Assembly: GCA_016196035.1 (NCBI GenBank)
Contig: JACPYM010000059.1
Location: forward strand, 52,528-116,527
Length of the DNA: 64,000 nt
Direction: 5' to 3'
From: Acidobacteriota bacterium
GTDB taxonomy: Bacteria; Acidobacteriota; Blastocatellia; RBC074
Under the pieces are notes generated by a model. That model did not search any database and was not told where the DNA came from. It saw only the letters and a program-made list of their open reading frames with translations. Positions within the stretch are counted from its first letter, which is position 1, and every line of letters starts with the position of its first letter. Made by a program: the position numbers and the translations under genes. This document shows, in pieces, positions 1-64,000 of the stretch.

Positions 1-509
1 CTTCTAACTGTGAAAGATTCTGGAAAGAAGAACCGGAGTGGGGGAAATGGAAAAATGACAATGTTGATAAAGTAACTAAATTTCTTAGCACATATAAAAA
101 GGGGCAATCTGTATCTGAACTCACCGTGAGTGAGTTCATAGAGATACTTGCTGGAGTAGATAGCTCGCTACTCAAACGTGAATTTGTCAATGCAGATTGT
201 AGAGAGATTGATGCGGGTTTGACGATAGGGTTTTGTTTGGCAGATGGCAAAATAGCAGTTTTTGTACTGAATCCCTTTATGGATAATAGTACCTCATATG
301 GGTTTATGACCTCAGATACTAAGCTGATTTCTGCACTTAACGAATTAAGCCATCGTCAACGCGGTATGCCTGATGTTACCCCGATTAAATTTACAAACAC
401 TGATTTATTTGAAAAAGAGTTTGGGCTTGATATCAGAGATTCCATTCGTATGCATTCAATTGACGGGAAAAACGATGAACTTCTTTCCGAGGATATTGAA
501 AAAACATGA
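1..509 (+). CDS. Hypothetical protein, 5'-partial (reading frame open to window start); located in low-GC segment
   Basis: Frame of ORF 126..509 has no stop back to position 3; AT-rich composition unlike the rest of the window; no recognisable motifs. Confidence 0.4.
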   Translation, partial: SNCERFWKEEPEWGKWKNDNVDKVTKFLSTYKKGQSVSELTVSEFIEILAGVDSSLLKREFVNADCREIDAGLTIGFCLADGKIAVFVLNPFMDNSTSYGFMTSDTKLISALNELSHRQRGMPDVTPIKFTNTDLFEKEFGLDIRDSIRMHSIDGKNDELLSEDIEKT

Positions 510-745
510 TTGTCACTTAACATCCGAAGAAACAAAGGATTTGCTTGCCTGCTGAGTTATACGAACTGCGGCTGTGCAACTCGCTACGTTTAGTTACTGC
601 ATTCGAGAATAGAACTGGCTCACTCGTAAGGCTAAAAGGTAAAACAACCCTTGTCGGAACAACGCGCACTGGTGTCGTCGCTCGCCGAGCCAGAGAAGGC
701 AATCGCACCCGGATTGTGTTCCTCAAGACGCAGTGATCGCAGTTA

Positions 746-1132
746 TCACCACAGCCTTTGGATGGGGTACGCATCGAGTACGGCATCAATGCTCACGAGT
801 GACAGTCCTTCAACCATTGCCTGCGCGACCAGCAAGCGGTCGAAGGGATCGCGGTGATGATAGGGTAGATTCGTCAAGGCCGCCGTGTGGCGCAGTTCAA
901 TCGGTAGGATGAGAAAGCCGTTTTGCCGGATGGCGCGATCAAAGAAGGTTTCATACGGCTGATGCAACACGTATTTGCCAATGCTGATCTTGATCGCAAT
1001 TTCCCAATAGGACGCGGGGCTGACGAATTTGGTGTTGGCAGGGTCTTCGATGAGTTGTCGCGCGGTGGCACTCAATTGCGCATTGCCTAATGCAAACCAC
1101 AGGAGCGTATGCGTATCCAGCAGCAAATTCAC
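746..1132 (-). CDS. vapC: PIN-domain ribonuclease toxin VapC (type II TA)
   Basis: N-terminal 'LLDTHTLLW' PIN signature, ~128 aa, 4-bp overlap with upstream small antitoxin-like ORF. Confidence 0.8.
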   Translation of the reverse strand: MNLLLDTHTLLWFALGNAQLSATARQLIEDPANTKFVSPASYWEIAIKISIGKYVLHQPYETFFDRAIRQNGFLILPIELRHTAALTNLPYHHRDPFDRLLVAQAMVEGLSLVSIDAVLDAYPIQRLW

Positions 1133-1359
1133 GGCAGATACTCCTGGAAGTCTTGCAGATGTTCGTCATCCTCCGCCACAATCGTCAACGCGCCCTGACA
1201 GCTTCCAAAACGTGGCTGCGGCAATGCGTTGCTGGGCGCGTGCAATGCGGCAACAGGCTGATGATTGCGGGTGATGACAATCTCCGTGCCGGGCTGCAAG
1301 CCTTCAATCAACGCCGGGAGATTAGTTTGCGCTTCTTCTATCGAAATGGTTTCGAGCAT
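1129..1359 (-). CDS. Type II antitoxin partner of VapC (small acidic protein)
   Basis: 76 aa from internal ATG at 1359 with AAGGAG RBS; 'MLETISIEEAQTNLPALIEGL' antitoxin-like N-terminus; stop overlaps vapC start (ATGA). Confidence 0.6.
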   Translation of the reverse strand: MLETISIEEAQTNLPALIEGLQPGTEIVITRNHQPVAALHAPSNALPQPRFGSCQGALTIVAEDDEHLQDFQEYLP

Positions 1360-1479
1360 AGTCGTAACTCCTTTGCCCCAGCATTCTAAAGCAGGCGCGG
1401 TGCAACCGAAAGGAAACTTTCTGTGAGACGGCATTGGAAAGAAATCGAATGAAACTTGCTCTATCGGAGGCGAATTTTC

Positions 1480-2505
1480 ATGAAGCTGTTACTTGCGCTC
1501 CTCGTTACCCTCTTCCTGACGACGGGTTGGGTGATCCAACAAAAATCCAAAGCGCCAGAGCAGGGCTACGTGCCCGCTGGCTGGCCGCCGCACCCAGGGG
1601 GCTTGCTCAAATATCGCGTTGTCATTCGTTTTGGCGAAGAGCCGGACACGATGCCGGACGGCTGGAAGTTCGGGCGCGTCTCTGCCGTGACGACCGATTC
1701 GCGCGGCGAGGTGTATGTCTTTCAGCGCAACAAGGAGGTGGATCCGATCATCGTCTTTGATGGCAAAGGAAATTATTTGCGTTCGTGGGGGCGGGGTTTC
1801 TTCGCCAATCCGCACGGCTTGCGCGCGGACCGCGAAGACAACATCTGGGCCGTAGATAACGAAAATCAGCAGGTCTACAAATTCACGCGCGAGGGCAGGC
1901 TGTTGCAAACCTGGGGCATCAAGGGGCAGATCGGAACGGATGAAAAAACTTTCAATCGCCCCACCGATATTGCGTTTGCGAGCAACGACGATTTTTATGT
2001 GGCGGACGGTTACGGCAATTCGCGCGTCGTGCAGTTCGATAAGAACGGCAAATACCTGCGCGCCTGGGGCAAGCCGGGCAGTGCGCCGGGTGAGTTTCAT
2101 ATCCCGCACACCATCGCCGTAGATTCCCAAGACCGCGTGTATGTGAGCGACCGCGAAAACAACCGCATCCAGATTTTCACCGCCGAGGGAAAGTTTCTGA
2201 AGCAGTGGACGCATCTCGGCTCTACGCAGGGCATGTTCATCACGCCGAGTGATGAAATGTGGATCATCACGCATCGCAATAACGTCGAAAACGTCGCCTA
2301 CGACGCGCTGGCGGGACAATTGATGAAGATTGAACTCGCCACCGGCAAAATTCTCGGCGCAGTGGAATGCCCCGGCCATCTGCTCACCGTGGCGAAAAAT
2401 GGCGAGCCTTTTGTCGCCAGCCTCACGGGCAATGTCTTTCGCTGGTATCGGGGCTGGCCTGAGACTGCCGGGCCATCACAGACTGAGAGGAGAGCGAAAC
2501 CATGA
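1480..2505 (+). CDS. NHL-repeat beta-propeller protein (peptidylglycine alpha-amidating lyase-like), secreted
   Basis: Signal peptide after ATG 1480 (GGAGG RBS); repeated 'YVADxxNxRVQxF / YVSDRENNRIQIF' NHL blades. Confidence 0.75.
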   Translation: MKLLLALLVTLFLTTGWVIQQKSKAPEQGYVPAGWPPHPGGLLKYRVVIRFGEEPDTMPDGWKFGRVSAVTTDSRGEVYVFQRNKEVDPIIVFDGKGNYLRSWGRGFFANPHGLRADREDNIWAVDNENQQVYKFTREGRLLQTWGIKGQIGTDEKTFNRPTDIAFASNDDFYVADGYGNSRVVQFDKNGKYLRAWGKPGSAPGEFHIPHTIAVDSQDRVYVSDRENNRIQIFTAEGKFLKQWTHLGSTQGMFITPSDEMWIITHRNNVENVAYDALAGQLMKIELATGKILGAVECPGHLLTVAKNGEPFVASLTGNVFRWYRGWPETAGPSQTERRAKP

Positions 2506-3221
2506 CGACATTCTGCCCGACAACATTCTGCCCAACAACATTCTGTTTGATGCACAGCAGCGGGCAAGGCCCCGCAGGCTGGCAGTTACTGGTAGACGAA
2601 CTTGAACGCCGAGGGCATCGCGCGCTCACACCCGCCTTTCGCTTGGACAAGACAGACGAGGGGCTGGCATTTCACGCTGAAACAATTGTACAGGCGCTCA
2701 ACGATGCGGGACACGATCCGGCAGACGTGGTGTGTGTCGCGCACTCTGCGGCAGGGATGTATCTTCCGCTGGTGGTCGAGCGTTGGCGACCGCGCCGGAT
2801 GGTGTTTTTGGCGGCGCTCGTTCCGCGTCCGGGTCTCAGCGTCCGAGAACAGTTTCAGTCCGACCCCACGATGTTCAATCCCGCGTGGGTCGGGCAAAAC
2901 CCGAATGATGATAATGTCGCCCTTGAGTTTGTCTTTCACGATTGCCCGCCGGAGCGCCTCGAATGGGCGATGTCAACGCGTGTCTTTTTCTATGCGAAAC
3001 GGGCAATGGGCGAACCGTGTCCGCTCACGGCGTGGCCGCAAGTGCCAGCCAGTTATATCGTCTGCACTGAAGACCGCACCATCACACCCGCGTGGCAGCG
3101 CAAGGCCGCGCGCGAGTGGTTAGGTGTAGAGCCAATCGAAATCCCAGGCGGGCATTGCCCAAATGTCAGCCGACCGGAACTGCTGGCAGACATCCTGGAC
3201 AAACTTTCGATGGAAGGTTGA
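2502..3221 (+). CDS. Alpha/beta-fold hydrolase
   Basis: 'AHSAAG' nucleophile elbow (GxSxG-like), C-terminal 'GGHCP' His region; ATGA overlap with upstream gene; N-terminus contains TTFCP x3 repeat. Confidence 0.7.
   Translation: MTTFCPTTFCPTTFCLMHSSGQGPAGWQLLVDELERRGHRALTPAFRLDKTDEGLAFHAETIVQALNDAGHDPADVVCVAHSAAGMYLPLVVERWRPRRMVFLAALVPRPGLSVREQFQSDPTMFNPAWVGQNPNDDNVALEFVFHDCPPERLEWAMSTRVFFYAKRAMGEPCPLTAWPQVPASYIVCTEDRTITPAWQRKAAREWLGVEPIEIPGGHCPNVSRPELLADILDKLSMEG
2505..2549 (+). repeat. 3 x 15-bp in-frame tandem repeat (GACAACATTCTGCCC-like) inside 5' end of hydrolase gene
   Basis: gacgacattctgccc / gacaacattctgccc / aacaacattctgttt directly after ATG 2502; encodes TTFCP-TTFCP-TTFCL. Confidence 0.8.
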
Positions 3222-3492
3222 ACGATGCAACCACTCACACCGGAACAACGCGAACTCATATCATCGCTCGCTGAGACGCTTGGTGCGATCAGCGGAATCA
3301 AGGCCGTTGTACTGGGCGGTGCGCGTAATGTGAGAGCGACTCAGCCTGTCACTGCCGGCATTGGCAGGTTGACAACCTGCCCAACGGGCGGCATCTCGCT
3401 AATCCAGTTCCATCCATCTTATATTCATCCAAGACGTCACTGTGCCAGGGCGTATACTGACTGTCAGCGTTTTTCAGGCTGGGAGAAAAGAG

Positions 3493-5055
3493 ATGAAAGA
3501 TTGGCTTACACAATTGAGATTTACTCCGCGCTATTTGGTCACAACGCTTATGCTGGCGATGTTGTTGTGTGCAGTGGCTCGCGCGGCTAAGCCGATTGTT
3601 TACACCATCAAATTCCCCGCGCCGGAAATACACATTGCCGAAGTGGAGGCCGTCTTTCCCACCAGTAAACACGCCACCATCGAATTGATGATGCCCGTCT
3701 GGTCGCCCGGTTTTTATCGCGTCGAAGAGTATGCCAGCCGCGTGCAAAACTTTTCTGCGCGCACTGCCGACGGTCAATCGCTCACGGTCGAACAGCCGCA
3801 AAAGAATCGCTGGCGTATCACGACGAACGGCGCAATGCGCGTGATCGTGAGGTACAAACTGCTTTGCACCGGGCGCTCGGTCACGACCAATTGGGTCGGC
3901 GAAGATTTGCTGGTGCTGAACGGCGCGGCGGCGTTTATCACATTGGCAGATAAACAACGTCGCCCGCATGAAATCAGGCTGGAATTGGCTTCGCAGTGGA
4001 AACGCGCGGCGAGCGGGCTTGACGCCGCACCCGACGGCAATCCGAATCATTTGCTGGCCGCTGATTACGACACGCTCGTGGATGCGCCGATTGTCGCGGG
4101 CGATTTGTCCGTCCGCGAGTTCACTGTGGCGGGCAGCAAACATCAGCTTGTGGACGCAGGCGATTACAAAAAATGGGATGGCCAACGCGGCGCGCAAGAC
4201 CTCGAAAAAATCGTGCGCGCGACCAGCGCGTATTGGGGTGGACTGCCTTTCAAACGCTACGTTTTTCTGAACGTCTTTCGGCAGGGCGGCGGCGGTTTGG
4301 AGCACAGCAATTCCACCTTGCTGACAAGTTCGCCGAATATGACGACGCCGACGTTGCGCTGGCTTTCATTCGTCAGTCACGAATACTTTCACGCCTTCAA
4401 CGTCAAACGGCTGCGCCCGGTTGAGTTGGGGCCGTTCGATTACGAGCGTCCGCCGAGCACAAGCAGTTTGTGGATTGCGGAGGGGCTAACGACATACGGC
4501 GCGGATTTGGTTATCGCGCGGGCAGGCTTATGCAACACGCAAGACTTTCTGTCGTTGCTTTCGTCGAACATCACGTCGCTGCAAAACTCGCCTGGACGGC
4601 TCAAACAAACGCTCGCACAGGCTTCGCTGGACGTGTGGAATTCCGGCACGTCGGGCGTAGGGCGCGACACGCAGAATCTGGTGAGCTATTACGTCAAAGG
4701 CCCGGTCGTGGGCTTCCTGCTGGACGCGACGATCCAACGCGCAACGAATGGCAGGAAAAGTCTGGATGACGTGATGCGGCTCGCACTCAAACGCTACGGC
4801 GGCGCGCGTGGTTTCACGCCGGAACAGTTTCGCAAAACCGCCGAAGACGTGGCCGGAGTTGACCTCAAAGAAACGTTCAGAAAATGGCTCGCTTCCACCG
4901 AAGAACTGGATTACACCGAAGCGCTCGACTGGTTCGGGCTGCGCTTTGCCGAAGCGGAGCAACCCGCCAAAGCCTGGCAACTCGCGGTGCGTGCGGATGC
5001 TTCGCCGCAACAAAAGAGCCGCTTGCAAAAATGGCTGGGACAGCCTGCGCATTGA
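3493..5055 (+). CDS. Peptidase M61 family (glycyl aminopeptidase-like) metalloprotease with C-terminal PDZ-like region, secreted
   Basis: HExxH motif 'HEYFHAFN', signal peptide, length and architecture typical of M61; ATG 3493 with GGGAGA RBS. Confidence 0.7.
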   Translation: MKDWLTQLRFTPRYLVTTLMLAMLLCAVARAAKPIVYTIKFPAPEIHIAEVEAVFPTSKHATIELMMPVWSPGFYRVEEYASRVQNFSARTADGQSLTVEQPQKNRWRITTNGAMRVIVRYKLLCTGRSVTTNWVGEDLLVLNGAAAFITLADKQRRPHEIRLELASQWKRAASGLDAAPDGNPNHLLAADYDTLVDAPIVAGDLSVREFTVAGSKHQLVDAGDYKKWDGQRGAQDLEKIVRATSAYWGGLPFKRYVFLNVFRQGGGGLEHSNSTLLTSSPNMTTPTLRWLSFVSHEYFHAFNVKRLRPVELGPFDYERPPSTSSLWIAEGLTTYGADLVIARAGLCNTQDFLSLLSSNITSLQNSPGRLKQTLAQASLDVWNSGTSGVGRDTQNLVSYYVKGPVVGFLLDATIQRATNGRKSLDDVMRLALKRYGGARGFTPEQFRKTAEDVAGVDLKETFRKWLASTEELDYTEALDWFGLRFAEAEQPAKAWQLAVRADASPQQKSRLQKWLGQPAH

Positions 5056-5064
5056 GAGGTAACA

Positions 5065-7674
5065 ATGATGATTCGCAAACATCGAAGATTAGCGCTGTGC
5101 ATAAGTACCCTGCCGCTGCTGATGTTCCTGACTTTTGGCACCAAAGCCAGACTGATACAGCAACCAACGCAAGCAGCGGCGCTTTCGCAACAAGCCTACA
5201 GAATCTTGCAACAAAACTGCTTCGGCTGTCACGGCGCGGCGCGCACGTCAGAGCTTGATCTACGCACGGCAGAAGGCATCCTTGCGGGCGGTGAAAATGG
5301 CAAAGTGATTGTCCCCGGCGATGCGCAAGCAAGCCGTTTGTTTCAATTCATCACGCAGCAGGAAAAGCCAACGATGCCGCCGGGCAAGAAGTTGAGCGAT
5401 GCCGACATCGAAGCGTTACGGCGTTGGATTGCCGCAGGCGCGCCGTTCGACGGCTTTGCGCCGATGGTGGCGGAAACAGCCAAAACAGAAAAGTTGCCGG
5501 AACGCCCGTTCACCGCAGCGGAACGCGGCTTCTGGGCATTTCAAGCACCAAAGCAAATCACACCACCGCGCGCCGCGCTTGCCAGTTGGAATCGCAATCC
5601 GCCGAATCCTATTGATGCGTTTCTGTTCGCCGCGATGAAAGCGAAAGGCGTGCAGCCTTCGCCACGCGCAGATCGCCGCACATTGATTCGCCGCGCGTAC
5701 CTTGATTTGACGGGCTTGCCGCCTGCGCCGGAAGAAGTAGAAGCGTTTGTGAATGATAAAGCGGCATCAGACGAAGCCGCTTACGAAAAGCTGATTGACC
5801 GTTTGCTTGCCAGTCCGCATTACGGCGAACGTTGGGCGCGCCATTGGCTTGATCTGGTGCGCTATGCTGATTCGGGCGGGTTTGAGTTTGATGTGGATCG
5901 GCCTGACGGCTGGCGCTATCGCGATTACGTCGTCAAGGCGTTCAATAACGACAAGCCTTACGATCAATTTATTCGTGAACAGTTGGCGGGCGATGAATAT
6001 GCACTGGATTCAGATGACGCGATGATTGCGACAGGTTTCCTGCGGCTCGGTCCCGAAGGCGGAGGCGGTGGCGAACGCGGACGGCAGGATGCGCTGGACG
6101 ATGTGATTACGACGAGTTCGCTGACCTTTATGGGGCTGACGGTGGGCTGTGCGCGCTGCCACGATCACAAGTTCGATCCGATTCGGCAAACGGATTTCTA
6201 TCGCATTCAAGCGGTGTTCGCGCCGACGCGTCCGGTTAATCATCCGCTGGTTGCAGCCGATGTCGTCGCCGCGCATCGCGCGGAAACGCAGCGCATCGAA
6301 GCGCAGCAACGACCGCTCAAGAAAGCCAAAGCCGAGCTTGAAGCGCCGTACTTAAAAATTCTTGTCGAAGAGTTTGTCAGCCGCTTGCCCGACTACATGC
6401 AAACTGCCTGGCGCACGCCGGATGACAAGCGCACACCGGGGCAGCGGCTTAATGTGCAACAAATTAAAAAGACGCTCGAAGATGATTCGCTCGCACAGAA
6501 ACTGACCGAGAAAGACATCGTCGCGCGGATGTCGGCGGTAGATAAACAAAAGCAGCAAGATTTAGTCGCGCAAATCAAAACGCTCGACAAACAAAAGCCG
6601 AAGCCATACGCAACCGCGCGCGCCATTGGTGAAGGTGGGCCAAATCCTGCGCCAACGTATTTCCTGCATCGTGGCAACTTCGATTCTAAAGGCCCCGCAA
6701 TGACGCCGGGCGTGTTGTCAATCGTGGGCGACTATGAATTCCCGGTGCCACCTGCCAATGCGAAATCAAGTTGGCGGCGGCGCGGCTTGGCCGAATGGCT
6801 GACGAACAAACAGAATCCGTTGACTGCGCGCGTAATGGTCAATCGGCTCTGGCAGCATCATTTTGGCGAAGGCATCGTGCGCACGCCCAGCAACTTCGGC
6901 AAGATGGGCGAATTACCTTCGCATCCTGAATTGCTGGATTGGCTGGCACTTGAATTTATGAATGCGGATTTCGGAATGCGGAATGCGGAATCCAAAACCA
7001 ATCCGCAATCGAAAGGCTGGAGCGTGAAGCAGATGCACCGCCTGATGATGACTTCGCAGGCTTATCAAATGGCGAGCAACGACATTGCCGCCAACGTGGT
7101 GCTTGATCCTGAGAACCGGTTGTTCTGGCGGATGCCGCGCGTGCGGCTCGAAGCTGAAATCATCCGTGATTCGATCTTGGCGGTGGCAGGCAATTTGGAT
7201 CGCACGTTGGGCGGCCCGTGCATTTATCCGTACATTGATCCGAAGCTGTTTCAATCGAGCACGAAACGCACGTGGCCGGGCAAGCCGGATGACGATCCGG
7301 CGACGTGGCGGCGCAGTTTGTACGTGTATTCCAAGCGCAGCATTCGCTATCCGTTGTTCGAGACGTTCGATCAACCGAACCTCATCAATTCGTGCGAACG
7401 CCGCAACCGCTCCACCATTGCGCCGCAAGCCTTGCTGCTGATGAATAACAGCTTTGTGTTGGTCGAAGCGCGGAAGTTTGCCGAACGCTTGCGCACGGAA
7501 GCGGGTGCGGATGTGCAACGCCAAGTCGAGCGCGCCTATCAATTGGCATTGGGCCGTGCGCCGAGCGAGTTTGAGCGCACGAAGTCCATCGCATTTATGC
7601 AAGGCAATCCGAATGGGTTGGCGGAATTTTGTCAGGCGTTATTCAACCTGAATGAGTTTGTATACTGGCAGTGA
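5065..7674 (+). CDS. PSCyt1 (planctomycete cytochrome c) / DUF1549 / DUF1553 (PSD1) domain protein
   Basis: N-terminal CxxCH 'CFGCHG' heme motif followed by DUF1549/DUF1553-type sequence; immediately upstream of DUF1501 partner. Confidence 0.8.
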   Translation: MMIRKHRRLALCISTLPLLMFLTFGTKARLIQQPTQAAALSQQAYRILQQNCFGCHGAARTSELDLRTAEGILAGGENGKVIVPGDAQASRLFQFITQQEKPTMPPGKKLSDADIEALRRWIAAGAPFDGFAPMVAETAKTEKLPERPFTAAERGFWAFQAPKQITPPRAALASWNRNPPNPIDAFLFAAMKAKGVQPSPRADRRTLIRRAYLDLTGLPPAPEEVEAFVNDKAASDEAAYEKLIDRLLASPHYGERWARHWLDLVRYADSGGFEFDVDRPDGWRYRDYVVKAFNNDKPYDQFIREQLAGDEYALDSDDAMIATGFLRLGPEGGGGGERGRQDALDDVITTSSLTFMGLTVGCARCHDHKFDPIRQTDFYRIQAVFAPTRPVNHPLVAADVVAAHRAETQRIEAQQRPLKKAKAELEAPYLKILVEEFVSRLPDYMQTAWRTPDDKRTPGQRLNVQQIKKTLEDDSLAQKLTEKDIVARMSAVDKQKQQDLVAQIKTLDKQKPKPYATARAIGEGGPNPAPTYFLHRGNFDSKGPAMTPGVLSIVGDYEFPVPPANAKSSWRRRGLAEWLTNKQNPLTARVMVNRLWQHHFGEGIVRTPSNFGKMGELPSHPELLDWLALEFMNADFGMRNAESKTNPQSKGWSVKQMHRLMMTSQAYQMASNDIAANVVLDPENRLFWRMPRVRLEAEIIRDSILAVAGNLDRTLGGPCIYPYIDPKLFQSSTKRTWPGKPDDDPATWRRSLYVYSKRSIRYPLFETFDQPNLINSCERRNRSTIAPQALLLMNNSFVLVEARKFAERLRTEAGADVQRQVERAYQLALGRAPSEFERTKSIAFMQGNPNGLAEFCQALFNLNEFVYWQ

Positions 7675-7689
7675 GCCGATGCGACTGAG

Positions 7690-7801
7690 AGGAGAGGAGA
7701 GAACGCGGAACACACGGAAATAACGGAAGACACAGAAAGATTCTTACGACTAGATTTTTCCGCTATTTCCGTTATTTCCGTGTGTTCCGCGTTCTCTCCT
7801 A
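7690..7801. repeat. Family C hairpin element (about 35-bp stem, ACGGAAATAACGGAA core), copy 1
   Basis: aggagagaacgcggaacacacggaaataacggaa ... ttccgttatttccgtgtgttccgcgttctctcct are reverse complements; related copy at 34628..34726. Confidence 0.7.
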
Positions 7802-7811
7802 AGGCACAAAT

Positions 7812-9237
7812 ATGAATCCGATTTGTTTTTCACGCAGAGAACTTTTATCTAAACTCGGCGGCGGCATCGCGGGCGTAGCCTTTGCCGATTTGCTCAATCG
7901 CAACGGCCTGTTGGCACAGACGCCTGCGCAATCCAAGTCGCCGCTTGCGCCGAAAGCCCCGCATTTTCCCACCAAAGTCAAAGCGGTCATCTCCATCTTT
8001 TGTTACGGCGGTGTCAGTCAGGTGGATACCTTCGATCCCAAACCGATGCTGCTCAAGCGACAAGGCGAAACGATGACGGGCGTGGGCGAAGTGCGCGCGT
8101 CAATGGGAACGCCGGGTGGCATAATGCCGTCGCCGTGGCAGTTCAAAAAGCACGGGCAATGCGGGATGGAGATTTCCGAACTGTTTCCGCACGTCGCCGA
8201 ACACGCCGATGATCTCGCGTTGATTCGTTCGATGACGGCGCTCAGCCCGGCGCACGGGCCTGCGCTCTTTCAAATGAACACGGGCAGCATTCTGGCCGGA
8301 CATCCCAGCGTGGGCAGTTGGGTGACGTATGGCCTCGGCAGCGAGAATGAAAACCTGCCGGGCTTTATCGTCTTCACCGATCATCGCGGTGGGCCGATCA
8401 ATGGCGCACCGAATTGGGGCAACGGTTACATGCCTGCGGCGTATCAAGGCACGCCGTTTCGTGACAGCGGCGATCCGATTGTGGACTTGCATCCGCCGCA
8501 AGGACGCACGCCGGAGCAACAACAAAAATGGCTGCGGCTCTTGCGCGAACTCAACGAAAAGCATCTTGATCACAATCCGGCAGACAGTGAATTGTCAGCG
8601 CGCATTCATTCGTATGAACTCGCCTTTCGCATGCAGACGCACGCGACCGATGCGATTGACATCAGCAAGGAATCCGCCGCGACGCAAAAGCTTTATGGCG
8701 TAGGCGAGCAGCCGACCGATTATTTCGGCAAACAAGCATTGATGGCGCGGCGCCTGGTCGAACGGGGGCGTGCGCTTCGTGCAAATCTTTTCGGGTGGCG
8801 GCAACTTCGAGCCGAGTTGGGACGCGCATTGGGATTTGAAAGGCAATCACGGTTTGCATTGCGCCGAGACGGACAAGCCGATTGCAGGCTTGATCAAAGA
8901 CCTCAAAAGTCGCGGCCTGTTCGATTCGACGCTGATTATTTGGCACGGCGAATTTGGACGTTTACCGATTTCAGAACGGATGGACGGGCGCGATCATAAT
9001 GCGCTAGGGTTCAGCGTGTGGCTCGCAGGCGGCGGCGTCAAAGGCGGCACGGTTGTCGGCGCGACCGATGATTACGGCTATCGCGCGATTGAAAACAAAA
9101 AGACGATTTACGAATTGCACGCGACGATTTTGCATTTGCTCGGCCTCGACTATGAACGGCTGACGTATCGGTTCAATGGCCGCGATATGCGTTTGACCGA
9201 TGTTCACGGGCGCGTCATCAACGAAGTGCTAGCCTAA
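7812..9237 (+). CDS. DUF1501 (sulfatase-like) protein with twin-arginine signal; reading frame broken by apparent +1 frameshift in a G5 run near 8764-8768
   Basis: 'RRELLSKLGGGIAGVAF' Tat motif; N-part ORF 7812.. and C-part ORF 8770..9237 are contiguous DUF1501 sequence if one G is removed ('LVERG|VRFVQIFSGGG'). Confidence 0.75.
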
Positions 9238-9513
9238 TGGCTGTCGTTATCCGGCTTTCATTCACTAACCCGATTCAACCATTCCTAAGCCGATACAAGA
9301 CCCTTGCGCCGGTAAATGATTTATTAACCACGCTACTCATTGAACTTCTAACTGAAAACGAAACGTGGCGTTATCCAAAAATTGAGCTTACCGAATCGAA
9401 GCCACACCAAAGCGGTTTTGCTGGGATCCATTAACGATAACGGGCTGTAACGATACAGCTCTGACGCGCAACATATCTAATCGGGGTGTTCTTGCCCCAC
9501 TTCGGATGGAGGT

Positions 9514-12500
9514 TTGGTTATGAAACCGCACGCGAAATCATCACAGACAGCTTTCATTTTGCTCAGAACCGTTGGGTTGCTGGCCATCTTGCTTTTGACT
9601 TCTTTCAACGCGCAGGCGCAGTTGCGCATTGTGGGGGCGATTTCTGGCACGGTGCAGGACCCGACCGGCGCGGTCGTCCCCAATGCCAAAGTGACACTGC
9701 GTGACGAAAAGACTGGCATCAGCCGCAATGTGACTTCGACCGAACGCGGGACATTTCTCTTTCCTGATTTGGCGGTGGGCACGTATGAGGTCAGCGTGGC
9801 GGCAGACGGCTTTCAAAAATCGGTCGTCCCCAACATCGGCGTTTCAACCAGCCAAACGACCGACGTGCGCGTCAATTTGACGGTGGGCGCGGCTTCGGAG
9901 ACTGTAACCATCGAAGGGGGCGGCTTCCAGGGCCTGGAAACCTCTTCGCAATTGGTGGCTAGTTCCATCAACAACGATACGATTACCAAGTTACCCGTCG
10001 CCAGTCGCAGCAATGTGTTGGCACTGGCCCGGCTGGCGCCTGGCATCTCGCCGGCTATCGGCGGTGGCAATTCGGGACGCTTCAACAATCTGTCGGGGGG
10101 CGCGGTCAACGTCACAGTGGACGGCATCAACGACGCCTCCAATGGTTTTAAGAGCGGCGGCACTGTCTTCTTTGCCACGGTGCCGGTGCGCTTGGGCGCG
10201 GTCGAAGAAGTCACGGTCGAAACGGGTGGCCTCGGTGCTGATTCGGGCGCGCAGAGCGGCGCGAATATCAAATTCACCACGCGACGCGGCGGCAGCCGCT
10301 ACCACGGCAGCGCTTTTTATGAACCGCGCAGCGAGCAGTTCAACGCCAATAGCTGGACGCGCAATGCGCAGGGGTTGCCGCGCGTTTACAACCGTAATCA
10401 CGATTACGGCGGCAATTTCGGCGGGCCGTTGGTGCCCTTTGGCCGACTGAAAGAGAAGCTCTTCTTCTTTGCCAATTTCGAGCGCAACTATGCGCCGATC
10501 ACCACCGCCCGCACGGTCACCGTGCTGACGCCGGACGCCCAGAAAGGCAATTACACTTACGTTGTCAGCGGCACGACCAACCAATTGCGCACAGTCAATG
10601 TGCTGGATTTGGCCGCCGCGCGCGGATTGCGCACGACGCTTGATCCGGTCGCGCAATCCATTCTCAACATCAACAATCAGATTCCGAAATATGCGAACGC
10701 GATTGCGGATACTGACCTCAATCGTGACACCTACACTTGGAACGCCGAGAATAACAATTACGCCTATTTTCCCGCCACACGCCTGGATTACTTCGTCACG
10801 CCCAAACAGCAAGTGACCTTTACCTGGAATTACCGGCATAACTGGCAGGCGGGCGAACGTCGCTTGCCCATTCCGGATATTCAAAGAACCAACCCGTTTC
10901 GCCTGGGTTACTTTGTTTACGCCGGGGCGCTGCAATCCACGTTTACGCCGCAAACCTTCAACGAATTCCGCTATGGCGTGCAGCACAGCGGCGACACCAA
11001 TGCGCGCGACGAATACGGGCCGTATTACACCTTCAGCAATAAACCGTTGCGCATCGGCGCGACGCTGCCCTTTGGCCCCACCGTCCCGTTTATTGACCAG
11101 GGGAATACGACGGGCCGCCATTTCATCACCACGATGTATGACACCATGACGATGAATCGCGGCCAGCACACGATCACCGTGGGCGGCAGTTATCGCAAGA
11201 CCACCTGGAATGACGTGGCCGTGATTTATCAGGTGCCGACATACGCCACCGGCACACCCAGTGGCGATCCGTTGGGGGTAGCCAATGCCTATACGACGAC
11301 GACCCTGCCGGGCATCAACAACACCGAGTTGGCGAATCCGTTGGCGCTTTACAACCTGCTGACTGGGCGTGTGGCCTCGTCCAGCTTCACACGCGTCGTC
11401 AACCCCGAAACGCTGCAATACGACGGCAAGCAAGAGCAGAATTACACCTGGACGAATTCGGCGATGGGCGGTTTTTATGGGCAGGATCGCTGGCGCATCC
11501 GGCCCAGCCTGACCTTGAATTACGGCTTGCGGTGGGAGATTCAAGGCCCGATGAAAGACGGCAAAGGCATTGTGGCGGTGCCCGATTTGGCGAGCGTTTA
11601 CGGGCCTTCGACCAAGCTCTTTACGCCGGGCGCGCTCAGCGGCAACAACAATCCGACGTTGGAAGCGGGCCGCCTGGCTTTCAAAACGGATTGGAAGAAT
11701 TTCGCGCCGAACCTCGGCTTTGCCTGGAACCCCAACAAGACCGAGGGACTATTGGGCAAACTCTTCGGCGGCCAGAAAACCGTCTTACGTGGTTCCTATT
11801 CGATGATCGTTTATGACGAAGGCACGCAGTTCTTCGCGCAAAACCTGGGCACGAATGCGGGCAAGACCATCGCGGCTACGCAATTGATTCCGGGCACGCC
11901 GGGCGCTACCAATCTGCCTGCGTTTTATACGCTCAACGACATCGTCAACAATCCGCTGACCGTCAATGCGTTCGCCTTCGCGACGACCGAATACAAGAAG
12001 ACCATCAATCAGGCCGATCAAACCTTCGCGCGCACGATTAGCGGCATTGATCCCAATCTGCGCGCGCCTTACACGGTCAATTGGTCGTTCGGCATCCAGC
12101 GCGAATTGTGGAAGAACAACGTGCTGGAGATTCGCTACGTCGGCAATCAATCCAAACTGGCCTGGCGCACCAGCAATCTGAATGAGGTGAACATCTTTGA
12201 GAACGGCTTCTTGAATGAGTTCAAGAATGCGCAGAAGAATCTGCAAATCAATCAAGCGGCGGGCGTCGCCAGTTTCCAAAACCTGAACCGCGCGGGCCAG
12301 GTGGCGCTGCCGATTTTCGACGCGGCCTTTGGCGCGCGGGGCGGCTTGGCGGCGATTGCCGCAGCGTCCGGCTATACCTCGACGGCCTTCATCACCAATT
12401 TGCAAAACGGCGAAGCGGGCGCGCTGGCGAACACGTTGGCGACGAGTCAAAATTATGTTTGCCGCATGTTCGGCAGCAGCTTCAGCCCCTGCGCGCGCGT

Positions 12501-13419
12501 GTTGCCGACGGCGAACACGCCAGGGCCTTATCCGATCAATTTCTTCCTGCTCAATCCCTTCGTCGCCGGACGCCTGAATTATGTGGATAACGGCGGCTGG
12601 CACAATTACAACGGTTTGCAGATTCAGTTCAAGCAACGGTTCGGGCAAAGCCTGAACTGGGCGACGAATTACACGTTCAGCAAGAGCCTGACCAACCTGG
12701 CTGCTGACAGTGCGAATCAGGGCCTCGATTACGTCACTTTGCGCGATCCCGGCCTGAGCCGCCGCTTGTCGCAATTCGATTTGCGCCACGTGATTCAAAC
12801 CTACGGCACTTACGATTTGCCGATTGGTCGCGGACGCCTGATTCCGCTCAACAATCGCTTGCTTGATACGCTCGTCGGCGGTTGGACGTTAGGCTCGGTC
12901 TTCGTCTTCAATACTGGCGCGCCCATTCAGTTGAGTGGTGGCACATTCCAGACCGTCAATCAAAATGGCGGGGCATCACCTAGCGCTATGTTAAATGGTG
13001 TCCGGCTCGCCCCCGGCGTCACGCTGGAGCAGATTCAAAAGCTGTTCAACGCCGAACGCACCCGCTTGACGGGCCGCGCGGGCACAACGGATTTGCAACG
13101 GCTCGCAGTTGACGCCAGCCTGATCGGCCCTGATGGCCGTGCCAATCCGCAATACCTGCTGCCGAACACCACGCCCGGCGAATTCGGGCAGTTGCTGTTC
13201 CTGCGCGACAAGAACACCTTCCAATGGGACGCCTCGATCACGAAGACCTTCAAGATTGTCGAGAAGGTGCGCTTCGAATTGTTCGGCGGCCTCAACAACG
13301 TGCTGAATCATCCGCGTTGGGGCTTCCCCGACACGAACGTGTTCAGCACGACCTTCGGCGTTGTGGGCGCGCCGGGCGGCAACCGCTCGATCAATTTGCG
13401 CGGTACGCTCAGTTTCTAG
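9514..13419 (+). CDS. TonB-dependent outer-membrane transporter with N-terminal carboxypeptidase-regulatory-like domain (Acidobacteria SusC-like)
   Basis: Signal peptide, CarboxypepD_reg-type N-domain, 1301 aa, C-terminal aromatic 'LSF'; paralog of 28631..32485; GGAGG RBS. Confidence 0.85.
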   Translation: MVMKPHAKSSQTAFILLRTVGLLAILLLTSFNAQAQLRIVGAISGTVQDPTGAVVPNAKVTLRDEKTGISRNVTSTERGTFLFPDLAVGTYEVSVAADGFQKSVVPNIGVSTSQTTDVRVNLTVGAASETVTIEGGGFQGLETSSQLVASSINNDTITKLPVASRSNVLALARLAPGISPAIGGGNSGRFNNLSGGAVNVTVDGINDASNGFKSGGTVFFATVPVRLGAVEEVTVETGGLGADSGAQSGANIKFTTRRGGSRYHGSAFYEPRSEQFNANSWTRNAQGLPRVYNRNHDYGGNFGGPLVPFGRLKEKLFFFANFERNYAPITTARTVTVLTPDAQKGNYTYVVSGTTNQLRTVNVLDLAAARGLRTTLDPVAQSILNINNQIPKYANAIADTDLNRDTYTWNAENNNYAYFPATRLDYFVTPKQQVTFTWNYRHNWQAGERRLPIPDIQRTNPFRLGYFVYAGALQSTFTPQTFNEFRYGVQHSGDTNARDEYGPYYTFSNKPLRIGATLPFGPTVPFIDQGNTTGRHFITTMYDTMTMNRGQHTITVGGSYRKTTWNDVAVIYQVPTYATGTPSGDPLGVANAYTTTTLPGINNTELANPLALYNLLTGRVASSSFTRVVNPETLQYDGKQEQNYTWTNSAMGGFYGQDRWRIRPSLTLNYGLRWEIQGPMKDGKGIVAVPDLASVYGPSTKLFTPGALSGNNNPTLEAGRLAFKTDWKNFAPNLGFAWNPNKTEGLLGKLFGGQKTVLRGSYSMIVYDEGTQFFAQNLGTNAGKTIAATQLIPGTPGATNLPAFYTLNDIVNNPLTVNAFAFATTEYKKTINQADQTFARTISGIDPNLRAPYTVNWSFGIQRELWKNNVLEIRYVGNQSKLAWRTSNLNEVNIFENGFLNEFKNAQKNLQINQAAGVASFQNLNRAGQVALPIFDAAFGARGGLAAIAAASGYTSTAFITNLQNGEAGALANTLATSQNYVCRMFGSSFSPCARVLPTANTPGPYPINFFLLNPFVAGRLNYVDNGGWHNYNGLQIQFKQRFGQSLNWATNYTFSKSLTNLAADSANQGLDYVTLRDPGLSRRLSQFDLRHVIQTYGTYDLPIGRGRLIPLNNRLLDTLVGGWTLGSVFVFNTGAPIQLSGGTFQTVNQNGGASPSAMLNGVRLAPGVTLEQIQKLFNAERTRLTGRAGTTDLQRLAVDASLIGPDGRANPQYLLPNTTPGEFGQLLFLRDKNTFQWDASITKTFKIVEKVRFELFGGLNNVLNHPRWGFPDTNVFSTTFGVVGAPGGNRSINLRGTLSF

Positions 13420-13428
13420 CTTTGGTAA

Positions 13429-13536
13429 CCCTGGGTACGCAGCGCTTCCAGCGTGCAGTTTCGGCGGCAGACGCCTTCCTGCCGGAAGGAAAAGGTCAAT
13501 TGCCGAGACTGCACGCTGGAAGCGCTGCGTACCCAG
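13429..13536. repeat. Family A palindromic element copy A1 (29-bp inverted arms CCTGGGTACGCAGCGCTTCCAGCGTGCAG)
   Basis: Perfect inverted arms flanking ~50-nt loop with inner CCTTCC..GGAAGG hairpin, immediately after transporter stop. Confidence 0.8.
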
Positions 13537-13553
13537 ATTTGTTTGGAGTCTGC

Positions 13554-15920
13554 ATGATACGCATCGCAAAGTTCATCAGCGCCGCGCTGCTCATCACGGC
13601 TCTTGCCCAAGCCCAACAAATCAGAAACGCCGTCCCCGATGTCGCGCGTCCGTTACCGCTGTCAGCCGTGCGCTTGACCGGCGGGCCGCTCAAAGTGGCG
13701 CAGGATTTGGATGCCGACTATCTGTTGAAACTCGAACCGGATCGGATGCTGGCGTTTTATCGCAAACGCGCGGGCTTGCAAGCCAAAGCCGAACCCTATG
13801 GCGGTTGGGACGGCGATGGCCGCAATCTGACGGGCCACATTGCCGGGCATTACCTTTCTGGCGTGAGCATGATGTACGCCGCGACGGGCGATGCGCGCTT
13901 CAAAGAGCGCGTTGAATATCTAGTCCGTGAAATGAAAGAAGTGCAGGACAAGCACGGCGACGGCTATCTGGGTGCGCTGGCGAACGGCAAGGAGCAGTTC
14001 ATCGAAGTCTCGAAAGGCAATATCCGCTCGGCGGGGTTTGATCTGAATGGCCTGTGGTCGCCCTGGTACGTCTTGCATAAAACCTACGCCGGCTTGCGCG
14101 ACGCCTATCGTTACGCGGGCAATCGCACGGCGCTCGATCTGGAAATCAAATTCGCCGCCTGGGCCGAAAGCATCGTCGGCAAGCTGGATGACGCCCAATT
14201 GCAGAAGATGCTCAACACCGAATTCGGCGGCATGCCCGAAGTGCTGGCTGACTTGTATGTCGACACCGGCGACAAGCGCTGGCTCGATCTTTCGCATCGC
14301 TTCGATCATCGCGCCGTGCTTGACCCGCTGGCGCGCAAAGAAGACATCCTGAACGGGCTGCACGGCAATACGCAGGTGCCGAAGATTCAAGGCTCGCTGA
14401 TGCGCTACGCCTACACGGGCGATAAGCGCGACGGCGACGCGGCGCAGTTCTTTTGGGAAGCCGTCGCCAAGCATCACAGCTTCGCCACCGGCGGCCACGG
14501 CAAGGATGAATACTTCGGCCCGCCGGACGTGTTGAGCGACCGTATTGACGGGCGCACGGCGGAAACCTGCAACGTCTACAACATGATCAAAATGTCGCGG
14601 AAGCTCTTCGCTCTGCATCCCGACAACCAATACGCCGAATTCCACGAACGCGCGCTCTTCAATCACATTCTCGGTTCGATAGACAATCAGGACGGGCGGA
14701 CGTGTTATATGGTGCCGGTCGGACGCGGCGTGCAACACGAATACGCCGACATGTTCCGCAGCTTCACCTGCTGTGTCGGTTCCGGCATGGAAAGCCACGC
14801 GCTGCACGGCGACGGCTTGTACTACGAATCGGGTGACAAGCTGTGGGTCAACCTTTACGCGCCCTCGACGGCGAAGTGGGAAGCGGCGGGCGTTGACCTG
14901 ACGATGGACACGGCCTTTCCCGAAGGCGAGGCGGCCACGCTGAAACTGACGCTCAAAGCGCCTAAACAATTCACGCTCGCCTTGCGCCGACCGTCGTGGG
15001 CAGATGCGGGCTTCGCCGTCAAGCTCAACGGCCAACCCGTCAAGCAACTCGCCCAGCCGGGCGCGTATGTCGAACTCAAACGCAACTGGAAGAGTGGCGA
15101 CACGGTGGCGCTGACGTTGCCGAAAAAGCTGCGCCTGGAACCGTTGCCAGATAACCCGCACGTGACGGCGATTATGTGGGGGCCGCTGGTGCTGGCCGGT
15201 GATCTAGGCCCCGAACGCGCGCGTGGCCGTGGCCCGCAAGCCGCTGGTGCAACGCAACCGCTCAGCATTCCCTCGTTGGTTGCCGCTGACCGTCAATTAA
15301 ACGATTGGATCAAAGCCGTCGCCGATAAACCGGGCGATTTCCGCACCACTGGCGTCGGGCGCGAACAGGATGTCGAACTCGTGCCGTTTTATCGCCTGCA
15401 TCGGCGCACCTATTCCATCTATTTCGATCTGTTCACGCCTGCCGAATGGGAAAAGAAGGCCGCCGACTTGCTCGCCGCCCGCGAACGCCAACGGAAGCTG
15501 GAAGCGGCGACACTGGGCTTCGTGCAACCCGGCGAAATGCAACCCGAACGCGACTTCAACCAACAGGGCGAAGAAACCCAACCCGTGCGCACCGCTGGCC
15601 GCGCCGGTCGCAGCGCCAAGAAATGGTTCTCCTTCGATCTGCCGGTTGAGCCGGCGCATCCGTTGAAACTGATTGCCACCTACCACGGCGAAGAGCGCGC
15701 CACGCGCACCTTCGAGATTTTGGTGGACGGCACGCGCATTGGCGAACAACGCATCGAACGCCATCGCCCCGGCAGCCCGACCAAGAGCTTTTTCGATGTT
15801 GAGTATGCTGTCCCGGCTGAGTTGGTGAAGGACAAACAAAAAGTCACGGTGCGCTTTCAGGCGATGGGGGGGAATGAAACGGCGGGGGTGTTTGGCGTCC
15901 GGCTGGTGCGCGCGGATTAG
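13554..15920 (+). CDS. Secreted glycoside hydrolase family 127-like (DUF1680, beta-L-arabinofuranosidase-like) protein
   Basis: Signal peptide, ~789 aa, DUF1680-like conserved Cys cluster 'FTCCVGSG'; family assignment from memory, not searched. Confidence 0.5.
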   Translation: MIRIAKFISAALLITALAQAQQIRNAVPDVARPLPLSAVRLTGGPLKVAQDLDADYLLKLEPDRMLAFYRKRAGLQAKAEPYGGWDGDGRNLTGHIAGHYLSGVSMMYAATGDARFKERVEYLVREMKEVQDKHGDGYLGALANGKEQFIEVSKGNIRSAGFDLNGLWSPWYVLHKTYAGLRDAYRYAGNRTALDLEIKFAAWAESIVGKLDDAQLQKMLNTEFGGMPEVLADLYVDTGDKRWLDLSHRFDHRAVLDPLARKEDILNGLHGNTQVPKIQGSLMRYAYTGDKRDGDAAQFFWEAVAKHHSFATGGHGKDEYFGPPDVLSDRIDGRTAETCNVYNMIKMSRKLFALHPDNQYAEFHERALFNHILGSIDNQDGRTCYMVPVGRGVQHEYADMFRSFTCCVGSGMESHALHGDGLYYESGDKLWVNLYAPSTAKWEAAGVDLTMDTAFPEGEAATLKLTLKAPKQFTLALRRPSWADAGFAVKLNGQPVKQLAQPGAYVELKRNWKSGDTVALTLPKKLRLEPLPDNPHVTAIMWGPLVLAGDLGPERARGRGPQAAGATQPLSIPSLVAADRQLNDWIKAVADKPGDFRTTGVGREQDVELVPFYRLHRRTYSIYFDLFTPAEWEKKAADLLAARERQRKLEAATLGFVQPGEMQPERDFNQQGEETQPVRTAGRAGRSAKKWFSFDLPVEPAHPLKLIATYHGEERATRTFEILVDGTRIGEQRIERHRPGSPTKSFFDVEYAVPAELVKDKQKVTVRFQAMGGNETAGVFGVRLVRAD

Positions 15921-16126
15921 CAGCGCTGAGTTGCTTAGACAGGCTTTTTCCAGCCGAGACGAAGTGGTGATTCGAATCTATGACCCGTGACAAACGAGTT
16001 GCTGATTTCGACAATCTCTATACGGCTGATTTCGAAGCGAGCGGCCAGCCGCGCAATTGTTCAACACGCTATTGGCTGCGCAGCCCGCGAGCTATTGCAG
16101 CGGCGGCGGGACAGCGTTTTCAGTTG

Positions 16127-16753
16127 TCACTCCCTGACACAGCGAACGGAAAATGCTCTCGGCTTCTCGCCACCGCTTTGACGATGGAGAGCTTGCCCGC
16201 CTTTACCAAAGTTGTAGTACCAGCCACTGGCCGGATCAATCTCTGATGCCGTCCAGTAGAATCCGTGGGCTTCCAATCGTGCATACTGGCCGTCAGCGGA
16301 GCGGCCACCGCCGAGCAAGGCCTTGAATCCCGCGCTGCCTCCGGCCAAGAGCGCCTGGTACGCTGCTTTACCCTTGTCCTCCGAATCCTCGCTCACGCCA
16401 CCGTAGGGCTTCGCCATCTGCCGCCATTCGTCGTCCGTCGGCAATCGCCAGCCATCACCCAATGCTTGACATCCGCGCCGCGCCGACTCCCACGTGTACA
16501 AACGGCCATACTGACGGCAATTCGGCTCCGCATCTTCGTAGCAGTAGGACGGGACAGTCTTGACGTTCAGATTGTCTGTCGTCCACTGTTTGCCGTCCGC
16601 CATCCGCTTGGCGGACGGTAGCGTGCCGGACGCTTGTGGGGCTTGCGCTGAAAAGCGCTCCAAGGACGCGTTCATAGATGCGAACGCAATACTCAGCGCG
16701 ATTGATACGGCACAAACTCGAATCAGCCTGGTTTTGCGATTAACGCTAATCAT
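16127..16753 (-). CDS. Fibrobacter succinogenes major paralogous (FISUMP, TIGR02145) domain protein, secreted
   Basis: 'CYEDAEPNCRQYGRLYTWESA ... GWRLPTDDEWRQM' hallmark motif; signal peptide. Confidence 0.7.
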   Translation of the reverse strand: MISVNRKTRLIRVCAVSIALSIAFASMNASLERFSAQAPQASGTLPSAKRMADGKQWTTDNLNVKTVPSYCYEDAEPNCRQYGRLYTWESARRGCQALGDGWRLPTDDEWRQMAKPYGGVSEDSEDKGKAAYQALLAGGSAGFKALLGGGRSADGQYARLEAHGFYWTASEIDPASGWYYNFGKGGQALHRQSGGEKPRAFSVRCVRE

Positions 16754-16871
16754 AAATAAGCCCCACCGCGTGCTGAACCATTCTACACACGGCGTTGGTC
16801 TGAAACATCACTAGCAAAAACTGCTTTCACGGCAAGCAACATGGGCTTCCGCTTGCTTCCACATCACCGCC

Positions 16872-19709
16872 TTAGTGAGCCGTCTTCAATTCAAGCCACG
16901 TCGTGCCTTGCTTGAGCGGAATCGTAAACGCCGCGCGCTCCTGGTTGAATTCCTGGTGCAGTTGATAGCTGCCGCTCCCAGCAACCTGCGCAGGCTGTTC
17001 GATGCGCAAGCGGGCTTGTGGCGTTTCCGGCGTTGCGTTTGCCAAGCCCACCCGCACCGCACCTGTTTTCGCATTCACCTCGATGGCTTCAAACTGTCCC
17101 GCATCCAGCGTCAGCCACAGTCCGCGCGGCGCAATGAATACGCGCATCCGGAACGAATCGAGCGGCTGCACTTTCACCCAATCGCCCGCGTGTTTGACGT
17201 TGCCGCCGAAAGCCTGCCAGCCGAATTCGGGATGGTTGATCAAATACGTTGCTGTGTTGAGCGCGTGGCCGAAGAAGTTCGGGCCGTAATCGCCGCTGTA
17301 GGCATCCCACTTGAGCGTGGAGGGGAAAGAATGAAAGGCGACCGACGCAAAACCTTCGCGGTCAATGTTCGTGAGCGCGCCCAGCGTGCCGCCGTAGCCG
17401 ATGCGCAACAGATAATCGTCTTCGGGATGTTCGCGGTAATGCGACAGCACCGGAATCGCGTTCAGGCCGGAACCGTAATGATGCAACTGCCGCTCGATGC
17501 GCCTCAGCTTGCCGCCGTAGAGGAAATCCCAATACCGGCGGGCGTTCCCGTTGTAGCCCCAATGCGGCACGGTCGGCATATAGCCGATGATGGAATTGAG
17601 CGAAACCAGCGCCTTGTCGTCGTAGCCGAAATAATCGCACCACGCATACACCTCTTCCTGCCCCGTCGAATCCCACGCCATCTCACTGCCGAATGGGTAG
17701 GCTTCTTTGCGCCAACGTTCGGTGCGCTCTTTCATCAGCGCTTCCACCTCGGCGGCTTTTTCCGTCCAGCCCTCGCGCTTCAGGTCTTGCAGCACCATTA
17801 AGAAAATGTCGCCTTCCATCAAACCGAGCTCGACATAACCGACGCGGCGGCGATTGCGATTGTCGGCGTTGCGGCTGAAGGTGAATTTGGTCGTCTGATA
17901 CGCCTGTTCCAAATACCAATCCCACGGATGATTGCTGACGAGACCAGTGTGATTGCGCGCGATGCGATACATTGACCAATACGCCGCGACGACATGCGGA
18001 TAGTTGTAGCCGCGTCCGATGGATTCGGCATCGGCTTTCTTCCAGCTTGTCCACGTCGTCCAATTCAGCGCTGGGTCATATTGAAAGCCCGGCACATCAG
18101 CAGGCGAGTAATAAAGCATGCTCTTGCGCACGCCGTATTTGTTCGGGCCGTCTTTGTATTGCAAGCCGCCCCACAGCACGTTGTCTATGAACTGTTCGTA
18201 CTTGGCCAATTCGTCGCGTTTGGGTTGGCCGAATTGTTTCATCGCGGCGGCCAGCCACGAACCGGAACCGCCTTCATCGCCCAAGCCCGCAATCCAGACG
18301 CGGCTGTCTTGCGACACGATCTTGTCGGCTTCGCGGTCGTAGCTCATCACGGAAGGGCTACGGCGAAAGGGATCATTCGGGTCTACGAACCATTGCTTCG
18401 TCATCAGGAAGTTGCCCATGTCGGCGACGGCTTGCGCGGCGGGTTTGATGACGTAGTAGCTAATGGATTGTTGATTGCCGTCGGCGTATTTGACCAGCAA
18501 CCGTGCGCGTCCCCACGCATTGCCGCGCAGTGTATAAGCGCGCCAGCCTTGCTTGGTCGGCTTGTCTTCACGAATCGTGATGGCGTTCGCGGGTTCGGCG
18601 GCGATGCTCGCAACTTTGCTTTTGGCATTCAGAAAAAGTTTGCCTTCGATGCCTTGCGGCAGCACGTAGCCGGGAATGCCTACGGCAACGGGGCGATTGT
18701 TGGCGGCGAGTGTTGATTCGATGTTGCGGATTTCATTCGAGACAAGAAAGCGCAGGCCATACGTGCGGCTCGCGTTCGGCGCAAGCGTCGCGCTGGTCGG
18801 CGCGTTCCATTGCTCGACACCTTTCCATTCGGTTTCGGCGTAAGCCTGCGAATGCGCCATCCAGGCAAATGTTCCCTCGAAGGTTTGGGCAGGGCGCGTC
18901 GGTTCGTTGAGCAATTGATACGCTTCAAACGGCGTCTTGCCTTCGGGGACTACGACAAGCGCCGGGCCTTTGCCGCTCAGGCGCGTGACCTGCAAATAGC
19001 CCGCGTCCTGCCCGATATAAGGATCAGAGAACGAACAGATTTCATGCGCTTGTTGCAGGTTGCGTCCGGTGATGTGGTTGTTGAAGGCCAGCGGAATGCC
19101 AAGTGCGCCGAGTTGCAATGGTTCCGAAGTTTTGTTTTTGAGTTCATAGCGCAGCGCGAGGCGGCCATTGTCTACGACCCAACTGCGCGTGATTTGCACG
19201 GGGCAATCTTCGGGTAGCGTCGGCGTGAGATCCGCCGCAGCGAGTGTTGCGCCTGAAGCTGCCAACGCATTCACCGGCTTGCGTGTTGCCGTGGTCGAAT
19301 ACTCTTTCCACTCGCCCGCATTGCCTTTGCGCACACGCATCGTCAAATCGCCCAGGTGGTAATGCCCATCGCTCGCACGGCGCTCCAATCGGTCAGCCGG
19401 CGTGAAATCAAATCCGTTGCCGCCTTTTGGTTGCAAGGCCGCGATGGTTTGCGAAGCCTTGACCAGCTTGAGCGTGAAATCCGGCGTATCGAATTCCAGA
19501 TAGCCTTGTTCCAATCCGAGCGTCGGTGTGGGCGTCGGAGTCGGTGTGGGTCTGCCGGGTTGGGCTTGTTGATTTTGCGCTTGCCGGGTGAAAGGAAAGA
19601 GCGCCCCTGCCAGTAACAGCGCGCTTGCTATGCCAATGACGTTCAACTTGATTTTGCTCAAGGATGCGGCGCGCAGGGCGGCGGTTTTGACGAAGTGAGA
19701 GCGGTTCAT
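16872..19709 (-). CDS. Large secreted hypothetical protein (945 aa) with (PT)n linker; possibly glycan-active
   Basis: Signal/anchor then 'PTPTPTPTPT' linker; no motif I can name; located in carbohydrate locus. Confidence 0.5.
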   Translation of the reverse strand: MNRSHFVKTAALRAASLSKIKLNVIGIASALLLAGALFPFTRQAQNQQAQPGRPTPTPTPTPTLGLEQGYLEFDTPDFTLKLVKASQTIAALQPKGGNGFDFTPADRLERRASDGHYHLGDLTMRVRKGNAGEWKEYSTTATRKPVNALAASGATLAAADLTPTLPEDCPVQITRSWVVDNGRLALRYELKNKTSEPLQLGALGIPLAFNNHITGRNLQQAHEICSFSDPYIGQDAGYLQVTRLSGKGPALVVVPEGKTPFEAYQLLNEPTRPAQTFEGTFAWMAHSQAYAETEWKGVEQWNAPTSATLAPNASRTYGLRFLVSNEIRNIESTLAANNRPVAVGIPGYVLPQGIEGKLFLNAKSKVASIAAEPANAITIREDKPTKQGWRAYTLRGNAWGRARLLVKYADGNQQSISYYVIKPAAQAVADMGNFLMTKQWFVDPNDPFRRSPSVMSYDREADKIVSQDSRVWIAGLGDEGGSGSWLAAAMKQFGQPKRDELAKYEQFIDNVLWGGLQYKDGPNKYGVRKSMLYYSPADVPGFQYDPALNWTTWTSWKKADAESIGRGYNYPHVVAAYWSMYRIARNHTGLVSNHPWDWYLEQAYQTTKFTFSRNADNRNRRRVGYVELGLMEGDIFLMVLQDLKREGWTEKAAEVEALMKERTERWRKEAYPFGSEMAWDSTGQEEVYAWCDYFGYDDKALVSLNSIIGYMPTVPHWGYNGNARRYWDFLYGGKLRRIERQLHHYGSGLNAIPVLSHYREHPEDDYLLRIGYGGTLGALTNIDREGFASVAFHSFPSTLKWDAYSGDYGPNFFGHALNTATYLINHPEFGWQAFGGNVKHAGDWVKVQPLDSFRMRVFIAPRGLWLTLDAGQFEAIEVNAKTGAVRVGLANATPETPQARLRIEQPAQVAGSGSYQLHQEFNQERAAFTIPLKQGTTWLELKTAH

Positions 19710-19774
19710 AGCGGATTGGTTTCCTCCTTCAAGTGCAGGGAAAACGATGTGTGCGATGCGGCGTACTAAGCTGG

Positions 19775-20128
19775 TTACAGGTGATAAATCACATCGGTAC
19801 GATTGATTTCGATGAAATCAAAAACATCAAAGCCTTCGACGATCTGCTCAAGATTGGCGTGAAAGATTGCCAGCAAGTCGGCATTGCGGATGTTGCCGGT
19901 TGAAACCAGTAACAGCTTCGGCGGTTCTTGGCGCAGCAAGAACGAGTCAACAAAATCGGAATCTTTCGTGATGACTACGCGCTGCTCTTGGGCGCAGATC
20001 AGGTTAATGGTCGAGTCAGGCGTGCGATTGCCCAGCGACAACTCCTTCGTGTGGATCGCATCGTGGCCTGCTTGATGTAGCAAGTAAGCCAACCGTCGCG
20101 GCAGATGGGCGTCAACGATGAACTTCAT
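19775..20128 (-). CDS. DUF5615 (PIN-like) toxin-type protein, partner of DUF433
   Basis: 117 aa, overlaps upstream DUF433 gene by 4 bp; typical pair. Confidence 0.65.
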   Translation of the reverse strand: MKFIVDAHLPRRLAYLLHQAGHDAIHTKELSLGNRTPDSTINLICAQEQRVVITKDSDFVDSFLLRQEPPKLLLVSTGNIRNADLLAIFHANLEQIVEGFDVFDFIEINRTDVIYHL

Positions 20129-20355
20129 ACCAGCACGGGTTCGATGCGCTTGATTTGGCTCAGCCGGGCGGCATACGCCAGCACCGCCAGGATGTCTTCG
20201 CGTTCCAGGTCGTCGTAATCATCCAAAATCTCTTCCGTCGTCATGCCAGAGCTAAGTAACTCCAGAATGACTTCCACCGGGTAACGTAAGCCGCGAATAA
20301 CGGGCTTGCCGTGGCAGATTTCAGGGTCAGTTGTAATGCGGTTTAGTAGTTCCAT
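20125..20355 (-). CDS. DUF433 domain protein (antitoxin-like partner)
   Basis: 76 aa 'ICHGKPVIRGLRYPVEVILELLSSGMTTEEIL' DUF433 signature. Confidence 0.75.
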   Translation of the reverse strand: MELLNRITTDPEICHGKPVIRGLRYPVEVILELLSSGMTTEEILDDYDDLEREDILAVLAYAARLSQIKRIEPVLV

Positions 20356-20528
20356 ATTGCACCTCGATTATAAACGGCAATCGCGGGCTGGCGAATCCAT
20401 TCCTGCAACCGCCGCAGGCTTTCGTCGCGGCGCTTTTCGATCTGCGCCCAGATGGGTTGCAACTCGGCGTCATCGGCGCGCGGGAAGGATGAAGTGGTGA
20501 AGGCGGCGGCGCTCAGGGCGCGGTTCAT
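20343..20528 (-). pseudogene. Possible N-terminal remnant of an M20-type peptidase gene truncated by the TA insertion
   Basis: 61-aa ORF 'LQEWIRQPAIAV' resembles M20 dipeptidase N-termini; ends where DUF433 gene begins. Confidence 0.3.
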
Positions 20529-20581
20529 ATTTGTTCCCTCAATGCTTGGAGCAATTGGAATCAGTACAACAGCAAATGTTA

Positions 20582-21040
20582 TTACCCATCCAGAAACATT
20601 TGTAGTGGTATGCATTTCTTGAATTCAGCACGGTCTGAGTTGATTATGTGCTGGCGGATAGCAGTTCCTTGTTTGTTAAGAATGTCGTGTCCTTGCGTCA
20701 GAAAATGGCGAATAAACCCCTTTTCCGCAATGTCCAAAGCTTTCGCAATTTTTTGCCCTCTTTTCAATTGTACTTCGGCACAGATCAGAATGCGTGCGCC
20801 TCTCGGAGCGTTCTCAATCGCCTTCATCAAGCGGGCATTGTTCAACTGCTGTTTGATACGTGCGCGTAAGTTCAAAGCCTTCCCGATGTAGAGAATATGA
20901 ACTGATTGACCATGTCGTCGCGCAAATAAATAAATGCCCGATGTTTCCGGCAATTCTCCCAAGTCCGTGGTGTAAATCAGATTCTCTCTCGACCCATTGT
21001 GTAGCGGCCTGAAACGGCGCCAACTGAGGTTCACTTCCAT
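20582..21040 (-). CDS. GIY-YIG nuclease-domain protein (stand-alone, low-GC)
   Basis: 'SGIYLFARRHGQSVHILYIGKALNLRARI' GIY...YIG motif; AAGGAA RBS; AT-rich relative to flanks. Confidence 0.65.
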   Translation of the reverse strand: MEVNLSWRRFRPLHNGSRENLIYTTDLGELPETSGIYLFARRHGQSVHILYIGKALNLRARIKQQLNNARLMKAIENAPRGARILICAEVQLKRGQKIAKALDIAEKGFIRHFLTQGHDILNKQGTAIRQHIINSDRAEFKKCIPLQMFLDG

Positions 21041-21208
21041 TTTTTGATTATTCCTTTTTGCTATTCCTGGTGCCACCTGTTTCCGCCACGGAAGCAAGTG
21101 AGCCGCCCGCGATGTACCACGCGAAGCTGCGGATTTCACGAAAGCGCTGACGACCACCTGAACGGCCTGAAGCCAAGCGTCTCCCGCGTAGCAAGCCAGT
21201 AATGACCG

Positions 21209-21607
21209 CTACCAACAAATTTCGACCAAGCCTGACTCAATGATGGCCGTATCGCGCGTGATGAGCGGCAAGTCTTTGATTTTGGCCGTGGCAATAATCG
21301 CCGCATCGAAAATGTCATTGTTGAAACCATAGTTCCTGGCCTCGGCGATAATTTCAGCGTCCAACGGAGCAACTTCAAAACCCGGTTGGGCGAGCAATTC
21401 GGCCAACCACGCGCGAAACGGCTGGCCTAAATTGATCTGCCCGGTTCTTTCCAGATTCGATATTTCCCAAAGCGCCACGGCTGGGATGTAGATCAAGGCT
21501 TGGCTCTGTGCCGCACTCTCAAACGCTGCCAGCGCGCGTTTTGATAAGTGGCGTTGGCTGGTCGAGTAATAAATCAGCGCGTTGGTGTCGGTCACATACA
21601 AAGACAT
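21209..21607 (-). CDS. vapC: PIN-domain toxin VapC
   Basis: 'LYVTDTNALIYY' PIN N-terminus, 132 aa, downstream of small antitoxin ORF. Confidence 0.8.
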   Translation of the reverse strand: MSLYVTDTNALIYYSTSQRHLSKRALAAFESAAQSQALIYIPAVALWEISNLERTGQINLGQPFRAWLAELLAQPGFEVAPLDAEIIAEARNYGFNNDIFDAAIIATAKIKDLPLITRDTAIIESGLVEICW

Positions 21608-21618
21608 GGCAGGCCTTT

Positions 21619-21852
21619 CTATTCGGCCAGTTCAGCACGCAGTTGCGCGCCTCTTGCTTCAAGCGTCGCCATCATGGCGGCGCGTTGCTGCTTAGTCATC
21701 TCGTCAATCTCACCATTGACAGTCATCGAGCCTGCCAGTTGAAATTGCTCTGTCTTGACCGCCTCGGCGAACAGTCGCCGGATAAGCTGAAGCCGTTCTT
21801 GCATGGGCAATAATTGAATCTGCTGATAGATTTGTTGCTGTGCTGTGCTCAT
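21619..21852 (-). CDS. Type II antitoxin (VapB-like)
   Basis: ~77 aa small ORF immediately upstream of vapC on same strand. Confidence 0.55.
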   Translation of the reverse strand: MSTAQQQIYQQIQLLPMQERLQLIRRLFAEAVKTEQFQLAGSMTVNGEIDEMTKQQRAAMMATLEARGAQLRAELAE

Positions 21853-22013
21853 AAGCCTCCAATGCAATCAGGTCGTTGTCCTTGCCGGGCAGCGCGATTC
21901 TAAATCAGGAGAAACGACAATGGAACACTGGTTGTCGGAGTTGTGCGCCTCTTTCTTCGAGCGCAGCCCGCACAGCGGCACGTTGCCAAAGAATAAGCCC
22001 GACAAGTGAGGGC

Positions 22014-23558
22014 TTACTGTAGCCGCAATCGCAGAATCGTCAGCGAGTGCGCCGGGAAGGTGTAGTTGAATCCATTGTTTTCAACCGTCGCCGTCAGGTT
22101 GCGCGTGACGGGGCGAACTTTCTTGTCGTCGCCAAACGTGTGCGTCGCTTTCAAATCGGGATGGTTCAACTCCCACACGCCGACGGCGTTCGTCAATTGG
22201 CCTTCCTGATTATCAATGCGCGTCGTCAGGTCTTTGTCCTTGCTGCGATTCAGCACGTTGACGAAGAGCGTTTTCTCAGCCGCGTTGTAGGTCGTCGAAA
22301 CATCCAGATATTTCAGTGGCGGGCGATTGCCGACTTTATAGGTCGGCGCCGACACCAACACATTGAGCGCTTGATTGCCTTTTTGTTTGGCGAATTCCGC
22401 CAGCGGGAAATAGATCGTCTGCAAAAACAGCCCTTGTTTATTGGTCGTAATCGGCGCGATGACGTTGACCATCTGCGCCAGGTTCGCCATCTTGACGACA
22501 TCGGCGCGGCGGAAAAACGAATTGAAAAACATGCCCATCGCCAGCGCGTCTTCAAAGTGGTAAACCTCTTCCAGCTTCTCGCGGTTGCCCGTGCGATACC
22601 AGACGTTCCATTCGTCGTAGGCAATGTAAAACGGGCGCGGATTCGGATTGCCCACTTGCGCCTGTTTGATCAGTCCGGCGGTGACTTCGATGTAATTGTC
22701 AAGCGTCTGCGACCAGGCCAGAAACCGCTCAAAATCGTTGTCGCGGTTGTTGATGTAAGTATGCAACGCGATGTAATCCGCCGTGTTCTTGAGCGTGTTG
22801 ATGACGGTGCGATTCCAGTGAATCCAATCCGCACCGTAATTGCTCGAACCGCTGGCAATCAACTTGATGCTTGAATCGGTCGAGCGCATGGCCTTGGCGG
22901 CTTCGAGCGCGAATTTGGAATACTCTTCGGCGCTCTTGTTGCCGAGTTGCCAGGGGCCGTCAATCTCATTGCCGAGCGCCCAGTATTTGACTTTGTATGG
23001 CTGCTCGCGCCCATTCTTGCGGCGCTGATCGGCCCAGTACGTATGGCGCGCTTCGTTGCAGTATTCGACCCAGTGCCGCGCGTCATCAATCGTGCCGAGA
23101 CCCGCGTTGATGCAGATGTATGGCTCGGTGCCGATCGTCTCGCAATACTTCAAAAACTCATCCGTGCCGAAGCGATTGCTTTCCAGATCGTCCCACGCCA
23201 AATCTTTGCGCACGGGGCGCTGATCTTTCGGGCCGATGCCGTCTTTCCAGTTATAACCCGAAGCGAAGTTGCCGCCCGGCCAGCGCAAAATCGAAACGTT
23301 CAATTGCTTGACGACCTCCATCACGTCTTTGCGATAGCCGTCTTTGTCGGCGAGCGGGCTGCCTTCTTCATAAACGCCGCCGTAAATCATCCGCCCCAGG
23401 TGCTCGGCGAAATTGCCGAAGAGCAGCGGGCTTACGTCGCCGATGGTGCGGTCAATGTCTATCTTGATGCGGGCCTGCGGCGCTTGCGCTTTGGCGGCAG
23501 GTAAACTGATCGTGACAAAGAGAAGGGCAAACAGGCATAGAGTAAGTAGCGTGCGCAT
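22014..23558 (-). CDS. abfA: GH51 alpha-L-arabinofuranosidase, secreted
   Basis: Signal peptide; '[16 protein letters not shown]', '[12 protein letters not shown]' catalytic-region motifs typical of GH51 AbfA. Confidence 0.85.
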
Positions 23559-23584
23559 AGTGATCTCCCAGTCAATTGGGCCAA

Positions 23585-23690
23585 CCTGGGTACGTAGCGC
23601 TCAGCGTGCAGTCTCGGCATGAGATATTTTCCTTCCGGTAGGAAGGCGTCCGATGCCGAGACCGCACGCTGGAAGCGCTGCGTACCCAGG
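23585..23690. repeat. Family A palindromic element copy A2
   Basis: cctgggtacgtagcgctcagcgtgcag ... cgcacgctggaagcgctgcgtacccagg. Confidence 0.8.
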
Positions 23691-23700
23691 TTGACCCATC

Positions 23701-26028
23701 TCACAATTTCACTTCAAGTGGGCGTCCGGCAAAAACAACCTGGTGCGCTGCCTTTTCGCCCGCAAGGCGGATTTCAAGTCTACGTTGTTGCGGCGTTGGC
23801 GGCTTCGAGCTATTTGCCAGCCGCAACGAAAGCGTGCGGCGCGCATTGTTCCAGTTGATTTGAATCTTTGTGAACTCGCCGCGCTGGTAATTGAAGGTCG
23901 CGCCGTCGTCTTCATACAGCGTGAACACGCCGTCTGCGCCGGGATAAACGACCAGCGTCAACGGGCCATCAACCTTTTCGCTGGTGTATTGCTTGACCGG
24001 GTCAAGTGGAAGGATCGCGCCGGCGCGCACATACAGGGGCATCGTCGCCAGATCAACGGCTTTGCTGATTTCGCGTCCGCCCGCGAGTTTTTCTTCCGTC
24101 CAGAAGTCGTACCAGTCGCCGCGCGGCAAATAGACGTTGCGTGAAGTCGCGCCTTTTTCGACGACGGGCGCAACCAACACATCGCGTCCCCACAAGTATT
24201 CATCGCCGCGCAACACCGCCGTCGCATCGTCGGGATAATGCAGCCAGAGCGCGCGCATCACCGGCAAGCCCGTTTCGTGCGTTTCGCGCACGGCGGAATA
24301 CAAGTACGGCATCATGCGATAGCGCAATTCCAAATACTTTTTGCAGATTGGCTCGACTTCGGCGTTGTGCAATTCGCTCAAATCGGGATTGGCCGCGCCG
24401 CCCGTGTAATTCGAGATTTCGTTATGCCCAAGCTCACCCGTATTCCAGCCCCACGGCAAGCGCAAATGCCACGTCCGCCCGTGCGCGCGAAAGAGCGGGC
24501 AGAACGCGCCGAATTGAAACCAGCGCACGTGCAATTCGCCCGTATATTCTTTGGTTGGGACGAAGCCGCCGATGTCTGTGCCCCACCACGGAATGCCTGT
24601 CAATCCGGTGTTCACGGCGATGGGGACGTGAACTTTCAAGGTTTCCCATGTCGAATAGACATCGCCTGACCAGAGGAATCCGGCGAAGCGTTGCATCCCC
24701 GCGTGGCCGTTGCGATGCAGCGCAAACACACGCTGATTCGGACGCAAGGCTTGCGAGCCGTCGTAATACATCCGAATGCGCGCCAGCCGTGATGTCGCAT
24801 CCAGTCCATCGCCCTGATCCGGCCACCAGCCGTCAATGCCCGCGTCGTAAAGCGTTTTGTGAACAGGCCAGTAACACGCGACCTGACGGTTGTCGGGCCA
24901 TTTGCCATCGGGCGTGCGACCGCTCGGCAACGGCGCAGCAGTGCAGGCGTCTTTGACCGTGCCAGTTAATTTTCGGCCTTCGATGACGGTGTGCAGCACG
25001 ACTTTGAAATGCTGGTCGTGTAATTCGTCAATCATCTTTTTCGGCTCAGGGAAGTTCTTCGGATGCCACGTGAATTCGCCGTTGTGTGTGTTCCAACCCG
25101 AAGGCGTGAAATCGGTGCCGAGATAGATCAACGCATCGCACGGCAATTTCTTTTCGCGCAGCGTGCGCGCCACCCATTTGATTTCGTCAGGCCCTGCGAG
25201 CGTGCGATGCGATTGCAAATAGCCGAACGACCACAGCGGCGGCAATTCGGGCTTGCCTGTCAGCCGCGCGTATTCGGCCAGCACTTGCGCGGGTTCGGTT
25301 GCGCCGACGATGAAAACGTCTATCGGCAACGCGCCCAATTCCGTGCCCGCCAACGCGCCGGAGACGCTGCTCTCAGGGCGATCCGGCACGCGCGGCGTGA
25401 GCTTGCCTTCTTTGCCAGTCAGGTCAAACGAAACGAGCGGATGCTGAATCAACAGCGCCCAACCGCCCGTGCCGATGAGCCATTGAATCGGCACGCGTCC
25501 GCCGTGCGTGCGCAAGCGATAGCCGCCCTGCCCGTTGCGGTTGGTATACGTTTCGCCGCGCCGGTCGAATTGTGGGCCGCCTTCGCCAAAACCGAGCACA
25601 GGTTTGTCGCCAATCTGAAACGTCAGCGCACCCGTTTGCACGTCGGGGCGTAACTCTTGCACCAACCGCCCGTCTTTGGCTTCGATGCGGATGGTGAGTG
25701 GTTCCGGTGACAGCTTCACACGCAAATCGCCACAGCGCACCGTGCGTTCGCGGGGGAGTGAGGTCAGCCGGGCAACAGGCGCAGGCCAGGTTTGCGGGGC
25801 CAGCGAACCGTCTTCGGGCAAGGGCAGTGGTCGGCCATTTTCGAGTGCCGCGATGGTTAGCCGCAGAGTCTGGGCGCTGACCGAAGTGAGCGCGATTTCG
25901 ACGGCCTTGCCGGCAAGGCGTAAGGCGGCGTCCTGCTCCGGCGCAGGCAGATGAGTGTTCAACAGCGCGCCAGCGCCTGCCGTGCTGAAACGCTTCAATG
26001 CTTCCCGGCGCGTGATAGGTTTTTTCAT
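23701..26028 (-). CDS. GH31 family glycoside hydrolase (alpha-xylosidase/alpha-glucosidase-like), Tat/Sec-exported
   Basis: 'GIDGWWPDQGDG' and 'WWGTDIGGF' GH31 catalytic-region motifs; start at MKKPITRREALK (ATG 26028). Confidence 0.75.
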   Translation of the reverse strand: MKKPITRREALKRFSTAGAGALLNTHLPAPEQDAALRLAGKAVEIALTSVSAQTLRLTIAALENGRPLPLPEDGSLAPQTWPAPVARLTSLPRERTVRCGDLRVKLSPEPLTIRIEAKDGRLVQELRPDVQTGALTFQIGDKPVLGFGEGGPQFDRRGETYTNRNGQGGYRLRTHGGRVPIQWLIGTGGWALLIQHPLVSFDLTGKEGKLTPRVPDRPESSVSGALAGTELGALPIDVFIVGATEPAQVLAEYARLTGKPELPPLWSFGYLQSHRTLAGPDEIKWVARTLREKKLPCDALIYLGTDFTPSGWNTHNGEFTWHPKNFPEPKKMIDELHDQHFKVVLHTVIEGRKLTGTVKDACTAAPLPSGRTPDGKWPDNRQVACYWPVHKTLYDAGIDGWWPDQGDGLDATSRLARIRMYYDGSQALRPNQRVFALHRNGHAGMQRFAGFLWSGDVYSTWETLKVHVPIAVNTGLTGIPWWGTDIGGFVPTKEYTGELHVRWFQFGAFCPLFRAHGRTWHLRLPWGWNTGELGHNEISNYTGGAANPDLSELHNAEVEPICKKYLELRYRMMPYLYSAVRETHETGLPVMRALWLHYPDDATAVLRGDEYLWGRDVLVAPVVEKGATSRNVYLPRGDWYDFWTEEKLAGGREISKAVDLATMPLYVRAGAILPLDPVKQYTSEKVDGPLTLVVYPGADGVFTLYEDDGATFNYQRGEFTKIQINWNNARRTLSLRLANSSKPPTPQQRRLEIRLAGEKAAHQVVFAGRPLEVKL

Positions 26029-26063
26029 GCGGGTGTCTCCTGACTGTGTGGTTCGCTCGCTGG

Positions 26064-26759
26064 TTATTGCCCCTGCTGCATAAACTCTTTCAGTTCGCGC
26101 CCGGCCTTGGCGATGTGTTCTTCCAATAACCGGCTGGCGGCGGCGGCCTTGCGTTGACGGCACAATTCCAGAATCGTGCGGTGCTCGTCCTTGGCATTGC
26201 GGTGGGCCGCGTGCGAGAACAGGATGTGCAGGCGAATATAACGGTCGGCGTTGTTGTTGACCGTTTGAATCAGCGCGAGGGAGCGCCCGCGGTTGGCCGC
26301 GGCATAGAGCGCCGAATGAAATTGCCAATGCAAATCGCCCCAGACATCGAAATCCGCTTCATGGTTGAGCGCGTGTTCATAGGCTTGCAACGCCGCTTCG
26401 GCGCGGGTCAGGTGGGCAGCGGTCAGATGCGGCACGGCGCGGCGCAGCGTCAGGCTTTCGAGCACAGCGCGAATCTCGAAGAGTTCTTGGATCTCCTCCG
26501 CCGAGAGCGCGGTCACCACCGCGCCGCGATGATCTTGAATTTCGATCAAGCCTTCGGCCTCTAATTGGCGCATGGCCTCGCGCAGGGGAATGCGGCTGAC
26601 GGCGAATTCCTCGGCAATGGCGTGTTGGCGCAACTGCGTGCCCTCGCGCAATTCGCCGCGCAAAATCTTGTTGCGCAAGCGGTCGGCCACGGCAGTGGTG
26701 AGCGTCTGGCGGGGTATCGCCTGGCGCGGGGTGAGACTTCCGTTGATTGGTTCACTCAT
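26064..26759 (-). CDS. GntR-family (FadR/FCD subfamily) transcriptional regulator
   Basis: N-terminal wHTH 'EEFAVSRIPLREAMRQLEAEGLIEI' plus FCD-type C-domain. Confidence 0.8.
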   Translation of the reverse strand: MSEPINGSLTPRQAIPRQTLTTAVADRLRNKILRGELREGTQLRQHAIAEEFAVSRIPLREAMRQLEAEGLIEIQDHRGAVVTALSAEEIQELFEIRAVLESLTLRRAVPHLTAAHLTRAEAALQAYEHALNHEADFDVWGDLHWQFHSALYAAANRGRSLALIQTVNNNADRYIRLHILFSHAAHRNAKDEHRTILELCRQRKAAAASRLLEEHIAKAGRELKEFMQQGQ

Positions 26760-26799
26760 GGTTGTTTCTCGCAGCAATGCTAGTGCTTTTCAAATTAGC

Positions 26800-27078
26800 T
26801 CGGCTTTCACTTCGGTGTATGGAAAAACCGCGCAGCGGACGGTACCGCGCGCGTGAGCAAGCGGAGCCTGGGCGGTTCGGCCAACGGCGTAAACTTGACG
26901 CGCCGCTTGCTCACGCGCGCGGTACCGTCCCGGCCGCCGCGCCGCTTGCTCACGCGCGCGGTACCGTCCCGGCCTCACGCGCGCGGTACCGTCCCGGCCG
27001 CCGCGCCGCTTGCTCACGCGCGCGGTACCGTCCCGGCCGCCGCGCTCCCGTAAACGCAATTGCAAACCGGTCTAAGAG
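26800..27078. repeat. Family B element copy B1: 27-bp inverted arms (GGACGGTACCGCGCGCGTGAGCAAGCGG) with ~3.7 tandem copies of a 37-40-bp unit
   Basis: Tandem units 26901..27045 (cgccgcttgctcacgcgcgcggtaccgtcccggccgc); conserved termini tttcacttcggtgtatgg / cgtaaacgcaattgcaaaccggtctaag shared with B2, B3. Confidence 0.75.
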
Positions 27079-27212
27079 CGATGACCGGTTGCCATCGTTC
27101 GGATTCAGAATCTGCCGATGCTTACACAATCAGTAAAGCAAGCGCCGAGACTGCTGGTCTTGCATCCCCGTAAGCCGGGTTGAACCCGATTAGGGTGGCA
27201 CGAGACAGCGAA

Positions 27213-28034
27213 TCACACCTCGCGCAGCGATTCGCGATATTGTGAAGGGGCGGCACCGAGGGCGCGTTTGAACGTGCGGGTGAAATGGCTCTGGTCGCAA
27301 AATCCCGCCGCCAGTGCGATGTCAACAATTGGGCTGGCCGATGTGGTCAACTCGTGGCAGGCATATTCAATCCGCAGTTTGCGCACATATTCGCCAATCG
27401 TGCATTGATAGGTTTTGCGGAACGTCTGGGCCAAGTAAACCGGATGCACGCCGACGTGCTGGGCGAGATCGGTGAGCGTGAGGTTTTCGGTGAAGCGCGC
27501 TTGCAGGAGTTCTTTGACCTGTTGCAACCAGAGTGGTGAGGCGGTGGGCTGATGCGCGCGGTTGCGCCGTAAGGTTTCGCCCACCAGTTCCATCATCAGC
27601 CCTTCGATGATGAGCGGCGAGATGCAATCTTCGTGGGTGAATTCCCGATAGAGTTTGTGCGCCAGCAATTCAAACACGCCGCCGTGAAAGTCGGCAGGCT
27701 CGTCGGTCAGCGGCACCTGCTCGCGCATCTTTTTCAGCCAGGCGGGCGCCAGCTCGACAATAAACGACCGCCCGCCCACAGCGTGGAAGCGCTCGGCGTG
27801 CACCTCACCCGGTGGATGAAACAAGAGGCTCGAAGACCGGCATTCGCGCGTTTGGCTGCCGTAACTTTCAGTGTATTGCCCCTGCATCACGAAGCAGAAC
27901 AAGGCTTGTTTGTGCGTGTGTTTCGGGGTCTGGTACCAGGGCGAATAAACGCGCTCCGATAACTCGAAGCATGGGAGCTTACGCAGCCGTAAGGTCTCGC
28001 CGTAATACTTTCCGGGTGGTAATTGCGGGGACAT
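27213..28034 (-). CDS. AraC-family transcriptional regulator (cupin sensor + HTH)
   Basis: C-terminal AraC HTH 'IGEYVRKLRIEYACHEL ... FCDQSHFTRTFKRALGAAPSQYR'; AAAGGA RBS. Confidence 0.8.
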   Translation of the reverse strand: MSPQLPPGKYYGETLRLRKLPCFELSERVYSPWYQTPKHTHKQALFCFVMQGQYTESYGSQTRECRSSSLLFHPPGEVHAERFHAVGGRSFIVELAPAWLKKMREQVPLTDEPADFHGGVFELLAHKLYREFTHEDCISPLIIEGLMMELVGETLRRNRAHQPTASPLWLQQVKELLQARFTENLTLTDLAQHVGVHPVYLAQTFRKTYQCTIGEYVRKLRIEYACHELTTSASPIVDIALAAGFCDQSHFTRTFKRALGAAPSQYRESLREV

Positions 28035-28630
28035 AGCAGTTCCTTTCGATTGCCGAATCGCGCGCCGCGCCTGGCGCGGATTGAGGATGACGAAGGGCCT
28101 CATCCGCGCCAGGCGAAATGCCTGCTCAATACAATGCCGGCGAGCTTCATTTTCGCTTTGATAAAACGCTTGGATCTGCGGTCAGTGGAAATTGTATACA
28201 GTATGCGCGCGGGCAGCGTCAAGAAATGTAACCCGGCTTTGACGTGTTCTTAAGCCGGTACAACCGCCCGCCTAAACGTTCAAGACGGGCGTGCCATCTT
28301 CCGCTATCTACAGTCGCAGTCACCGTTCGCACGATTTTCCCATGGCAATAAATTTGGACAGGGCTTAAGCAATATGGAACGCGGGTGCTTTACCCGTCCT
28401 GCAAATTACTCGCAAACCCGCTGCGGGTAAAAAAAACTGCCCCACACCTTCAGGTTTTTTGCGAAAGTGCTGTCGGGAAGCAATGCCGAAATGTGAAGCA
28501 AGCGGAATACGCCTTGGTCTGTGCGGGTTTTTGTTTTGCAGCAGTGCGGTCGTGGAGTTTTGTGACCAGAGATTTTCGCCAGAGATCAGAGGCGGCCACC
28601 TGAAATAACAGCAAGAATTTGGAGAACAAG

Positions 28631-31600
28631 ATGAAACTACAACTGCCGGTCAGACTTGTTGCTATAGCAATCGTTCACGCCGTTGTTTTGACGGTGCTCT
28701 CGCTCACCACGTTTGCGCAAATCACGACGACAGGCATTCGTGGCATCGTGCGCGACCCCAACGGCGCGGTGGTGCCCAATGCCACGGTCAAAGCCACCGA
28801 TAACGCCACCGGGGTTGAGCAAACCACCGTGACTTCCAGTGACGGCGGGTTCATCTTTCCGGCCTTGCAGTTCGGCTCTTATAAAATCGCCGTCACCGCC
28901 ACTGGCTTTCAAAATTCGGTGATTGCGGCGGTCGTGGTGGAATCGGGCCGCACCACCAACATCTCGGTGGATTTGAATGTCGGCGCGGCCACCGATACCG
29001 TCCAAATCGCCGCCAGCGCCGAACAACTCAACACCACCACCGCCGAAGTCGGCAGCACGATCAACAACAAGCTCGTCCAGAATCTGCCCTACGCCGGGCG
29101 CGACAGCTTGAATTTCGCCGTGCTAATCGCGGGCAGTTCGCGCAGCACCAGCGACCGCAACAGCACCTTTAACGGGTTGCCCAACGCCTCGCTCAACATC
29201 ACGCTCGACGGCATGAATAACAATTCGCAGCGCTTCAAGAGCGGTGGCACCAGCTTTTTCGCCTTCGCCCCGGCGCGCATTGACGCCATCGAGGAAGTCA
29301 GTGTTTCGACGACGGGCCTCGGCGCGGATGCGGGCGGCGAGGGCGCGATGCAGATTCGCATGACGACGCGGCGCGGCACCGAGCAATATCACGGCAAGAT
29401 TCTGTATCAGGGCATCAACGAAGCGCTCAACGCCAATACCTTTTTCCGTAATATGGCAAGCCTGCCGCGTAACAAAGCGCGCCAGCATAATCCGGTCGGC
29501 GCTATCGGCGGCCCGTTGGTGCCGTTTTCGAAGCGGCTCAAGAACAAGCTGTTTTTCTTTGCCTATTACGAAGCCCAGCCGCAACCCTTCACCCAGACCT
29601 ATTCGACGCCGGTGCTGACGACGGCGGCGCAGCAGGGCAACTTCACCTATCTGGGCACCGACGGCCAGGAGCGCACCGTGAACTTGCTGGACATCGCGCG
29701 CGTGGCGGGTCACACCGGCACGGTTGATCCCACGATGATGGGCATCCTGGGCAAGATCAACAGTTCGCAATCGGGTGCTTCAGGTTTCCAGGCCATCTCC
29801 GGCGTCTCGACGAAGTTCATGCAAAACATGCTCTGGGATCAAGCGCTCACGACGATGCAGGCTTTCCCCACGGCGCGCGTGGATTTCCAAATCAAGCCGT
29901 CCGTCGGCTGGCACGGCACGTGGAATTTGCGCCACAGCGATTTCACCAAAGGCTCGGTGCCGTATCCCGGCAGCCCCTATGATTTCGTCGGCCCGGCGGG
30001 CATCAACAGTCACTCTTCGGCGACGCCTTATATCGCCACCAATGCCGTGGATTGGACGATCAGACCGAACATCACCAACAACGCCAACCTCGGCATCCAG
30101 GGCACGAACGAATACTTCTTTATTGACGCCGATCCGAAACGCTTTGCCGAATACAACAACCGCATCATCAACACGCCGTTGGTCGGCCTTTACATCCCCA
30201 ACGTGAATACCGATGTGCGCAACAATCCTGTCTATCAATTCACCGACAATCTGAACTGGGTCAAGGGGCGGCACACGCTGACGATGGGCGGCACCTGGTT
30301 GCACACGACGTTCTATTCGCACACCTGGGGCACGGCGGGCGTGCCGCAATATAACTTTGGCGTCGTTACCGCCGACCCGATCAACAACGTGTTGCGCAAT
30401 GCGCTGACCAACGTCAACACCAACAACAACGACATCGCCAACGCGCTGAATCTCTACGCCTTGCTGACGGGCCGCATCACCAGTGTCTCGGTCGCGACGA
30501 ACGCGGATGAGAAGACCAAAGAATACCGCCCGTTTAGCGAGAGTATGCAGCGTTATGCCTTCACTACTTTCGGGCTTTACTTCCAAGACAGCTTCCGTAT
30601 GCGCCCGTCACTGACGTTGAATTACGGGTTGCGCTGGCAATTCGACGGCGACGTTCACAGCGGCAACGACTTGCTCTCGCAACCGAGCGGGTCGAATTTC
30701 TATGGGCCATCCACGGGCTTGTTCCAACCGGGCGTGCTGAGCAGCAATCAGAATCCGCAATTCGAGCAGGTGATTCACCCCTACAAACGCGATTACATGA
30801 ACCCCGCGCCGAATTTCGGCTTTGCCTGGAACCCGGCCTTTGAGAACGGCTGGCTCGGCAAGGTATTGGGCGAGCGTAAGTCGGTCATTCGCGGTGCGTA
30901 CTCGATCACCTTTTACAACGAAGGGCTGAACTCGATTTCCAATTCGCTGTCGGGCGGACGCGGTCTGACGCAAACCGGCACGGCGACCAACGGCGTCAAC
31001 TTTACGCCCGGCTCGCTCGAATTGCGCAGCCCCGCGCCGGCGATTCCGGTCTTCCCGGCGAAGTTCGGCTTCCCGATTGCGCAAAATTCATTTTCAGCGC
31101 CAGTCCCGGGCAATTACATCAACCCGGAATTGCGGTCGCCTTACGTGCAAAACTGGAGCCTGGGCATTCAACGCCAACTCACGAAAAGCACCGTGCTTGA
31201 ACTGCGCTACGTCGGCAACAAGTCCACGCATATGTGGCACCGCCAGAACATTCAGGAGGTCAACATCTTCGAGAATGGCTTCCTGAATGAATTCGTGCAG
31301 GCCAAGAAGAACCTCGACATCAACATTGCCAACGGGCGCGGGCAGACTTTTGCCAACAACAATCTGGCGGGGCAGGCGGCGCTACCGATCCTTCAGGCCG
31401 CGTTTGGCGCGCTGGGCAATCAGGCTGCGCTGACTGCCGCGCAAGGCTTCGGGAATGCGACTTTCATTCAGAATTTGAATCAAGGCGTGGCGGGCACGCT
31501 CGCGCAATCGCTGGCGACCAGCCCGACGAATTTCTGTCGGCTGGTCGGCAATAAAGTCGCTTCCTGCGTTACCGCCGGGTTCAATGTGGCGGGCGCCTAT

Positions 31601-32485
31601 CCGATCAACCTATTCCAGGCCAATCCGTACCTGAGCAGCCTGACCTATCAGGACTCGAACGGCGACAACAACTACAACGCACTGCAAGTTGACGTGAAGC
31701 AGCAATACAGCCACGGCCTGTTGCTGGGCGGCAATTATGTTTGGAGCCACGCGCTGGGCGACATCCAGAACGAAACCGATCAGGCTGCTGGTTACACGTG
31801 GTACACCTACCGCAATGCCCGGCTCAATTACGGCCCGTCGCCGTTTGACCGGCGGCACGTGTTCAACGCCTATTGGTCGTATGACCTGCCGTTCGGCAAG
31901 GGGCGGCGCTTCCTGAGCAACAACGCCTGGCTGGATCGCGCCGTGGGCGGCTGGACGATTGGCGGACGTGAGACCATTGCTTCCGGCGATCCGGTCTTGC
32001 TCAATGGCGGGCGCAACACGGTCAACAACCTGACGCAAGCGGGCGTGGTGTTCGGCGGCGGCTTCACGCCGGAGCAATTGCAGAAGGCGCTGAGCAAGGT
32101 GAAAGGCGGCTTCTCCTCCACGGCGCTGATCTCCGACATTGCGAGCATCGCCACGATCACGCAAACCGCCACCGCCAGCACCAGCGTGGTGAATTCGTCG
32201 TTGTATGCGCCCGCTTCCACGCCGGGGCAATACGCGGGGTTTGTGTACCTGCGCAACAACAACCTCTACACCTTCGACATGAGCATCAATAAAGAGGTGC
32301 GCTTTACCGAACGTTGGCGCTTGACGTTGCGGCTGGTGGCCTTGAACTTCCTGAATCACCCCTACTTTGAAATCGGGAATACCAGCCCGACGGCGACGAC
32401 GTTTGGTCAGATCACCGCGCCGGCGGCCGGTACCAGAAATCAAGGCAACCGCACGATGCAGTTCCGCGCGAGTTTGGATTGGTAG
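28631..32485 (+). CDS. TonB-dependent outer-membrane transporter with CarboxypepD_reg N-domain (paralog of 9514..13419)
   Basis: Signal peptide, 1284 aa, conserved blocks shared with first transporter (e.g. 'DGxNxxSxxFKSGGTxFFAxxPxRxxAxEEVxVxTxGLGAD'). Confidence 0.85.
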   Translation: MKLQLPVRLVAIAIVHAVVLTVLSLTTFAQITTTGIRGIVRDPNGAVVPNATVKATDNATGVEQTTVTSSDGGFIFPALQFGSYKIAVTATGFQNSVIAAVVVESGRTTNISVDLNVGAATDTVQIAASAEQLNTTTAEVGSTINNKLVQNLPYAGRDSLNFAVLIAGSSRSTSDRNSTFNGLPNASLNITLDGMNNNSQRFKSGGTSFFAFAPARIDAIEEVSVSTTGLGADAGGEGAMQIRMTTRRGTEQYHGKILYQGINEALNANTFFRNMASLPRNKARQHNPVGAIGGPLVPFSKRLKNKLFFFAYYEAQPQPFTQTYSTPVLTTAAQQGNFTYLGTDGQERTVNLLDIARVAGHTGTVDPTMMGILGKINSSQSGASGFQAISGVSTKFMQNMLWDQALTTMQAFPTARVDFQIKPSVGWHGTWNLRHSDFTKGSVPYPGSPYDFVGPAGINSHSSATPYIATNAVDWTIRPNITNNANLGIQGTNEYFFIDADPKRFAEYNNRIINTPLVGLYIPNVNTDVRNNPVYQFTDNLNWVKGRHTLTMGGTWLHTTFYSHTWGTAGVPQYNFGVVTADPINNVLRNALTNVNTNNNDIANALNLYALLTGRITSVSVATNADEKTKEYRPFSESMQRYAFTTFGLYFQDSFRMRPSLTLNYGLRWQFDGDVHSGNDLLSQPSGSNFYGPSTGLFQPGVLSSNQNPQFEQVIHPYKRDYMNPAPNFGFAWNPAFENGWLGKVLGERKSVIRGAYSITFYNEGLNSISNSLSGGRGLTQTGTATNGVNFTPGSLELRSPAPAIPVFPAKFGFPIAQNSFSAPVPGNYINPELRSPYVQNWSLGIQRQLTKSTVLELRYVGNKSTHMWHRQNIQEVNIFENGFLNEFVQAKKNLDINIANGRGQTFANNNLAGQAALPILQAAFGALGNQAALTAAQGFGNATFIQNLNQGVAGTLAQSLATSPTNFCRLVGNKVASCVTAGFNVAGAYPINLFQANPYLSSLTYQDSNGDNNYNALQVDVKQQYSHGLLLGGNYVWSHALGDIQNETDQAAGYTWYTYRNARLNYGPSPFDRRHVFNAYWSYDLPFGKGRRFLSNNAWLDRAVGGWTIGGRETIASGDPVLLNGGRNTVNNLTQAGVVFGGGFTPEQLQKALSKVKGGFSSTALISDIASIATITQTATASTSVVNSSLYAPASTPGQYAGFVYLRNNNLYTFDMSINKEVRFTERWRLTLRLVALNFLNHPYFEIGNTSPTATTFGQITAPAAGTRNQGNRTMQFRASLDW

Positions 32486-32490
32486 CTCTA

Positions 32491-32614
32491 CCTGGGTACG
32501 CACCGCTTCCAGCGTGCAGGCTTGGCATAAGACCGGCTGCGGCTGAAAGGAAATCCCTGCGGCCTTCATCCGTCTCTCGCCAAATCTGCACGCTGGAAGC
32601 GCTGCGTACCCAGG
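32491..32614. repeat. Family A palindromic element copy A3
   Basis: cctgggtacgcaccgcttccagcgtgcagg ... ctgcacgctggaagcgctgcgtacccagg directly after transporter stop. Confidence 0.8.
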
Positions 32615-32633
32615 CTGTTCACGAGGACCTTGC

Positions 32634-34337
32634 ATGAACCCGACCCGACCTTGGCCGAAAGCCATCGCAATTGCATTGACCCTTGCCCTTGGCGCGGCCC
32701 TTGCTCATTTCGGCGCTGCTCACTTCACGGGGAACGCACAACAGAATCCTCCGGCACCCATCACGCCACCCGCGATCACCGTTCCACCCGGCGCAGCCAA
32801 AGTCGAACAAACCACACCAGGCGCTTTGCCTGCCGCCACCATTGCTGCCAGCTTTGACGGCCTGGGCGTGGGTTTTAACGGGCCGCAAGGCACCGCCACG
32901 TTGCGCAATCCTTCGGACAACAGTCTGGCCGTTGGGCCGCAGCACATCATGCAAACGGTCAACACACGGATGGCCGTTTTCGACATGCAAGGCAAGGTGC
33001 TTTACGGCCCAGTGCCGAACAACACCGTCTTCAAAGGCTTCGGCGGCGCGTGCGAAGCGATGAATAACGGCGACACCGTGGTGCGGTACGATCAATTGGC
33101 TGGTCGCTGGCTGATCGTGATGCCCACCTTTCGGCGTGGCGCGCCGCGGCCCGACCAACCCGAACCGCCGCGCGCGGGCGAGCCAACGTTGAGCGTGCCC
33201 GGACAGCCCAATCAACCGGGCGCAGCCGCGCCGCTGTTTGTGCCGCCACGGCAAGTCGAACAGCCGCCGCAACCGCGTGGGCAGGCGGGCCAACGTCCGC
33301 CCGAACAAAAGGGCGTCTATTCGATGTGCTATGCGGTCAGCACCAGTTCCGATCCGCTGGGTTCGTATTATCGCTACGAATTCCTGCGCCCGCTCTTTCC
33401 CGATTATCCGCGCCCGGCGGTTTGGCCCGATGGCTATTACACACCGACCAGCACGGGCGATGATGTGATTCAAAAACACACCTGCGTGGCCGAACGCGAC
33501 AAGATGCTCAAAGGCGAACCCGCGCGCGAGCAATGCGTCATCGTGGATGGCGTGAACTTTCTGAACAACGCCGATCTCGACGGCCAGGCGTTGCCGCCCA
33601 AGGGCGCGCCCAACATCGTGCTGGCGGCGGGCGGCACGCAGTTGAAAAAGGTCTTTGAAGACGACGGCATCTATTTCTGGAAGTTCAAAGTGGATTGGCA
33701 AAATCCCGCCAACACCAAACTGAGCGGGCCTGAGAAAATCGCGGTCGCGCCCTATCACTACCTCTGCGACGGACAATTGACCAATTGCGTGCCGCAACCC
33801 GGCACCGAGCGGCGGCTGGATGCGCAAGGCGACAAGCTGATGGCGCGGCTGGTCTATCGCCGCATCGGCAGCCGCGAATCGGTGGTCGCGGTGCATTCGG
33901 TCAACACTGCGGCGGGTGGCGGCGGCGTGCGTTGGTATGAATTCCGCGTGAACAAAGACCGTAGCGTGAAGCTGCATCAACAGGGCACCTACGCGCCCGC
34001 TGGGTTTTTCCGTTGGATGGCCAGCCCGGCCCTGGATCGCTTCGGCAATCTCGGCATTGGGTATTCCTTCGGCGGCACGCCCAATTTTGCCGGGCAGCGC
34101 TTTGCCGGGCGGCGTGCCAATGATCCGCCGGGACAACTGACGCTGCGCGAAACGGTCCTGGTCGAAGGCGCGGCGGCGCAGAATGTCATGCGCTGGGAGG
34201 ATTACACGCAAACCGCCGTTGACCCCAGCGACGATTGCACCGTCTGGTACGTCGGCGATTATCTCAAGCAAGGCGAAACGAATTACTCCACCCGCATCGG
34301 TGCATTCAGAATGCCGGGCTGTAAGGGCAAGCCCTAA
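32634..34337 (+). CDS. Secreted Cys-rich hypothetical protein (567 aa)
   Basis: Signal peptide, Pro-rich linker, many Cys; no family recognised. Confidence 0.5.
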   Translation: MNPTRPWPKAIAIALTLALGAALAHFGAAHFTGNAQQNPPAPITPPAITVPPGAAKVEQTTPGALPAATIAASFDGLGVGFNGPQGTATLRNPSDNSLAVGPQHIMQTVNTRMAVFDMQGKVLYGPVPNNTVFKGFGGACEAMNNGDTVVRYDQLAGRWLIVMPTFRRGAPRPDQPEPPRAGEPTLSVPGQPNQPGAAAPLFVPPRQVEQPPQPRGQAGQRPPEQKGVYSMCYAVSTSSDPLGSYYRYEFLRPLFPDYPRPAVWPDGYYTPTSTGDDVIQKHTCVAERDKMLKGEPAREQCVIVDGVNFLNNADLDGQALPPKGAPNIVLAAGGTQLKKVFEDDGIYFWKFKVDWQNPANTKLSGPEKIAVAPYHYLCDGQLTNCVPQPGTERRLDAQGDKLMARLVYRRIGSRESVVAVHSVNTAAGGGGVRWYEFRVNKDRSVKLHQQGTYAPAGFFRWMASPALDRFGNLGIGYSFGGTPNFAGQRFAGRRANDPPGQLTLRETVLVEGAAAQNVMRWEDYTQTAVDPSDDCTVWYVGDYLKQGETNYSTRIGAFRMPGCKGKP

Positions 34338-34389
34338 TTCCAAGCGCTAAATCAGAGCAATCAAGCTTGGTGCAGAACCGGGAGCGCTA

Positions 34390-34590
34390 GCGACTGGGTG
34401 TGGTCGAGAGTTCTTTCTTTGGTAGTGGCTCAAAGAGGAGAGGTCTGGCCGCAGATCAACGCTGGAAAACGCGGATCAGACCTATTAACCAATTGAATTG
34501 GTCTGCGTTGGTCGGCGTTGATCTGCGGCGTGGCTCTCTCCCCATTGAGCCACTACCCTTTCTTTTAGCGTTTACCCGGTCGCTATACCA
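34390..34590. repeat. ~200-bp imperfect palindrome (MITE-like), centre ccaattgaattgg
   Basis: Blocks ggtagtggctca/tgagccactacc, gccgcagatcaacgc/gcgttgatctgcggc, agcgactggg/cccggtcgct symmetric about 34496. Confidence 0.5.
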
Positions 34591-34627
34591 TACACGGGCA
34601 TAGGTTGAGCTTTTTCGGAGGGCAGAA

Positions 34628-34726
34628 GAGAGATTACGGAACTGACGGAAATAACGGAACAGACAGAAGTCTTTCAGGTTTTCTTTTCCGTGTGTTCCGT
34701 TATTTCCGTCTGTTCCGTAATCTCAA
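34628..34726. repeat. Family C hairpin element copy C2
   Basis: gagattacggaactgacggaaataacggaacagac ... ttccgtgtgttccgttatttccgtctgttccgtaatctc. Confidence 0.7.
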
Positions 34727-34840
34727 AAAAGTCCTGGCTGAAAAGCTCAATCTATGACCGTGCGCGGTATCGCGCTCCCGGTTCTGTACTTGCACTCGTT
34801 TCAAACCTTCAATCACAAACCTGCCAGAAAATTCCCGCCC

Positions 34841-34861
34841 GATGACTTAAGTCACTGCCAA
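34841..34861. promoter_or_regulatory. Candidate operator: GATGACTTAAGTCACTGCCAA (perfect 12-bp palindrome TGACTTAAGTCA) ~90 bp upstream of ric
   Basis: 23-nt stretch identical to 38256..38278 upstream of flavoprotein-Rieske operon. Confidence 0.45.
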
Positions 34862-34940
34862 GCCGTGCCCTGCCGCCTACACTGCACGCATCGTCAAACT
34901 ATCTCAATACTTCTTGGTGAATCACTTGCAGGAGGCATTT

Positions 34941-35714
34941 ATGCAGATCAATACACAGGAAACCGTCGGACAACTGGCCGTGCATCTGCCCAGCGCGCCG
35001 CGCGTCTTTGAGCAATTCGGCATTGATTATTGTTGCGGCGGACAGCAGACGCTCGCCGCAGCGTGCGCGCAACGCCACGTGCCGCTCGACCGCGTGCTCG
35101 ATTCGCTGGCCGAAGCCGCCGAATGGCAGCAACTGGCCGGCGCGCCGCGCGATTGGCGCGGCGCGACGCTGACCGCGTTGCAGCAATTCATCGTGGACAC
35201 GCATCACGTCTTCACGCGGCAGGAATTAGCCCGGCTGGAAAAACTCGCGGCCAAAGTCTATGCCGCGCACGGCAGCCGCCACCCTGAATTGGCGCGCTTG
35301 CAAGAACTGTTTTTGCAACTGAAGGAAGAATTGTTGCCGCACATGCTGAAAGAAGAGCAGGTGCTTTTCCCGTATGTGGCGCGCTTGGAAGAAGCCGCGC
35401 AGGCAGGCCAGCCCGCGCCGCCAGCCTTTTTCGGCACAGTCAATCAGCCGGTGCGGATGATGATGCGCGAACACGACACGGCGGGCGACTTGCTCAAGGC
35501 ATTGCGCCAGACGGCGGGCGATTATGTCGTGCCTGCCGATGCTTGCCCAAGTTTCCGCGCGTTGTATCAGGCTCTGCCCGAACTCGAAGCCGACCTGCAT
35601 CAGCACATTCATTTGGAAAACAATTTGCATTTCCCGCGCGCGGTCGAACTCGAAGCGCAACTCGCACCTGAATTGCAAAGCATGACGCAAGCGTTCCGCT
35701 GTCTGGGGCATTGA
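34941..35714 (+). CDS. ytfE: Iron-sulfur cluster repair di-iron protein (RIC / YtfE / ScdA family)
   Basis: N-terminal ScdA_N 'FGIDYCCGG' motif followed by hemerythrin-like His/Glu-rich repeats; GGAGG RBS. Confidence 0.8.
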   Translation: MQINTQETVGQLAVHLPSAPRVFEQFGIDYCCGGQQTLAAACAQRHVPLDRVLDSLAEAAEWQQLAGAPRDWRGATLTALQQFIVDTHHVFTRQELARLEKLAAKVYAAHGSRHPELARLQELFLQLKEELLPHMLKEEQVLFPYVARLEEAAQAGQPAPPAFFGTVNQPVRMMMREHDTAGDLLKALRQTAGDYVVPADACPSFRALYQALPELEADLHQHIHLENNLHFPRAVELEAQLAPELQSMTQAFRCLGH

Positions 35715-35741
35715 ACGCCAGACAGCGGAATCGAGGTAACT

Positions 35742-36572
35742 ATGGACATCAACGCCGTTCGCACCATCGCGCGGCAAGAGCTGGTCATCAACATCCGCAA
35801 CAAATGGACGTTAATTTTCGCCTGTGTCTTCGGCGGCTTGGTGCTCACCATTTCCTATTTCGGGATGTTGACGGCGGGTGCGATTGGCTTTCAGAGCTTC
35901 GCGCGCACCTCGGCCAGCTTGCTCAATCTGGTGTTGTATATCGTGCCCCTCGTCGCGTTGACGATGGGCACGCTCAGTTTTACCAGCGAGAAAAGCCTGA
36001 GCGAGATGCTCTTTGCCCAACCCGTCACGCGCACCGAAATCCTGTTGGGGAAACTGGCTGGGTTGTTCGCTTCGATTCTGACGGCAACGCTAATCGGTTT
36101 CGGGCTGGCGGGTTTCATCATCGCGTCGAAAGCGGGCACGCAAGGGTTGCTGCGCTATCCGGTGTTCGTCGCGTTGTCGTTGCTGCTGGCCTTGGTCTTT
36201 CTGACGCTGGCGGCGCTGGTGTCGTCGTTGTGCCAGCGCAAGACCAAGGCGTTCGGCGTGGTGATGTTCCTCTGGTTCTTCTTCGTTTTGTTTTATGACC
36301 TGCTGGTGATCGGCGTGACGTTTTTGCTGAAAGAACACGCGGCCAATCAATTTATCTTCGCCTCGCTGTTTGGCAATCCGGTGGACATGGTGCGCGTCGC
36401 CAGCCTGATGGTGCTGGATGGGAAGGAAGTCTTTGGCGCGGCGGGCGCGGCGCTCACCAGGTTTTTGGGTGGTGAAACGGCGAGCCTGTCCTTATTGATC
36501 GGGGGCTTGGTTGTTTGGACAGTCGTGCCGTTTCTGGCCGCGCGGCGTTTGCTGCAACGGCAGGATATTTAA
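35742..36572 (+). CDS. nosY: ABC-2 type permease, NosY-like (nitrous oxide reductase maturation transporter permease)
   Basis: 6-TM ABC-2 permease whose pattern ('IARQEL..IRNKW', 'TEILLGKLAG') matches NosY as I remember it; the only nosY candidate near nosDFL. Confidence 0.65.
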   Translation: MDINAVRTIARQELVINIRNKWTLIFACVFGGLVLTISYFGMLTAGAIGFQSFARTSASLLNLVLYIVPLVALTMGTLSFTSEKSLSEMLFAQPVTRTEILLGKLAGLFASILTATLIGFGLAGFIIASKAGTQGLLRYPVFVALSLLLALVFLTLAALVSSLCQRKTKAFGVVMFLWFFFVLFYDLLVIGVTFLLKEHAANQFIFASLFGNPVDMVRVASLMVLDGKEVFGAAGAALTRFLGGETASLSLLIGGLVVWTVVPFLAARRLLQRQDI

Positions 36573-36665
36573 CGCTGATGTTTTGATGCGCCGCGTCTTT
36601 GGAGCGCGTGCGGCACCGGCTGCCGCTTTGGCATCTCTTTGATCGTTCATACATCAAGGAAATAC

Positions 36666-36840
36666 TAGAGCGGTTTGCAGTTGCGTTTACGGGAGTCAGT
36701 TGACATTGGGACAGTACCGCGCGCGTGAGCAAGTGGCGCGTCAAGCTTGCCCCCTTGGCTGAATTGCCAAAGCGCCGCTTGCTCACGCGCGCGGTACTGT
36801 CCCGCTGCGCGGTTTTCCCGTACACCGTAGTGAAAACCGC
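36666..36840. repeat. Family B element copy B2 (inverted orientation, no tandem expansion)
   Basis: Termini are reverse complements of B1 termini; internal gacagtaccgcgcgcgtgagcaagtgg / ccgcttgctcacgcgcgcggtactgtc inverted arms. Confidence 0.7.
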
Positions 36841-36922
36841 TCTGAAGCGGCAGCCGGTGCCGCACGCACTCCAAAGGCTGCGCCTAGCCGATTTGCCCTC
36901 ATGGAATCGCGGGTAAATAACA

Positions 36923-38113
36923 ATGAAGCGTTGGCATAGCATCCTGGCAATCCTCTTCGTCCCGCTCCTCGTCGCGGGCGGCGGATTGCTAGTGCGGCAT
37001 CTCGCGCGCGAACGCACCGAACGCGGCCATTTCGAGCGTAGCGAAACCGAGTTGATGGTGACCAATCTGGCGCGCGTGCCGGTGCAGTTGTTCAAAGCGG
37101 GCCGTAACTTGGCCGAGGCGCAACTGCTCAATGATTTCGACGGCGCGCGCCGCTGGCTGTCAGGGGGCAATCACTTTCTGAAAGCCAACTTCCCCCACCG
37201 CGAAGTTTTTTATCCTATTCCTCTCATCGGTTATCGGCGCGGCCCCGATGCCGAAGGTGCATTCATCATCACAATTCGTTCGCTGAATGAGATGGAACCG
37301 CCAAGCGCAGCCAACGGGCAACACGGCTGGGCGTTCATCCCGAATGGCAGCTTCCTGTTGGGCGACCGGCAAAACCCGCGCGAGCCGCATTATGTCTGGC
37401 TGCCAGGCTTTTTCATCGGCAAGTTTGAAGTGAGCAATGCCGAATACACCGAGTTTCTACGCGCTCCGCAGGGCTACGCTGACGATGCGCAGTGGACGGA
37501 AGCCGGGCGCGTATGGAAGGCCGCGAATACTTCGCAAAGCAGCGCCTTGCTCAAATCGGTTGCGGCGGAATTCGAACGCTTCGGCCAACCCGATCAGCCG
37601 GTGACGGGGGTAACGTGGTTCGAGGCGCAAGCCTATTGCCGCTGGCTGACCAGTCGCTTTGGCGAACGGAAATGGCTTTACGCGCTGCCTTCAGAAGCCG
37701 AATGGGAAAAGGCTGCACGCGGGCCAGATGGTTTTGATTTTGCGCTTAGCCAGACGCTCAGCGATCAAGAGGTACAGCTTTACAATTGGAGGAAGAACCC
37801 CGACGCGCCCGTCACAGTCGTCGGAGCAGCCGAAACGCCCGCGCTTTATCTACCAAACCGCTTCGGCATTTTTCACCTCGGCGGCAATGTCGTCGAGTGG
37901 ACGAGTTCGATCACCAACCCCTTTAATCGCGAACATCTTTACCTCGATGAAGAGCGCAACCGCCTCGAAGGCGGTGAAGAGCGCGTGGCGCGTGGCGGTT
38001 CGTGGTATAGCGCGAGCATCGCCTTGCTGGGTGTGGCCTATCGCGACTCGTTTCGGCCTGAGATCACGCATCACGATTTGGGCTTTCGCATCGTGGCGCG
38101 ACCGCTGCCCTAA
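36923..38113 (+). CDS. FGE-sulfatase (SUMF1/formylglycine-generating enzyme) domain protein with N-terminal membrane anchor; NirV-like
   Basis: 'GVTWFEAQAYCRWL', 'LPSEAEWEKAARG', 'RGGSWYS' FGE-domain motifs. Confidence 0.75.
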   Translation: MKRWHSILAILFVPLLVAGGGLLVRHLARERTERGHFERSETELMVTNLARVPVQLFKAGRNLAEAQLLNDFDGARRWLSGGNHFLKANFPHREVFYPIPLIGYRRGPDAEGAFIITIRSLNEMEPPSAANGQHGWAFIPNGSFLLGDRQNPREPHYVWLPGFFIGKFEVSNAEYTEFLRAPQGYADDAQWTEAGRVWKAANTSQSSALLKSVAAEFERFGQPDQPVTGVTWFEAQAYCRWLTSRFGERKWLYALPSEAEWEKAARGPDGFDFALSQTLSDQEVQLYNWRKNPDAPVTVVGAAETPALYLPNRFGIFHLGGNVVEWTSSITNPFNREHLYLDEERNRLEGGEERVARGGSWYSASIALLGVAYRDSFRPEITHHDLGFRIVARPLP

Positions 38114-38257
38114 CCTGGGAGCGCAGGCATCCCGCCTGCCGTCAAACAAAGCCGCGTAGCATCCTTATCTTGACGAAAAGGGTAAGGATGCTGCGCGCTT
38201 TTCTTATTTGCAGGCGGGACGCCTGCGCCCCCAGGAAATGCAAATAAATTTCGCACC

Positions 38258-38278
38258 GATGACTTAAGTCACTGCCAA
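38258..38278. promoter_or_regulatory. Candidate operator copy 2: GATGACTTAAGTCACTGCCAA ~150 bp upstream of flavoprotein gene
   Basis: Identical to 34841..34861. Confidence 0.45.
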
Positions 38279-38423
38279 CCGCCGCCCACCCGCGTAATTT
38301 ACGCTTTGACCAAGACCAACAATCCGGTCAGTTCCCTTCGACCCACTCGCGGAAGTCAGTGCGAGCCGAGCCGAATTTACGCAATCCAGGTAGCCCGAAA
38401 TTGGGCGGTTTGAGGCTGGCGCT

Positions 38424-40355
38424 ATGAGCGACTTCAAGTACAAGACCATCCTTCCCGACATTGAATTTTGGAAAGCTATGGTGCCTTGCCAGGCGGCGTG
38501 CCCGGTCAATACCGATGCGGGCCGCTATGTGCAACTGATCGCGCAGGGCAAATTTGAAGACGCCTATTTCGTCGCGCGTTCGCCCAATCCGTTGGCTTCG
38601 GTGTGCGGGCGCATCTGTGCCGCGCCGTGTGAAGACCGTTGCCGACGCGGCAAGATAGACGCGCCCGTCAGCATTCGCGCGTTGAAGCGCTTCGTCACCG
38701 AACGTTACGGCGTCGAATCGCTCGCGCCCGATACGCAGGATCAATTGCGCGTGGGCCACGGCGATTTGGGCAACAAGGTGCGCGGGCATTTGCCGATCTT
38801 GCAAGCCAATCGCCGCCAGACGCCGCGCGGGCAAAAAGTCGCCGTCATCGGCGCGGGGCCTGCCGGGCTGGCTTGCGCGCACGATCTGGCGTTGATGGGT
38901 TATCGCGTGACGATTTTTGAAGCCACCGAACAAGCGGGCGGGATGATGTTTCATGGCATTCCCGAATTCCGCTTGCCGCGCGCCGTCATTGCCAAAGAGA
39001 TAGACAAGATCGAACAGCTCGGCGTCGAGATTCGCTACGGCACGCCGCTGACGGCTGAGTTCGGGTTGCAGGAATTGAAAGCGGATGGCTACGTCGCCGT
39101 CTTCCTCAGCGTCGGCGTGCAAAAAGGCCGCGACCTCAATATCGAAGGGGCCGAACTCGACGGCGTCATCAAAGCCGTGGATTACCTGATCAACATCAAC
39201 AACGGTTACCGCATGCAGTTGGGCAAGAAGGTGCTCGTCATCGGCGGCGGCTTCGTCGCCTTTGACGCCGCGCGGCTGGCGTTGCGCGCAGGGTTGGAGG
39301 CAGGAGGTGAACAGGATGAAGGCGCAGGTGAATTGAAAACCGCCCTCGACGCTGCGCGCGCCGCCGTCAGAGCAGGTGCGACCGAAGTACATATGGTCAG
39401 TTTGGAATCCTTTGACGAATTGCCGGTGATGCGCACGACGCAGGGCAAGGAAGAGTTTGAAGAGGCGCACCGCGAAGGCATCGTCTTTCATCCGCAACGC
39501 AGCGCGCGCCGCTTCGTCAGCCGCAATGGCCGCGTGCAGGCAGCGGAATTCAAAGGCGTCAAACGCACCTATGACGAACAGGGCCGCTTCAGTCCGCAAT
39601 TCGACGAAGACTTTAGCGAAACGCTGGAAGCCGATTCGGTGATTCTCGCCATCGGCCAGCAAGCCGATCTCTCGTTCATCAAACCCGCCGACGGCGTCGA
39701 GCTTACGCCGCAAGGCACGATCAAGGTGGAGCGCGCGACGCTAGCGACGAGTGCGCCCGGCCTCTTCGCGGGCGGCGACGTGGCGTTTGGCCCGCGCAAC
39801 TTGATCGAAGCCGTGGCGAACGGCAAACGCGCGGCGCTCTCGATTGACGATTACTTGCACAGCGCCGAGACGCACACGGTTTTCAACCTGACGGTCGAAC
39901 GACTGCCCAATCGCACCTATACGATGCCGGAAGAGTATGAGCAACTGGCGCGGCATACCCCGCCGACCATCGCGCTCGACCGCCGCACCGGCATCTCGGA
40001 AGTCGAGACCGGCTACAACGAAGCGCAGGCGCGTGAGCAGGCTGAACGCTGTTTGTCGTGTCACATCCAAACCATCTATGACCCGGCGAAATGCGTGCTG
40101 TGCAACCGCTGTGTGGACGTGTGCCCGGAATACTGTTTGAAGCTGGTGCCGCTGGATGAGCTTGATCTGGATGAACCGACGAAGGAACGCATCGTGGCTG
40201 ATTCGGGCATCACGGTCGAGTTGGGGCAACCCTTATCAGCAATGATCAAAGACGATGACAAGTGCATCCGTTGTGGTTTGTGCGCGCTGCGCTGCCCGAC
40301 GGACGCGATGACGATGGAGGTCTTCTACTATGAAGAGCAAGCAGTCGTGGCTTAA
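38424..40355 (+). CDS. GltD/NfnB/SudA-like NAD(P)H-dependent FeS flavoprotein oxidoreductase with C-terminal 2x[4Fe-4S] ferredoxin domain
   Basis: N-terminal Cys-cluster domain, 'VAVIGAGPAGLACA' FAD and 'VLVIGGGFVAFDAA' NAD(P) Rossmann motifs, C-terminal 'CVLCNRCVDVCP' and 'CIRCGLCALRCP'; 3' end overlaps Rieske gene. Confidence 0.75.
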   Translation: MSDFKYKTILPDIEFWKAMVPCQAACPVNTDAGRYVQLIAQGKFEDAYFVARSPNPLASVCGRICAAPCEDRCRRGKIDAPVSIRALKRFVTERYGVESLAPDTQDQLRVGHGDLGNKVRGHLPILQANRRQTPRGQKVAVIGAGPAGLACAHDLALMGYRVTIFEATEQAGGMMFHGIPEFRLPRAVIAKEIDKIEQLGVEIRYGTPLTAEFGLQELKADGYVAVFLSVGVQKGRDLNIEGAELDGVIKAVDYLININNGYRMQLGKKVLVIGGGFVAFDAARLALRAGLEAGGEQDEGAGELKTALDAARAAVRAGATEVHMVSLESFDELPVMRTTQGKEEFEEAHREGIVFHPQRSARRFVSRNGRVQAAEFKGVKRTYDEQGRFSPQFDEDFSETLEADSVILAIGQQADLSFIKPADGVELTPQGTIKVERATLATSAPGLFAGGDVAFGPRNLIEAVANGKRAALSIDDYLHSAETHTVFNLTVERLPNRTYTMPEEYEQLARHTPPTIALDRRTGISEVETGYNEAQAREQAERCLSCHIQTIYDPAKCVLCNRCVDVCPEYCLKLVPLDELDLDEPTKERIVADSGITVELGQPLSAMIKDDDKCIRCGLCALRCPTDAMTMEVFYYEEQAVVA

Positions 40356-40947
40356 CGCGCGAATTTCAAATTTGAGAGCGAAGACAGAAACCGAGCAACA
40401 GCGGCTGGAGCGCCTCAAGCAGGAAGTTCTGGGCGAAGGCGAAGCCGCCAGCCGGCCCACGCGGCGCTCCTTTCTCACGCGGCTCGGGTTCGGCGCGACG
40501 CTGCTGGCGCTCGCTGGGCAGGCCTACGCCTTCCTGCGCTCGCTCAAACCGAATGTGCTGTACGAAGCGCCGCAACGCTTCAAGGTCGGCACACCCGATC
40601 AATTCGGCGAAGGCGGCAAATTCCTCGAAGACAAACGCCTGTTTGTGTTTCGGCAAGGCAAGACGTTTTACGCCATCTCGGCAAGCTGCACGCATCTGGG
40701 CTGCACGGTCAAAATGGAGAAGCTCAACCAGCCGAAGAAGGTCAAGACGCGCCAGCGCGAATTCGAGGAGCAATACGAATTTCATTGCCCTTGCCACGGC
40801 TCGAAGTATTACGGCGACGGGACGAATTACGCCGGCCCCGCGCCGCGCCCGCTCGATTATTTCAAACTCGAACTGGCGGCAGAGGACGGGCAATTGATCG
40901 TGGATATGGAGCAGAAGGTCGGGCAGGACTTTCGCTTGACAGTGTAG
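40330..40947 (+). CDS. Rieske [2Fe-2S] protein with Tat signal
   Basis: 'RRSFLTRLG' Tat motif; 'CTHLGCTV' and 'CPCHGSKY' Rieske boxes. Confidence 0.8.
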   Translation: MKSKQSWLNARISNLRAKTETEQQRLERLKQEVLGEGEAASRPTRRSFLTRLGFGATLLALAGQAYAFLRSLKPNVLYEAPQRFKVGTPDQFGEGGKFLEDKRLFVFRQGKTFYAISASCTHLGCTVKMEKLNQPKKVKTRQREFEEQYEFHCPCHGSKYYGDGTNYAGPAPRPLDYFKLELAAEDGQLIVDMEQKVGQDFRLTV

Positions 40948-41032
40948 CCGGGGACTAGCGGCTAGGGACTAGGGGCTGGAATTAAGCCACTGTCGCTAGC
41001 CCCTAGCCCCTGGCCTCTAACCCCTAAAAATT
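40948..41032. repeat. Intergenic CTAGGGG/CCCCTAG repeat hairpin (Rieske-cyt b spacer)
   Basis: gggactagcggctagggactaggggctgg ... gctagcccctagcccctggcc. Confidence 0.5.
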
Positions 41033-42349
41033 ATGGCAGCGAGAAAATCAACTTGGGAAAAGATCACGTGGACGTGGCAGCCCGCGAGCGAGCGCGAAGC
41101 CGGGGATTCCATCGTGCGCAACTTTTTGCTGCATTGGTTTCCGGCCAAGGTCGCGCGCGAAAGCCTGTCGTGGGGCTACTCGTTCTGGCTCGGTACGGTG
41201 TCGGCGGTGCTCTTTCTGATCCTGACGATCACGGGCGGCGTGCTGATGTTTCTGTACGTGCCGTCGGTCGAACGTGCCTATTTGTCGGTCAAGGATTTGG
41301 AATTCACCGTCTCGTTCGGCTGGTTCCTGCGCGGGCTGCATCGCATCGGCGCGCACCTGATGGTGGCGTTTGTGTTTGTGCATATGGTGCGCGTCTTCCT
41401 GACCGGCGCGTACAAGAACGGCACGGCGACGCAGCAGAACCGTCCGTTGAACTGGGTGATTGGCGTCGTGCTGTTGTTGGCGACGTTGCTGCTCTCATTC
41501 ACCGGTTATCTATTGCCGTGGGATCAACTGGCCTATTGGGCGATCACCGTCGGCACGAATATCGCCAGCGCCGCGCCCGTCGTGGGCGAGGCAATGCGCT
41601 TCATTTTGCTGGGCGGCAACACGATCGAGCAAGGCACGCTGATTCGTTTTTACGTGCTGCATTGTTTCTTCCTGCCGCTGCTGGTGCTGGCGTTGTTCTC
41701 GTATCACATGTGGCGCGTGCGCAAAGACGGCGGCTTGGCTTGCGTAGACAAACAGGCGCTCGACCAAAAGCGCGAAAAGGTCGTGCCGAGCAAGAGCAAG
41801 ACCTATTCGCTGCTGGGCATTGCGAGCGGCGCGTCCGTGCACGTTGAGACTTCGCTGGTGGATGAAGTCCAGCACACGGTGCCGTCATCGCCCACGCTGA
41901 CGCGGCGTTTGGCGTTGGTGACGATGGTGACGCTCGCGCTCTCTTCGGTGTTGACACTGCTCTTCCATGCGCCGCTCGAAGCCGCCGCCAACCCTGCCGT
42001 CACGCCAAATCCGGCCAAAGCGCCTTGGTACTTTCTCTGGTTGCAAGAACTGGTCACGATCACCACCTTTACCGTGGGTGGTTACACCATCAATGGCGCG
42101 TTGATCGGCGGCATCATTATTCCAGGCTTGTTGGTCGCGGCGGCCATCGCGTGGCCCTACTTCGACAAGAGTTCGGTGCGCTCGGTGGGCGTGTGGTTTG
42201 CGCCGGAGCGCCGCAAGCAGAATTTGATTTTCTTGCTGGTGGTCGCGGGGATTTTGCTCTTCACCATCATCGGCACGTATCTGCGCGGGCCGTATTGGAA
42301 TTGGTATTGGCCGTGGCAAAGCTGGCCGGTGATGCCGCGTAAGTTTTGA
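41033..42349 (+). CDS. Cytochrome b (b6/bc-type, quinol-oxidising subunit)
   Basis: Polytopic; 'HRIGAHLMVAFVFVHMVRVF' bis-His heme-ligand helix typical of cytochrome b. Confidence 0.8.
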   Translation: MAARKSTWEKITWTWQPASEREAGDSIVRNFLLHWFPAKVARESLSWGYSFWLGTVSAVLFLILTITGGVLMFLYVPSVERAYLSVKDLEFTVSFGWFLRGLHRIGAHLMVAFVFVHMVRVFLTGAYKNGTATQQNRPLNWVIGVVLLLATLLLSFTGYLLPWDQLAYWAITVGTNIASAAPVVGEAMRFILLGGNTIEQGTLIRFYVLHCFFLPLLVLALFSYHMWRVRKDGGLACVDKQALDQKREKVVPSKSKTYSLLGIASGASVHVETSLVDEVQHTVPSSPTLTRRLALVTMVTLALSSVLTLLFHAPLEAAANPAVTPNPAKAPWYFLWLQELVTITTFTVGGYTINGALIGGIIIPGLLVAAAIAWPYFDKSSVRSVGVWFAPERRKQNLIFLLVVAGILLFTIIGTYLRGPYWNWYWPWQSWPVMPRKF

Positions 42350-42436
42350 AGATGGGGGGCAGGGGGGCCAGGGGCCAGTGAATTCAAGCCCCAGCCCCCA
42401 GTCCCTAGACCCCAGCCCCCAAGATCGGAGGTTTTA
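42350..42436. repeat. Intergenic G-tract/C-tract hairpin (cyt b-cyt c spacer)
   Basis: ggggggcaggggggccaggggccag ... ccccagcccccagtccctagaccccagccccc. Confidence 0.5.
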
Positions 42437-43660
42437 GTGTTCAGCAAAGACGCCATCAAAATTTACCTGCTCGGTGTGGTGATGCTGGCCGTGACGGGGT
42501 TCATTTTCTGGGACAACGTGCTGCCTGAATGGAGCGGCTATCAGAGCGATTTCCGCGCGCTGGTCGCCAAGAAATTCGGCGCGGCGCGCGCGGCGGCGGT
42601 GCCCAGCGGCCTGCATCAGATTTGGGTGAAAGACCTCGACCGCGTAGACCGTTGCACGACCTGTCATCAGGGCATGGAATGGAAAGGCCTGGAAAGCGCC
42701 GCGCAACCGTTTCGTTCGCACCCCACCGAAATTCTGAAAGCGCATCCGCTGAATCAATTCGGCTGCACGGCCTGTCACGGCGGGCAAGGTTATGCCACTG
42801 ATCTCGCCGGCGCGCACGGGCAGGTCGAACATTGGGAAGAGCCGCTGCTCGGCAAAAAAGTCAGCGACACCTATCTGGTCAAAGACAAGAAAGCGCTGAT
42901 GCAGGTCAATTGCAATTCCTGTCATCGCTATGAACGCGAAACCAAAGGCGCCGATTACATCAACGAAGCCAAGCAAATCGTGCAGGAAAAAAACTGCCGC
43001 GCCTGCCACACCATCAACGGACGCGGCGGCACCATCGGCCCCGACCTCACCAACGTCGGCGACAAAGCGCCGGAGCAATACGATTACGGTCACGTGTCGG
43101 GGGTGAAAACAGCGTTCGCCTGGCATGTCGCACATTTGCAAAAACCGAAAGCGATGACGCCGGATACGGTCATGCCCGATTTCAATTTCTCTACGCGGCA
43201 GGCGCAGGCGTTGTCCTTGCTTGTCATGAGTTGGAAACGCGCGACGGTGCCGACGCGCTACATCCCCGGCGCGACGCCCAAGGATGTGCCGACGGCGGAA
43301 GAGATCGCCAAAGAGAAACGCATGCTCGAAGGCGAAGGCGCTTTCTTCGTCAAGAAGGGCTGCTTTATCTGCCATTCCGTGGATTCGCTGGGTATTGAGA
43401 ATTCGGCCAAGATCGGGCCGGATTTGTCCGAGGCTGTAACGGACGTGCAGAGCCGCTTTGGCCGCACGCTGGAAGATTTTTTGAAAGCGCCCAACGGTAC
43501 GATGGCCGTGGTGTTGGCGACACAGATTCATTTGACTGACGACGAGAAACGCGAGGCGGTCGAACGTTTGAAGATCGCTTATCAACGCAAGCAGGAGGGC
43601 GCGAAGCCGAACGCTGCGCCCACGCCTGCGGCCTCGCCGTCACCGGTAGCGAAGAAATAA
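42437..43660 (+). CDS. Membrane-anchored pentaheme c-type cytochrome
   Basis: Five CxxCH motifs (CTTCH, CTACH, CNSCH, CRACH, CFICH); N-terminal TM helix. Confidence 0.75.
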   Translation: MFSKDAIKIYLLGVVMLAVTGFIFWDNVLPEWSGYQSDFRALVAKKFGAARAAAVPSGLHQIWVKDLDRVDRCTTCHQGMEWKGLESAAQPFRSHPTEILKAHPLNQFGCTACHGGQGYATDLAGAHGQVEHWEEPLLGKKVSDTYLVKDKKALMQVNCNSCHRYERETKGADYINEAKQIVQEKNCRACHTINGRGGTIGPDLTNVGDKAPEQYDYGHVSGVKTAFAWHVAHLQKPKAMTPDTVMPDFNFSTRQAQALSLLVMSWKRATVPTRYIPGATPKDVPTAEEIAKEKRMLEGEGAFFVKKGCFICHSVDSLGIENSAKIGPDLSEAVTDVQSRFGRTLEDFLKAPNGTMAVVLATQIHLTDDEKREAVERLKIAYQRKQEGAKPNAAPTPAASPSPVAKK

Positions 43661-43803
43661 CCTGGGTTCGCACGCTTCCCAGCGTGCTGTAAAAAAGTCG
43701 CGCAGCGTTCCGAATAAATTCAATTGGGTCGCACGCGATTTAGGGAAAAGGAAGGCTGCGCCGCTTCTTTCATAGCACGCAAGGATGCGTGCGTACCCAG
43801 GGA
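43661..43803. repeat. Family A palindromic element, degenerate copy A4
   Basis: cctgggttcgcacgcttcccagcgtgctg ... gcgtgcgtacccaggg. Confidence 0.6.
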
Positions 43804-43878
43804 AAGGCTGCAACTCCGCGCCGCTCACGGGTTGAAGCTTGACCATCAACCACCGTTCCCATTTGGGGAGGAACCACC

Positions 43879-45744
43879 ATGGAATTACAAACAACAAAAC
43901 TTGATCGCAAGAAAATGAAATGGCTCGGCGCAGGAGCGGTCTGCGTCGCGCTGCTCGGCTTTGCTTTGACCAGTTGCGGCAAGCAACCAAGCACTGCTGA
44001 ATTGGGCGGCACTGCGGAAGCTGCTGCGGCCACTTATGTCGCGCCGGGCGACACCGATGAATATTACCTGTTCTATTCGGGCGGCCATTCGGGCAACGTC
44101 TATGTTGCGGGCGTGCCTTCGATGCGGCACATCTCGACGATTCCCGTGTTTGCGCCTTACCCGGCGACGGGGTATGGCTTTGACGAAGAGTCGAAGAAGA
44201 TGCTGGGCGGGTTCACATGGGGCGACGTGCACCACCCGGCCATCAGCGAGACCAAGGGCGATTACGACGGGCGTTGGCTCTTCGTGAATGACAACGCCAA
44301 CAATCGGCTGGCGCGCATTGACCTGCGCGATTTCAAAACCAAACAGATCCTGGGGCCGATGCCGAATATCTCCGGCTATCACGGCGGTTCGTTCGTGACG
44401 CCTAATACGGAATACGTGTTGGCGGCCTCGCGCTTCTCGGTGCCGTTGCCGAAAGGGACCGTCGAACCGATTGAAAGTTATGCGACGAAATACCACGGGG
44501 TCGTGGCGGGCGTAAAAATTGATCCGACCTCGGGCGAGATGAGCGTCGGTTTTCAAATCCTGATGCCGCCCTTCAATTTTGATTTAGGCGACGCGGGCAA
44601 AGGGCCGAGCGAGGGCTGGGCCTTCTGGACGTGCTACAACTCAGAACGCGCGACCGGCAAGCTCGAAGTGACTTCGACACAAAAAGACCGCGACTACATT
44701 GCAGCGGTGAATTGGAAAGAAGCTGAGAAAGCCGTCGCCGCAGGCAAAGCCAAAATGATCAGCGGCGTGCCGGTGCTTGATCCCAAAGAAGTGCCGGGCA
44801 TCGTTTATTTCGTGCCGTGCAGCAAATCGCCGCACGGCGTGGATGTCACGCCCGATGGCAAATACTTCATCGGCAGCGGCAAGCTGCAATCCATCACGAC
44901 GGCGTTCAACGTCGAGAAGATGCTGACCACGATTCAGAACAAAGATTTCACCGGCAACGAAGACGGCATCCCGGTGCTGAATTACGACAAGGTCAAAGAC
45001 GCCGAAGTCAACGTCGGCCTCGGCCCGCTGCATACGCAATTCGACAATGAGGGCAATGCGTATACCAGCCTCTTTGTCGAGAGCGCCGTGGCGAAATGGA
45101 AGCTTGGCACGTGGGAAGTGCTCGACAAGATTCCAGTTACGTACAACATCGGCCACCTCTGCGCGGCGGAAGGCGACACAGTTCATCCCGCTGGCAAATA
45201 TCTGGTCGCGCTCAATAAGCTTTCGCACGGACGCCACCTGAACGTCGGCCCCTCGCAGCCGGAATGCTCGCAACTCATCAACATCGGCGGCGAAAAGATG
45301 AAGCTGCTCTACGACGCCTTCACCGAACCCGAACCGCATTACGCCCAGATGATCAAGGCCGACAAGCTGAAACCCTTCGAGGTTTATCCCAAAGAAAGCA
45401 ACAAGAACCCGAACGCGATCTGGGACGTGAAGGACGCCAGCGTGGTGCGCAGCGGCAACAACGTCACGGTCAAGCTGGTCGCGGTGCGCAGCAGCTTCGA
45501 GCCCAACAAGATCGAGGTCAACAAAGGTGACACAGTGACGATTCACATCACCAACATCGAACAGACCACCGATGAGCTGCATGGCTTTGGGCTGCTCGAT
45601 TACAACATCAACGTGGTGATAGACCCCGGCGAGACCAAGACGATCAAGTTCGTGGCCGATAAACCGGGTGTTTTCGCCTACTATTGCACCAACTTCTGCT
45701 CGGCGTTGCATCAAGAGATGCAGGGCTATTTGTTGGTGAAGTAG
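43879..45744 (+). CDS. nosZ: Nitrous oxide reductase NosZ (clade II/Sec-dependent, lipoprotein-type signal)
   Basis: C-terminal CuA motif 'CTNFCSALHQEMQGY'; 'LTSC' lipobox rather than Tat motif; size ~620 aa. Confidence 0.9.
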   Translation: MELQTTKLDRKKMKWLGAGAVCVALLGFALTSCGKQPSTAELGGTAEAAAATYVAPGDTDEYYLFYSGGHSGNVYVAGVPSMRHISTIPVFAPYPATGYGFDEESKKMLGGFTWGDVHHPAISETKGDYDGRWLFVNDNANNRLARIDLRDFKTKQILGPMPNISGYHGGSFVTPNTEYVLAASRFSVPLPKGTVEPIESYATKYHGVVAGVKIDPTSGEMSVGFQILMPPFNFDLGDAGKGPSEGWAFWTCYNSERATGKLEVTSTQKDRDYIAAVNWKEAEKAVAAGKAKMISGVPVLDPKEVPGIVYFVPCSKSPHGVDVTPDGKYFIGSGKLQSITTAFNVEKMLTTIQNKDFTGNEDGIPVLNYDKVKDAEVNVGLGPLHTQFDNEGNAYTSLFVESAVAKWKLGTWEVLDKIPVTYNIGHLCAAEGDTVHPAGKYLVALNKLSHGRHLNVGPSQPECSQLINIGGEKMKLLYDAFTEPEPHYAQMIKADKLKPFEVYPKESNKNPNAIWDVKDASVVRSGNNVTVKLVAVRSSFEPNKIEVNKGDTVTIHITNIEQTTDELHGFGLLDYNINVVIDPGETKTIKFVADKPGVFAYYCTNFCSALHQEMQGYLLVK

Positions 45745-45750
45745 TGAGGA

Positions 45751-45884
45751 GACCTCAGACCTCAGACTTCAGACCACAGACCTCAGACCTGTCTTGGATC
45801 GGCGGCCACAGGCGAATTGAGATCGTAGGTCTGAAGTCTGAAGTCTGAGGTCTGAGGTCTGAAGTCTGAGGTCTGAGGTCTGTG
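45751..45884. repeat. Heptamer-repeat hairpin: (CAGACCT)n arm, ~35-nt loop, (AGGTCTG/AAGTCTG)n arm ending at nosB-like start codon
   Basis: gacctcagacctcagacttcagaccacagacctcagacctg ... aggtctgaagtctgaagtctgaggtctgaggtctgaagtctgaggtctgaggtctg. Confidence 0.8.
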
Positions 45885-46517
45885 ATGAAAAGCTGGCTCG
45901 ACAACGCGAACCATTTTTTTGAACTGCCGCTCACGCTGCGCAGCCGCGTGCTGATTCTGGTGGGTGTAGTGCTGTTGACGCCGGTCTTTCTGTTCCCCTT
46001 GTGGAATATGACCTTCAAGTCGAATCAGTATCTCGACGGACTGACGCTCAACATTTACGCCTATCAACTCAAAGGCGGCATGACGCCGAACCGCGATGAT
46101 TTGCGCGAGATCAACTCGCTCAATCATTACATCGGTATGCGTCCGCTGTTGGAAAGCGATTTCGGCGAATTCGTCTGGATTCCCTTTGTCATCGGGGTGC
46201 TGGGCGTGCTGGCGTTGCGCGCTCTGGTCATCGGCAAGATGGCCGGGCTGGTGGATGTCTTTGTGATCTTCACCTATTTCGGGCTGTTCTCGTTCTGGGG
46301 CTTTTACAACAAGCTCTATGCGTATGGACACCATCTTGATCCGACGGCGGCGATCAAGGTGCCGCCGTTCACCCCGCCGCTGCTGGGGACGCAAGTCGTC
46401 GGCAACTTTACGGTGTCGAGCTATCCGGGCGTCGCGTCGTTTGCGCTGGTGTCGTTTGCCGTGTTGTTGCTGGCGGCCATCTTTCTGTCGCGCAAGCAGA
46501 CGAACGAGGCGGCGTGA
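45885..46517 (+). CDS. Polytopic membrane protein, NosB-like (clade II nos accessory)
   Basis: 4-5 TM helices, position directly downstream of nosZ and 4-bp overlap with nosD; assignment by synteny. Confidence 0.5.
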   Translation: MKSWLDNANHFFELPLTLRSRVLILVGVVLLTPVFLFPLWNMTFKSNQYLDGLTLNIYAYQLKGGMTPNRDDLREINSLNHYIGMRPLLESDFGEFVWIPFVIGVLGVLALRALVIGKMAGLVDVFVIFTYFGLFSFWGFYNKLYAYGHHLDPTAAIKVPPFTPPLLGTQVVGNFTVSSYPGVASFALVSFAVLLLAAIFLSRKQTNEAA

Positions 46518-47914
46518 TGTGGCGCAATGTCATCGGGCTGGTTTTGCTGGGAACACTGAGCGCGTTGGCAGTGCGGGCCGACACCTTCACGGTTGGCCTG
46601 CCGCCCGCGCGCTTTCAAGCTTTGACTGACGCCCTTATTGCCGCTCAGCCCGGCGATATTGTGCAAGTTCAACCCGGCACTTACACCGGACAATTCCGGC
46701 TCGACAAACCGCTGACCTTGGTTGGCATTGGCAAACCCGTGTTGCACGGTACAGGCCAGGGCAGCGTCGTAATCATCACGGCTGATCATTGCACCGTGCG
46801 CGGGTTCGTTATCGAACACAGCGGCGGTGATCTGACCGCCGAAGATTCCGGCCTGCTGCTCAAAGCGGATGACAATCTGATCGAAGCGAACGAATTGCGC
46901 GATGTGCTTTACGGCATTTACCTATACCACGCCAGCCGCAACACGCTGCGCGGCAATACGGTGCGCGGGCGGCGCGAACTTGAATTGGGCGAACGTGGCG
47001 CGGCGCTGCACCTCTGGGATTCGCCCGACAACATCATCGAAGACAACACCATCGGTGATGCGCGCGATGGGCTGTACATCCAGGCTTGTTCGGGCACGCT
47101 GGTGCGGCATAACCGTGTGCGCGACGTGCGCTACGGCCTGCATTACATGAACTCGGACGACAATCGGTTTGAGGACAATCTGTTTGAACACAACGTGGCG
47201 GGCGCGGCGATTATGTATTCGCGGCGCATCACGCTGCGACGCAATGCCTTCGCACACAATCGCGGCTTCAGTTCATTCGGCATTCTCTTTCAGGATTGTG
47301 ACGAGATCGTGGCCGAAGAGAATTTCATCATTGATAACGCGACGGGCATTTTTATCGAGGCCCTGCGTAAGAGCAGCTTTCGCCGCAACGTGATCGCCGA
47401 GAATGATCTGGCCTTGCAAATGTTCAGCAACGCCGATCAAACGCTGTTTGCCGCGAATAACTTCGTCGAAAATCTCAGTCCATTGCAGGTCGTCGGCAAA
47501 CGCACCAACGCTGTTTGGCAGGTCAACGGGCAGGGCAATTATTGGAGCGATTACGCCGGTTACGACCTGGACGGCAACGGCATCGGCGATGTGCCGCACA
47601 AGGTGCAAAACGTTTTTGAATACCTCGAAGGCAACTATCCGCGCTTGCGGCTTTACCTGAACAGCCCCGCCGCGCAGGCGTTGGCTGCGGCTGAACAGAG
47701 CTTCCCGATTCTCAAAGGCGCAAACGAAGCCGATACCGCGCCGTTGATGCAGGCCGTCAAGTTGCAGTTCCCGTTGGAAGTGGTGCCGCTGCAAACCGCG
47801 CCACGTCGCGCGACGCAATGGCTGCTGAGTCTCTGCTCATTGCTTAGCGCCAGTGGAGCGTTGTTTGTCATGTGGAAACATCGCCAGCCGCGCGGCGCCA
47901 AGGCAGGAGCCTGA
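46514..47914 (+). CDS. nosD: Periplasmic copper-binding right-handed beta-helix protein NosD
   Basis: Signal peptide, parallel beta-helix repeats ('NxIxxN' ladders), operon position before nosF. Confidence 0.85.
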   Translation: MMWRNVIGLVLLGTLSALAVRADTFTVGLPPARFQALTDALIAAQPGDIVQVQPGTYTGQFRLDKPLTLVGIGKPVLHGTGQGSVVIITADHCTVRGFVIEHSGGDLTAEDSGLLLKADDNLIEANELRDVLYGIYLYHASRNTLRGNTVRGRRELELGERGAALHLWDSPDNIIEDNTIGDARDGLYIQACSGTLVRHNRVRDVRYGLHYMNSDDNRFEDNLFEHNVAGAAIMYSRRITLRRNAFAHNRGFSSFGILFQDCDEIVAEENFIIDNATGIFIEALRKSSFRRNVIAENDLALQMFSNADQTLFAANNFVENLSPLQVVGKRTNAVWQVNGQGNYWSDYAGYDLDGNGIGDVPHKVQNVFEYLEGNYPRLRLYLNSPAAQALAAAEQSFPILKGANEADTAPLMQAVKLQFPLEVVPLQTAPRRATQWLLSLCSLLSASGALFVMWKHRQPRGAKAGA

Positions 47915-47915
47915 A

Positions 47916-48836
47916 ATGAGTATTCACGTAAACCATCTGACCCGCCGGTTTGGCGAACACGTTGCCGTCAACGATGTCTCGTTTGAGATCAAACCGGGCG
48001 AAACCTTTGCGCTGCTCGGGCCGAATGGCAGCGGCAAAACCACCACGTTGAAATGCATCGTGGGCTTGCTCGAACCGACGGCGGGACAAATCCAGATCAA
48101 CCAACTCGATGTTTGGAAAGACCCGCATCAGGCGCGGCGGTTATTCAGTTACTTGCCGCAGCGCGTCGCGTTCCCCGACGGCTTGACGGCGCGCGAAGTG
48201 CTGCAATTTTATGCTGATCTGCGCCAGCTCGCGCCGCAACGCGTAGACACAATCCTCAGCGGCGAACGCTTCCACTTCAACGGCTTCACCGACAAACCGG
48301 TCGGCAAGTTTTCGGGCGGCATGGTGCAACGCCTGGGCCTCGCCGTCGCCTGCCTGCCCGATGCGCCCGTGCTGTTGCTGGATGAGCCGACGGTGAGTCT
48401 TGATCCCGAAGGCGCGCTACGCTTCCGCGCCTTTCTGCAAGCGCTCAAAGCAGAAGGCAAGACGATTGTGTTCACTTCGCACGTGCTGGCCGATGTCGAA
48501 CAACTGGCCGACCGCGTGGCGATTCTGGTGGGCGGCAAACTGGTCGCCATCGAATCCATCACCGCTTTGCGCGAAGGGCTGATGCGCAGCAGCCGCATGC
48601 GCGTCGTCTTGCGCGCGCCGCAGCCATCCTTGCAAACGGCCGCGCTGACGGCAGGCGCGAGCGAAGTTTTGGTTGAAGGCGAATCCTTGCTGATTGTTTC
48701 GCGCCCGGAAGACCGGTTGGAGATTTTGCGGGCGCTCGAAAACAACGGCGGGCACGTCGAGCGCTTTGCCACTGAAGAGCTTTCGCTGGAAGACATCTAT
48801 CTGCGCTACATCGAGGAATCAGCAACACACGTGTGA
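47916..48836 (+). CDS. nosF: ABC transporter ATP-binding protein NosF
   Basis: Walker A 'GPNGSGKTT', signature 'FSGGMVQRLGLA', Walker B 'LLLDEPT'. Confidence 0.85.
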   Translation: MSIHVNHLTRRFGEHVAVNDVSFEIKPGETFALLGPNGSGKTTTLKCIVGLLEPTAGQIQINQLDVWKDPHQARRLFSYLPQRVAFPDGLTAREVLQFYADLRQLAPQRVDTILSGERFHFNGFTDKPVGKFSGGMVQRLGLAVACLPDAPVLLLDEPTVSLDPEGALRFRAFLQALKAEGKTIVFTSHVLADVEQLADRVAILVGGKLVAIESITALREGLMRSSRMRVVLRAPQPSLQTAALTAGASEVLVEGESLLIVSRPEDRLEILRALENNGGHVERFATEELSLEDIYLRYIEESATHV

Positions 48837-48839
48837 ATT

Positions 48840-49298
48840 ATGCCGAGACCGTTTGAGAGAAAACACTGCGTCATTCTTTTTGCCGCAGCCCTCTGGCTGC
48901 TCGCGGCTTGCCAAAGCCACAAACTGGAACCCGCCGCCCTGTCGCCTGAAGATATGTGCACCGATTGCAAGATGGCGATTTCAGAAAAGCAATTCGCCGC
49001 GCAATACCTGACCAAAGATGGCGAGGCCGTTAAATTCGATGACCTCGGCTGTCTGGCGCGTTATCTGAAAAGTCACCCGCAACAACGCGCCGAAAGCGCG
49101 GCCTTTTTCGTGATGGATTACGAAACGAAACAATGGCTCAACGCCGAGTCCGCGTTTTACGTCAACTCCGATAAATTCCAAACGCCAATGCGTGGCGGCT
49201 TTGCGGCCTTCAGTACACGTCAACGCGCCGAGGCCGCTGCTGCTGCCAAACAAGGCCGCTTGTTCACTTGGCAGGCAGTGCTGACCAACGCCAAATAG
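48840..49298 (+). CDS. nosL: Copper chaperone lipoprotein NosL
   Basis: Lipobox 'LLAAC', 'CTDCKMAIS' Cu-binding region, ~150 aa, follows nosF with 3-bp gap. Confidence 0.8.
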   Translation: MPRPFERKHCVILFAAALWLLAACQSHKLEPAALSPEDMCTDCKMAISEKQFAAQYLTKDGEAVKFDDLGCLARYLKSHPQQRAESAAFFVMDYETKQWLNAESAFYVNSDKFQTPMRGGFAAFSTRQRAEAAAAAKQGRLFTWQAVLTNAK

Positions 49299-49470
49299 TC
49301 TCTAGGGTTGCGCAAAATGGCCGCGCGAAAATCCTGGCCGGAATGACATCTGAAATCCCGCAACTTCCCGTAGTTAAAAGCGAGCTAGGCAGTTGTCTCT
49401 AGTCGCGCCGGTGGCGGCGGTCGGAATCGCGGCAGAAAAAAATAGTTAAATTGAGTGGGGAGAAGGATTT

Positions 49471-50271
49471 GTGATGACGCAAATGGAGGCAAAAGAATTA
49501 GTCCCTTTGCACGCGCTCGGCGCGCTCGATGCCGTCACGGCGGGCGAAGTGGAACGCTATCTGCGCCAAGCCTCGCTGGAAGAGCAGCGCGAGGCGGCGG
49601 AGTTTCGCGAAGTAGCCGCGCTCTTGCCCTTCGCTTTGCTGTCGCCCGCCGTGCGGCCCGCCTTAAAAGGCCAATTGCTCGGACGAATTAATGAGGGAAT
49701 GCTGGCGTCGAGCCGTCCCGCAACAGTCACAGGCGGCCAGGTCTTGGAATTCAAGCTGCGCGCGCGCGCTGAACGCTCCTGGTCGCAAAATTTTTCGCAG
49801 TGGCTGGCAGTCGCGGCTTCATTGATATTGGCGGCAGCGAGCGCGCTGTTTTTTTGGCAGAACCGCCAGCTCAAGAACGAACGCGCTCAGCTTGCGCAGC
49901 GCTTGCAGAGCGCGCAACAGACCATCGAACAGATGCAAGCGCCCACCACGCGCGTCCTCGCGTTAAAAGGCCAGGAAGCACCCCAGGCCAGCGCCAAAGT
50001 GTTTTGGGATACGACACGCCACGAATGGGTGATGCAGGTATTCAATCTGCCCGACGCGCCGCTGGCCATGGACTATCAGCTTTGGTACGTGACCAAAGAC
50101 GCCAAACTGAGCGCCGCCGTCTTTCGCCCCGATACGCAAGGGCGGGCCGAATTGCGCTTGTCGTTGCCGGGCGGCGTCGCCGAGAAACTGGCGGCGACGG
50201 CTGTGACGCTTGAACCGCGCGGCGGCTCGCCGCAACCGACCGGCAAATTCTATTTGCTGGCCCAGATTTAA
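49471..50271 (+). CDS. Anti-sigma factor (RskA-like), single TM, no adjacent sigma gene
   Basis: N-terminal 'ELVPLHALGALD..EVERYL' anti-sigma motif, central TM helix, C-terminal RskA-like periplasmic domain. Confidence 0.55.
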   Translation: MMTQMEAKELVPLHALGALDAVTAGEVERYLRQASLEEQREAAEFREVAALLPFALLSPAVRPALKGQLLGRINEGMLASSRPATVTGGQVLEFKLRARAERSWSQNFSQWLAVAASLILAAASALFFWQNRQLKNERAQLAQRLQSAQQTIEQMQAPTTRVLALKGQEAPQASAKVFWDTTRHEWVMQVFNLPDAPLAMDYQLWYVTKDAKLSAAVFRPDTQGRAELRLSLPGGVAEKLAATAVTLEPRGGSPQPTGKFYLLAQI

Positions 50272-50305
50272 GCTGGCTATGCACGCGGAGAAGCGTGCGT
50301 AGCCA
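50272..50305. terminator. Bidirectional terminator-like hairpin between convergent genes
   Basis: ctggctatgcacgc ggagaa gcgtgcgtagccag near-perfect 14-bp stem; arms resemble family A core. Confidence 0.55.
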
Positions 50306-51008
50306 GGAAATCCCGCAAGCGGTCAGGATGGTTGGTGACGATGCCGTCTACGTTGCGGTTTACCATCCGCGCAAACTGCCGTTCGCGATCCGCTGTCCAA
50401 ACGTAGAGCCGCTTGCCGCTGGCTTTGACGCGCCGCGCCAGATAGCCATAACAAAGCTCAACCTGCATACACAGCACCTGATAGTTGAGCGTGCGCAAGG
50501 CCAGCCAGGGAAACGCCTCACGATAGCGCGCCAGCGGGTTCAGGCTTTCGCTGCCCAGAATCACACCCAGTTCGACATCGCGCACCTCGTTGCCCAACTG
50601 CCGCATCAATTCGAGGTCGAATGAAGCCAGCAGCATTTCACCCTGGCAATGTCGCGCCCGAATCGTTTGCAACGTGGGCACAGCGGCGCGCGGGTCTTTG
50701 ATTTCCAGATAGAGCCGCAGCTTGCCGCTAGTCAGGTCGAGCACTTCATCCAGCGTCGGCACGCGTTCGCCCTGGCCGGCATCGGCGCGTTTGATTTCGG
50801 CCAGCGTCAATCTGTCTACGCGGCCTTTGAAGTTGGTGGTGTGGTCGAGCGTCTCGTCGTGAATGACGACGACCTGACCGTCGCGCGTCGTGTGCAGATC
50901 GAGTTCGATCATCTGCGCGCCCTGTTCGATGGCAAGTTGAAAAGCGCGCAGCGTGTTTTCGGGTGCGTAAGCGGAGGCGCCGCGATGGGCGATGATGAGT
51001 GGCGGCAT
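50277..51008 (-). CDS. ugpQ: Glycerophosphodiester phosphodiesterase
   Basis: 'IIAHRGASAYAPENTLRAF ... ELDLHTTRDGQVVVIHDETL' GDPD motifs. Confidence 0.85.
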   Translation of the reverse strand: MPPLIIAHRGASAYAPENTLRAFQLAIEQGAQMIELDLHTTRDGQVVVIHDETLDHTTNFKGRVDRLTLAEIKRADAGQGERVPTLDEVLDLTSGKLRLYLEIKDPRAAVPTLQTIRARHCQGEMLLASFDLELMRQLGNEVRDVELGVILGSESLNPLARYREAFPWLALRTLNYQVLCMQVELCYGYLARRVKASGKRLYVWTADRERQFARMVNRNVDGIVTNHPDRLRDFLATHASPRA

Positions 51009-51019
51009 GAGAAGTTGCT

Positions 51020-51376
51020 TTAGGCGAAGTCGCGCGGTTCGGTAATGAGTTTGAGGCCGTCGAAAATTTGACGGATGCGTTTGGATGACAGGGTGCCGAT
51101 GTATTCATCTAAGCGTGTTTTGTCTATGGTGAATAGCTGCGAAACAACGATGACACTTTGCTTGACTAGACCAGCCTCACCTTTCCCCAGCAATACGTTG
51201 CCTGTTGCCCCTGCACGTTTGAGATTGGAAGTGAGCGCACAAATCACGACAGTGTTAATTTGACTGTGGTTTATCGCGTTGTTCTGAATGATGACAAACG
51301 GACGCCTATAGCCAGGAGCGGAGCCAAGCGGGGTGCCGAGATCAAGCCAATAAACATCGCCTTGGTTGATTACCAT
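51020..51376 (-). CDS. MazF/PemK-family toxin
   Basis: 118 aa, 'GDVYWLDLGTPLGSAPGYRRPFVIIQNN' PemK-like; overlaps upstream antitoxin ORF. Confidence 0.7.
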   Translation of the reverse strand: MVINQGDVYWLDLGTPLGSAPGYRRPFVIIQNNAINHSQINTVVICALTSNLKRAGATGNVLLGKGEAGLVKQSVIVVSQLFTIDKTRLDEYIGTLSSKRIRQIFDGLKLITEPRDFA

Positions 51377-51624
51377 TCATCCTCCTTCTCCAACACCTCG
51401 CGGTAGAATGGCAGCATACGCCTTAACAGCTCACGCTCCTCTTCATCCGGCCCATCCTTGTATGCCTGATTGACTTGCTCGACCAGCCGTTGGGTTTGGC
51501 GGCGGCGGAAAAACTCTTCCAGCGCCAGCGCCACCACATGGCTTTGCGAGACTTTCATCTCGCGGGACGCTTCCCGGGTTTGCTCCTTCAAAGCGTCATT
51601 CAACGTGATTGTATCTTCAGTCAT
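51370..51624 (-). CDS. Antitoxin partner of MazF-like toxin
   Basis: 84-aa acidic protein immediately upstream, 7-bp overlap. Confidence 0.55.
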   Translation of the reverse strand: MTEDTITLNDALKEQTREASREMKVSQSHVVALALEEFFRRRQTQRLVEQVNQAYKDGPDEEERELLRRMLPFYREVLEKEDEW

Positions 51625-51661
51625 AGCTATACCTCAGTAACTGTCGTCAGCGATAGGGGGT

Positions 51662-53848
51662 TCATTTTACCTGAAACTCCTGCGAACCAAGAATCAGCGC
51701 CGCCACACCGCCAATCAACTGCTCCGCGTTTTTGGTTGCAGTCCGTTCATCGAATTTCGCGGGCATGGCTTTCGTGCGCATGTCGCCCAGCGCGCGTTGC
51801 AAATTGGCGCGCGTCTCCGCCGAAACATCGCTGTGCACCAGCAAGGCCAGCAACTGATCTATCAATTGCGCTGGCACCTGCGACGGCTCGTTGACTGTAT
51901 TTGGTGCGACGAAGCGCGCCAACTCCACGCGCGTGCCATTGACGCGTTGTTGCATCAGCGCCAACGCGAAGTTCAGCCGTTCGAGCAACGCGGCGTTGTT
52001 CAACCAGCGGGCGGACTCTTCGGAATAGCCGGTCGGCGGGACGCATTGATAGAGGGGTTCGCCCATGCGATTGACCCATTGAATGAGCGCGAAGCCTTCG
52101 CTGGCCGCGCCCGTCGCACGCAACATCGAAGCCGTCAGCTCCAGCGGCGATTTGATTTTGCTGCGATAGTTTTTCGGCGCGTAAAACTCCGGCGAAGTCA
52201 GAATCGCCCGTACCACGGCGCGGATGTCGCCGTCGGTTTTGGTGAAGACGGCGGCGATCTGATCAACCAACGCGGCGGGCGGTTCATCAGCGACGAAACG
52301 CTGGCAGAGTTTGCGCGCGATGAATTTCGCGGTCGCCGGATGATGCGCCAGCAGATCAATCACGCGCAGGCCGTCTTCAATACCGCCGCCAGGCGCGAGG
52401 CGCGTGCCCAGCACGATCTTTTCGCCTTTGTCATGCATGCGTGGGCGAAAGACGAAGCCGACATTGGGCGGTTGTGTAAGCGTCCAACCAGTGAAGCTGC
52501 GCGCGACGGCGATCACGTCCTGTTGCGTGTAGCCGCCATCCACGCCCAGCGTGTGCAATTCCAGCAACTCGCGCCCGTAATTTTCATTCAAGCCCGGCCG
52601 GCGCGCGGGCGGCGGCGGCGTGGTGTCGCCTTCTTTGCGCGCCAACGGTGGTTGTGGTGGCAGTGGTGGTTCGACCTGGCTTTGGAAGTTGTCGAGGTAA
52701 TAAAGCATCGCCGGGCTTTGCGCCGTCGCGGTCAGCAATTCTTTGAATTTGCCTAGCGCGTGCGGACGCAGCACATCGCGTTCGTAGGGCGTGAGCATCC
52801 ACCGCACATTGTCTTTGCCCGCAAAGACGTTGAAGTGATTGAACCAGAAATCAACCATCACCTCTTGCAACTGGCGTTCGCTGAAGACGGCGCGCAGCAG
52901 CTTGGCCTGTTGCAATTCGATGACGGCCTGTTGCGGATTGCGCTGTGGCGGCGTGGGTGTGGGGCGCGGCGTGGGCTGAACAGGCGCGGCCATTTTCTCG
53001 CTTTCACCTTGTTTCGCCATTTCTCCCTCTTTGGCCGCAACTGGCGTTGGCGAAGGGCGCGGCGGTGGCGGCGGCATAAACGTTTGCACGATTTCCGGCC
53101 CAGCCATTTGCAACGTATTCAGTGCTTGCAGCGGGCGCGCCAACAATTCATCGCTGAGGTCTTCGGGATGCAGTTGCTGGTCGAGATATTTTTCAAGTCC
53201 CATCTGCCGCACGCGCTCGACATCGCCGGGGCGCGGGCCAAAACCGGCGCGGTTGAGCAGATGCAAAATCTTTTGCTCTTCAGTCAGTGGCGGCGCGGCG
53301 ACAGCACGGCGGCTGCGTGTCGGGTTGGGATTGGCAACCGCGGGCTGGGCAATCAGTCGTTCGCCCGCCGCCAACGCGCCGCTGGGCAGCGCTGGTTTGA
53401 TAGGCGCAATCGTTGGCCCTTGCGGCAATTGCGGCTGGGCGAGCATGCCACGCGCGCGGCTTTGTTGTTCGGGATTGAGCGCGGACAGCAACTCTTGCAG
53501 CACGGCGCGCCGCTCGCGTTCAAACTGCGCCCGCAATTCGCCTGCGCGAGGATTGCCGGGTTGCAAGCCATTCGCCTCTTGTTGCAATTGCTGGATGCGT
53601 GGGCGGTGCGCGGCGATCAATTCGCGGAGCTTGCCGGCCTGTTCCGGCGCAAGCTGCAACGTGCGGGTCAGATCTTCCACGGTGCGGGCTTCGTCATAAA
53701 GCGGCAGTCCTTGTTGGGCAGTGACCCGTTGTGAGTTGAAAGGTTGGGCAACAAACAGGGCAAATGCGAACAAGCCCAGGGAAACGAGTGTTAGGCGGAA
53801 GGTTGGATGCAGGCTCATCTCAAATCTCCTTCGAGTTAGGTAGGGCAA
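51662..53848 (-). CDS. DUF1800 family protein with long Pro/Gln-rich N-terminal extension, secreted
   Basis: C-terminal half carries DUF1800-type blocks ('YGRELLELHTLGVDGGYTQQDV'). Confidence 0.65.
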   Translation of the reverse strand: MPYLTRRRFEMSLHPTFRLTLVSLGLFAFALFVAQPFNSQRVTAQQGLPLYDEARTVEDLTRTLQLAPEQAGKLRELIAAHRPRIQQLQQEANGLQPGNPRAGELRAQFERERRAVLQELLSALNPEQQSRARGMLAQPQLPQGPTIAPIKPALPSGALAAGERLIAQPAVANPNPTRSRRAVAAPPLTEEQKILHLLNRAGFGPRPGDVERVRQMGLEKYLDQQLHPEDLSDELLARPLQALNTLQMAGPEIVQTFMPPPPPRPSPTPVAAKEGEMAKQGESEKMAAPVQPTPRPTPTPPQRNPQQAVIELQQAKLLRAVFSERQLQEVMVDFWFNHFNVFAGKDNVRWMLTPYERDVLRPHALGKFKELLTATAQSPAMLYYLDNFQSQVEPPLPPQPPLARKEGDTTPPPPARRPGLNENYGRELLELHTLGVDGGYTQQDVIAVARSFTGWTLTQPPNVGFVFRPRMHDKGEKIVLGTRLAPGGGIEDGLRVIDLLAHHPATAKFIARKLCQRFVADEPPAALVDQIAAVFTKTDGDIRAVVRAILTSPEFYAPKNYRSKIKSPLELTASMLRATGAASEGFALIQWVNRMGEPLYQCVPPTGYSEESARWLNNAALLERLNFALALMQQRVNGTRVELARFVAPNTVNEPSQVPAQLIDQLLALLVHSDVSAETRANLQRALGDMRTKAMPAKFDERTATKNAEQLIGGVAALILGSQEFQVK

Positions 53849-54076
53849 CCTGCCAAGGTTGCCCAGTCATTGCCCAGGACGTCTTTGGCCCAAGCCGGAC
53901 AACCTCGGCAGATTGTCCTACCAGTGCGGCGCGCTTGTGTCGGGGCAAAGGCGACAGGGGCGAAGCCTTTGCAGTAATACGCAAGGGCAGTCTGAAATTG
54001 GGAGCAGGCTGCATCTTAGCACTGTCAGCGCGGCGTGGTAAGCTATGCCGCGCCGTCCGGCGGCGTCACCGAAATC

Positions 54077-54808
54077 ATGTCTACCTTGCCACCTGTCCAA
54101 TCTGAAACGAGCCTTGCGCGCGAGGCCGAAGCGTTCGACAAGCTTTATGCCTTCACCACGCTTGAGCAATACACGCTCAAACAGCGCCTCATCATTCGCA
54201 CGGCGGGGCTGGCGCTTTACTGGCTGATTCGCGCCATCGGGGCGACGCTGAAATTTGAAGTGCAGGGTTGGGAGCATCACACCGAAAGCGAGCCGCTCGT
54301 GTATAGCTTCTGGCACAACCGCATCCCGATTGCGACCTATTTCTGGCGGCGGCGCGGCATTCTTGTGATGTCCTCGCAAAGCTTCGATTCCGAATACATA
54401 GCGCGATTCATTCAACGCTTTGGCTACGGCGCGGCCAAGGGCAGTTCGACGCGGGGCGCGCGAGCCGGGCTGATTCAGATGATTCGCGCGGTTAGGGCGG
54501 GGAAGAGCGCCGCCTTTACGGTGGATGGGCCGCGCGGGCCGCTTTATGAAGCCAAGCCTGGCGCCATTATGCTGGCGGCCAAAGCGGGGGCAGCAATTTT
54601 GCCGTTCTCAATCTCGCTCTCGCGTTGCTGGCGTTTGCCGAGTTGGGACGGGCTGGAAATTCCGCAGCCCTTCGCGCGTGTCGTGGTCGTATTGGGTGAA
54701 CGGATTTATGTGCCGGAAGACCAAGGCAATGACGAGCAGCAGCGGACGCGCTTGCAACGTGTGCTAGAGGATCTGCGCGCGCAGAGCGATAAGCTGGTTC
54801 GGGCCTGA
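54077..54808 (+). CDS. DUF374 / lysophospholipid acyltransferase-like protein
   Basis: 'FWHNRIP' (HxxxxD-like) acyltransferase region; family assignment from memory. Confidence 0.5.
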   Translation: MSTLPPVQSETSLAREAEAFDKLYAFTTLEQYTLKQRLIIRTAGLALYWLIRAIGATLKFEVQGWEHHTESEPLVYSFWHNRIPIATYFWRRRGILVMSSQSFDSEYIARFIQRFGYGAAKGSSTRGARAGLIQMIRAVRAGKSAAFTVDGPRGPLYEAKPGAIMLAAKAGAAILPFSISLSRCWRLPSWDGLEIPQPFARVVVVLGERIYVPEDQGNDEQQRTRLQRVLEDLRAQSDKLVRA

Positions 54809-54951
54809 AAGCTGGTTCGCCTTTTCATCAATACATTTTTCCACCTGCATCCGAAACCATTGAAAACCCTGTGTCCTGCCGCTACTCTTAGCGCCACTCT
54901 TTCGCCTTCAAGATCGAAAAACCAAATTTCAACTCGTAGGAGACACCAGCA

Positions 54952-56580
54952 ATGACGACGATGATGAATACTCCGCTGACGATGAGTGTGTTGATGGATC
55001 GCGGGCCGCTGTTCGCCGCCGACACCGAAATCGTCTCGAAGATGCGCGATGTGACGCATCGCTATACCTATGCCGACCTGGGCCGCCGCGCTAGGCAATT
55101 GGCGAATGCGCTAGCCAAACTCGGCATCAAACAGGGCGATCGCGTAGCGACGCTCGCCTGGAACAGTTACCGCCACCTGGAAATCTATTACGCCGTGCCG
55201 TGCATGGGCGCAGTGCTGCACACCCTGAACCTGCGCCTGTCGGCGGAACACCTGAGTTACATTATCAATCACGCCGAAGACAGCGTGATTTGTGTGGACG
55301 ATGAGTTGCTGCCGCTGCTCGAACGCATCGCCGATCAAATCACGGGCGTCAAGCATTTCATCGTGATGAGCAACACGGGTGCCTACACCACACAACTCGC
55401 GCCCGTGCACGATTACGAAGAACTGATTGCGGGTGAAAGCCCCGAATTCACCTGGCCCGAACTCGACGAGAACGCGCCGATGGGGCTGTGTTACACCAGC
55501 GGCACGACCGGCAATCCCAAAGGCGCGATGTATACGCATCGCTCGAATTACCTGCATACCGTCACGCAATGCATGGCCGACACCTTGGGCATCAGCAGCG
55601 CCGACACGGTCATGGCGGTTGTGCCGATGTTTCATGCCAACGCCTGGGGGCTGCCCTATTCCGGCTGTATGCTCGGTTTCAAGCAGGTCTTTCCCGGCCC
55701 GACGATGGATGGCGCGACGATCTGCCAGTTGCTGCACGACGAACAAGTCACCGTCACGGCGGGCGTGCCGACCATCTGGATGGGCGTCAAAAACGAACTG
55801 GAAGCCAATCCCGGCAAATACGATCTGTCGCATTTGCGCACGATGACTTGTGGCGGCTCGGCCCCGCCGCGCGCGTTGATTGACTGGTTTGAAACGCAAC
55901 TCGGCATCACCTTCCTGCAAGCCTGGGGTATGACCGAGACCAGCCCGGTTGGCACCGTCGCCCGCATCAAACCGAAGATGAAAAACTGGCCGCGCGAACG
56001 CATTCTAGATGTCAAACAGCGTTGCGGCGTCATTGCGCCCGGCCTGCAAGCCCGCGTCGTCAGCCCGGATGGCAACGAAGTCGCCCACGATGGCGTCGCG
56101 ATGGGCAGTCTGTTGGTGCGCGGCCCCTGGATCGTTAGCCAGTATTACAAAGCCGACGCGCCGGAACGCTTCCCCGATGGCTGGTTCGACACCGGCGACA
56201 TCGCCACGATTGACGAAGAGGGCTACATCGCCATCGCCGACCGCGCCAAAGACGTCATCAAGAGCGGCGGCGAATGGATTTCGTCGGTGGATTTAGAGAA
56301 CGCCATCATGGCCATCCCCGGCGTCGCCGAAGCCGCCGTCATTGGCGTCAATCATCCCCGCTGGCAGGAACGCCCGCTGGCCTGCGTCGTGCTCAAAGCG
56401 GGCGCGGAACTCACCAAAGAACAGATCAACGAACATCTGGTGACGAAAGGCGGCATCGCCAAATGGTGGTTGCCGGATGAGGTGCTGTTTGTGGAGGCGA
56501 TCCCCAAAACCAGCGTCGGCAAGTTCGACAAGAAGGTGTTGCGCGTGCAGCTTGAGCATTACGAACTGCCCAACGCCTGA
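54952..56580 (+). CDS. Long-chain fatty-acid-CoA ligase (AMP-dependent synthetase)
   Basis: AMP-binding motif '[18 protein letters not shown]', 'TGD' and C-terminal 'GKFDKK'. Confidence 0.85.
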
Positions 56581-56722
56581 TTTGACTGTACAGCAGGCTG
56601 CCAGCCTGTTGCCGACATGGCGTAGGGCGAGGTCAACTCGATTCTGACACTGGCTCAGCCGCAGCAGGCTGGCAGCCTGCTGTGCAGCGCTGGCGCTTCA
56701 AACTTCACGACGCAAGACCAAA

Positions 56723-57502
56723 ATGCTAAAGGTGCTAGACATGTCAGCCACTACCCTAGACGAAGTCATTGCCCAACTCACGGCCATCCTTGACCATGCG
56801 CGCCAAGCGCAAAGCCGTCTCGGTTATTTTGCCGCGTTGTATTTACTGGTCACACTCAATGTGAAAGCGGGGATTCAGGCAGGGCGGTTTGAAGATGGCG
56901 TGCGGATGGAGCAGTTCGTGGTCACCTTCGCCAATCGTTATCTCGCGGCACTGGAGGCGTATCAACAACAGCAACCATGCTCAGAATGCTGGCGGGTAGC
57001 GTTTGCGCAAGCGACGGCGTGGCGGCCTTTGATCTTGCAGCATCTGTTGCTGGGGATGAACGCGCACATCAATTACGATTTGGGGATTGCGGCGGCGACG
57101 GTGGCGCCCGGCGCGAAGTTGGTGACGTTAGAACACGATTTCAACGAGATCAACAAAATCCTGGCGGGGCTGGTCAAGCACGTGCAAACCGAAATCGGCG
57201 CGCTCTCGCCCTGGCTGTGGTTGCTCGACAAAGTCAGCGGGCGGGCCGATGAGGTGCTCATCAATTTCAGCATGCAACGCGCCCGCGACGCGGCTTGGAA
57301 ACAGGCGCAACGGCTGGCGCCTTTGCCGCAGGCGGAATGGGCGGCGGAACTCCAGCGATTGGATCGCACCGTGACGGCGCTGGGCCGCCTGATTCGGCAT
57401 CCGGGCTGGGTGATGAGTTTGCGCTTGCTGGTCATTCGCTTGCGGGAGAGCAGCGATGTCGGTAAGGTGATTGAGGCGCTGCGCCGTGCCCCTAGCGTCT
57501 GA
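56723..57502 (+). CDS. Hypothetical protein, DUF5995-like ('GMNAHINYDL' motif)
   Basis: Motif recalled from memory only. Confidence 0.4.
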   Translation: MLKVLDMSATTLDEVIAQLTAILDHARQAQSRLGYFAALYLLVTLNVKAGIQAGRFEDGVRMEQFVVTFANRYLAALEAYQQQQPCSECWRVAFAQATAWRPLILQHLLLGMNAHINYDLGIAAATVAPGAKLVTLEHDFNEINKILAGLVKHVQTEIGALSPWLWLLDKVSGRADEVLINFSMQRARDAAWKQAQRLAPLPQAEWAAELQRLDRTVTALGRLIRHPGWVMSLRLLVIRLRESSDVGKVIEALRRAPSV

Positions 57503-57555
57503 GCCTTTGGGCGAGCGCTGCTGGTAGATCAAATTTGTTTGGAGAGTTAAGCGGA

Positions 57556-57888
57556 ATGCAGTTATCCGATACGCGCGATTTTTATGTCATCCCCAACGAA
57601 GATGGGAAGGGCGCAGGCTTATTTGCCACCCACGCCTTTGCCGCAGGCGAGGATTTATACCGGATGGATTATTGGTCGGAAGTCGTGATGCCGATGCACG
57701 CGACCAACCATTCGTGCGCGCCGAATGCGGCCTTTGACAATGGCGGAATGCTGGTGGCGTTGCGCGACATCGGGGCGGATCGAGAGATTACCTATGATTA
57801 CCGGCGGACGCCGACGCCCGCTTCGCCGTGGAATTTTGCATGCCTGTGCCAGTCGGCGGATTGCGTCGGCTGGTTACGTTCGGGTTGA
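57556..57888 (+). CDS. Bacterial SET-domain protein (putative lysine methyltransferase)
   Basis: 'NHSCAPN' SET motif and C-terminal 'CLCQSADC' post-SET Cys cluster. Confidence 0.7.
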   Translation: MQLSDTRDFYVIPNEDGKGAGLFATHAFAAGEDLYRMDYWSEVVMPMHATNHSCAPNAAFDNGGMLVALRDIGADREITYDYRRTPTPASPWNFACLCQSADCVGWLRSG

Positions 57889-57893
57889 TGCCT

Positions 57894-58499
57894 TCACTTT
57901 GGCTGCAACTCGGCTTGTCGCAGCCAATCTTTCACCTGCTTCAAGGCCTGGCCGCGATGGCTGAGGGCGGCTTTTTCCGCGCGCGTGAGTTCGGCGAATG
58001 TGCGCTTGGATGACGGTTCGATGAAAACTGGGTCGTAGCCGAAGCCGTTTGTCCCGCGTGGTGCGTCGGCGATTACGCCTGCGCAGGCGCCGGTAAAGGT
58101 TTCGCGCACGCCCGGCCCCGTCAATGCGATCACACAAACGAAACGCGCAGTGCGTTGATCCGCAGGCACGTCGCGTAATTCTTCCAACAGCTTGGCCACT
58201 TTCGCGGCATCGCCTGCGCCCGCACCGGCATAACGCGCCGAGTACACGCCGGGGCGTCCGCCTAAAGCGTCCACTTCCAAGCCAGAATCATCCGCCAGCG
58301 TCAGCCAGCCGGTTTGCGCGTGATAATACTCCGCCTTGAGCATGGCGTTGGCGGCGAAGGTCTCACCGGTCTCTTCGACATCGGGTAAAGGCTGCGGCAG
58401 GTCAGCGAGGCCGAGCACTTCGTAATTTAAGTCAGTCAGCAGGGCCATAATCTCGGCCACTTTGCCGGCATTGGTGGTGGCGATGAGTAATTTGGTCAT
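57894..58499 (-). CDS. rdgB: Non-canonical purine NTP pyrophosphatase (RdgB/HAM1)
   Basis: 'LLIATTNAGKVAEI', 'EETGETFAANA', 'FGYDPVF' family motifs. Confidence 0.85.
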   Translation of the reverse strand: MTKLLIATTNAGKVAEIMALLTDLNYEVLGLADLPQPLPDVEETGETFAANAMLKAEYYHAQTGWLTLADDSGLEVDALGGRPGVYSARYAGAGAGDAAKVAKLLEELRDVPADQRTARFVCVIALTGPGVRETFTGACAGVIADAPRGTNGFGYDPVFIEPSSKRTFAELTRAEKAALSHRGQALKQVKDWLRQAELQPK

Positions 58500-58541
58500 T
58501 GAGCGATTCAACGTTGCGACCGGGGGTAGGACGTCTGAAAT

Positions 58542-59342
58542 TTAGAAGGCGCTGGTGACGTCGTCGCCGATGCGCGCGATGGCGACGGTAATGTTGTCGT
58601 GGCCGCCCCGCTGTTTGGCCAAGGCGACCAGGGTGTGACAAGCCTGTTTGGCAGGGGCGTTGAGCACAATGCTGAAAAGCTCTTCATCGTGCACCAGACT
58701 GCTCAAGCCATCGGAGCAGAGCAGGAACGAATCGCCTTCGATCAGTTTGAGGGGATCGGGCCGCACTTCCGGGCGGACGATTTCGCGCGGGCCGAGGGCG
58801 CGTTCGATGCGGCTGCGGTCAGGATGCGTGAGCGCTTCTTCTTCGCTGATGAGGCCGCCATCCACCAGGCGCTGGACGTGGGAATGATCGCGGGTGCACC
58901 GCACGATCTTGCTGGGCGAAACGTGGTAAATGCGGCTGTCGCCGACGTGCGCCAGCCAGGCTTGGTCGTGCAGCAAAGCCAGCACGACGCAGGTCGCGCC
59001 CATCCCGCGACAATTCGGCACGCCGGGCAGACTGTTGCCGGTGACGCTATCCAAGCCAAAATGCGCTTCGCTCCAGATGCGGTGATTGGCGGCAATCATG
59101 GCGCGGTTGAGGCGTTGCGTGACGGCCAGCGTGCCGCTGGCGTGATCGAAGAAATTTTCGGCAATTGTCTTGACGGCCAACTGGCTGGCGCGGCTGCCAC
59201 ACGCTGCCCCGCCCATGCCGTCAGCGACGATAAGCAAGTGGGTGTCGCTGCGTTCATCGTAAACGCATTCGACCGAATCCTGATTTTCTTTGCGCTCGAG
59301 TCCGATGTCGGTCAAGTGAGCAGTGATCACCTGGTGGCGCAT
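58542..59342 (-). CDS. PP2C-family Ser/Thr protein phosphatase
   Basis: 'TDIGLERKENQDS', 'VADGMGG', 'DGLS' PP2C motifs. Confidence 0.85.
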   Translation of the reverse strand: MRHQVITAHLTDIGLERKENQDSVECVYDERSDTHLLIVADGMGGAACGSRASQLAVKTIAENFFDHASGTLAVTQRLNRAMIAANHRIWSEAHFGLDSVTGNSLPGVPNCRGMGATCVVLALLHDQAWLAHVGDSRIYHVSPSKIVRCTRDHSHVQRLVDGGLISEEEALTHPDRSRIERALGPREIVRPEVRPDPLKLIEGDSFLLCSDGLSSLVHDEELFSIVLNAPAKQACHTLVALAKQRGGHDNITVAIARIGDDVTSAF

Positions 59343-59455
59343 ATGACGCGTTGAAAAGCCACGTCTGTTCGTAGGCTTAATTGGTGTGTAGCAGGTGTCT
59401 GTGGTTTGCGTTCACGCCCGTCTCCGGACGTGAACGCCGGTCTCGAAATAAGCAG

Positions 59456-60436
59456 TTAGCCCTGTTGGGCGGCCACGTAGGTAAACGTCGTATTGCCCAC
59501 GCGGACTTGATCGTAGTTCTGTAAAGGATGCGCTTCGGTAATTTCTTTGCCATTGACGAAAGTGCCGTTGCGCGAGAGGTCGTCTTTGATCAAACAGCGG
59601 CCATCGCGGAACACCAGGATCGCGTGTGAACCGCTCACGGTTTCATCCTCGACCACGATGTCACAGGCCGGATTCGCGCCCAAGCGGTTATAACCGGCGC
59701 GCAATTTGTAATCTTCGCCATCCGGGTTGCGGCCATAATTGACCAGCCAGCCGACCAGCTTGCCTTTGGAGCTGATGGCGCGTTTGACGTCTTCCGCCGC
59801 CATTACCGACGTATGTCGTCCGCCGCCCGGCGGCGCGCCCGCCGGCGGCAGATTGGCCCCAGGCATAGGCGGCGGCGCTAGCGGTGGCGGCGCGACTTGT
59901 GGCGGCGGCGGTTGTGGCGGCGGTGCGGGCGGATTGAACGGCGCATTCTCAATCTTCGTTTCAAACAGCGAAGGCGGCGGCGTATCACTTAACAATTCGG
60001 TGCCGGGCAGCGGGCTGCCGCTTGAAACCGGACGCATCTCGTTGCTTCCCGGAAGGCGGCCCAATAAATCATCTGTACGTCCGGGCGGCGCTTCAATGCG
60101 AGTGACAAACTCGGTTGGGATGGGCGACTCCATGCGCGTGGCCAAGTCGCCGGTGGGAAATGCTGGCGACTCAATGCGCGTCACGAAATCTCCGGCCTTG
60201 GGCGCTGGGGCCAGTTCGGGCGGTTCTTCAATCTGCGTTTCAAAACTGGGGTTGCTCAAACCCTCTGACCCCGGACAGTAGGGGCAGGTTTGATAGACTG
60301 CGCTGTAGATGTGTCCCTGCTCGCATTTCAAAAGAGAAGAGGTTGATTCCGAAGTACGCGGGAAGGGATTGCCGCAGTTGCCGCAAAATTTGGCGGTTTC
60401 CATATTTTGACTACGGCAGACAGGACAGATGGGCAT
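59456..60436 (-). CDS. FHA-domain protein with N-terminal double zinc-ribbon and Pro-rich/TRIESP-repeat linker
   Basis: 'CPVCRSQN..CGNCGNP' zinc ribbons; C-terminal FHA ('GSHAILVFRDGRCLIKDLSRNGTFVNG'). Confidence 0.8.
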   Translation of the reverse strand: MPICPVCRSQNMETAKFCGNCGNPFPRTSESTSSLLKCEQGHIYSAVYQTCPYCPGSEGLSNPSFETQIEEPPELAPAPKAGDFVTRIESPAFPTGDLATRMESPIPTEFVTRIEAPPGRTDDLLGRLPGSNEMRPVSSGSPLPGTELLSDTPPPSLFETKIENAPFNPPAPPPQPPPPQVAPPPLAPPPMPGANLPPAGAPPGGGRHTSVMAAEDVKRAISSKGKLVGWLVNYGRNPDGEDYKLRAGYNRLGANPACDIVVEDETVSGSHAILVFRDGRCLIKDDLSRNGTFVNGKEITEAHPLQNYDQVRVGNTTFTYVAAQQG

Positions 60437-60635
60437 AAGCGTTTCACCTCAACAAATGTTTTTGGACTCGATGTGTTCGTCAGAATGGAAGGCCATTGGC
60501 GTTGCGAATGATCCCGCACCACAACCAACCCATTCAACCTATAACATCACTGCATCGGCACGCCAACGCGCGCCATACTAGCACCACTATTGGCCAGAGG
60601 GAAGAATCGGCTGCGAACGCTGATGAACCGGGCAT

Positions 60636-61403
60636 TCAGCGTTTAATGAACAAGGAAACCGCCATCGCCAGGCCAATCACGATGACGCAACGGCGCACCG
60701 CCCGTTGCCCCATACGTTGTGCCAGACCTGCCGCGCCGTAGCCGCCGACGATGGCGCCCACTGCCATTAAAATCGCTTCGGGCCAATGAATAAGTCCGGC
60801 GTAGATGAAATACAGCGCCGCCACCAAATTGATCGTCCCGGCGAAAATGTTTTTCAGTCCGTTCATTTGATGGATGTTTTCCAGCCCCAAGACGCCCAGC
60901 ACCGCCAGTGTCAGGATGCCGATGCCCGCGCCGAAATAGCCACCGTAAATGCCGACCAGGAATTGATAAAACAACGCCCCCGCCATCCAATTGGGGGATT
61001 TATGAACTTCGTGCGTCTCGCCCAGGTGTAGCCAACGTTTGAGCGGGTCTTGCGCCATAAACAGCAAGGTGGCGAACAGAATCAGAAAGGGCACCAGCAC
61101 CTCGAAGGTTTTGGCGGGCGTTAGCTTGAGCAACACCGCCCCGACGATGCCGCCGATAAAACTGGGGATGAGCAAGACAAAAAAATGCTGCGGCGTGTCT
61201 TTCAATTCACCGCGATAGCCCCAGAGGCTGCTGAGCGCGCCCGGCGCGAGCGCCAGCGTATTGGTGGCATTGGCGGAAATTTGCGGATAACCCAGCCAAA
61301 CCAGCGCCGGGTAACTGACCAACGTGCCGCCACCCGCCACCGAATTGATCATCCCGGCCACCAACGCGGCGCTAAAGAGCAACGAGCCGTTCACGAAAGT
61401 CAT
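60636..61403 (-). CDS. TauE/SafE-family sulfite/anion exporter membrane protein
   Basis: 256 aa, duplicated 4-TM pattern with 'GGGT' / 'GAGIG' motifs. Confidence 0.7.
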
Positions 61404-61525
61404 GCCCGCATCATCCACGGCAATGCCCAGTGTGGCAACGGCAGAGCCGCGCGCTACCCAAACAAAAATGCTTCCTCTATACTCCGCGCGTCGCAAACAG
61501 CACCACCCGTTGCAAGGAGGCATCC

Positions 61526-62424
61526 ATGTTCAACCGAATTTATCTGCGCACCACTTTCGCTGCATTCATCTGCGCGCTCGCTCTCGTCAGCATTCACGCC
61601 CAAGCGCCCGCCGTCGCCGACAAACAAGTCGAAGTCTTCGGACAAAAGATTCACTACGTCGAAGCCGGTTCTGGCCCGACCGTTATCTTGCTGCACGGGT
61701 TGGGCGGCGAGGTCAGCAACTGGGCCATGACCATTCCCGCCTTGTCCAAACAGTTTCACGTCATTGCCATTGATCAGATCGGCTTTGGCCAATCCGATAA
61801 GCCCTTGCTGAATTATCGCATCGGCACGATGGTGGATTTCCTGGCGGGGTTCTATAAACAAGCCGGGATTGCCAAAGCCACCCTGGTCGGCAATTCGCTG
61901 GGCGGCTGGATCGCGGCGGCTTTCGCGCTGGCCCATCCTGACAAAGTCGAAAAGTTGGTGCTGGTGGATGCGGCAGGTTATTCGCCCGCCCGCACTGGTG
62001 CGCCCAAACTGACGCGCGAGCAACTGGCCCCGCTCAACGCCGCGACGCTGGCCGAACTAAAACAGGTGATGAGCCTGGTGTTTTACAACAAAGCTCTGTT
62101 GACTGACGCCTTCATCGAAACGGCCTTTGCCGCCAAGTTGAGACGCGGTGATGGCTACACGATCAGCCAGTTCACCGAGATGGCCTTACGCGGCGACGAT
62201 ATGCTGGATGGCAAAACCAAAGCGATCAAGACGCCGACGCTGGTGGTGTGGGGGCCGCGAAGACGGGCTGACGCCGCTGGCAATTGGCGAGGCTTATGCC
62301 CAGGACATCGCCGGGGCGGAGAAAGTCATTCTGGACAAATGCGGGCACGTGCCGCAGCTCGAATGCGCGGCGGCTTTCAATACGGCGTTAGTGAAGTTTT
62401 TGAGCGCGTCAACATCCGGTAAGT
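61526..62424 (+). CDS. Secreted alpha/beta hydrolase; reading frame broken by apparent +1 frameshift in G5 run at 62250..62254
   Basis: 'GNSLGG' nucleophile elbow; C-terminal catalytic His segment '[10 protein letters not shown]' is in ORF 62148..62426 (+1 frame); frames join if one G is removed ('LVVWG|REDGL'). Confidence 0.7.
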
Positions 62425-62525
62425 AAAATTATCTCTCCCACGAAGCCACACGCAGAAACCGAGAGACGACTTTTTCTTCGTGCTCCTTCGTGCAACTTCG
62501 TGGGAGGTTCTCCGAAAGCTTGCGT

Positions 62526-63230
62526 ATGAAAACGACCCCACTCGCCAAACCTTCTCTCCCGGAATTGAGTCAACTCGCGCCCTTTCGTCAAGTGCCCGAA
62601 GAGCAATTGGCGCAGCTTGCCGAATTGATTTCCCGCAAGCAATTTCCCGCCAACACCCCGCTGATGATGGCCGAGCAAACGGGCGAGGTCGTCTATTTCA
62701 TTCTTGCTGGCACTGTCAAAATCCATCTCGAACAAGCCGATGGCAGCGAAGTCATCATCTCGATTTTGGGCCGGGGCGAAATTGTCGGCGAAATGAGCGC
62801 GCTGGGCATCGTCTACCGTTCGGCCAGCGTGCTGACGCTCGAAGCCTCGACCTTGCTCTGGTTGGATCGCGCGACCTTTCAACGTTGTCTGATGAACATG
62901 CCGATGCTGGCTTACAACCTGGCAGGCATTTTGTCGCTGCGCCTGCGCCACGCCAACGAAAAGATTCGCGCGCTGGCGACGCAATCCGTTGAAGCCCGGC
63001 TGGCCCAACAGGTGCTGCTCTTCGCCGATCAATACGGCCAAACCCAACCGAACGGCGACATTTACATTCCGCTGCGCCTGACCCAAAGCGATCTGGCCGC
63101 CATGACTGGCTGTTCGCGCGAGCACGTCAACAAAGTCATCGTCTCTTACAAAGAGCGCAACTACCTTTCGGTTGATCGCCACTACCATCTGACCGTGCAT
63201 AACCAAGCCGCCCTGGAACGCCGCGCCTGA
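62526..63230 (+). CDS. Crp/Fnr-family transcriptional regulator
   Basis: cNMP-binding-like beta-roll plus C-terminal HTH 'RLTQSDLAAMTGCSREHVNKVI'. Confidence 0.8.
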   Translation: MKTTPLAKPSLPELSQLAPFRQVPEEQLAQLAELISRKQFPANTPLMMAEQTGEVVYFILAGTVKIHLEQADGSEVIISILGRGEIVGEMSALGIVYRSASVLTLEASTLLWLDRATFQRCLMNMPMLAYNLAGILSLRLRHANEKIRALATQSVEARLAQQVLLFADQYGQTQPNGDIYIPLRLTQSDLAAMTGCSREHVNKVIVSYKERNYLSVDRHYHLTVHNQAALERRA

Positions 63231-63564
63231 TGTTCTTCGCTTGAAAAAAAAATAAAGGCGCAGACGCGCTGTCGAAGCCAAGCTCCAACATTGCGCCTGC
63301 GCCAAAGGGGGCCGAGGCAGAGAGGGTAGCAGAGAAGAACTTCACGTCACATTGACCTGAACTCTCGTGACCACGTGTGCAGAATAGCCGCGCTTCCTTC
63401 CTCAGGCTGCGACGCGGGTCACAACGCCCGCGTGATGTTTGTCACGGCGCTGGCAGTTGGAATGAAAGCGTTGCAATGAACGCTTGCCGGGCAAAGTTGA
63501 CGCATTGTTGTCACTGTCGTTAGGCTGCCACCGCAAATTCGCGCTTCACTCCAATTCCATTAGA

Positions 63565-63660
63565 TCGGTTTTCACTTCAGTGTGCGGGAAAGCTGCGCTG
63601 CGGTACCGCACCGGTGCCAACTGCTTTTGTAAACGCAATGGCAAACTGATCTAAGAAAGG
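63565..63660. repeat. Family B element, short deletion-derivative copy B3
   Basis: ttttcacttcagtgtgcgggaaagctgcgctgcggtaccgc ... ttgtaaacgcaatggcaaactgatctaag matches both B1 termini. Confidence 0.55.
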
Positions 63661-63667
63661 CATGTTT

Positions 63668-64000
63668 ATGAAAACCGTCGCTTTGCTCGTGACCCTGCTG
63701 GGCCTGTCAGTCTCGTCGTTCGCGCAATCGGTGAACCCGCCGCACAACTTGATGCCCGTGCCTGCCGCGTTGAAATTTCAGCCGGGGCGTCTGCCCGTCA
63801 CCGAACAATTCACCGTGGCCGTGCGCGGGCACAGCGATGCGCGCTTGCAAGCAGCGCTCGCGCGCATGATGGCGCGGTTGGGCGCGCGCACGGGTTTCAC
63901 CTTTACGCGCGGATTGGCGAGCGACGCTGACAAAGCGTCACTGATGATCGCCTGTCAGGGGCCGGGCAAGGCAATTCCCGCCGTGGACGAAGACGAAACG
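63668..64000 (+). CDS. Secreted protein, 3'-partial (possibly glycoside hydrolase N-domain)
   Basis: Signal peptide 'MKTVALLVTLLGLSVSSFAQS'; open to window end. Confidence 0.35.
   Translation, partial: MKTVALLVTLLGLSVSSFAQSVNPPHNLMPVPAALKFQPGRLPVTEQFTVAVRGHSDARLQAALARMMARLGARTGFTFTRGLASDADKASLMIACQGPGKAIPAVDEDET

Follow-up and report, generated by a model that had tools for sequence, protein, structure and literature searches.

REP doublets of the REPIN/RAYT kind in Blastocatellia (Acidobacteriota)

The window, by which is meant the whole 64-kb stretch of DNA analysed, holds six short palindromic elements, all of them intergenic with one overlapping a gene tail, and every one begins 0-10 nt past a stop codon. 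Family A is present as four inverted doublets and one single hairpin, and a sister family B as one further doublet:

13430-13537, no strand assigned: family A REPIN copy 1, with units 13430-13458 (+) and 13509-13537 (-)
23585-23690, no strand assigned: family A REPIN copy 2, with an intact unit 23662-23690 (-) and a left unit 23585-23611
32491-32614, no strand assigned: family A REPIN copy 3, with units 32491-32519 (+) and 32586-32614 (-) and a spacer of 66 nt
38114-38235, no strand assigned: sister family B REPIN, with units from 38114 (+) and 38235 (-)
43661-43801, no strand assigned: diverged REPIN of a no-bulge family A sub-type, with units from 43661 (+) and 43801 (-)
50272-50307, minus strand: single double-foot REP hairpin of 14-15 bp, reading CCTGGCTAC-GCACGC-TTCTCC-GCGTGC-ATAGCCAGC on that strand

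Copy 1 lies 10 nt past the stop of a transporter gene (9514-13419) and 16 nt ahead of a GH127 start at 13554, and its 50-nt spacer contains a small CCTTCC/GGAAGG hairpin. Copy 2, the left unit of which carries one C>T substitution and a 2-nt deletion, sits between a GH31 gene (23701-26328, -) and an alpha-L-arabinofuranosidase gene (22014-23558, -), 10 nt past the GH31 stop. Copy 3 is 5 nt past the stop of a second transporter gene (28619-32485) and 19 nt ahead of the start (32634) of a gene for a 567-aa product, and an identical locus (L201) was found in GCA_016179065.1. Both transporters upstream of copies 1 and 3 are CarboxypepD_reg plus OMP beta-barrel proteins by Pfam. The diverged doublet abuts the TAA stop of a cytochrome c gene (42437-43660), with nosZ (43879) 77 nt downstream; its units read CCTGGGTTC-GCACGCT-TCCC-AGCGTGC at 43661 (+) and CCTGGGTAC-GCACGCA-TCCT-TGCGTGC at 43801 (-), so that the stems differ between the arms and each is internally complementary (GCACGCT/AGCGTGC and GCACGCA/TGCGTGC). 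The single hairpin is one unit with a foot at each end, placed between a convergent anti-sigma RskA-like gene (49471-50271, +) and a GDPD gene (50277-51008, -), and the TAG stop and last 10 codons of the latter lie inside it; its membership is less certain, as its foot departs by one base and it is known from a single copy. The family B doublet, with units CCTGGGAGC-GCAGGC-ATCCC-GCCTGC at 38114 (+) and CCTGGGGGC-GCAGGCG-TCC-CGCCTGC at 38235 (-), abuts the TAA stop of an FGE-sulfatase-like gene (36923-38113), and its spacer contains a hairpin of 19 bp with a T-run behind it (38153-38197).

The 29-mer CCTGGGTACGCAGCGCTTCCAGCGTGCAG is matched five times in the window at one mismatch or fewer and never across 100 shuffles, which bears out the near-identical 29-bp arms described in the original prediction. 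Its placement of these at gene ends and spacers (behind both transporters, between the GH31 and arabinofuranosidase genes, before nosZ) agrees with the Pfam assignments, as do its degenerate copy at 43661, now seen to be the no-bulge sub-type, and its mini-version at 50272, now the single hairpin, with what is found there. Four of its positions stand and the first was off by one, the element beginning at 13430 and not 13429. Its variable loops of 50-80 nt are right as to length, the spacers separating the 29-nt arms of the family A doublets in the window being 48-83 nt, but not wholly as to variability: copies 1 and 2 are 86% identical over 95 nt, spacer included, and have the same orientation relative to transcription. 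Its count of five holds for family A and overlooked the sister doublet.

The unit is 26-29 nt long: its foot, CCTGGGTAC, leads into a G+C-rich 7-bp hairpin (GCA[N]CGCN / NGCGTGC) that has a loop of TCC type and may bulge by one base; the unit is thus an imperfect palindrome of the 20-40 nt hairpin-forming sort by which REPs are recognised. The 9-nt foot is 91-99% conserved across the whole bacterial class, and reads GTAC in family A and GAGC in family B rather than the canonical GT[AG]G. The covariation test used the sole stem position unconstrained by the search pattern. Among the matches listed, 228 of 234 instances have a Watson-Crick pair there, with all four types represented (T-A 154, C-G 34, G-C 24, A-T 16), and so do 33 of 39 distinct sequences, against a mean of 28% and a maximum of 51% in shuffles; since this free pair covaries, the unit hairpin is under selection. 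Inverted pairing, the mark of REPINs, is the rule, 87 doublets holding 174 of the 235 units among the matches listed, where doublet lengths fall into classes of 87-89, 99, 103-106, 122-125, 139-142 and 152-154 nt. Inner spacers vary between lineages and the terminal units are conserved. Complementarity between the two arms of a doublet is not measurably higher than that between arms drawn from different doublets of one MAG, and therefore the doublet is not singled out over the unit as the thing copied.

The further copies sought beyond the window proved abundant at the level of the lineage: a pattern scan returned at least 120 DNA blocks in at least 35 MAGs, and 33 of those listed are Acidobacteriota, mostly Blastocatellia. 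The idea of a genome-specific family accordingly falls, the repeats occurring in at least 33 Acidobacteriota MAGs, although among the matches listed the dominant unit variant does differ MAG by MAG. One MAG alone has at least 21 blocks of 8 kb with units, and 2.9 million viral contigs gave only one match. Two short-read contigs (L202 and L203) end exactly at an arm, as is expected of a multi-copy repeat.

No RAYT gene lies within the 64-kb window, and the RAYT link comes from relatives. At one such locus (L031) an ORF at 3989-4603 (-) matches E. coli RayT by phmmer (5.4e-9), Pfam Y1_Tnp (1.8e-8) and NCBIfam REP_Tyr_transpos (87.2 bits, cut-off 80), and PDB 4ER8 is its only structural relative by sequence; three tandem units stand immediately upstream and a doublet begins directly past its stop. 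The protein has 204 aa and, compared with E. coli RayT, some 60 additional residues separating its first strand from its first helix; the HUH histidines (H119, H121), Tyr179 and N183-P184 are unchanged in every aligned RAYT, E. coli RayT included. The RAYT survey took in loci from metagenomes, 31 at 60% identity or more and 48 at 57% or less. Family A units flank RAYT in 23 of the 31 closer loci, often on both sides (the arrangement + + - gene + - - - is seen at L122 and L149), and in none of the 48 more distant ones. The remaining eight close loci have variant units fitting their RAYT sub-clade, CGGTAC-GCACTCC-TCC-GGAGTGC being one such type and the family B unit flanking RAYT at L141 another; a distant RAYT of 44% identity (L158) has GTAG-TGCAGGCG units. 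REP type matches RAYT sub-clade, the sister family included, and in the relatives the putative cognate RAYT is flanked by the same units, as is required of a REPtron (Ton-Hoang et al. 2012, as cited in PMC6006769). The genes flanking RAYT loci of different metagenomes are 70-94% identical in nucleotide sequence, which fits vertical descent. The proposal of a repetitive extragenic palindrome family, possibly mobilisable, is well served by these inverted REP doublets with units that flank RAYT.

The outer boundary of the unit is sharp. Neither a target-site duplication nor a target motif nor a conserved flank was found outside 289 distinct units, where base composition is flat, and inspection revealed no direct repeats around the window copies. 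Copies vary locally: an orthologous site with flanks 91% identical (L078/L091) has an element of 195 nt in one genome and of 104 nt in the other, orthologous RAYT genes differ in how many REP units adjoin them, and in a relative of 80% identity the junction between transporter and 567-aa genes has no REPIN. A clean pair of filled and empty sites between near-identical strains was sought and not found. The classical MITE of the original prediction, an IS deletion derivative mobilised in trans by a DDE transposase acting on its terminal inverted repeats and making target-site duplications, would share with these elements their short length (66-240 nt), near-perfect terminal inverted repeats and many unrelated loci. 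It is extremely unlikely here given the missing duplications that such movement should leave, and the only gene family repeatedly adjoining the units encodes an HUH/Y1 and not a DDE transposase; each arm, moreover, is a covarying hairpin, better suited to recognition on single-stranded DNA than to reading as a double-stranded inverted repeat.

Transcripts of these elements would be expected to be highly structured. Predicted RNA folds of the window doublets range from -81 to -91 kcal/mol with z of -8.8 to -15.4, namely -91 (z -15.4) for copy 1, -88.7 for copy 2, -87.3 for copy 3, -90.8 for the family B doublet at 38114-38235 and -81 (z -8.8) for 43661-43801, and the single hairpin at 50272-50307 gives -28.9 kcal/mol (z -6.9). 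Such extreme stability, together with the positions just past stops seen for all six window elements and for about a third of doublets between co-directional genes (some 12 of 33 within 15 nt of the upstream stop), would suit an RNA element evolved by the host, be it terminator, attenuator or stabilising 3' hairpin, that was spread by selection and is associated with RAYT only incidentally. T-runs after element ends are also enriched, at 31 of 207 ends (15%) against a random background of 3.5%. However 85% of ends have no T-run, and in the terminator scan no family A end qualifies, only the inner family B hairpin at 38153-38197 doing so; the terminator role first suggested is not supported in its canonical intrinsic form. 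The elements are symmetric and about 20% of doublets, by crude gene calls, are between divergent genes, so placement is not strictly 3'-terminal; Rfam at gathering score has no match anywhere in the window; and across lineages it is the RAYT-type foot and hairpin that are conserved and not the inner sequences, with REP type following RAYT clade. An origin as a host RNA element is, overall, very unlikely, and RNA effects, though likely, would be a consequence of insertions rather than the reason for the family's existence. As a side effect the stable RNA hairpins probably act on the upstream cistron through its 3'-end stability, its processing or the termination of its translation, and may stabilise mRNA.

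At E. coli BIMEs binding of host proteins has been proposed for IHF, gyrase or Pol I, and the present units might likewise be clusters of binding sites for a host DNA-binding protein, kept for chromosome organisation and not as a population that replicates. Conservation of the foot class-wide is indeed stronger than expected of a purely selfish repeat, but a vertically inherited RAYT reading that foot predicts the same, no specific binding protein is indicated, and the genome-specific variants and the size difference at L078/L091 point to turnover, all of which makes this explanation very unlikely.

The palindromes are instead very probably REPINs, that is, non-autonomous doublets spread and maintained within Blastocatellia genomes by RAYT, an HUH/Y1 enzyme also called TnpA-REP. 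If it acts as E. coli TnpA-REP and IS200/IS605 do, RAYT would recognise foot and hairpin on single-stranded DNA and would cut and rejoin without target-site duplication, and we infer on this analogy that it moves or copies REPINs. Copies would survive where harm is small, in short spacers right behind stops and mostly between co-directional genes, and those transcribed would fold into very stable RNA hairpins.

The window palindromes belong to a REPIN/RAYT system, the kind and probable mechanism of which are already known: such systems pair hairpin-forming REP doublets with a REP-associated tyrosine transposase (Bertels and Rainey 2011, PMC3116915). Features in common are a short palindrome with its 5' foot conserved as the unit, arranged extragenically and mostly as inverted doublets with a spacer, a genome-specific dominant sequence, a RAYT with these units on either side, a REP type particular to each RAYT paralogue or clade, and no target-site duplication. 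In contrast the host is an Acidobacteriota (Blastocatellia) and not a gammaproteobacterium, the foot is GTAC (GAGC in family B) after a conserved CCTGG in place of GT[AG]G, the unit is conserved across a whole class, and RAYT has its insertion of about 60 residues relative to E. coli RayT. The GT[AG]G foot is typical and not universal, because the REPs of some RAYT subclasses are without it (PMC6006769). Read by motifs alone, the RAYT signature fits TnpA-Y1 subclass 2.4, equivalent to Bertels' RAYT Group 4 and having 'long' and 'double-foot' REPs (Quentin et al. 2018, PMC6006769, Table 1): it has NHVH, YIENNP (YIxNNP in the table) and about 200 aa (median 194 in the table), the hairpin at 50272-50307 is double-footed, and two RAYT genes (L137, L138) contain in-frame REP-like sequence, a feature called unique to 2.4 (PMC6006769). 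Its W motif however is WE, WA or WQ where the table has WQ throughout, and it has a C-terminal SS motif, which the table lists for 2.1, 2.2 and 2.6.

TIRYTs with their TIRtrons (Di Nocera et al. 2013, PMC3733652) are similar in that inverted repeats bracket tyrosine transposase genes in Acidobacteria and in some cases form repeated families arranged as dimers or clusters. Those repeats are described as unrelated to REPs, mostly low-copy and in many cases with a GGGGWSAS motif (PMC3733652), and by that description are set apart from the REP-like covarying hairpin and foot seen here. E. coli BIMEs resemble the present elements as inverted REP pairs between operon cistrons and directly past stops, although there is no sequence similarity to the present family. 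In E. coli REPs are known to shield upstream mRNA from 3' exonucleases, and a REP within about 15 nt of the stop reduces expression of the upstream gene (Liang et al. 2015, as cited in PMC6006769).

For the organisms concerned, hairpins as stable as -80 to -90 kcal/mol that begin 0-10 nt past a stop, as they do at transporter, glycosidase and cytochrome c/nosZ operon genes, likely modulate the relative expression of neighbouring cistrons. For annotation, the repeats account for spurious N-terminal ORF extensions, for a gene tail made of REP and for the breaking of contigs in short-read MAGs. In evolutionary terms, the agreement of REP sequence with RAYT sub-clade amounts to natural covariation data on how RAYTs read DNA.

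To our knowledge, work on REPIN/RAYT systems has been confined almost wholly to Enterobacteria, Pseudomonas, Stenotrophomonas, Neisseria and a few further groups, and no earlier description of REPINs in Blastocatellia was found in the literature; here is a clear and abundant example in Acidobacteriota, a dominant yet poorly studied soil phylum. More tentatively, and with rather more doubt than confidence, Blastocatellia may possess an old REPIN/RAYT system, spread over the whole class, whose foot is non-canonical (GTAC/GAGC in place of GTAG) and whose RAYT lineage bears a long N-terminal insertion. In it RAYT paralogues and REP types would have co-diversified (A and B co-existing in the window), and copies would settle preferentially 0-10 nt past stop codons in polysaccharide-uptake and nosZ operons. 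If that is true, and the RAYT belongs to a group so far taken to be REP-poor (Group 4, or Group 1/TIRYT), the range of REPINs would extend well beyond Proteobacteria, and Blastocatellia would offer a soil-bacterial model of long-term REPIN-RAYT co-evolution.

The inverted-arm palindromes of the window are real, the 29-mer of the original prediction matching five times at one mismatch or fewer against 0 in 100 shuffles, and they are a REPIN family (inverted doublets of REP units), with a cognate REP-associated tyrosine transposase (RAYT) seen in relatives; the family is widespread in Blastocatellia and is of a kind already known. Each arm is one REP unit, in which a 9-nt foot, CCTGGGTAC, adjoins a small hairpin; in family A the hairpin reads GCA, an optional bulged base, CGCN, a TCC-type loop and NGCGTGC. 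A sister element with the same architecture and a different stem, overlooked in the original prediction, is called family B. Pfam agrees with the gene names given in that prediction, and places the elements as follows.

Elements in the window, from sequence inspection and a motif scan, with neighbouring genes from Pfam
13430-13537: family A inverted doublet (copy 1), 10 nt 3' of the stop of a CarboxypepD_reg/OMP beta-barrel transporter gene
23585-23690: family A inverted doublet (copy 2), left arm with 1 substitution and a 2-nt deletion; minus strand, 10 nt past the GH31 stop and upstream of an alpha-L-arabinofuranosidase gene
32491-32614: family A inverted doublet (copy 3), 5 nt 3' of the stop of a second CarboxypepD_reg/OMP beta-barrel transporter gene
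38114-38235: family B REPIN, CCTGGGAGC-GCAGGC-ATCCC-GCCTGC, abutting the TAA of an FGE-sulfatase-like gene
43661-43801: inverted doublet of a diverged family A sub-type, abutting the TAA with which a cytochrome c gene ends, 5' of nosZ
50272-50307: single hairpin, probably family A, where an RskA-like anti-sigma gene and a GDPD gene converge

The stems at 43661-43801 (GCACGCT/AGCGTGC and GCACGCA/TGCGTGC) and in family B (GCAGGC/GCCTGC) differ from that of family A by compensatory changes. Covariation was measured at the single stem position left unconstrained by the search pattern. Among the matches listed, 228 of the 234 instances, which include those of the window as well as of related loci, are Watson-Crick there (T-A 154, C-G 34, G-C 24, A-T 16). 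Counting distinct unit sequences only, 33 of 39 pair at this position, where shuffling gives 28% on average and 51% at most. Predicted RNA folds reach −81 to −91 kcal/mol for the doublets (z −8.8 to −15.4) and −28.9 kcal/mol for the single hairpin, and the family B spacer holds a further 19-bp hairpin with a T-run (38153-38197).

A gapped unit pattern scanned against one genome per species, in 8-kb blocks, matched at least 120 blocks in at least 35 MAGs, at least 33 of which are Acidobacteriota, mostly labelled Blastocatellia. The blocks listed come from genomes other than the window's own. Single matches in a Bordetella and an Actinomycetes MAG (L020, L035) are taken as chance because stem and loop differ, and a phage origin was rejected, the viral collection giving one match to the pattern. 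At least 235 units stand among the matches listed, 174 of these 235 lying within 87 inverted doublets. Doublet lengths in the same set fall into discrete classes (87-89, 99, 103-106, 122-125, 139-142 and 152-154 nt), and the inner spacers vary by lineage while the terminal units are kept. Also among the matches listed, the dominant unit variant differs by MAG, with a bulged G in the window and a bulged T, a bulged C or no bulge elsewhere, and in some MAGs it has other closing pairs and loops; such MAG-specific dominance is the pattern expected under within-genome amplification. MAGs labelled 'Heliobacteriaceae' or 'Heliomicrobium' (CAYXVZ, CAYWDW, CAYLJQ, CAZRXE, CAZXZU, JAJNQA) carry the Blastocatellia family (loci L012, L019, L046, L054, L057, L077, L080, L104, L109, L115-L117 and L206), and these taxonomic labels look wrong; CAZXZU has, in addition, a protein 85% identical to the 567-aa protein whose gene starts at 32634, 3' of copy 3.

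Evidence for the transposase comes from relatives. A loose HUH-motif expression run on ORFs adjoining units gave six ORFs, and a phmmer search with E. coli RayT (NC_000913) over all ORFs of the listed loci gave one match, L031 3989-4603 on the minus strand (E = 5.4e-9), which is also among the six. Its protein matches Pfam Y1_Tnp and NCBIfam REP_Tyr_transpos (87.2 bits, cut-off 80), and its sole PDB match is E. coli TnpA-REP, 4ER8. Three tandem units lie directly upstream of the ribosome-binding site of this gene and a doublet starts right after its stop codon. Used as a query against metagenomes, the L031 protein led to 79 loci. Family A units flank the RAYT gene in 23 of the 31 loci at 60% identity or more, often on both sides and in some cases as symmetric arrays (L122/L149, + + − gene + − − −), and in none of the 48 at 57% or less. 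The other eight close loci carry variant units fitting their own sub-clade: CGGTAC-GCACTCC-TCC-GGAGTGC is the variant at L133-L138 and L155, and L141 has a family B unit, CTGGGAGC-GCAGGCA-TCCC-TGCCTGC, beside a RAYT 62% identical to that of family A. Beside more distant RAYTs the hairpins are different again (L146, L148), and one such RAYT, at L158, has the canonical GTAG foot. When these proteins are aligned with E. coli RayT, both histidines of the HUH motif, the catalytic tyrosine and the NP after it show no variation. REP/RAYT systems are defined by this layout, the REPtron, in which a RAYT gene stands between its own units. Within the RAYT gene of one sub-clade there is in-frame REP-like sequence, GGTACGCACGCC-GCT-GGCGGGC (L138 1126-1152, and L137; alignment columns 65-78), which in the protein is a short insertion (…GTHAAG…).

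The Blastocatellia system works like the REPIN/RAYT systems that Bertels and Rainey described (PMC3116915, PMC3337134) and like the REPtrons in the review of Quentin et al. (PMC6006769). It shares with them the hairpin-forming unit, the inverted doublets and a cognate RAYT with intact catalytic motifs, although its foot is GTAC or GAGC whereas the canonical REP foot is GT[AG]G. Judged by the motif table of PMC6006769 alone, the Blastocatellia RAYT (NHVH, YIENNP, 204 aa) would be closest to subclass 2.4, Bertels' Group 4, with a W motif and a C-terminal SS motif that do not fit cleanly. It is in subclass 2.4 that REPs of the 'double-foot' kind occur and that REPs are inserted into the RAYT gene itself (PMC6006769); the counterparts here are the hairpin at 50272-50307 and the in-frame stretch of L137/L138. 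Acidobacteria tyrosine transposases flanked by inverted repeats have been described as 'TIRYTs' (Di Nocera et al., PMC3733652), and our literature search found no paper on REPs in Blastocatellia.

Some comparisons point to turnover of units between related genomes. At an orthologous site whose flanks are 91% identical (L078/L091) the element is 195 nt in one MAG and 104 nt in the other, and unit number beside orthologous RAYT genes is variable. RAYT loci from different samples have flanking genes in common, which seems consistent with vertical inheritance. From homology and adjacency we infer that RAYT mobilises the units. Exact-protein look-ups gave no clean filled/empty pair in near-identical strains (the configuration was the same, contigs were broken in the repeat, or there was no match), and the arms within a doublet match each other not measurably better than those of other doublets of the same MAG (p = 0.17). 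A GCA_016179065.1 contig shows no difference from the window across copy 3 and the sequence flanking it. In most genomes with a homologue of the 567-aa gene, the gene before it encodes an M24 peptidase instead of a transporter. The sole relative with synteny, L211 (80% aa identity), has no REPIN at the junction of transporter gene and 567-aa gene, but a terminator-like hairpin of its own sits there, so that L211 does not serve as a clean empty site. The alternative of a MITE with target-site duplications was rejected: among the matches listed the unit boundary is abrupt, with flat background composition outside the first C, and no duplicated flank was found beyond it. Integron attC sites were dropped on sequence alone: the ends, CCTGGG...CCCAGG, lack a GTTRRRY core, and ~10 kb with several genes separates one element from the next.

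The repeats also bear on assembly and gene calling. Short-read Logan contigs with the 567-aa gene (L202, L203) break off within the right REPIN arm, 46-47 nt before the gene starts, and the repeat fragments assemblies. Automatic start-codon calls beside intergenic hairpins are unreliable, because called lengths of the 567-aa homologues (P0028, P0043, P0052 and others) range from 548 to 639 aa, with the L211 call ~36 codons longer than the window protein, and because the longest GH127 ORF of the window (13224-15920) extends back through copy 1. The RskA-like and GDPD genes end 5 nt apart, and over 50277-50307 the GDPD gene (50277-51008, minus strand) takes its final ten codons (FLATHASPRA) and its TAG stop from the REP hairpin.

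Other palindromes occur in the window. A third repeat family, GGGACGGTACCGCGCGCGTGAGCAAGCGGCGCG (26795-27076, 36597-36876, 63562-63613), has tandem copies at 39/25/64-nt spacing and also GGTAC, and could be a further REP family served by a separate RAYT; an 88% match to it, in L075, was all that megablast of the window against the at least 120 blocks returned. Just after nosZ, which ends at 45744, lies a long palindrome of tandem 7-nt units, AGACCTC/AGACTTC ... GTCTGAG/GTCTGAA (45750-45887), and a similar heptad-repeat palindrome of TCCTGAG-type units occupies an intergenic spacer of a related genome (L204, ~1330-1440). Palindromes of 9-nt periodic units, ACGGAA(A/C)NN / TTCCGTNNN, occur 27 kb apart at 7687-7805 and 34618-34733 and are 80-85% alike. 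A 58-nt direct repeat (34822-34879 and 38239-38296, 76% identity) contains the palindrome GATGACTTAAGTCACTG, lies both times upstream of plus-strand genes and may be an operator or promoter motif.

As to function at the RNA level, the earlier idea that the palindromes act as terminators is not borne out: a T-run follows 31 of 207 element ends among the matches listed, and in a terminator scan no family A end qualifies, only the inner hairpin of family B. Rfam at gathering thresholds gave 0 matches over the whole window. Transcripts of operons with such elements would contain very stable hairpins, 0-10 nt past a stop codon. E. coli REPs are known to protect from 3' exonucleases, and to reduce upstream expression if within ~15 nt of the stop (Liang et al. 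2015, cited in PMC6006769). By analogy, similar effects on the upstream cistron, both protective and repressive, are plausible in these bacteria, and the 35-40-bp duplex could possibly be a substrate of RNase III.

Follow-up and report, generated by a model that had tools for sequence, protein, structure and literature searches.

Gene content and limits of the islet

The window is the whole stretch of DNA analysed, 64,000 nt of the MAG of a soil Acidobacteriota bacterium. Its minus strand carries, between the genes for a GH51 alpha-L-arabinofuranosidase and a DUF5695 protein, a VapB-like/VapC (PIN) pair, a stand-alone GIY-YIG nuclease, a 61-aa ORF and a DUF433/DUF5615 pair. The features are listed below.

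16872-19661, minus: native part of the DUF5695 gene, flanking the islet (Pfam DUF5695, E = 0)
19660-19729, minus: copy B of the M20 peptidase gene 5' fragment, which brings a ribosome-binding site, the ATG at 19709 and 16 codons (MNRSHFVKTAALRAAS) and runs in frame into DUF5695
19730-19774, minus: 3' flank of the DUF433/DUF5615 cassette, common to locus L001, inside a continuous 869-bp match of 90% to L001
19775-20128, minus: DUF5615 (COG4634/Mut7-C-type PIN-like) predicted toxin, 117 aa (Pfam PF18480, E = 3.4e-25)
20125-20355, minus: DUF433 (COG2442) predicted antitoxin, 76 aa (Pfam PF04255, E = 4e-27, full length, 1-56 of 56)
20343-20528, minus: M20 peptidase gene 5' fragment, copy A, the 61-aa stub (M20 homology 20362-20528)
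20367-20394, minus: promoter-like site TCGCCA-16-TATAAT within the stub, at its 3' end and immediately ahead of DUF433 (consensus match only, 10/12)
20582-21040, minus: stand-alone GIY-YIG nuclease of an unnamed family, 152 aa, with the GIY-YIG alpha/beta fold
21073-21200, minus: fragment of a Zn-dependent alcohol dehydrogenase (Zn-ADH)/quinone oxidoreductase gene, a pseudogene scar (86% to L089 8329-8456 and L088 4030-4157)
21209-21607, minus: VapC-type PIN toxin, 132 aa (Pfam PF01850 PIN, E = 1.1e-14, residues 4-122)
21619-21867 (or from 21852), minus: antitoxin candidate in the VapB position, 77-82 aa, of fitting size and 11 nt upstream of VapC
21868-22013, minus: left-hand end piece of the islet, without similarity to the spacer that separates GH51 from DUF5695 in relatives (as compared with L170/L173)
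22014-23558, minus: GH51 alpha-L-arabinofuranosidase, flanking the islet (Pfam Alpha-L-AF_C, E = 2.7e-40)

The original prediction had placed DUF433/DUF5615, the GIY-YIG nuclease and VapBC within about 2 kb, and all of them are present on the minus strand. The limits it gave, 19775-21867, are too narrow: comparison with relatives sets them at 19662-22013 (about 2.35 kb). Two fragments had escaped it, the second M20 piece at 19660-19729 and the Zn-ADH piece at 21073-21200, a 55-nt portion of which also matches L087 and a second copy in L089. At the left end, positions 21936-21986 repeat the 3' end of VapB in decayed form (direct repeat D1, 51 nt, 78%), with a weak match to the same gene end in L088/L089. 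The islet is of low GC, as had been stated (0.524 against 0.580 for the whole window, among the lowest 1% of equal-sized windows). The GIY-YIG gene, described as the lowest-GC ORF, is so within the islet (0.464); the first 500 bases of the window have still less GC (0.37-0.40).

No tRNA gene that could serve as an integration target lies within the 64-kb window, and neither the ORF list nor Pfam gave a recombinase ORF in 19.6-22.0 kb. An Rfam scan of 19400-22300 at E <= 1 returned no match, and terminator and promoter scans gave counts not above those of shuffled sequence. An HMM search of the islet proteins against the PADLOC defence models, a check put forward with the original prediction, yielded no significant full-length match; DUF5615, the stub, VapC and VapB had no match, and DUF433 matched only Csm2, at E 0.057.

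The islet is an insertion fused to the DUF5695 gene

In the closest DUF5695 loci (L170-L173, 83-86% nucleotide identity) GH51 is followed by 125 nt and then DUF5695, and the window GH51 is itself 83-84% identical in nucleotides to the GH51 immediately upstream of DUF5695 in L170/L173; in L169 a GH31 gene directly precedes DUF5695. It follows that all of 19662-22013 has been inserted, in agreement with the earlier claim of an islet inserted in a carbohydrate locus.

At the right end, DNA homology of DUF5695 to L170, L173 and L167 extends to about 19600-19664, and the native start codon is now a TTG at 19661-19659. Upstream of it stands copy B of the M20 5' end. L001 10024-10891 aligns by blastn with window 20525-19660 at 90%, window 19700-19790 used as query matches L001 10760-10850, and M20 residues 1-23 match 19709-19641 by tblastn. 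Copy B is cut at M20 +50 and joined in frame to DUF5695 at the second base of its start codon, so that the junction reads TCCTT/GAGCAAA in the window and GTGAGCAA in the orthologues. The listed orthologues are 923-933 aa long and begin MSNFRLK... or MNKNKQT..., against a window call of 945 aa; the 16 extra foreign codons are absent from all of them. The join would be illegitimate, with 1-nt microhomology, and translation of DUF5695 would now use the ribosome-binding site and the ATG that came with the M20 fragment. The genes downstream of DUF5695 in L169 (h180) and downstream of M20 in L001 (h181) were considered as possible equivalents and are unrelated.

The 61-aa ORF is a peptidase fragment within a duplicated gene end

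The 61-aa ORF is a fragment of a peptidase and not a peptidase. It is the 5' end of a gene for a secreted M20 peptidase whose intact homologues are 499 aa, and it covers only M20 residues 1-57 (signal peptide and first helix); the catalytic and dimerisation domains of Peptidase_M20 are absent, and it has no Pfam match. Among the loci fetched, more than 160 have an M20 gene whose N-terminus is matched by the stub in tblastn. M20 homology extends to 20362, 7 nt short of the DUF433 ATG (20355), which bears out the earlier reading of an M20 N-terminal stub ending at the DUF433 start. A protein search had returned only short ORFs (56-83 aa, 10 database entries) and thus seemed to deny the ORF any homology to longer proteins, until tblastn overturned this result. 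A PDB sequence search with the stub alone gave chance matches; the M20 identity came from genomic context. The stub DNA is 94.5% identical to L090 over 165 nt and differs from the intact L090 M20 gene at 3 of 141 nt. It has also undergone a 21-nt in-frame deletion that removed the seven codons of the Tat motif. Beyond the two 5' fragments, the 64-kb window contains no further M20 sequence.

Loci L001 and L002 display the same junction beside a complete gene. Here a direct repeat of about 205 bp of the M20 5' end (-22 to +185) flanks the DUF433 pair, which sits at M20 +185; the upstream copy is a decaying stub, and the downstream copy keeps M20 intact. In L002, the stub copy has lost its ATG and has a stop at codon 4. 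The notion that insertion broke the peptidase gene finds no support in relatives, where DUF433/DUF5615 is flanked by this duplication and M20 is intact. Both L001 copies are about equally distant from the empty-site alleles, so this comparison does not tell the element-borne copy from the native one.

Duplication of a gene end by an inserting element is familiar from Escherichia coli, where an icd' pseudo-copy lies beside e14 or phage 21 in icd, and from SXT, which supplies a replacement 5' end of prfC. As in these cases, the insert is flanked by a direct repeat of the end of the target gene, with one copy functional and the other a stub. Unlike them, it has no integrase or recombinase in or near it, it consists of only about 0.65 kb of TA genes, and the repeat takes in the 5' end including the ribosome-binding site.

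Relatives reveal a cargo-swapping hotspot between ADH and M20

The comparator loci are metagenome contigs 82-90% identical to the window, not sister strains. In them the M20 neighbourhood consists of Zn-ADH fragments, variable cargo, M20, h181 and M61. Between the Zn-ADH 3' end and the M20 5' end of close relatives the cargo differs in every genome sampled and includes TIR, MT-A70, HEAT-repeat, FGE-sulfatase, Rpn-like, VapB with a nuclease, and GIY-YIG genes. The Zn-ADH gene end is present three times in L089, and a 22.7-kb JGI contig has an ADH_zinc_N_2 fragment at the equivalent place. Empty sites, with no TA pair and a single M20 5' end, are found in L087-L090, whose M20 is 94-95% identical in amino acids to that of L001. 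The same state prevails in 80 species-level genomes, which are too distant to inform on the neighbours of M20, since M61 and h181 are not conserved beside it there. Relatives with an intact peptidase gene, which the original prediction had suggested comparing, thus exist (intact M20 without the TA pair in L087-L090), but none has it at the GH51-DUF5695 position.

In the general concept of a defence or cargo hotspot, conserved core genes bracket cargo that is swapped by recombination between the flanking homologies. The ADH-M20 interval resembles such a hotspot in that each relative has different, co-oriented cargo between the Zn-ADH 3' end and the M20 5' end, much of it defence- or addiction-like. 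It differs in that the ADH and M20 anchors are themselves fragmented and duplicated, and in that a piece of the hotspot has moved, anchors included, into another operon. The order of the window block (VapB, toxin, ADH fragment, cargo gene, M20 stub, DUF433/DUF5615, M20 5' copy) is colinear with the hotspot, and its VapB and ADH fragment are 84% and 86% identical in nucleotides, respectively, to L088/L089.

A closer relative, L174, has an Rpn-like gene, the GIY-YIG gene, the stub and then DUF5695, with no DUF433 pair; DUF5695 there retains its own GTG and, before it, about 30 nt of the native leader. M20 is joined to DUF5695 from +177 to -30 in L174 and from +50 to +2 in the window. These different junctions require at least two events, and the absence of the DUF433 pair from L174 means that the islet was formed in at least two steps. 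The view of the islet as one unit is consequently untenable: GIY-YIG and the stub occur without DUF433/DUF5615 in L174, and VapB has another downstream gene in L088/L089.

Origin of the islet

We consider it probable that 19662-22013 is a composite addiction/nuclease islet that was assembled in the cargo-swapping hotspot and now lies between GH51 and DUF5695 of an arabinan/xyloglucan-type utilisation locus. Recombination would have brought the block here, and with it the pieces of M20 and ADH, as scars or homology anchors. Most likely the stub came in with the islet and was not left by disruption of a resident gene. Insertion into a pre-existing gene, as first proposed, does not agree with the absence of M20 at this position from every orthologous GH51-DUF5695 locus.

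Disruption in situ is the chief alternative, and we regard it as unlikely. M20 would once have lain between GH51 and DUF5695, and the TA pair together with later deletions would have left the two 5' fragments. The neighbours of M20 in L001, namely M61, DUF1501 and PSCyt, recur in the window at 3.4-9 kb (74-83% nucleotide identity), 10-16 kb away from the islet, so the M20 and carbohydrate loci may once have been neighbours; M61 also adjoins the GntR-GH31-DUF5695 locus of L169. The present order could thus stem from local deletions or inversions instead of block import, which counts against the composite islet, and the different junction at which the L174 stub adjoins DUF5695 would fit independent deletions from a longer ancestor. 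Against this, five orthologous loci (L167, L169, L170, L172, L173) have no M20 upstream of DUF5695, the ADH fragment and VapB stand in the same order as in the distant ADH-M20 hotspot, and two independent deletions must both end within 32 nt of the DUF5695 start.

A good deal more speculative is the idea of a mobile unit that needs no recombinase and in which the M20 5' fragment has a working role. The fragment would provide promoter and ribosome-binding site for the promoter-less TA pair, its second copy would restart the downstream gene, and both copies would serve as homology anchors by which genomes with an M20-like 5' end capture the cassette and neighbouring cargo, such as GIY-YIG, through homology-facilitated illegitimate recombination. 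In a bolder version, the adjacent GIY-YIG protein would make the breaks near M20 +185 that seed such events.

Two further kinds of element were rejected. An integrase-mediated integrative element or CIME does not agree with the missing recombinase, nor with a flanking repeat that is a gene fragment of about 205 bp and about 90% identity instead of a short, exact att-type core at both ends. An integron-like array was considered for the co-oriented cargo; inspection of the spacers showed nothing like the inverted repeats of attC, and they consist of gene fragments instead.

The two TA pairs and the stub as a possible leader

The islet is built of familiar components: a GIY-YIG nuclease and two TA pairs of the PIN type. 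DUF433/DUF5615 is a predicted type II TA pair, judged from its sequence: DUF433 (COG2442) is a predicted PIN-associated antitoxin (PMC2701414), and the DUF5615/COG4634 family is a predicted TA toxin (PMC5499597; for the TA families see also PMC4963859). DUF5615 has weaker Pfam matches to Mut7-C (1.8e-7) and PIN_10 (2.6e-7). The dN/dS is 0.09 for DUF433 against L001 and L002 and for DUF5615 against L001. The pair shares the antitoxin-then-toxin order of the predicted COG2442(DUF433)-PIN(COG4634/Mut7-C) pairs (Mycobacterium tuberculosis VapB45/VapC45, Rv2018/Rv2019; Synechocystis slr0770/slr0771-type), with a small DUF433 gene followed by a PIN-like gene of about 117 aa, a 4-nt overlap, strong Pfam matches and purifying selection. 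Unlike pairs of the VapB45/VapC45 type, it has no upstream region of its own, starting 7 nt after a fragment of a peptidase gene, and is bracketed by the duplication of about 205 bp of the M20 5' end.

Lacking upstream DNA of its own, the DUF433/DUF5615 pair may depend on transcription that starts inside the stub or passes through it, and this would account for stub and pair staying together. The TATAAT of the promoter-like site stands where M20 has GAAAAT, and L001 has TATAAT too; the number of such sites in the region is not above shuffled expectation. That the 61-aa ORF is itself a functional small protein or the leader peptide of the DUF433/DUF5615 operon is very unlikely. An open frame of 56-83 aa is retained in the 10 database entries, with a ribosome-binding site before most copies and a stop that overlaps or abuts the DUF433 start. 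These features are outweighed by the loss of the start codon in the P0007 allele as well as in the L002 copy with its in-frame stop at codon 4, by the seven codons missing from the window allele and ends that vary between alleles, by a stub dN/dS of about 0.3-0.4 (few sites) against 0.09 for the TA genes, and by L174, which has the stub and no TA pair.

The second pair resembles type II VapBC modules in having a PIN toxin preceded, at 11 nt, by an ORF of about 77 aa in the antitoxin position. It departs from them in that the upstream protein matches no antitoxin family above threshold (VapB15, E 0.015; TIGR02574, E 0.047; HTH_22, E 0.0033). The ORF opens at TTG 21867, and the likely start is ATG 21852 behind a GGAGG. 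Residues 1-76 are 83% identical in amino acids to L088/L089, where the protein that follows is an unrelated one of 216 aa, in which a PD-(D/E)XK-like motif was recognised by eye; recombination thus appears to have given the antitoxin gene different partners. By family membership and purifying selection, the two PIN-type toxins would be held in check by cognate DNA-binding antitoxins, and the segment would be stabilised by addiction.

The GIY-YIG nuclease

The GIY-YIG protein belongs to a family of nucleases of about 155 aa (at least 419 clusters) that is seen only in environmental assemblies and bears in the source databases only the name 'hypothetical protein'. Its catalytic motif is intact: among 36 family members G35, Y37, Y51, G53, R61 and N122 are invariant and E106 is conserved in at least 90%. 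The Pfam GIY-YIG model scores 16.8-17.3 bits, below its cut-off of 22.6, and 15 of the 36 relatives match it at E <= 0.01. The modelled protein is a single domain with a fold resembling I-TevI and T4 EndoII, a conserved N-terminal beta extension (W7) and C-terminal strands. Set against the GIY-YIG superfamily (the N-terminal domain of UvrC/Cho, T4 endonuclease II, R.Eco29kI and the I-TevI catalytic domain), it is without a DNA-binding or partner domain. The dN/dS is 0.03-0.05, and the L174 protein differs from that of the window at 5 of 152 aa. Family membership and this purifying selection suggest that it is an active, solitary DNA endonuclease.

The protein had been proposed as the effector of an abortive-infection pair. 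Such a two-gene defence unit, with VapBC or DUF433/DUF5615 as the neighbour, would suit the defence-type cargo of the region in relatives (TIR, MT-A70), the strong purifying selection and the weak match to the PADLOC candidate single-gene family PDC-S14 (E 0.003-0.005; 22 of the 36 family members match, best E 7e-6). That match is confined to a catalytic motif of about 38 residues in a 301-residue profile, and the protein finds no match in plasmid and phage collections. Across four different contexts no neighbour is common to the homologues: the gene upstream of GIY-YIG is VapC in the window and Rpn-like in L174, small genes unrelated to these take that place in L003 and L004/L005, and what lies downstream varies too. 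Because GIY-YIG has no conserved partner, the pair is unsupported, and we give it only a slender chance.

Slenderer still is the chance of a free-standing homing-type endonuclease that cuts M20 near +185, so that repair of the break produced the recurrent breakpoints and the capture of the TA pair: in the window and in L174 alike GIY-YIG precedes the stub by 53 nt, its fold recalls that of I-TevI and T4 EndoII, and three apparently independent breakpoints fall within about 12 nt (TA pair at +185/190, L174 at +177-180, an internal M20 deletion from +189 in L175), but stubs with the same TA junction occur without GIY-YIG in L001, L002 and the P0007 contig, the homologues in L003-L005 are not near any M20, and no DNA-binding extension is recognisable. 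Free-standing homing endonucleases combine a nuclease with a sequence-specific DNA-binding domain and are linked to their target gene, unlike this single-domain protein with homologues in unrelated contexts. The breakpoint clustering near M20 +185 is inflated by ascertainment, the protein search having given only ORFs of 56-83 aa, and for this reason we do not claim it as significant.

Significance

The locus is an informative but ordinary genome patchwork, and its value lies in the anatomy, not in the parts. It offers a base-pair-resolved example of addiction and defence cargo moving in uncultured Acidobacteriota with no recombinase in sight. The end of a target gene has been duplicated around a TA pair, fragments of both hotspot anchors have probably moved with the cargo into a new operon, and the glycan-degradation gene downstream has been rescued by joining it, in frame, to 16 codons of foreign origin together with their ribosome-binding site and start codon. 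Two warnings for annotation follow: the 945-aa DUF5695 call has a chimeric N-terminus, and clusters of a 'hypothetical' 61-aa protein in databases are peptidase stubs. The minimal GIY-YIG family, widespread in environmental assemblies and under strong purifying selection, is a candidate for biochemical study.

An islet between GH51 and DUF5695

In four relatives (L170-L173; the L-numbered loci are mostly metagenome contigs) GH43 and GH51 are followed by a 125-nt spacer and DUF5695 (DUF5695 83-86% and GH51 83-84% identical to the window in nucleotides). In another (L169), syntenic with the window at 76-82%, GntR and GH31 precede DUF5695, with GH127 farther along. At both ends of the window's islet the sequence is unrelated to the relatives' GH51-DUF5695 spacers. 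The short spacer and the unrelated ends together support the original prediction of an insertion into the carbohydrate locus: 2.35 kb (19662-22013), between GH51 (22014-23558) and the native part of DUF5695 (16872-19661), stand in place of ~125 nt. Its features, read from 22013 down, are:

Features of the islet
Leader, minus strand, 146 nt, the 5'-most part
21619-21852/21867, minus strand, ORF of 77-82 aa at the VapB position, only weak antitoxin matches
21209-21607, minus strand, PIN/VapC gene (Pfam PIN, E 1.1e-14)
21073-21200, minus strand, 128-nt gene fragment, 86% identical to a piece of the L089 zinc alcohol dehydrogenase (Zn-ADH) gene
20582-21040, minus strand, GIY-YIG gene, 152 aa (sub-threshold Pfam match)
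20343-20528, minus strand, 61-aa ORF (the stub), homologous to the M20 peptidase N-terminus
20125-20355, minus strand, DUF433 (Pfam E 4e-27)
19775-20128, minus strand, DUF5615 (Pfam E 3.4e-25, plus Mut7-C and PIN_10)
115-nt spacer ending in the DUF5695 ATG, then the 945-aa DUF5695 ORF, 16872-19709, minus strand

This gene set and a GC content of 0.524 versus 0.580 for the window (lowest 1% among equal windows; GIY-YIG gene, 0.464) confirm a low-GC toxin-antitoxin (TA) and nuclease islet. No tRNA genes were found in the window, and an Rfam scan of the islet region gave no match.

Elsewhere in the window there is a second PIN/VapC-like gene (746-1132, minus strand), which shares 25% identity with the islet VapC. 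The ORF before it (1129-1434, minus strand) reads in translation as Phd/YefM-like; the two adjoin the window's lowest-GC stretch (bases 1-500, GC 0.37-0.40). Comparison with L169 shows that the 875-aa 'GH31' ORF (23701-26328, minus strand) is over-extended at its 5' end, with a separate GntR-type regulator at ~26064-26777 (minus strand) and a GH31 gene of ~775 aa. Between the GntR-like and AraC-like genes, self-BLAST and sequence reading revealed a GC-rich head-to-tail array (26837-27045) of 73-nt units ~97% identical, with an inverted copy and the core CGCCGCTTGCTCACGCGCGCGGTACCGTCCCGGCCGC. Small addiction-type genes also occur in relatives within a few kb downstream of DUF5695: in L173 (16212-18406) a 160-aa ORF that overlaps a DUF433 gene, next to IS3-family transposase fragments, and in L169 (13952-15403) an 82-aa gene with a PIN_3 gene; at the thresholds used, neither showed homology to the window pairs.

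An M20 gene end is duplicated around the TA pair

The 61-aa ORF had been predicted to be the N-terminal stub of an M20-type peptidase, and it does match the M20 N-terminus in more than 160 fetched loci. A search with the stub protein itself returned only ten short ORFs (56-83 aa, 78-87% identical), one of them in L001, a 1-Mb contig with the order stub, DUF433, DUF5615, intact 499-aa M20 peptidase. There the stub is repeated by the ribosome-binding site and first ~57 codons of the intact gene, and alignment places a direct repeat of M20 ~-22 to +185 (counted from the M20 ATG) on either side of the TA pair. In L002 two M20 5' copies flank DUF433 and a DUF6438 gene, the second truncated at ~+225. 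In L001 the TA insertion did not destroy M20, which is intact downstream of the duplication.

No DUF433/DUF5615 or second M20 5' copy was found within 10 kb in any of 80 species-level genomes. The same absence holds for L087-L090, the four closest metagenome loci, which share 94-95% M20 identity with L001. Empty sites therefore exist, and the TA insertion is recent and limited to a narrow lineage. In some relatives DUF433 is an orphan, followed by a DUF6438 gene with no DUF5615 (a 22.7-kb JGI contig; L002 672-1506) or directly by an h179 gene (P0007 contig); these have lost the toxin gene and retained the antitoxin gene.

The upstream M20 copies are decaying. That of L002 has no ATG and a stop at codon 4, and in the window stub a 21-nt in-frame deletion removes the twin-arginine motif codons; stub dN/dS is ~0.3-0.4 (few sites). 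The window stub (20362-20502) differs from the intact L090 M20 (4484-4624) at only 3 of 141 nt, with dS 0, against 0.25-0.43 between the adjoining genes and their best relatives. The genome may thus hold a very close intact M20 at another site, or the stub may recently have undergone gene conversion from such a gene.

The TA genes are under purifying-range dN/dS values of 0.09 for both DUF433 and DUF5615 (window versus L001 and L002), with 0.16 for VapB residues 1-76. The stub had been said to end at the DUF433 start, and only 7 nt indeed separate the end of M20 homology from the DUF433 ATG, which leaves the pair without upstream DNA of its own. A TCGCCA-16-TATAAT match occurs within the stub (20394-20367), its TATAAT common to the window and L001 and sitting where M20 has GAAAAT. 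We infer that the stub may provide a promoter for the TA pair, which would account for their linkage.

The DUF5695 start is chimeric

Window 20525-19660 matches L001 10024-10891 continuously (90%) from the stub across both TA genes and their 3' flank into M20, taking in its ribosome-binding site, its ATG and the first 50 nt that it encodes, where the match ends; the 64-kb window lacks the rest of M20. Among DUF5695 proteins the closest (85-89% identical) have 923-933 aa and start MSNFRLK, MSNTKL or MNKNKQT, while the window ORF has 16 additional N-terminal codons, MNRSHFVKTAALRAAS; the LSKIKLNVIGIASALLL after them aligns with the signal peptides of the native proteins. The junction reads GCATCCTT then GAGCAAAATC, where orthologues have GTGAGCAAT; thus M20 +50 and the second base of the DUF5695 start codon are joined in frame and overlap by one base. 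The window DUF5695 would accordingly carry a chimeric N-terminus with an M20-derived start.

Probable origin in a hotspot and stepwise assembly

Comparison with a relative that has an intact peptidase gene at this locus had been proposed; none of the orthologous DUF5695 loci compared has M20 upstream. The relatives' M20 lies in another neighbourhood, adjoining a 181-aa gene, h181 (in L001 also M61), downstream of a variable region, beginning at the Zn-ADH 3' end, that holds different cargo in every contig:

Cargo between Zn-ADH and M20
L001: FGE-sulfatase
22.7-kb JGI contig: TIR_2 behind an ADH_zinc_N_2 fragment
P0007 contig: MT-A70
L175: 222-aa gene
L087: 310-aa gene
L090: DinB-like and GH43 genes (reading of ORF translations only)
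L088/L089: HEAT-repeat-like gene (translation reading); VapB-like and 216-aa genes; Rpn-like gene

In L089 (5648-8678), as in L088, the Zn-ADH 3' end occurs three times (72, 264 and ~430 bp), and in L089 the VapB-like/216-aa pair lies between the two long copies, which share 92% identity over 264 bp; this is the same duplicated-gene-end pattern as the M20 repeat. By sequence reading, the 216-aa protein has a PD-(D/E)XK-like motif, and the L089 Rpn-like gene, between Zn-ADH copies 0 and 1, a DUF4351-like C-terminal tail.

The window VapB with its leader shares 84% identity with its L088/L089 counterpart over 262 bp; beyond that the sequences diverge and the next gene differs. From VapB through the toxin, ADH fragment and cargo gene to the M20 5' end, the window runs colinear with the hotspot. 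Given this colinearity and the lack of M20 at orthologous loci, we infer that a hotspot piece with attached anchor fragments moved into the GH51-DUF5695 spacer. Alternatively, loci that were once neighbours may have been locally rearranged: M61, PSCyt/PSD1 and DUF1501, the L001 neighbours of M20, also lie in the window at 3442-8999, orthologous to L001 12998-19158 (74-83% in nucleotides), with M61 inverted and transposed, the SET-domain gene and h181 missing, and the neighbourhood rearranged.

The islet appears to have been assembled in steps. L174, whose sequence on either side is 88% identical to that of the window in nucleotides, has an Rpn-like gene, a GIY-YIG gene differing at 5 of 152 aa and a stub that keeps its ATG and ends at M20 +177, followed by ~30 nt of native DUF5695 leader and DUF5695 with its own GTG; DUF433/DUF5615 are absent from this locus. 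The TA pair and a second M20 copy may have been added to an L174-like arrangement, stub homology anchoring one side and the other being joined illegitimately, or two different deletions from a longer ancestor may have given L174 and the window. Three breakpoints fall within ~12 nt of M20 +185: the TA junction (window 20355-20365), the L174 DUF5695-leader fusion (1840-1880) and an internal deletion in the L175 M20 (2241-2528) beginning at +189. Because the search returned only ORFs of similar length, this clustering may be an ascertainment artefact, and we claim no breakpoint hotspot there. A hairpin-capable short sequence, GCCGCCgaaaatCGCGGC, lies at ~+185.

A solitary GIY-YIG protein and its family

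In a full HMMER scan at E<=1e-3 the GIY-YIG protein matched 419 cluster representatives, nearly all of 145-165 aa. The source databases give the members no name, and no match came from the plasmid and phage collections searched. In the family alignment G35, Y37, Y51, G53, R61, N122, G125 and W7 are invariant and E106 nearly so, residues that correspond to the canonical GIY-YIG catalytic set. dN/dS is 0.03-0.05 (versus L174 and L004). The protein had been proposed as effector of an abortive-infection pair. That proposal finds no support: homologues 77-78% identical share no neighbour and lie in unrelated contexts, the upstream gene is Rpn-like in L174 and VapC in the window, and among the PADLOC defence models it matched only the candidate family PDC-S14, at the level of the motif. 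We regard it as a solitary, probably active endonuclease, which may serve in single-gene defence or be a selfish nuclease.

Comparison with known systems

Pairs of DUF433 (COG2442) and PIN genes figure among the type II TA systems that Makarova et al. 2009 (PMC2701414) predicted. The PIN partner was assigned to the COG4634/PIN_10 Mut7-C group by Matelska et al. 2017 (PMC5499597), where VapB45 (Rv2018) is a solved DUF433 antitoxin, and many DUF433-PIN-type pairs are listed for Synechocystis (PMC4963859).

Duplicated or replaced gene ends occur at other elements. The icd' copy beside e14/phage 21 is a duplicated gene end, and SXT replaces the prfC 5' end. The M20 duplication resembles both, but unlike them the islet has no recombinase. 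Variable cargo between conserved anchors fits the general picture of defence hotspots. The original observation of the islet is correct and its interpretation partly so. The islet's components are of ordinary, known kinds; the analysis adds the duplication around the TA pair, the chimeric start of DUF5695, a probable hotspot origin, the stepwise assembly and the unnamed GIY-YIG family.

Follow-up and report, generated by a model that had tools for sequence, protein, structure and literature searches.

The 64-kb stretch of DNA analyzed here (the window) contains three copies of a repeat, family B (B1, B2 and B3), all of which carry two common termini of about 25-29 nt. All three copies are intergenic, their neighbours are unrelated genes, and their orientation relative to these genes varies. 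B1 is located 36 nt upstream of a gene for a GntR/FCD regulator (26064-26759, minus strand) and follows an AraC-type gene at a distance of 138 nt. B2 separates two co-directional genes, encoding an ABC-2 permease and a protein with an FGE-sulfatase domain, and B3 is found in a divergent intergenic region, ending 8 nt before the ATG of an unknown ORF at 63662. The features of the three copies are as follows (IS: the related insertion sequence described below; IRL and IRR: its two ends; TIR: terminal inverted repeat):

26796..27074 (279 bp), minus strand (IS orientation, IRL to IRR): B1, complete copy of the probable MITE including both flanking TA, from alignment and terminus search
26796..26824, plus strand: B1 left terminus, TA and IRR-like TIR, TAGCTCGGCTTTCACTTCGGTGTATGGAA, 17/25 bases identical to the IS IRR
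26837..26867, plus strand: B1 left arm of the inner GC-rich palindrome, from inverted-repeat search
26868..26899, plus strand: B1 loop or spacer of the inner palindrome, from inverted-repeat search and alignment
26900..27041, plus strand: B1 tandem array of the right arm, from tandem and inverted-repeat analysis
27046..27074, minus strand: B1 right terminus, IRL-like TIR and TA, TAGACCGGTTTGCAATTGCGTTTACGGGA, 23/25 bases identical to the IS IRL
36597..36628, no strand assigned: left arm of an unrelated 32-nt inverted repeat enclosing B2, from inverted-repeat search
36666..36844 (179 bp), plus strand: B2, complete unexpanded copy of the probable MITE, inverted relative to B1
36666-36694, 36708-36739 and 36772-36803, 36816-36844: B2 IRL-like end, the two arms, and IRR-like end
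36845..36876, no strand assigned: right arm of the same B2-enclosing inverted repeat, starting immediately after the B2 end
63561..63653 (93 bp), minus strand: B3, short deletion form, with termini at 63561-63589 and 63625-63653

The preliminary description had claimed conserved termini in the three copies, and searches of the whole window bear this out. The right terminus GTAAACGCAATTGCAAACCG has three matches at up to three mismatches (27050+, 36671-, 63629+) compared to 0.02 expected, and the left terminus CGGTTTTCACTTCGGTGTACGG likewise three (26801+, 36818-, 63566+) compared to approximately none expected. No termini beyond the six of B1-B3 were detected when the whole window was searched with 29-nt terminus consensi allowing up to 8 substitutions. 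The outermost 25-29 nt or so of each copy are imperfect TIRs of the form TAGAGCGGTTT(G/T)CA..., which pair with each other in the predicted fold. The two TIRs of a copy are not identical, one being IRL-like (TAGAGCGGTTTGCAATTGCGTTTAC) and the other IRR-like (TAGAGCGGTTTTCAC), and among the six termini the left one of B1 is the most degenerate. The flanking dinucleotide is TA at both ends in B1 and B3; B2 has TA and TG.

Inside the termini, B1 and B2 have a GC-rich inverted pair in common, with arms of 31-32 nt that are 97% complementary and separated by 32 nt; in B1 these are the 31-nt arms at 26837-26867 and 26900-26930 (97% complementary). This pair had been described before as 27 bp long; the pair is real, its length needs to be corrected. 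Each element consists of two halves that are complementary in inverted orientation; the outer arms of B1 extend over 73 nt with 74% complementarity. B2 had been described as a full copy in opposite orientation without expansion, which is correct, the true bounds (36666-36844) being slightly wider. It folds as one long hairpin on either strand, with minimum free energies of -109 and -116 kcal/mol and z-scores of -9.5 and -11.6. B3 was thought to keep the termini only; both are indeed retained, and its interior in addition contains a small 7-bp hairpin at 63602-63618.

The right arm of B1 is present four times, with a 25-nt core CTCACGCGCGCGGTACCGTCCCGGC at 26910-26934, 26949-26973, 26974-26998 and 27013-27037. 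The cores are thus spaced by 39, 25 and 39 nt (TRF periods 39, 64 and 25), and the 64-nt blocks 26910-26973 and 26974-27037 show 100% identity. In the simplest and best reading of the array, a duplication of 39 nt came first and one of 64 nt second. The junctions of the array fall in short GC-rich direct repeats (GCGC / CCGCCGCGC). A CRISPR array is ruled out, as had been stated before, since a spacing of 39/25/39 for a unit of 25-39 nt leaves the units contiguous or overlapping, without unique spacers.

The same locus is present in an NCBI MAG contig (GCA_016179065.1, JACOSD010000026), which agrees with the window as far as position 26973. There a 39-nt unit follows where the window shows a 25-nt unit, placing the arms at 26910, 26949 and 26988 (3 x 39), and the contig ends inside the array. 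Because the MAG contig shows three 39-nt units and then stops, at least three B1 arms are reproducible across assemblies, and the exact arrangement differs between them. The tandem expansion claimed in the preliminary description therefore stands, with four copies of the right arm in the window and at least three in the second assembly. We consider it unlikely, albeit with a chance worth keeping in mind, that the expansion is in part an assembly artefact, that is, that the element is real and the 39/25/39 layout or the copy number results from short-read resolution of a short-period repeat. Besides the different layout in the MAG contig, three Logan assemblies stopping before or at the B1 left arm would fit such an artefact. 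However, two assemblies concur on at least three arms, and the 25-nt junction, at which GGC is followed by CTCAC, is impossible to obtain from a purely 39-nt periodic array and thus needs reads of its own. Furthermore, an element of a sister family (L131, see below) has an independent duplication of the right arm, which argues that arm duplication as a phenomenon is real and suggests that the palindrome, together with flanking microhomology, predisposes to slippage.

The NCBI MAG and four Logan runs, which are independent short-read assemblies of the same organism, without exception stop within B1 or B2; by another count these breaks come from four independent samples or records. Such breaks are expected at multi-copy repeats. 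In one Logan contig (SRR12113414_61523, L171 about 1-22) the end expected to enter B1 reads AGATCGGAAGAGCACACGTCTG, an Illumina adapter, which is an assembly artefact at the repeat boundary.

The exact GntR protein encoded next to B1 is recorded at NCBI under 'Acidobacteria bacterium', and its nearest named relatives belong to Blastocatellia; for the AraC-type neighbour an exact-protein look-up gave no record. Contigs carrying GntR orthologues with 86% and 81% protein identity do not contain the element upstream of the gene; the 86% relative (L173-175) retains a short motif, CTAGCATTGCTG, beside the start codon. That the termini are merely conserved UTRs of the flanking genes, the reading that the preliminary description had named as its refutation, is rejected because the flanking genes are unrelated, the orientation differs and the element is missing from the orthologous GntR upstream regions. 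The regions upstream of the GntR orthologues contain other, unrelated repeats (L175 1-80; L176/L177 about 1000-1190), namely ATACGCAGAGCTTCGC...GCGAAGCTCTGCGTAT and CAGGAT-type units. Because these regions in the relatives carry other palindromic and short-unit repeats, intergenic hairpin repeats seem to be a general trait of the lineage. B2 is enclosed by the 32-nt inverted repeat at 36597-36628 and 36845-36876 (97% complementary), and the arrangement of the sequences makes B2 look like a nested insertion, placed in the loop of a hairpin that already existed downstream of the ABC-2 permease gene.

Metagenomes were scanned with a terminus pattern, which yielded 44 loci of three kinds: insertion sequences, a sister MITE family and variants of the latter. 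Two loci from soil metagenomes (L156 and L146) are elements of approximately 1018 bp that are flanked by TA and have the ends TAGAGCGGTTTGCAGATCAGTTTAC and TAGAGCGGTTTGCGATTGCGTTTAC in inverted orientation; their bounding inverted repeats are of the form TAGAGCGGTTTGC.... They encode a 158-aa HTH protein (OrfA), matching HTH_32/HTH_23, and a 213-aa DDE_3 protein (OrfB), matching PF13358 with E-values of 8e-33 and 9e-35. The two reading frames overlap at a stretch of eight A residues (T when read on the opposite strand). By their sequence features, the two elements are classified as an IS630-family insertion sequence. Six more copies (L178, L182, L183, L185-187) were retrieved by similarity of the transposase protein only, independent of the DNA terminus pattern; they are 1016-1017 bp long and have the same IRL and IRR and TA flanks. 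Altogether, eight IS copies of 1016-1018 bp bounded by TIRs were found, and every IS end examined is flanked by TA, preceded by C in all cases but one, which has A.

Of 25 bases compared, the right termini of the three B copies have 21-24 in common with the IS IRL, and the left termini 17-20 with the IS IRR, including its GGTTTTCA signature. The similarity stops at the TIR, and the core of the MITE has no likeness to the interior of the IS. A tblastn search of the 64-kb window gave no homologue of the partner transposase, and neither B2 nor B3 is long enough for such a gene. The partner IS was not found in the samples from which the source derives; the closest transposases come from other soil samples. 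The nearest annotated relatives in plasmids are listed as 'IS630 family transposase' and reach only 66-71% over the transposase gene, with no named IS among them that matches the TIR sequence TAGAGCGGTTTGCGATTGCGTTTAC. Viral contigs gave one chance match in a phage coding region, in which the core motif is absent.

The insertion sites were compared for 21 non-redundant MITE copies. In every one of the 21, the left TA is preceded (5') by a pyrimidine and the right TA is followed (3') by a purine. Since the two flanking bases are not complementary within copies, the sequence comparison indicates that Y-TA-R is a target preference and not a longer TIR. The left TA itself is present in 19 of the 21 copies. 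This agrees with IS630/Tc1-mariner elements, which duplicate TA, often within CTAG (PMC2229807; PMC2170065). For the B copies we infer such a duplication only, because no precise empty site was found when the joined flanks of 28 copies were compared with all retrieved loci and because the right TA of the metagenome copies is fixed by the search pattern.

The sister MITE family combines the termini of family B with another palindromic core. Of the 44 metagenome matches, 23 belong to this family, with 18 distinct right flanks. An alignment was made from 14 distinct full-length copies (163-172 bp), in all of which the TIR stem is conserved. The variants of family B recur here: short forms of 76 bp (L160) and 93 bp (L128) mirror B3, and L131, with its independent 58-nt tandem duplication of the right arm, mirrors B1. 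Genome contigs were scanned as well, using a 16-base terminus pattern; only two of 120 loci are real relatives, one in a Blastocatellia MAG (L078) and one in a Binatia MAG (L037), and the remainder are chance matches. Both share the TA-flanked B-type termini and differ in the interior. Behind the same termini, at least five distinct cores are found (family B, the sister family, L127, L134 and L148/L151).

A terminus of the IRL type also occurs alone: at L132 2150-2181 (the same locus as L135, L161 and L162) a solo TAGATCAGTTTGCGATTGCGTTTACGGGAAAG lies immediately next to the ATG with which a gene for 305 aa starts. This remnant TIR provides a purine-rich stretch at the place where a ribosome-binding site would lie, and the junction between B3 and the ORF at 63662 is similar.

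Taken together, we are highly confident that family B is a non-autonomous MITE of the IS630/Tc1-mariner type in an Acidobacteriota, probably Blastocatellia, genome, which diversifies by duplication and deletion, probably of the slippage type. The three copies of 279, 179 and 93 bp fall within the size range of bacterial MITEs of roughly 50-800 bp, contain no transposase gene, are dispersed beside unrelated genes, have TIRs longer than the minimum of 10-15 bp and share these TIRs with an IS; this IS in turn shows the hallmarks of the IS630 family, a DDE_3 transposase with N-terminal HTH in an element of 1016-1018 bp (about 1.0-1.4 kb in the family) bounded by TIRs. The earlier reading of a non-autonomous element undergoing internal amplification and deletion is thus supported by the IS630-type TIRs, the TA flanks in a Y-TA-R context, the lack of a transposase homologue in the window and the recurrence of the variants in the sister family. 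Family B appears to be undescribed for its lineage, yet ordinary in principle; no description of an IS630-type MITE in Acidobacteria was found in the literature searched.

A GC-rich palindromic core stands between the TIRs in place of a transposase gene. In the proposed mechanism, the element would be moved in trans, now or formerly, by the DDE transposase of the approximately 1017-bp IS with the same ends. As in the family in general, this enzyme would bind the TIRs via its N-terminal HTH, cut and paste the element and duplicate TA in a Y-TA-R target. The whole element could fold as one long hairpin, and its near-perfect inner palindrome and GC-rich direct repeats (GCGC / CCGCCGCGC) would favour replication slippage or template switching, which could have generated both the tandem right arms of B1 and the core deletion of B3. 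Current activity of family B is something that we infer; B1, with several mismatches in its left TIR, and B2, with its TA/TG flanks, may be immobile fossils. Given the dissimilarity of the MITE core to the IS interior, an origin from the IS by simple internal deletion would be conjectural.

The stems of these elements show paired changes. The inner stem reads ACGGT/ACCGT in B1 compared to ACAGT/ACTGT in B2, a compensatory difference, and 10 of 61 stem pairs are changed on both sides among the 14 sister copies; the inner stems stay perfectly paired through these changes. In the sister family the central loop occurs in both orientations (GGGAGCGGCCACTAC in L126, L129 and L166 versus GTAGTGGCCGCTCCC in L133, L136, L143 and others), suggesting that recombination between the arms, or template switching from one to the other, has inverted the loop. 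The compensatory changes leave room for an additional function. It is a rather doubtful proposition, but one that merits being spelled out, that the IS630-type TIR shell is a vehicle for diversifying GC-rich palindromic 'cargo' modules which are themselves under selection. This would fit because stems stay paired through changes on both sides, the loop is found in both orientations and arms are recurrently amplified. The changes on both sides and the two loop orientations could, on the other hand, come from either selection on the hairpin or homogenisation from arm to arm. If the palindromes were indeed such modules, the hairpin would act for the element or the host and would not be inert filler, for instance in TIR pairing for transposition, in transcription termination or insulation, or as a site of DNA-level recombination or cleavage.

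The very stable fold of B2 and the compensatory stem changes in both families are also what a structured ncRNA gene or a host regulatory hairpin (terminator, RNA stabiliser or sRNA) would show, conserved for its function and not mobile. We regard this as highly improbable. Rfam 15 gave no match at gathering score in the whole window, B2 yielding only sub-threshold matches to generic miRNA hairpins, and both strands of the element fold equally well. Promoter and terminator scans of the family B elements revealed nothing above the shuffled background. Neither position nor orientation relative to the genes is uniform: B1 precedes one gene and follows another, B2 has co-directional genes on both sides, and B3 occupies a divergent promoter region. 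Furthermore, the element is missing at orthologous sites in relatives, and its termini are IS630 TIRs.

Hardly any weight is given to the explanation that the inner palindrome is a REP/REPIN spread by a RAYT (an IS200/IS605-like Y1 transposase), with a BIME-like array in B1 and incidental termini: an inverted doublet of GC-rich units of approximately 31 nt with a 32-nt spacer and extra tandem singlets in B1 does look superficially like REPIN or BIME, but the arm sequence is confined to the TIR shell, in the window as in the sister family, the arms read GGGACAGTACC... without the GTAG or CGTC head with which REP superfamilies have been described in one account (PMC3733652), and TIRs, TA flanks and a Y-TA-R target are not REP features.

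The window contains further repeats beside the MITE. A second palindromic family, CCTGGGTACGCAGCGCTTCCAGCGTGCAG ... CTGCACGCTGGAAGCGCTGCGTACCCAGG, is present at 13424-13540, 23602-23696 and 32487-32614 (partial copy at 43775-43801) and is probably the 'family A' of the preliminary description. The stop codon of a long gene lies shortly before each of its three full copies; two of these genes encode CarboxypepD_reg/OMP beta-barrel proteins and one a GH31 protein. The family may be a terminator-like or REP-like element. In addition, intergenic hairpins consisting of inverted arrays of short tandem units were observed at 40951-41026, 42354-42421, 45750-45882, 7687-7800 and 34618-34724. Their units are GGGACTA/CTAGCCC, GGGGCCA/CCCCAGC, AGACCTC (six times) facing AGGTCTG (eight times), and a 9-mer of the GGAAATAAC type. 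Several of these hairpins separate genes of the Rieske / cytochrome b / nosZ cluster; the sequence of the unit varies by site and the architecture is constant. A 58-nt direct repeat, 76% identical, occurs at 34822-34879 and 38239-38296. It contains the palindrome TGACTTAAGTCA and lies in each case upstream of the first gene of a gene cluster. Possibly it serves a dimeric regulator as a shared operator or promoter element.

Family B has practical consequences. It fragments short-read assemblies of this acidobacterial lineage, contigs ending inside B1 or B2 in four datasets, and it generates spurious ORFs. Elements located within 8-40 nt of start codons, as at the GntR regulator and the ORF at 63662, could alter expression. 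An abundant repeat family of soil metagenomes is now linked to a specific IS of the IS630 clade. The result is of value for annotation and for explaining assembly breaks. The family is a small, clean example of MITE diversification by deletion, arm duplication and stem co-variation and involves no new principle.

Among known systems, Stowaway-type plant MITEs are non-autonomous elements derived from Tc1/mariner that duplicate TA, have TIRs in common with their mariner-like source and contain cores unrelated to the autonomous element. They are eukaryotic, unlike family B, which may resemble them in these traits. IS630-family insertion sequences such as IS630 and ISY100 (Tc1/mariner superfamily) have in common with the partner IS the DDE_3 domain with N-terminal HTH, TIRs flanked by TA and a YTAR/CTAG-like target; family B itself, in contrast, encodes nothing. 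A study of the ISY100 transposase describes binding of its TIRs through N-terminal HTH domains (PMC2170065). RUP (repeat unit of pneumococcus), mobilised by IS630-Spn1, is a gene-less intergenic element of 107 bp that has TIRs resembling those of an IS630-family IS, inserts at TA and forms a long stem-loop (PMC2229807). Family B is likewise a small gene-less intergenic element with IS630-type TIRs, TA flanks and a long stem-loop. It differs from RUP in its unrelated sequence and host phylum, in TIRs of approximately 25-29 nt compared to 9 contiguous bp, and in carrying a near-perfect GC-rich palindrome of its own inside the TIRs, which occurs in amplified and in deleted form. The Correia or NEMIS elements of Neisseria have TIRs of approximately 24-26 bp and TA termini, occur in forms of 155 and 107 bp that an internal deletion sets apart, and form a hairpin over the whole element (PMC2229807). 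Family B resembles them in the TA termini, the TIRs, the long and short forms and the whole-element hairpin. The review lists no matching IS for Correia (PMC2229807), whereas family B has a clear IS630-type counterpart, an unrelated sequence and tandem amplification of one arm.

Follow-up and report, generated by a model that had tools for sequence, protein, structure and literature searches.

A conserved Crp/Fnr-type palindrome as a candidate activator site upstream of ric and the nos operon in Acidobacteriota

We asked what role an identical 23-nt segment upstream of two nitrogen-oxide-related gene units might play in a 64-kb stretch of Acidobacteriota DNA (this whole stretch is called the window), and which regulator would act on it. 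The segment, CCGATGACTTAAGTCACTGCCAA, occurs exactly at 34839-34861 and 38256-38278, both times on the + strand, confirming the identity reported in an earlier note and fixing the start of the first copy at 34839 (the note's header gave 34841, its text 34839). The 64 kb hold these two copies and no third, even with three mismatches allowed, and 100 dinucleotide-preserving shuffles produced no match, so none is expected by chance. Within the segment, TGACTTAAGTCA is a perfect 12-bp palindrome reading TGA-CTTAAG-TCA, which bears out the dyad described earlier; among the 15 perfect 12-bp palindromes in the window, it alone is present twice. The CTTAAG hexamer, previously called rare, is indeed under-represented (4 occurrences in 64 kb versus ~10.5 expected from base composition), but its scarcity is moderate. 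In-register similarity reaches beyond the 23 nt, pairing 34822-34879 with 38239-38296 over 58 nt at 76% identity, and a PWM scan of the window returned copies 1 and 2 as the only two sites scoring >13.

34839..34861, + strand: copy 1, 23-nt block, exact match, PWM score 23.6
34842-34855: copy 1, putative 14-bp operator ATGACTTAAGTCAC, perfect palindrome at 34843-34854, dyad centre 34848.5
38256..38278, + strand: copy 2, 23-nt block, exact match, PWM score 23.6
38259-38272: copy 2, putative 14-bp operator, dyad centre 38265.5

The dyad centre of copy 1 lies 92.5 bp upstream of the ric ATG (34941) and that of copy 2 lies 158.5 bp upstream of the flavoprotein ATG (38424), in agreement with the earlier placement of 90-160 bp upstream of the first gene of each unit. 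Unit 1, ric-nosY-FGE, comprises the following features.

34930-34935: AGGAGG ribosome-binding site of ric
34941..35714, + strand: ric, first gene of unit 1, di-iron Fe-S repair protein of the ytfE/scdA/dnrN family (Pfam ScdA_N and Hemerythrin)
35742..36572, + strand: nosY, ABC-2 permease of the NosDFY system (Pfam ABC2_membrane_2)
36597..36876, no strand assigned: nested long inverted repeats (I2, I3, I7) between nosY and the FGE gene, a dispersed palindromic element
36923..38113, + strand: FGE-sulfatase/EgtB-like family gene (Pfam FGE-sulfatase, E = 3e-40)
38153..38207, + strand: intrinsic-terminator-like hairpin (inverted repeat I11), 19-bp stem followed by CTTTTCTTAT, consensus match only

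The earlier gene calls around the repeat hold. Ric passes NCBIfam TIGR03652 (230 bits, cut-off 204.7), and orthology identifies the ABC-2 protein at 35742-36572 as NosY: it is 58-83% identical to the gene after nosL in most related Acidobacteriota clusters, and 80-83% identical to the gene in the nosD-F-L-Y tail of related clusters. In the window, nosY is absent from the position after nosL; by this comparison it has been displaced from the nos-cluster tail to a position behind ric. The FGE-sulfatase/EgtB-like gene is likely the last of unit 1, and its family homologs end the nos cluster, after nosY or nosL, in three related loci (L013, L021 and L024). The hairpin at 38153-38207, a predicted terminator, divides unit 1 from the nos promoter. 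Unit 2 follows, in a gene order that recurs in >50 related loci; its NosZ scores 905 bits against TIGR04246 (cut-off 625), which assigns it to the Sec-dependent clade II type.

38424..49298, + strand: unit 2, whole (Pfam and NCBIfam)
38424-40355, + strand: GltD-like Fe-S flavoprotein
40330-40947, + strand: Rieske protein
41033-42349, + strand: cytochrome b
42437-43660, + strand: cytochrome c
43879-45744, + strand: clade II nosZ
45882-46517, + strand: conserved 211-aa protein of unknown function
46514-47914, + strand: nosD
47853-48836, + strand: nosF
48840-49298, + strand: nosL

The site is conserved well beyond this genome. The core of the window repeat, ATGAC-TTAA-GTCAC, fits a motif, (G/A)TGAC-TTAA-GTCAC-TGC, that is kept 5' of ric and/or the flavoprotein-to-nosZ operon in ~25 related Acidobacteriota genome loci, and the consensus over 27 sites is (G/A)TGAC-TTAA-GTCAC, that is, of the GTGAC-N4-GTCAC type. 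Orthologous sites lie upstream of ric in eight genome loci (L001, L002, L011, L023, L036, L007, L103 and L107), and in 15 genome loci the flavoprotein gene is preceded, at a distance of 70-142 bp, by sites of the GTGAC/GTGAT type, 16 in all. In L002, L011 and L036, ric lies immediately ahead of the flavoprotein gene and alone carries the site, and where the nos operon stands alone in relatives, the site lies upstream of the flavoprotein gene. An exact 18-mer scan of metagenomes recovered 25 contigs, 16 of which have ric 85-105 bp downstream. At a PWM score of at least 16, 1.09 Mb of related loci contained 29 sites versus 2 in shuffled sequence, almost all of them upstream of ric, flavoprotein, regulator, nnrS or hemerythrin genes. 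The motif persists at orthologous promoter positions in Blastocatellia, Pyrinomonadaceae, Bryobacteraceae and Terriglobia while its flanks diverge, which argues for selection on the site itself. Many related loci, Kryptonia, some Pyrinomonadaceae, L003 and L019 among them, lack a recognisable site ahead of the flavoprotein gene, so this control is not universal. Further targets in relatives include a divergent nnrS pair (L024), ric-nnrS (L007) and hemerythrin (L014), and a molybdopterin oxidoreductase lies downstream of ric in L079 and L087; together with the ric and nos sites, these targets point to a nitrogen-oxide-responsive regulon. Across the window and its relatives, the gene content is that of DNR/NnrR-type regulons, which combine nir, nor or nos with nnrS and dnrN/ric.

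The spacing downstream of the site is equally regular. Of 38 aligned sites, 33 have a -10-like [TG]AnnnT element 21-24 nt past the 14-mer, compared with a background of 10%, and the offset from dyad to -10 is 29.5 bp in both window copies.

34878..34883, + strand: predicted -10 TACACT of the ric promoter
38295..38300, + strand: predicted -10 TAATTT of the nos-operon promoter

If this hexamer is a real -10, its fixed offset sets the dyad near -41.5, the class II geometry of Crp/Fnr activators, and ric transcription would start near 34890. A sigma-70 consensus scan requiring at least 9 of 12 hexamer positions reported neither promoter, and the -35 position, judged by eye, holds CTGCCA, with a match of only 4/6; so weak a -35 is as expected for activator dependence.

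A Crp/Fnr gene repeatedly accompanies the site. We found this linkage in 7 genome loci, 13 of the 25 metagenome contigs and all 3 protein-anchored look-ups; in relatives, the gene adjoins ric divergently with the site in between, and the members adjacent in the 13 contigs are 60-82% identical to that of L001. The three homologs looked up by protein (P0079, P0086 and P0115) all sit beside ric or hemerythrin, each with a site scoring at least 20 upstream of that gene: between regulator gene and target in P0115, between target and a ywiC-regulator pair in P0079, and, in P0086, in front of hemerythrin, ywiC and the regulator gene, which all run in the same direction. This ric-linked family, with >2000 homologs, carries the hallmarks GREQVIHVE, PYPST and a recognition helix, VREVVSR, whose Arg-Glu pair corresponds to R180/E181 of CRP. 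Rodionov et al. (2005) correlated R180/E181 with the G and A of a GTGA half-site (PMC1274295), a correlation by which the helix matches the GTGA-type half-site found here. The family lacks the cNMP phosphate-binding Arg: where cAMP-responsive proteins have RSA (E. coli CRP) or RTS (M. tuberculosis CRP) it has YPS(T), its PYPST aligning with GPRTSS of the latter. Nor is there an FNR-type Cys cluster, as the 13-member alignment contains no invariant Cys and no N-terminal Cys motif. The regulator matches DNR (3DKW) at 73 bits (E = 2e-19), with actinobacterial CRP/GlxR ranking higher at 83-100 bits.

The 23-nt repeat is thus most likely a Crp/Fnr-type activator site that would switch on ric and the nos operon in this soil acidobacterium. 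We infer that a Crp/Fnr-family homodimer would bind (G/A)TGAC-N4-GTCAC ~41.5 bp upstream of the transcription start, overlap the weak -35 and recruit RNA polymerase to the TAnnnT -10. Copy 1 would drive ric-nosY-FGE as far as the hairpin, and copy 2 the flavoprotein-Rieske-cyt b-cyt c-nosZ-nosDFL operon, such that a nitrogen-oxide or low-oxygen cue would induce Fe-S repair and N2O respiration together. We have good confidence in the account as a whole, with its two class II promoters, ric-linked regulator family, nitrogen-oxide cue and a nos copy derived from ric. On conservation, core and position, the earlier idea of an operator shared by the two units seems sound: a conserved operator-type site appears to head both. 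The same note had proposed as regulators an Rrf2/NsrR-like protein or a Crp/Fnr member such as that at 62526-63230, and the family assignment stands while the two named candidates do not. Three observations make a Crp/Fnr protein the best candidate binder: the core is TGA-N6-TCA, the predicted position is that of class II sites, and a Crp/Fnr gene adjoins the site in relatives. The member proposed to bind would belong to the acidobacterial family divergent from ric, and would most likely sense nitric oxide, a related nitrogen oxide or low oxygen, an assignment drawn from regulon content alone. Its gene is probably encoded outside the window, and we assume its presence in this genome: tblastn found only an unrelated Crp in the window; ~8.6 kb of homologous extension past the right end, in the near-identical assembly GCA_016179065.1 (L099), carries GH20, peptidase, HNH and hydantoinase genes and no cognate regulator; the look-up past the left end gave no more than a 4.6-kb contig; and three regulator homologs picked to reach the source genome all came from other assemblies.

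62526..63230, + strand: Crp/Fnr gene, full-length, with Pfam cNMP_binding and HTH_Crp_2

Binding by this window-encoded protein, which would place nos and ric in a cAMP/Crp-type global regulon, is the strongest of the alternatives, yet we consider it unlikely. The protein is a full-length Crp/Fnr member, its helix SREHVNK also presents Arg-Glu, like RETVNK of M. tuberculosis CRP, so that the Rodionov correlation would again predict GTGA half-sites, and a weak match, GTGATGTTTGTCAC (score 12), lies ~200 bp past its stop codon. Such a score is at chance level, however, as 1.09 Mb of shuffled sequence gave 29 matches of at least 12, and the PWM scan found no site in the gene's own upstream region. 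The gene is separated from the sites by 24 kb and has unrelated neighbours, the related loci showed no ortholog of it next to any site, and its product is only 22-29% identical to the regulator co-located with the site in >20 independent contigs. The protein also keeps the cyclic-nucleotide motif RSA and probably represents a cAMP-type Crp rather than the cognate regulator; with SREHVNK in place of VREVVSR, the earlier nomination of 62526-63230 is probably wrong. As an ortholog of the ric-linked regulator it was rejected, on the low identity and the different hallmark motifs.

It is more improbable still that the 23-nt identity is a by-product of local duplication, or the end of a dispersed repeat or mobile element, with no regulatory role. 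Dispersed palindromic elements are abundant nearby (34370-34790, 36597-36876 and 38114-38235) and recur in the window and in relatives, and the nos copy does resemble a copy of the ric promoter. The palindrome, however, lies outside these elements, and their other copies (7687-7789, 26801-27074 and 63562-63613) lack it; the inverted repeats at 36597-36876, whose relatives lie at 26801-27074, at 63562-63613 and in L099, are not part of the operator. The motif is also kept at orthologous promoter positions across four acidobacterial groups with divergent flanks. The dispersed-repeat explanation, which the earlier note had named as fatal to its reading, was rejected, with two copies in 64 kb and nearby elements recurring without the palindrome.

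An operator for an NO-sensing Rrf2/NsrR-type repressor is the least credible regulatory reading: NsrR classically targets ric (ytfE/dnrN) in proteobacteria and Firmicutes (PMC1274295) and the left flank, GATGAC, superficially resembles the half-site GATGyAT of the consensus gATGyAT-N5-ATrCATc (PMC1274295), but the right half does not fit ATrCATc, the dyad is 14 bp (5-4-5) rather than 19 bp (7-5-7), the conserved symmetric TGAC/GTCA positions are the Crp/Fnr core, the site sits at what would be an activator position, 5' of the predicted -10 rather than over it, and the sites examined in relatives have no Rrf2 gene beside them whereas many have a Crp/Fnr gene; this candidate fails and was rejected on motif and position. 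A structured RNA leader or riboswitch was likewise discarded, as Rfam at gathering thresholds gave no match in the whole window and a loopless 12-bp palindrome cannot make a meaningful hairpin.

The preferred Crp/Fnr reading invites comparison with named regulators. Class II activation of nitrogen-oxide genes by Crp/Fnr proteins is a textbook mechanism; here it would operate through an unstudied regulator family. DNR/DnrD of Pseudomonas and NNR/NnrR of Paracoccus and Rhodobacter belong to the Crp/Fnr family and activate nir, nor, nos, nnrS and dnrN in response to NO, and the acidobacterial system shares with them the superfamily, the 14-bp 5-4-5 dyad with its TGA-N6-TCA core, placed near -41.5 by prediction, a predicted regulon joining N2O reductase, nnrS and the Ric/DnrN repair protein, and a regulator without the FNR-type cysteine cluster or the cNMP-binding arginine. 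It differs in its half-site, since GTGAC-N4-GTCAC matches neither the DNR consensus TTGAT-N4-ATCAA nor the NnrR consensus TTGCG-N4-CGCAA (PMC1274295), in the Arg that the recognition helix has at the CRP R180 position, and in its setting (Acidobacteriota, Sec-type clade II nosZ, flavoprotein-Rieske-cyt bc electron module). HcpR, the nitrosative-stress regulator of Desulfovibrio, other deltaproteobacteria and cyanobacteria, has published motifs wTGTGA-N6-TCACAw and TTGAC-N4-GTCAA (PMC1274295), and by published motif and helix the acidobacterial box mixes features of both; as in Desulfovibrio HcpR, an Arg-Glu helix is paired with a G-containing half-site, and the regulator gene is divergent from its target. 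The core HcpR target is hcp (hybrid cluster protein); the loci examined did not include it, and the targets are ric, nos and nnrS. NssR of Campylobacter and NssA/B/C of Wolinella are Crp/Fnr proteins that regulate clade II nosZ and nitrosative-stress genes, the latter being reported to mediate NapA, NrfA and NosZ upregulation (PMC11539149), but their motifs are TTAAC-N4-GTTAA or TTGA-N6-TCAA, NssR has A180/Q181 instead of R/E, and they occur in Campylobacterota whose electron module is of the NosGH type. The predicted promoters resemble the class II promoters of CRP and FNR in E. coli, with a putative dimer site near -41.5 over a poor -35 and then a recognisable -10, whereas the effector domain lacks both the RSA of the cAMP type and the Cys cluster of the [4Fe-4S] type.

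We tentatively propose, at somewhat less than even confidence, that the VREVVSR regulators may form a distinct, unnamed Acidobacteriota Crp/Fnr subfamily with its own GTGAC-N4-GTCAC box, acting as a master NO/N2O switch for clade II N2O respiration and not orthologous to DNR, NnrR, NssR or HcpR, combined in the window with recent copying of the ric promoter. If so, the subfamily would act in bacteria that rank among the most abundant in soil. Recognition is growing that Acidobacteriota carrying clade II nosZ are widespread soil N2O sinks (PMC13122619). The searchable literature yielded nothing on nos regulation in these organisms, and the motif string retrieved just two papers, the HcpR one with TTGAC-N4-GTCAA and one on katA of Pseudomonas that is unrelated. 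The operator (G/A)TGAC-TTAA-GTCAC-TGC is searchable and, with a candidate regulator family and a predicted ric/nnrS/hemerythrin/nos regulon, makes this regulation directly testable; it suggests that N2O reduction is induced together with nitrosative-stress defence rather than constitutive.

As for how the nos operon acquired its site, the window copy is probably a lineage-specific copy of the ric promoter. Of the 8 loci with a ric-type site that were chosen without use of the pattern, 7 have A as its first letter, and at all 16 nos-type sites the first letter is G; the left half of copy 2 is ATGAC, the ric type. The closest relatives, L003 and L019 (flavoprotein 97% identical), lack a site ahead of the flavoprotein gene, and this absence and the ric-type start are the grounds for a ric origin. 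Copying would have followed the arrival of nosY-FGE between ric and the nos operon, and the window would then capture a rewiring in which a copied ric promoter-operator module brought back under control a nos operon that a rearrangement had cut off. The 58-nt similarity could instead stem from shared promoter architecture. In L003, TTGACTTTGAGCATTGTCACTGGC lies upstream of nosY with a spacing wrong for the motif, and ric promoters commonly have an A/T-rich tract 5' of the site.

An identical palindromic segment ahead of two nitrogen-oxide-related units, reported in the earlier note from the sequence, was confirmed: the 23-mer CCGATGACTTAAGTCACTGCCAA occurs exactly twice in the window, at 34839-34861 (copy 1, ahead of the ric unit) and 38256-38278 (copy 2, ahead of the flavoprotein–nosZ unit), both on the + strand, with no further copy at up to three mismatches in the window; 100 shuffled sequences contained none. 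Of the 15 perfect 12-bp palindromes in the window, the one at the core of the 23-mer, TGACTTAAGTCA, is alone in occurring twice. Around the copies, 34822-34879 and 38239-38296 align in register, 76% identical across 58 nt. With a symmetrised position weight matrix (PWM), exactly two window sites scored at least 16, each 23.6, and the next matches (11-12.6) lay at chance level. The dyad centre lies 92.5 bp from the ric ATG and 158.5 bp from the flavoprotein ATG. Genes of the region, assigned by Pfam/NCBIfam except for the 211-aa protein, are:

34941-35714, ric/ytfE-type di-iron Fe-S repair protein
35742-36572, nosY, ABC-2 permease
36923-38113, FGE-sulfatase/EgtB-family protein
38424-40355, GltD-like Fe-S flavoprotein
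40330-40947, Rieske protein
41033-42349, cytochrome b
42437-43660, cytochrome c
43879-45744, NosZ, Sec-type clade II
45882-46517, conserved 211-aa protein (no Pfam or NCBIfam match)
46514-49298, NosD, NosF and NosL

The window's composition (~58% GC), a CarboxypepD_reg/OMP_b-brl_4 receptor and DUF1800 suggest Acidobacteriota, as its closest public relatives, which are Blastocatellia-type MAGs, confirm. Scanning GTDB species representatives with the flavoprotein yielded 73 loci (locus numbers prefixed L denote related genome or metagenome loci), more than 50 of which keep the order flavoprotein–Rieske–cyt b–cyt c–nosZ–unknown–nosD-F-L-Y. Most relatives retain nosD-F-L-Y; nosY is split from nosDFL and lies behind ric in the window (35742-36572 versus 48840-49298) and in L001, L023, L031 and L003. 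Because nosY sits behind ric, this Cu/S maturation ABC permease is predicted to be transcribed from the ric promoter.

In about 25 of the flavoprotein loci, spanning Blastocatellia, Pyrinomonadaceae, Bryobacteraceae and Terriglobia, a dyad search found the same palindrome 5′ of ric, of the flavoprotein gene or of both; its consensus is (G/A)TGAC-TTAA-GTCAC-TGC. PWM sites of at least 16 numbered 29 in 1.09 Mb of related loci versus 2 after shuffling. The site goes with whichever gene opens the transcription unit: ric alone has it where ric adjoins the flavoprotein gene (L002, L011, L036), and the flavoprotein gene has it where the nos operon is on its own. Extra high-scoring sites were located as follows:

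L024, between two divergent nnrS genes
L014, ahead of a hemerythrin gene
L007, ahead of ric-nnrS
L007, ahead of a radical-SAM gene
L014 and L065, ahead of methyltransferase genes

An independent scan for metagenome contigs carrying the exact 18-mer GATGACTTAAGTCACTGC recovered 25, with ric 85-105 bp downstream in 16. Comparative genomics solidly supports reading the dyad as a putative Crp/Fnr operator. In some metagenome contigs (L077 6234-11700; L079 3217-5436; L087 5597-7264) ric is followed by flavoprotein–Rieske–cyt b–cyt c paralogs (~39% identity to the window's) or a molybdopterin oxidoreductase, and the same operator may control other N-oxide respiratory modules there.

The spacing of the site relative to putative promoter elements is likewise conserved. 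A -10-like [TG]AnnnT lies 21-24 nt 3′ of the 14-mer at 33 of 38 aligned sites, against 10% at random positions. The window's predicted -10 hexamers are:

34878-34883, TACACT, ahead of ric
38295-38300, TAATTT, ahead of the nos operon

With 29.5 bp between the dyad centre and the start of each hexamer, the dyad has a predicted position near -41.5. The asymmetric conserved TGC flank coincides with a weak -35 position (CTGCCA matches TTGACA at 4 of 6 bases), and a sigma-70 consensus scan reported no promoter at either site. A dyad near -41.5 with a weak -35 and a -10 is the classic layout of a class II Crp/Fnr-dependent promoter, and this is the predicted architecture of both window promoters, whose putative transcription starts lie near 34890 and 38307.

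How the nos operon came by its copy is a separate question. Eighteen of the 23 identical bases are the family-wide ric-promoter consensus, the exact 18-mer recurring in 25 unrelated contigs with differing flanks, and A/T tracts 5′ of the site are common; the two promoters might therefore be merely alike through constrained architecture, with no copying. The first base, however, is A in 7 of 8 ric-type loci (loci not selected by pattern) and G in all 16 flavoprotein-type sites (Fisher's p = 8e-10 for all sites; p ~2e-5, by hand calculation, minus pattern-selected contigs), and the nos site of the window falls in the ric class, CCG and CAA flanks included. The two loci closest by flavoprotein (97% identity), L003 and L019, have no site 5′ of that gene and have in common a proximal leader unlike the window's; L003 is arranged nosY–flavoprotein, and L019 shares the window's FGE–flavoprotein order. 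Between the FGE gene and copy 2 the window has a strong terminator-like hairpin (38153-38197) with a T tract. Together, the ric-type first base and flanks, the relatives without the site and the hairpin point to a putative copying event. As the usual place of nosY or nosY-FGE is the cluster tail, the simplest history would be that these genes shifted to between ric and the nos operon, after which, in the window's lineage, the ric promoter-operator module would have been copied to the nos operon head.

The best-placed candidate regulator is an unnamed Crp/Fnr family. In seven genome loci its gene is divergent from ric or hemerythrin with the site in between, and a family member (60-82% identical to that of L001) adjoins the site in 13 of the 25 18-mer contigs. 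At E <= 1e-40 it has more than 2140 homologs, none bearing more than a generic name. Three of three members looked up by protein were neighbours of ric or hemerythrin, in some cases together with a YwiC-like gene, and each had a site scoring at least 20 5′ of ric/hemerythrin, facing the regulator (or ywiC-regulator) gene. Conserved elements are GREQVIHVE, PYPST and the recognition helix VREVVSR. Arg-Glu at CRP R180/E181 co-varies with G and A of the GTGA half-site (Rodionov et al. 2005, PMC1274295), and the Arg-Glu of VREVVSR fits the observed GTGAC half-site. PYPST, aligned to GPRTSS of M. tuberculosis CRP, stands in place of the cyclic-nucleotide phosphate-binding Arg, and the family alignment has no invariant Cys cluster; the regulator is therefore neither a cAMP-CRP nor an FNR-type oxygen sensor. 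Its best solved-structure scores were to 7ETS (an unnamed Crp/Fnr protein) and actinobacterial CRP/GlxR, then DNR. A cognate member is absent from the window and from ~8.6 kb past its right end, read in a near-identical assembly. Operator and regulator gene are often separated by a gene for a YwiC-like membrane protein (L077 2882-3742, L103 5170-5967, L105 1002-1751); this ywiC-crp arrangement, divergent from ric, suggests a ywiC-regulator operon autoregulated from the same site.

The earlier note's interpretation, a shared operator for a dimeric regulator, thus held in kind, but the specific regulator it named was probably wrong. That protein, the window's own Crp (62526-63230), also carries Arg-Glu in its helix (SREHVNK), so its specificity is compatible; yet it is only 22-29% identical to the ric-linked family, retains an RSA cNMP motif, is surrounded by unrelated genes, has no site 5′ of it and has no ortholog detected beside a site among the related loci, making it an improbable binder of these sites. 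Weak adjacent dyads, GCGACGCGGGTCAC and GTGATGTTTGTCAC (63409-63445, between the window Crp and GH20 hexosaminidase genes), score at chance level and could be this Crp's own sites. The other proposed candidate, Rrf2/NsrR, fares worse: the NsrR operator gATGyAT-N5-ATrCATc is mismatched, a repressor would not be expected at this position, and none of the sites examined in relatives had a linked Rrf2 gene. A dispersed repeat was rejected, as nearby element copies (7687-7789, 26801-27074, 63562-63613 and in relatives) all lack the palindrome, as was a structured RNA, with zero Rfam families matched across the whole window.

Such elements lie on either side of ric-nosY. The 600-bp gap 5′ of ric is full of nested long inverted repeats (34370-34790), where relatives have the Crp/Fnr regulator gene; the paired arms are:

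34370-34387/34772-34789
34421-34442/34536-34557
34581-34614/34741-34774
34630-34668/34686-34724

The innermost hairpin also occurs at 7687-7789, in L011 and in L001, and is therefore a dispersed REP/MITE-like element. Between nosY and the FGE-family gene lies a second structure:

36597-36876, perfectly nested 280-nt hairpin, three arm pairs, 79-97% complementary

It matched no Rfam family, has related copies at 26801-27074, 63562-63613 and in L099 (GCA_016179065.1), and may attenuate or terminate transcription inside the ric-nosY-FGE unit.

The predicted regulon in relatives contains ric/dnrN, nnrS, hemerythrin, nos and a Nap-like molybdopterin oxidoreductase 3′ of ric. In other phyla, ric/nnrS/nos-type sets are controlled by NO-responsive DNR, NnrR, NsrR and HcpR (PMC1274295); given this match in regulon content, the most likely cue would be NO or nitrosative stress at low oxygen. 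There is ample precedent for Crp/Fnr activators that couple nir, nor, nos, nnrS and dnrN to an NO signal (DNR, NNR/NnrR, HcpR; PMC1274295), and for clade II nosZ the known counterparts are NssR/NssABC (PMC1274295, PMC11539149). The novelty lies in the phylum, in a GTGAC-N4-GTCAC box, in a regulator family that has no name yet and in what looks like a copied promoter. Our literature search turned up no paper on the control of nos in Acidobacteriota, and functional N2O reduction in this phylum was not reported until 2026 (PMC13122619).

The FGE-sulfatase/EgtB-like gene that accompanies nosY in the window (36923-38113) recurs as an accessory gene where acidobacterial clade II nos clusters end (L013 21095-21907, L021 20542-21633, L024 21137-21892); NirV, encoded beside nirK, belongs to the same superfamily. 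The 211-aa protein (45882-46517) keeps its position between nosZ and nosD in nearly all related nos clusters, with 49-84% identity across Acidobacteriota and Kryptonia-like clusters and less in the most distant, and is a possible NosB-like accessory protein. Immediately 3′ of nosL comes a gene for an RskA-type anti-sigma factor (49471-50271); no ECF sigma gene is apparent next to it. Kryptonia-type loci (L022, L028, L029 and L032, near 9772) have a conserved dyad-like sequence of another kind, (G/A)TGGTTTnAnTCAT, 222 bp 5′ of the flavoprotein gene, which may be a box for another regulator.
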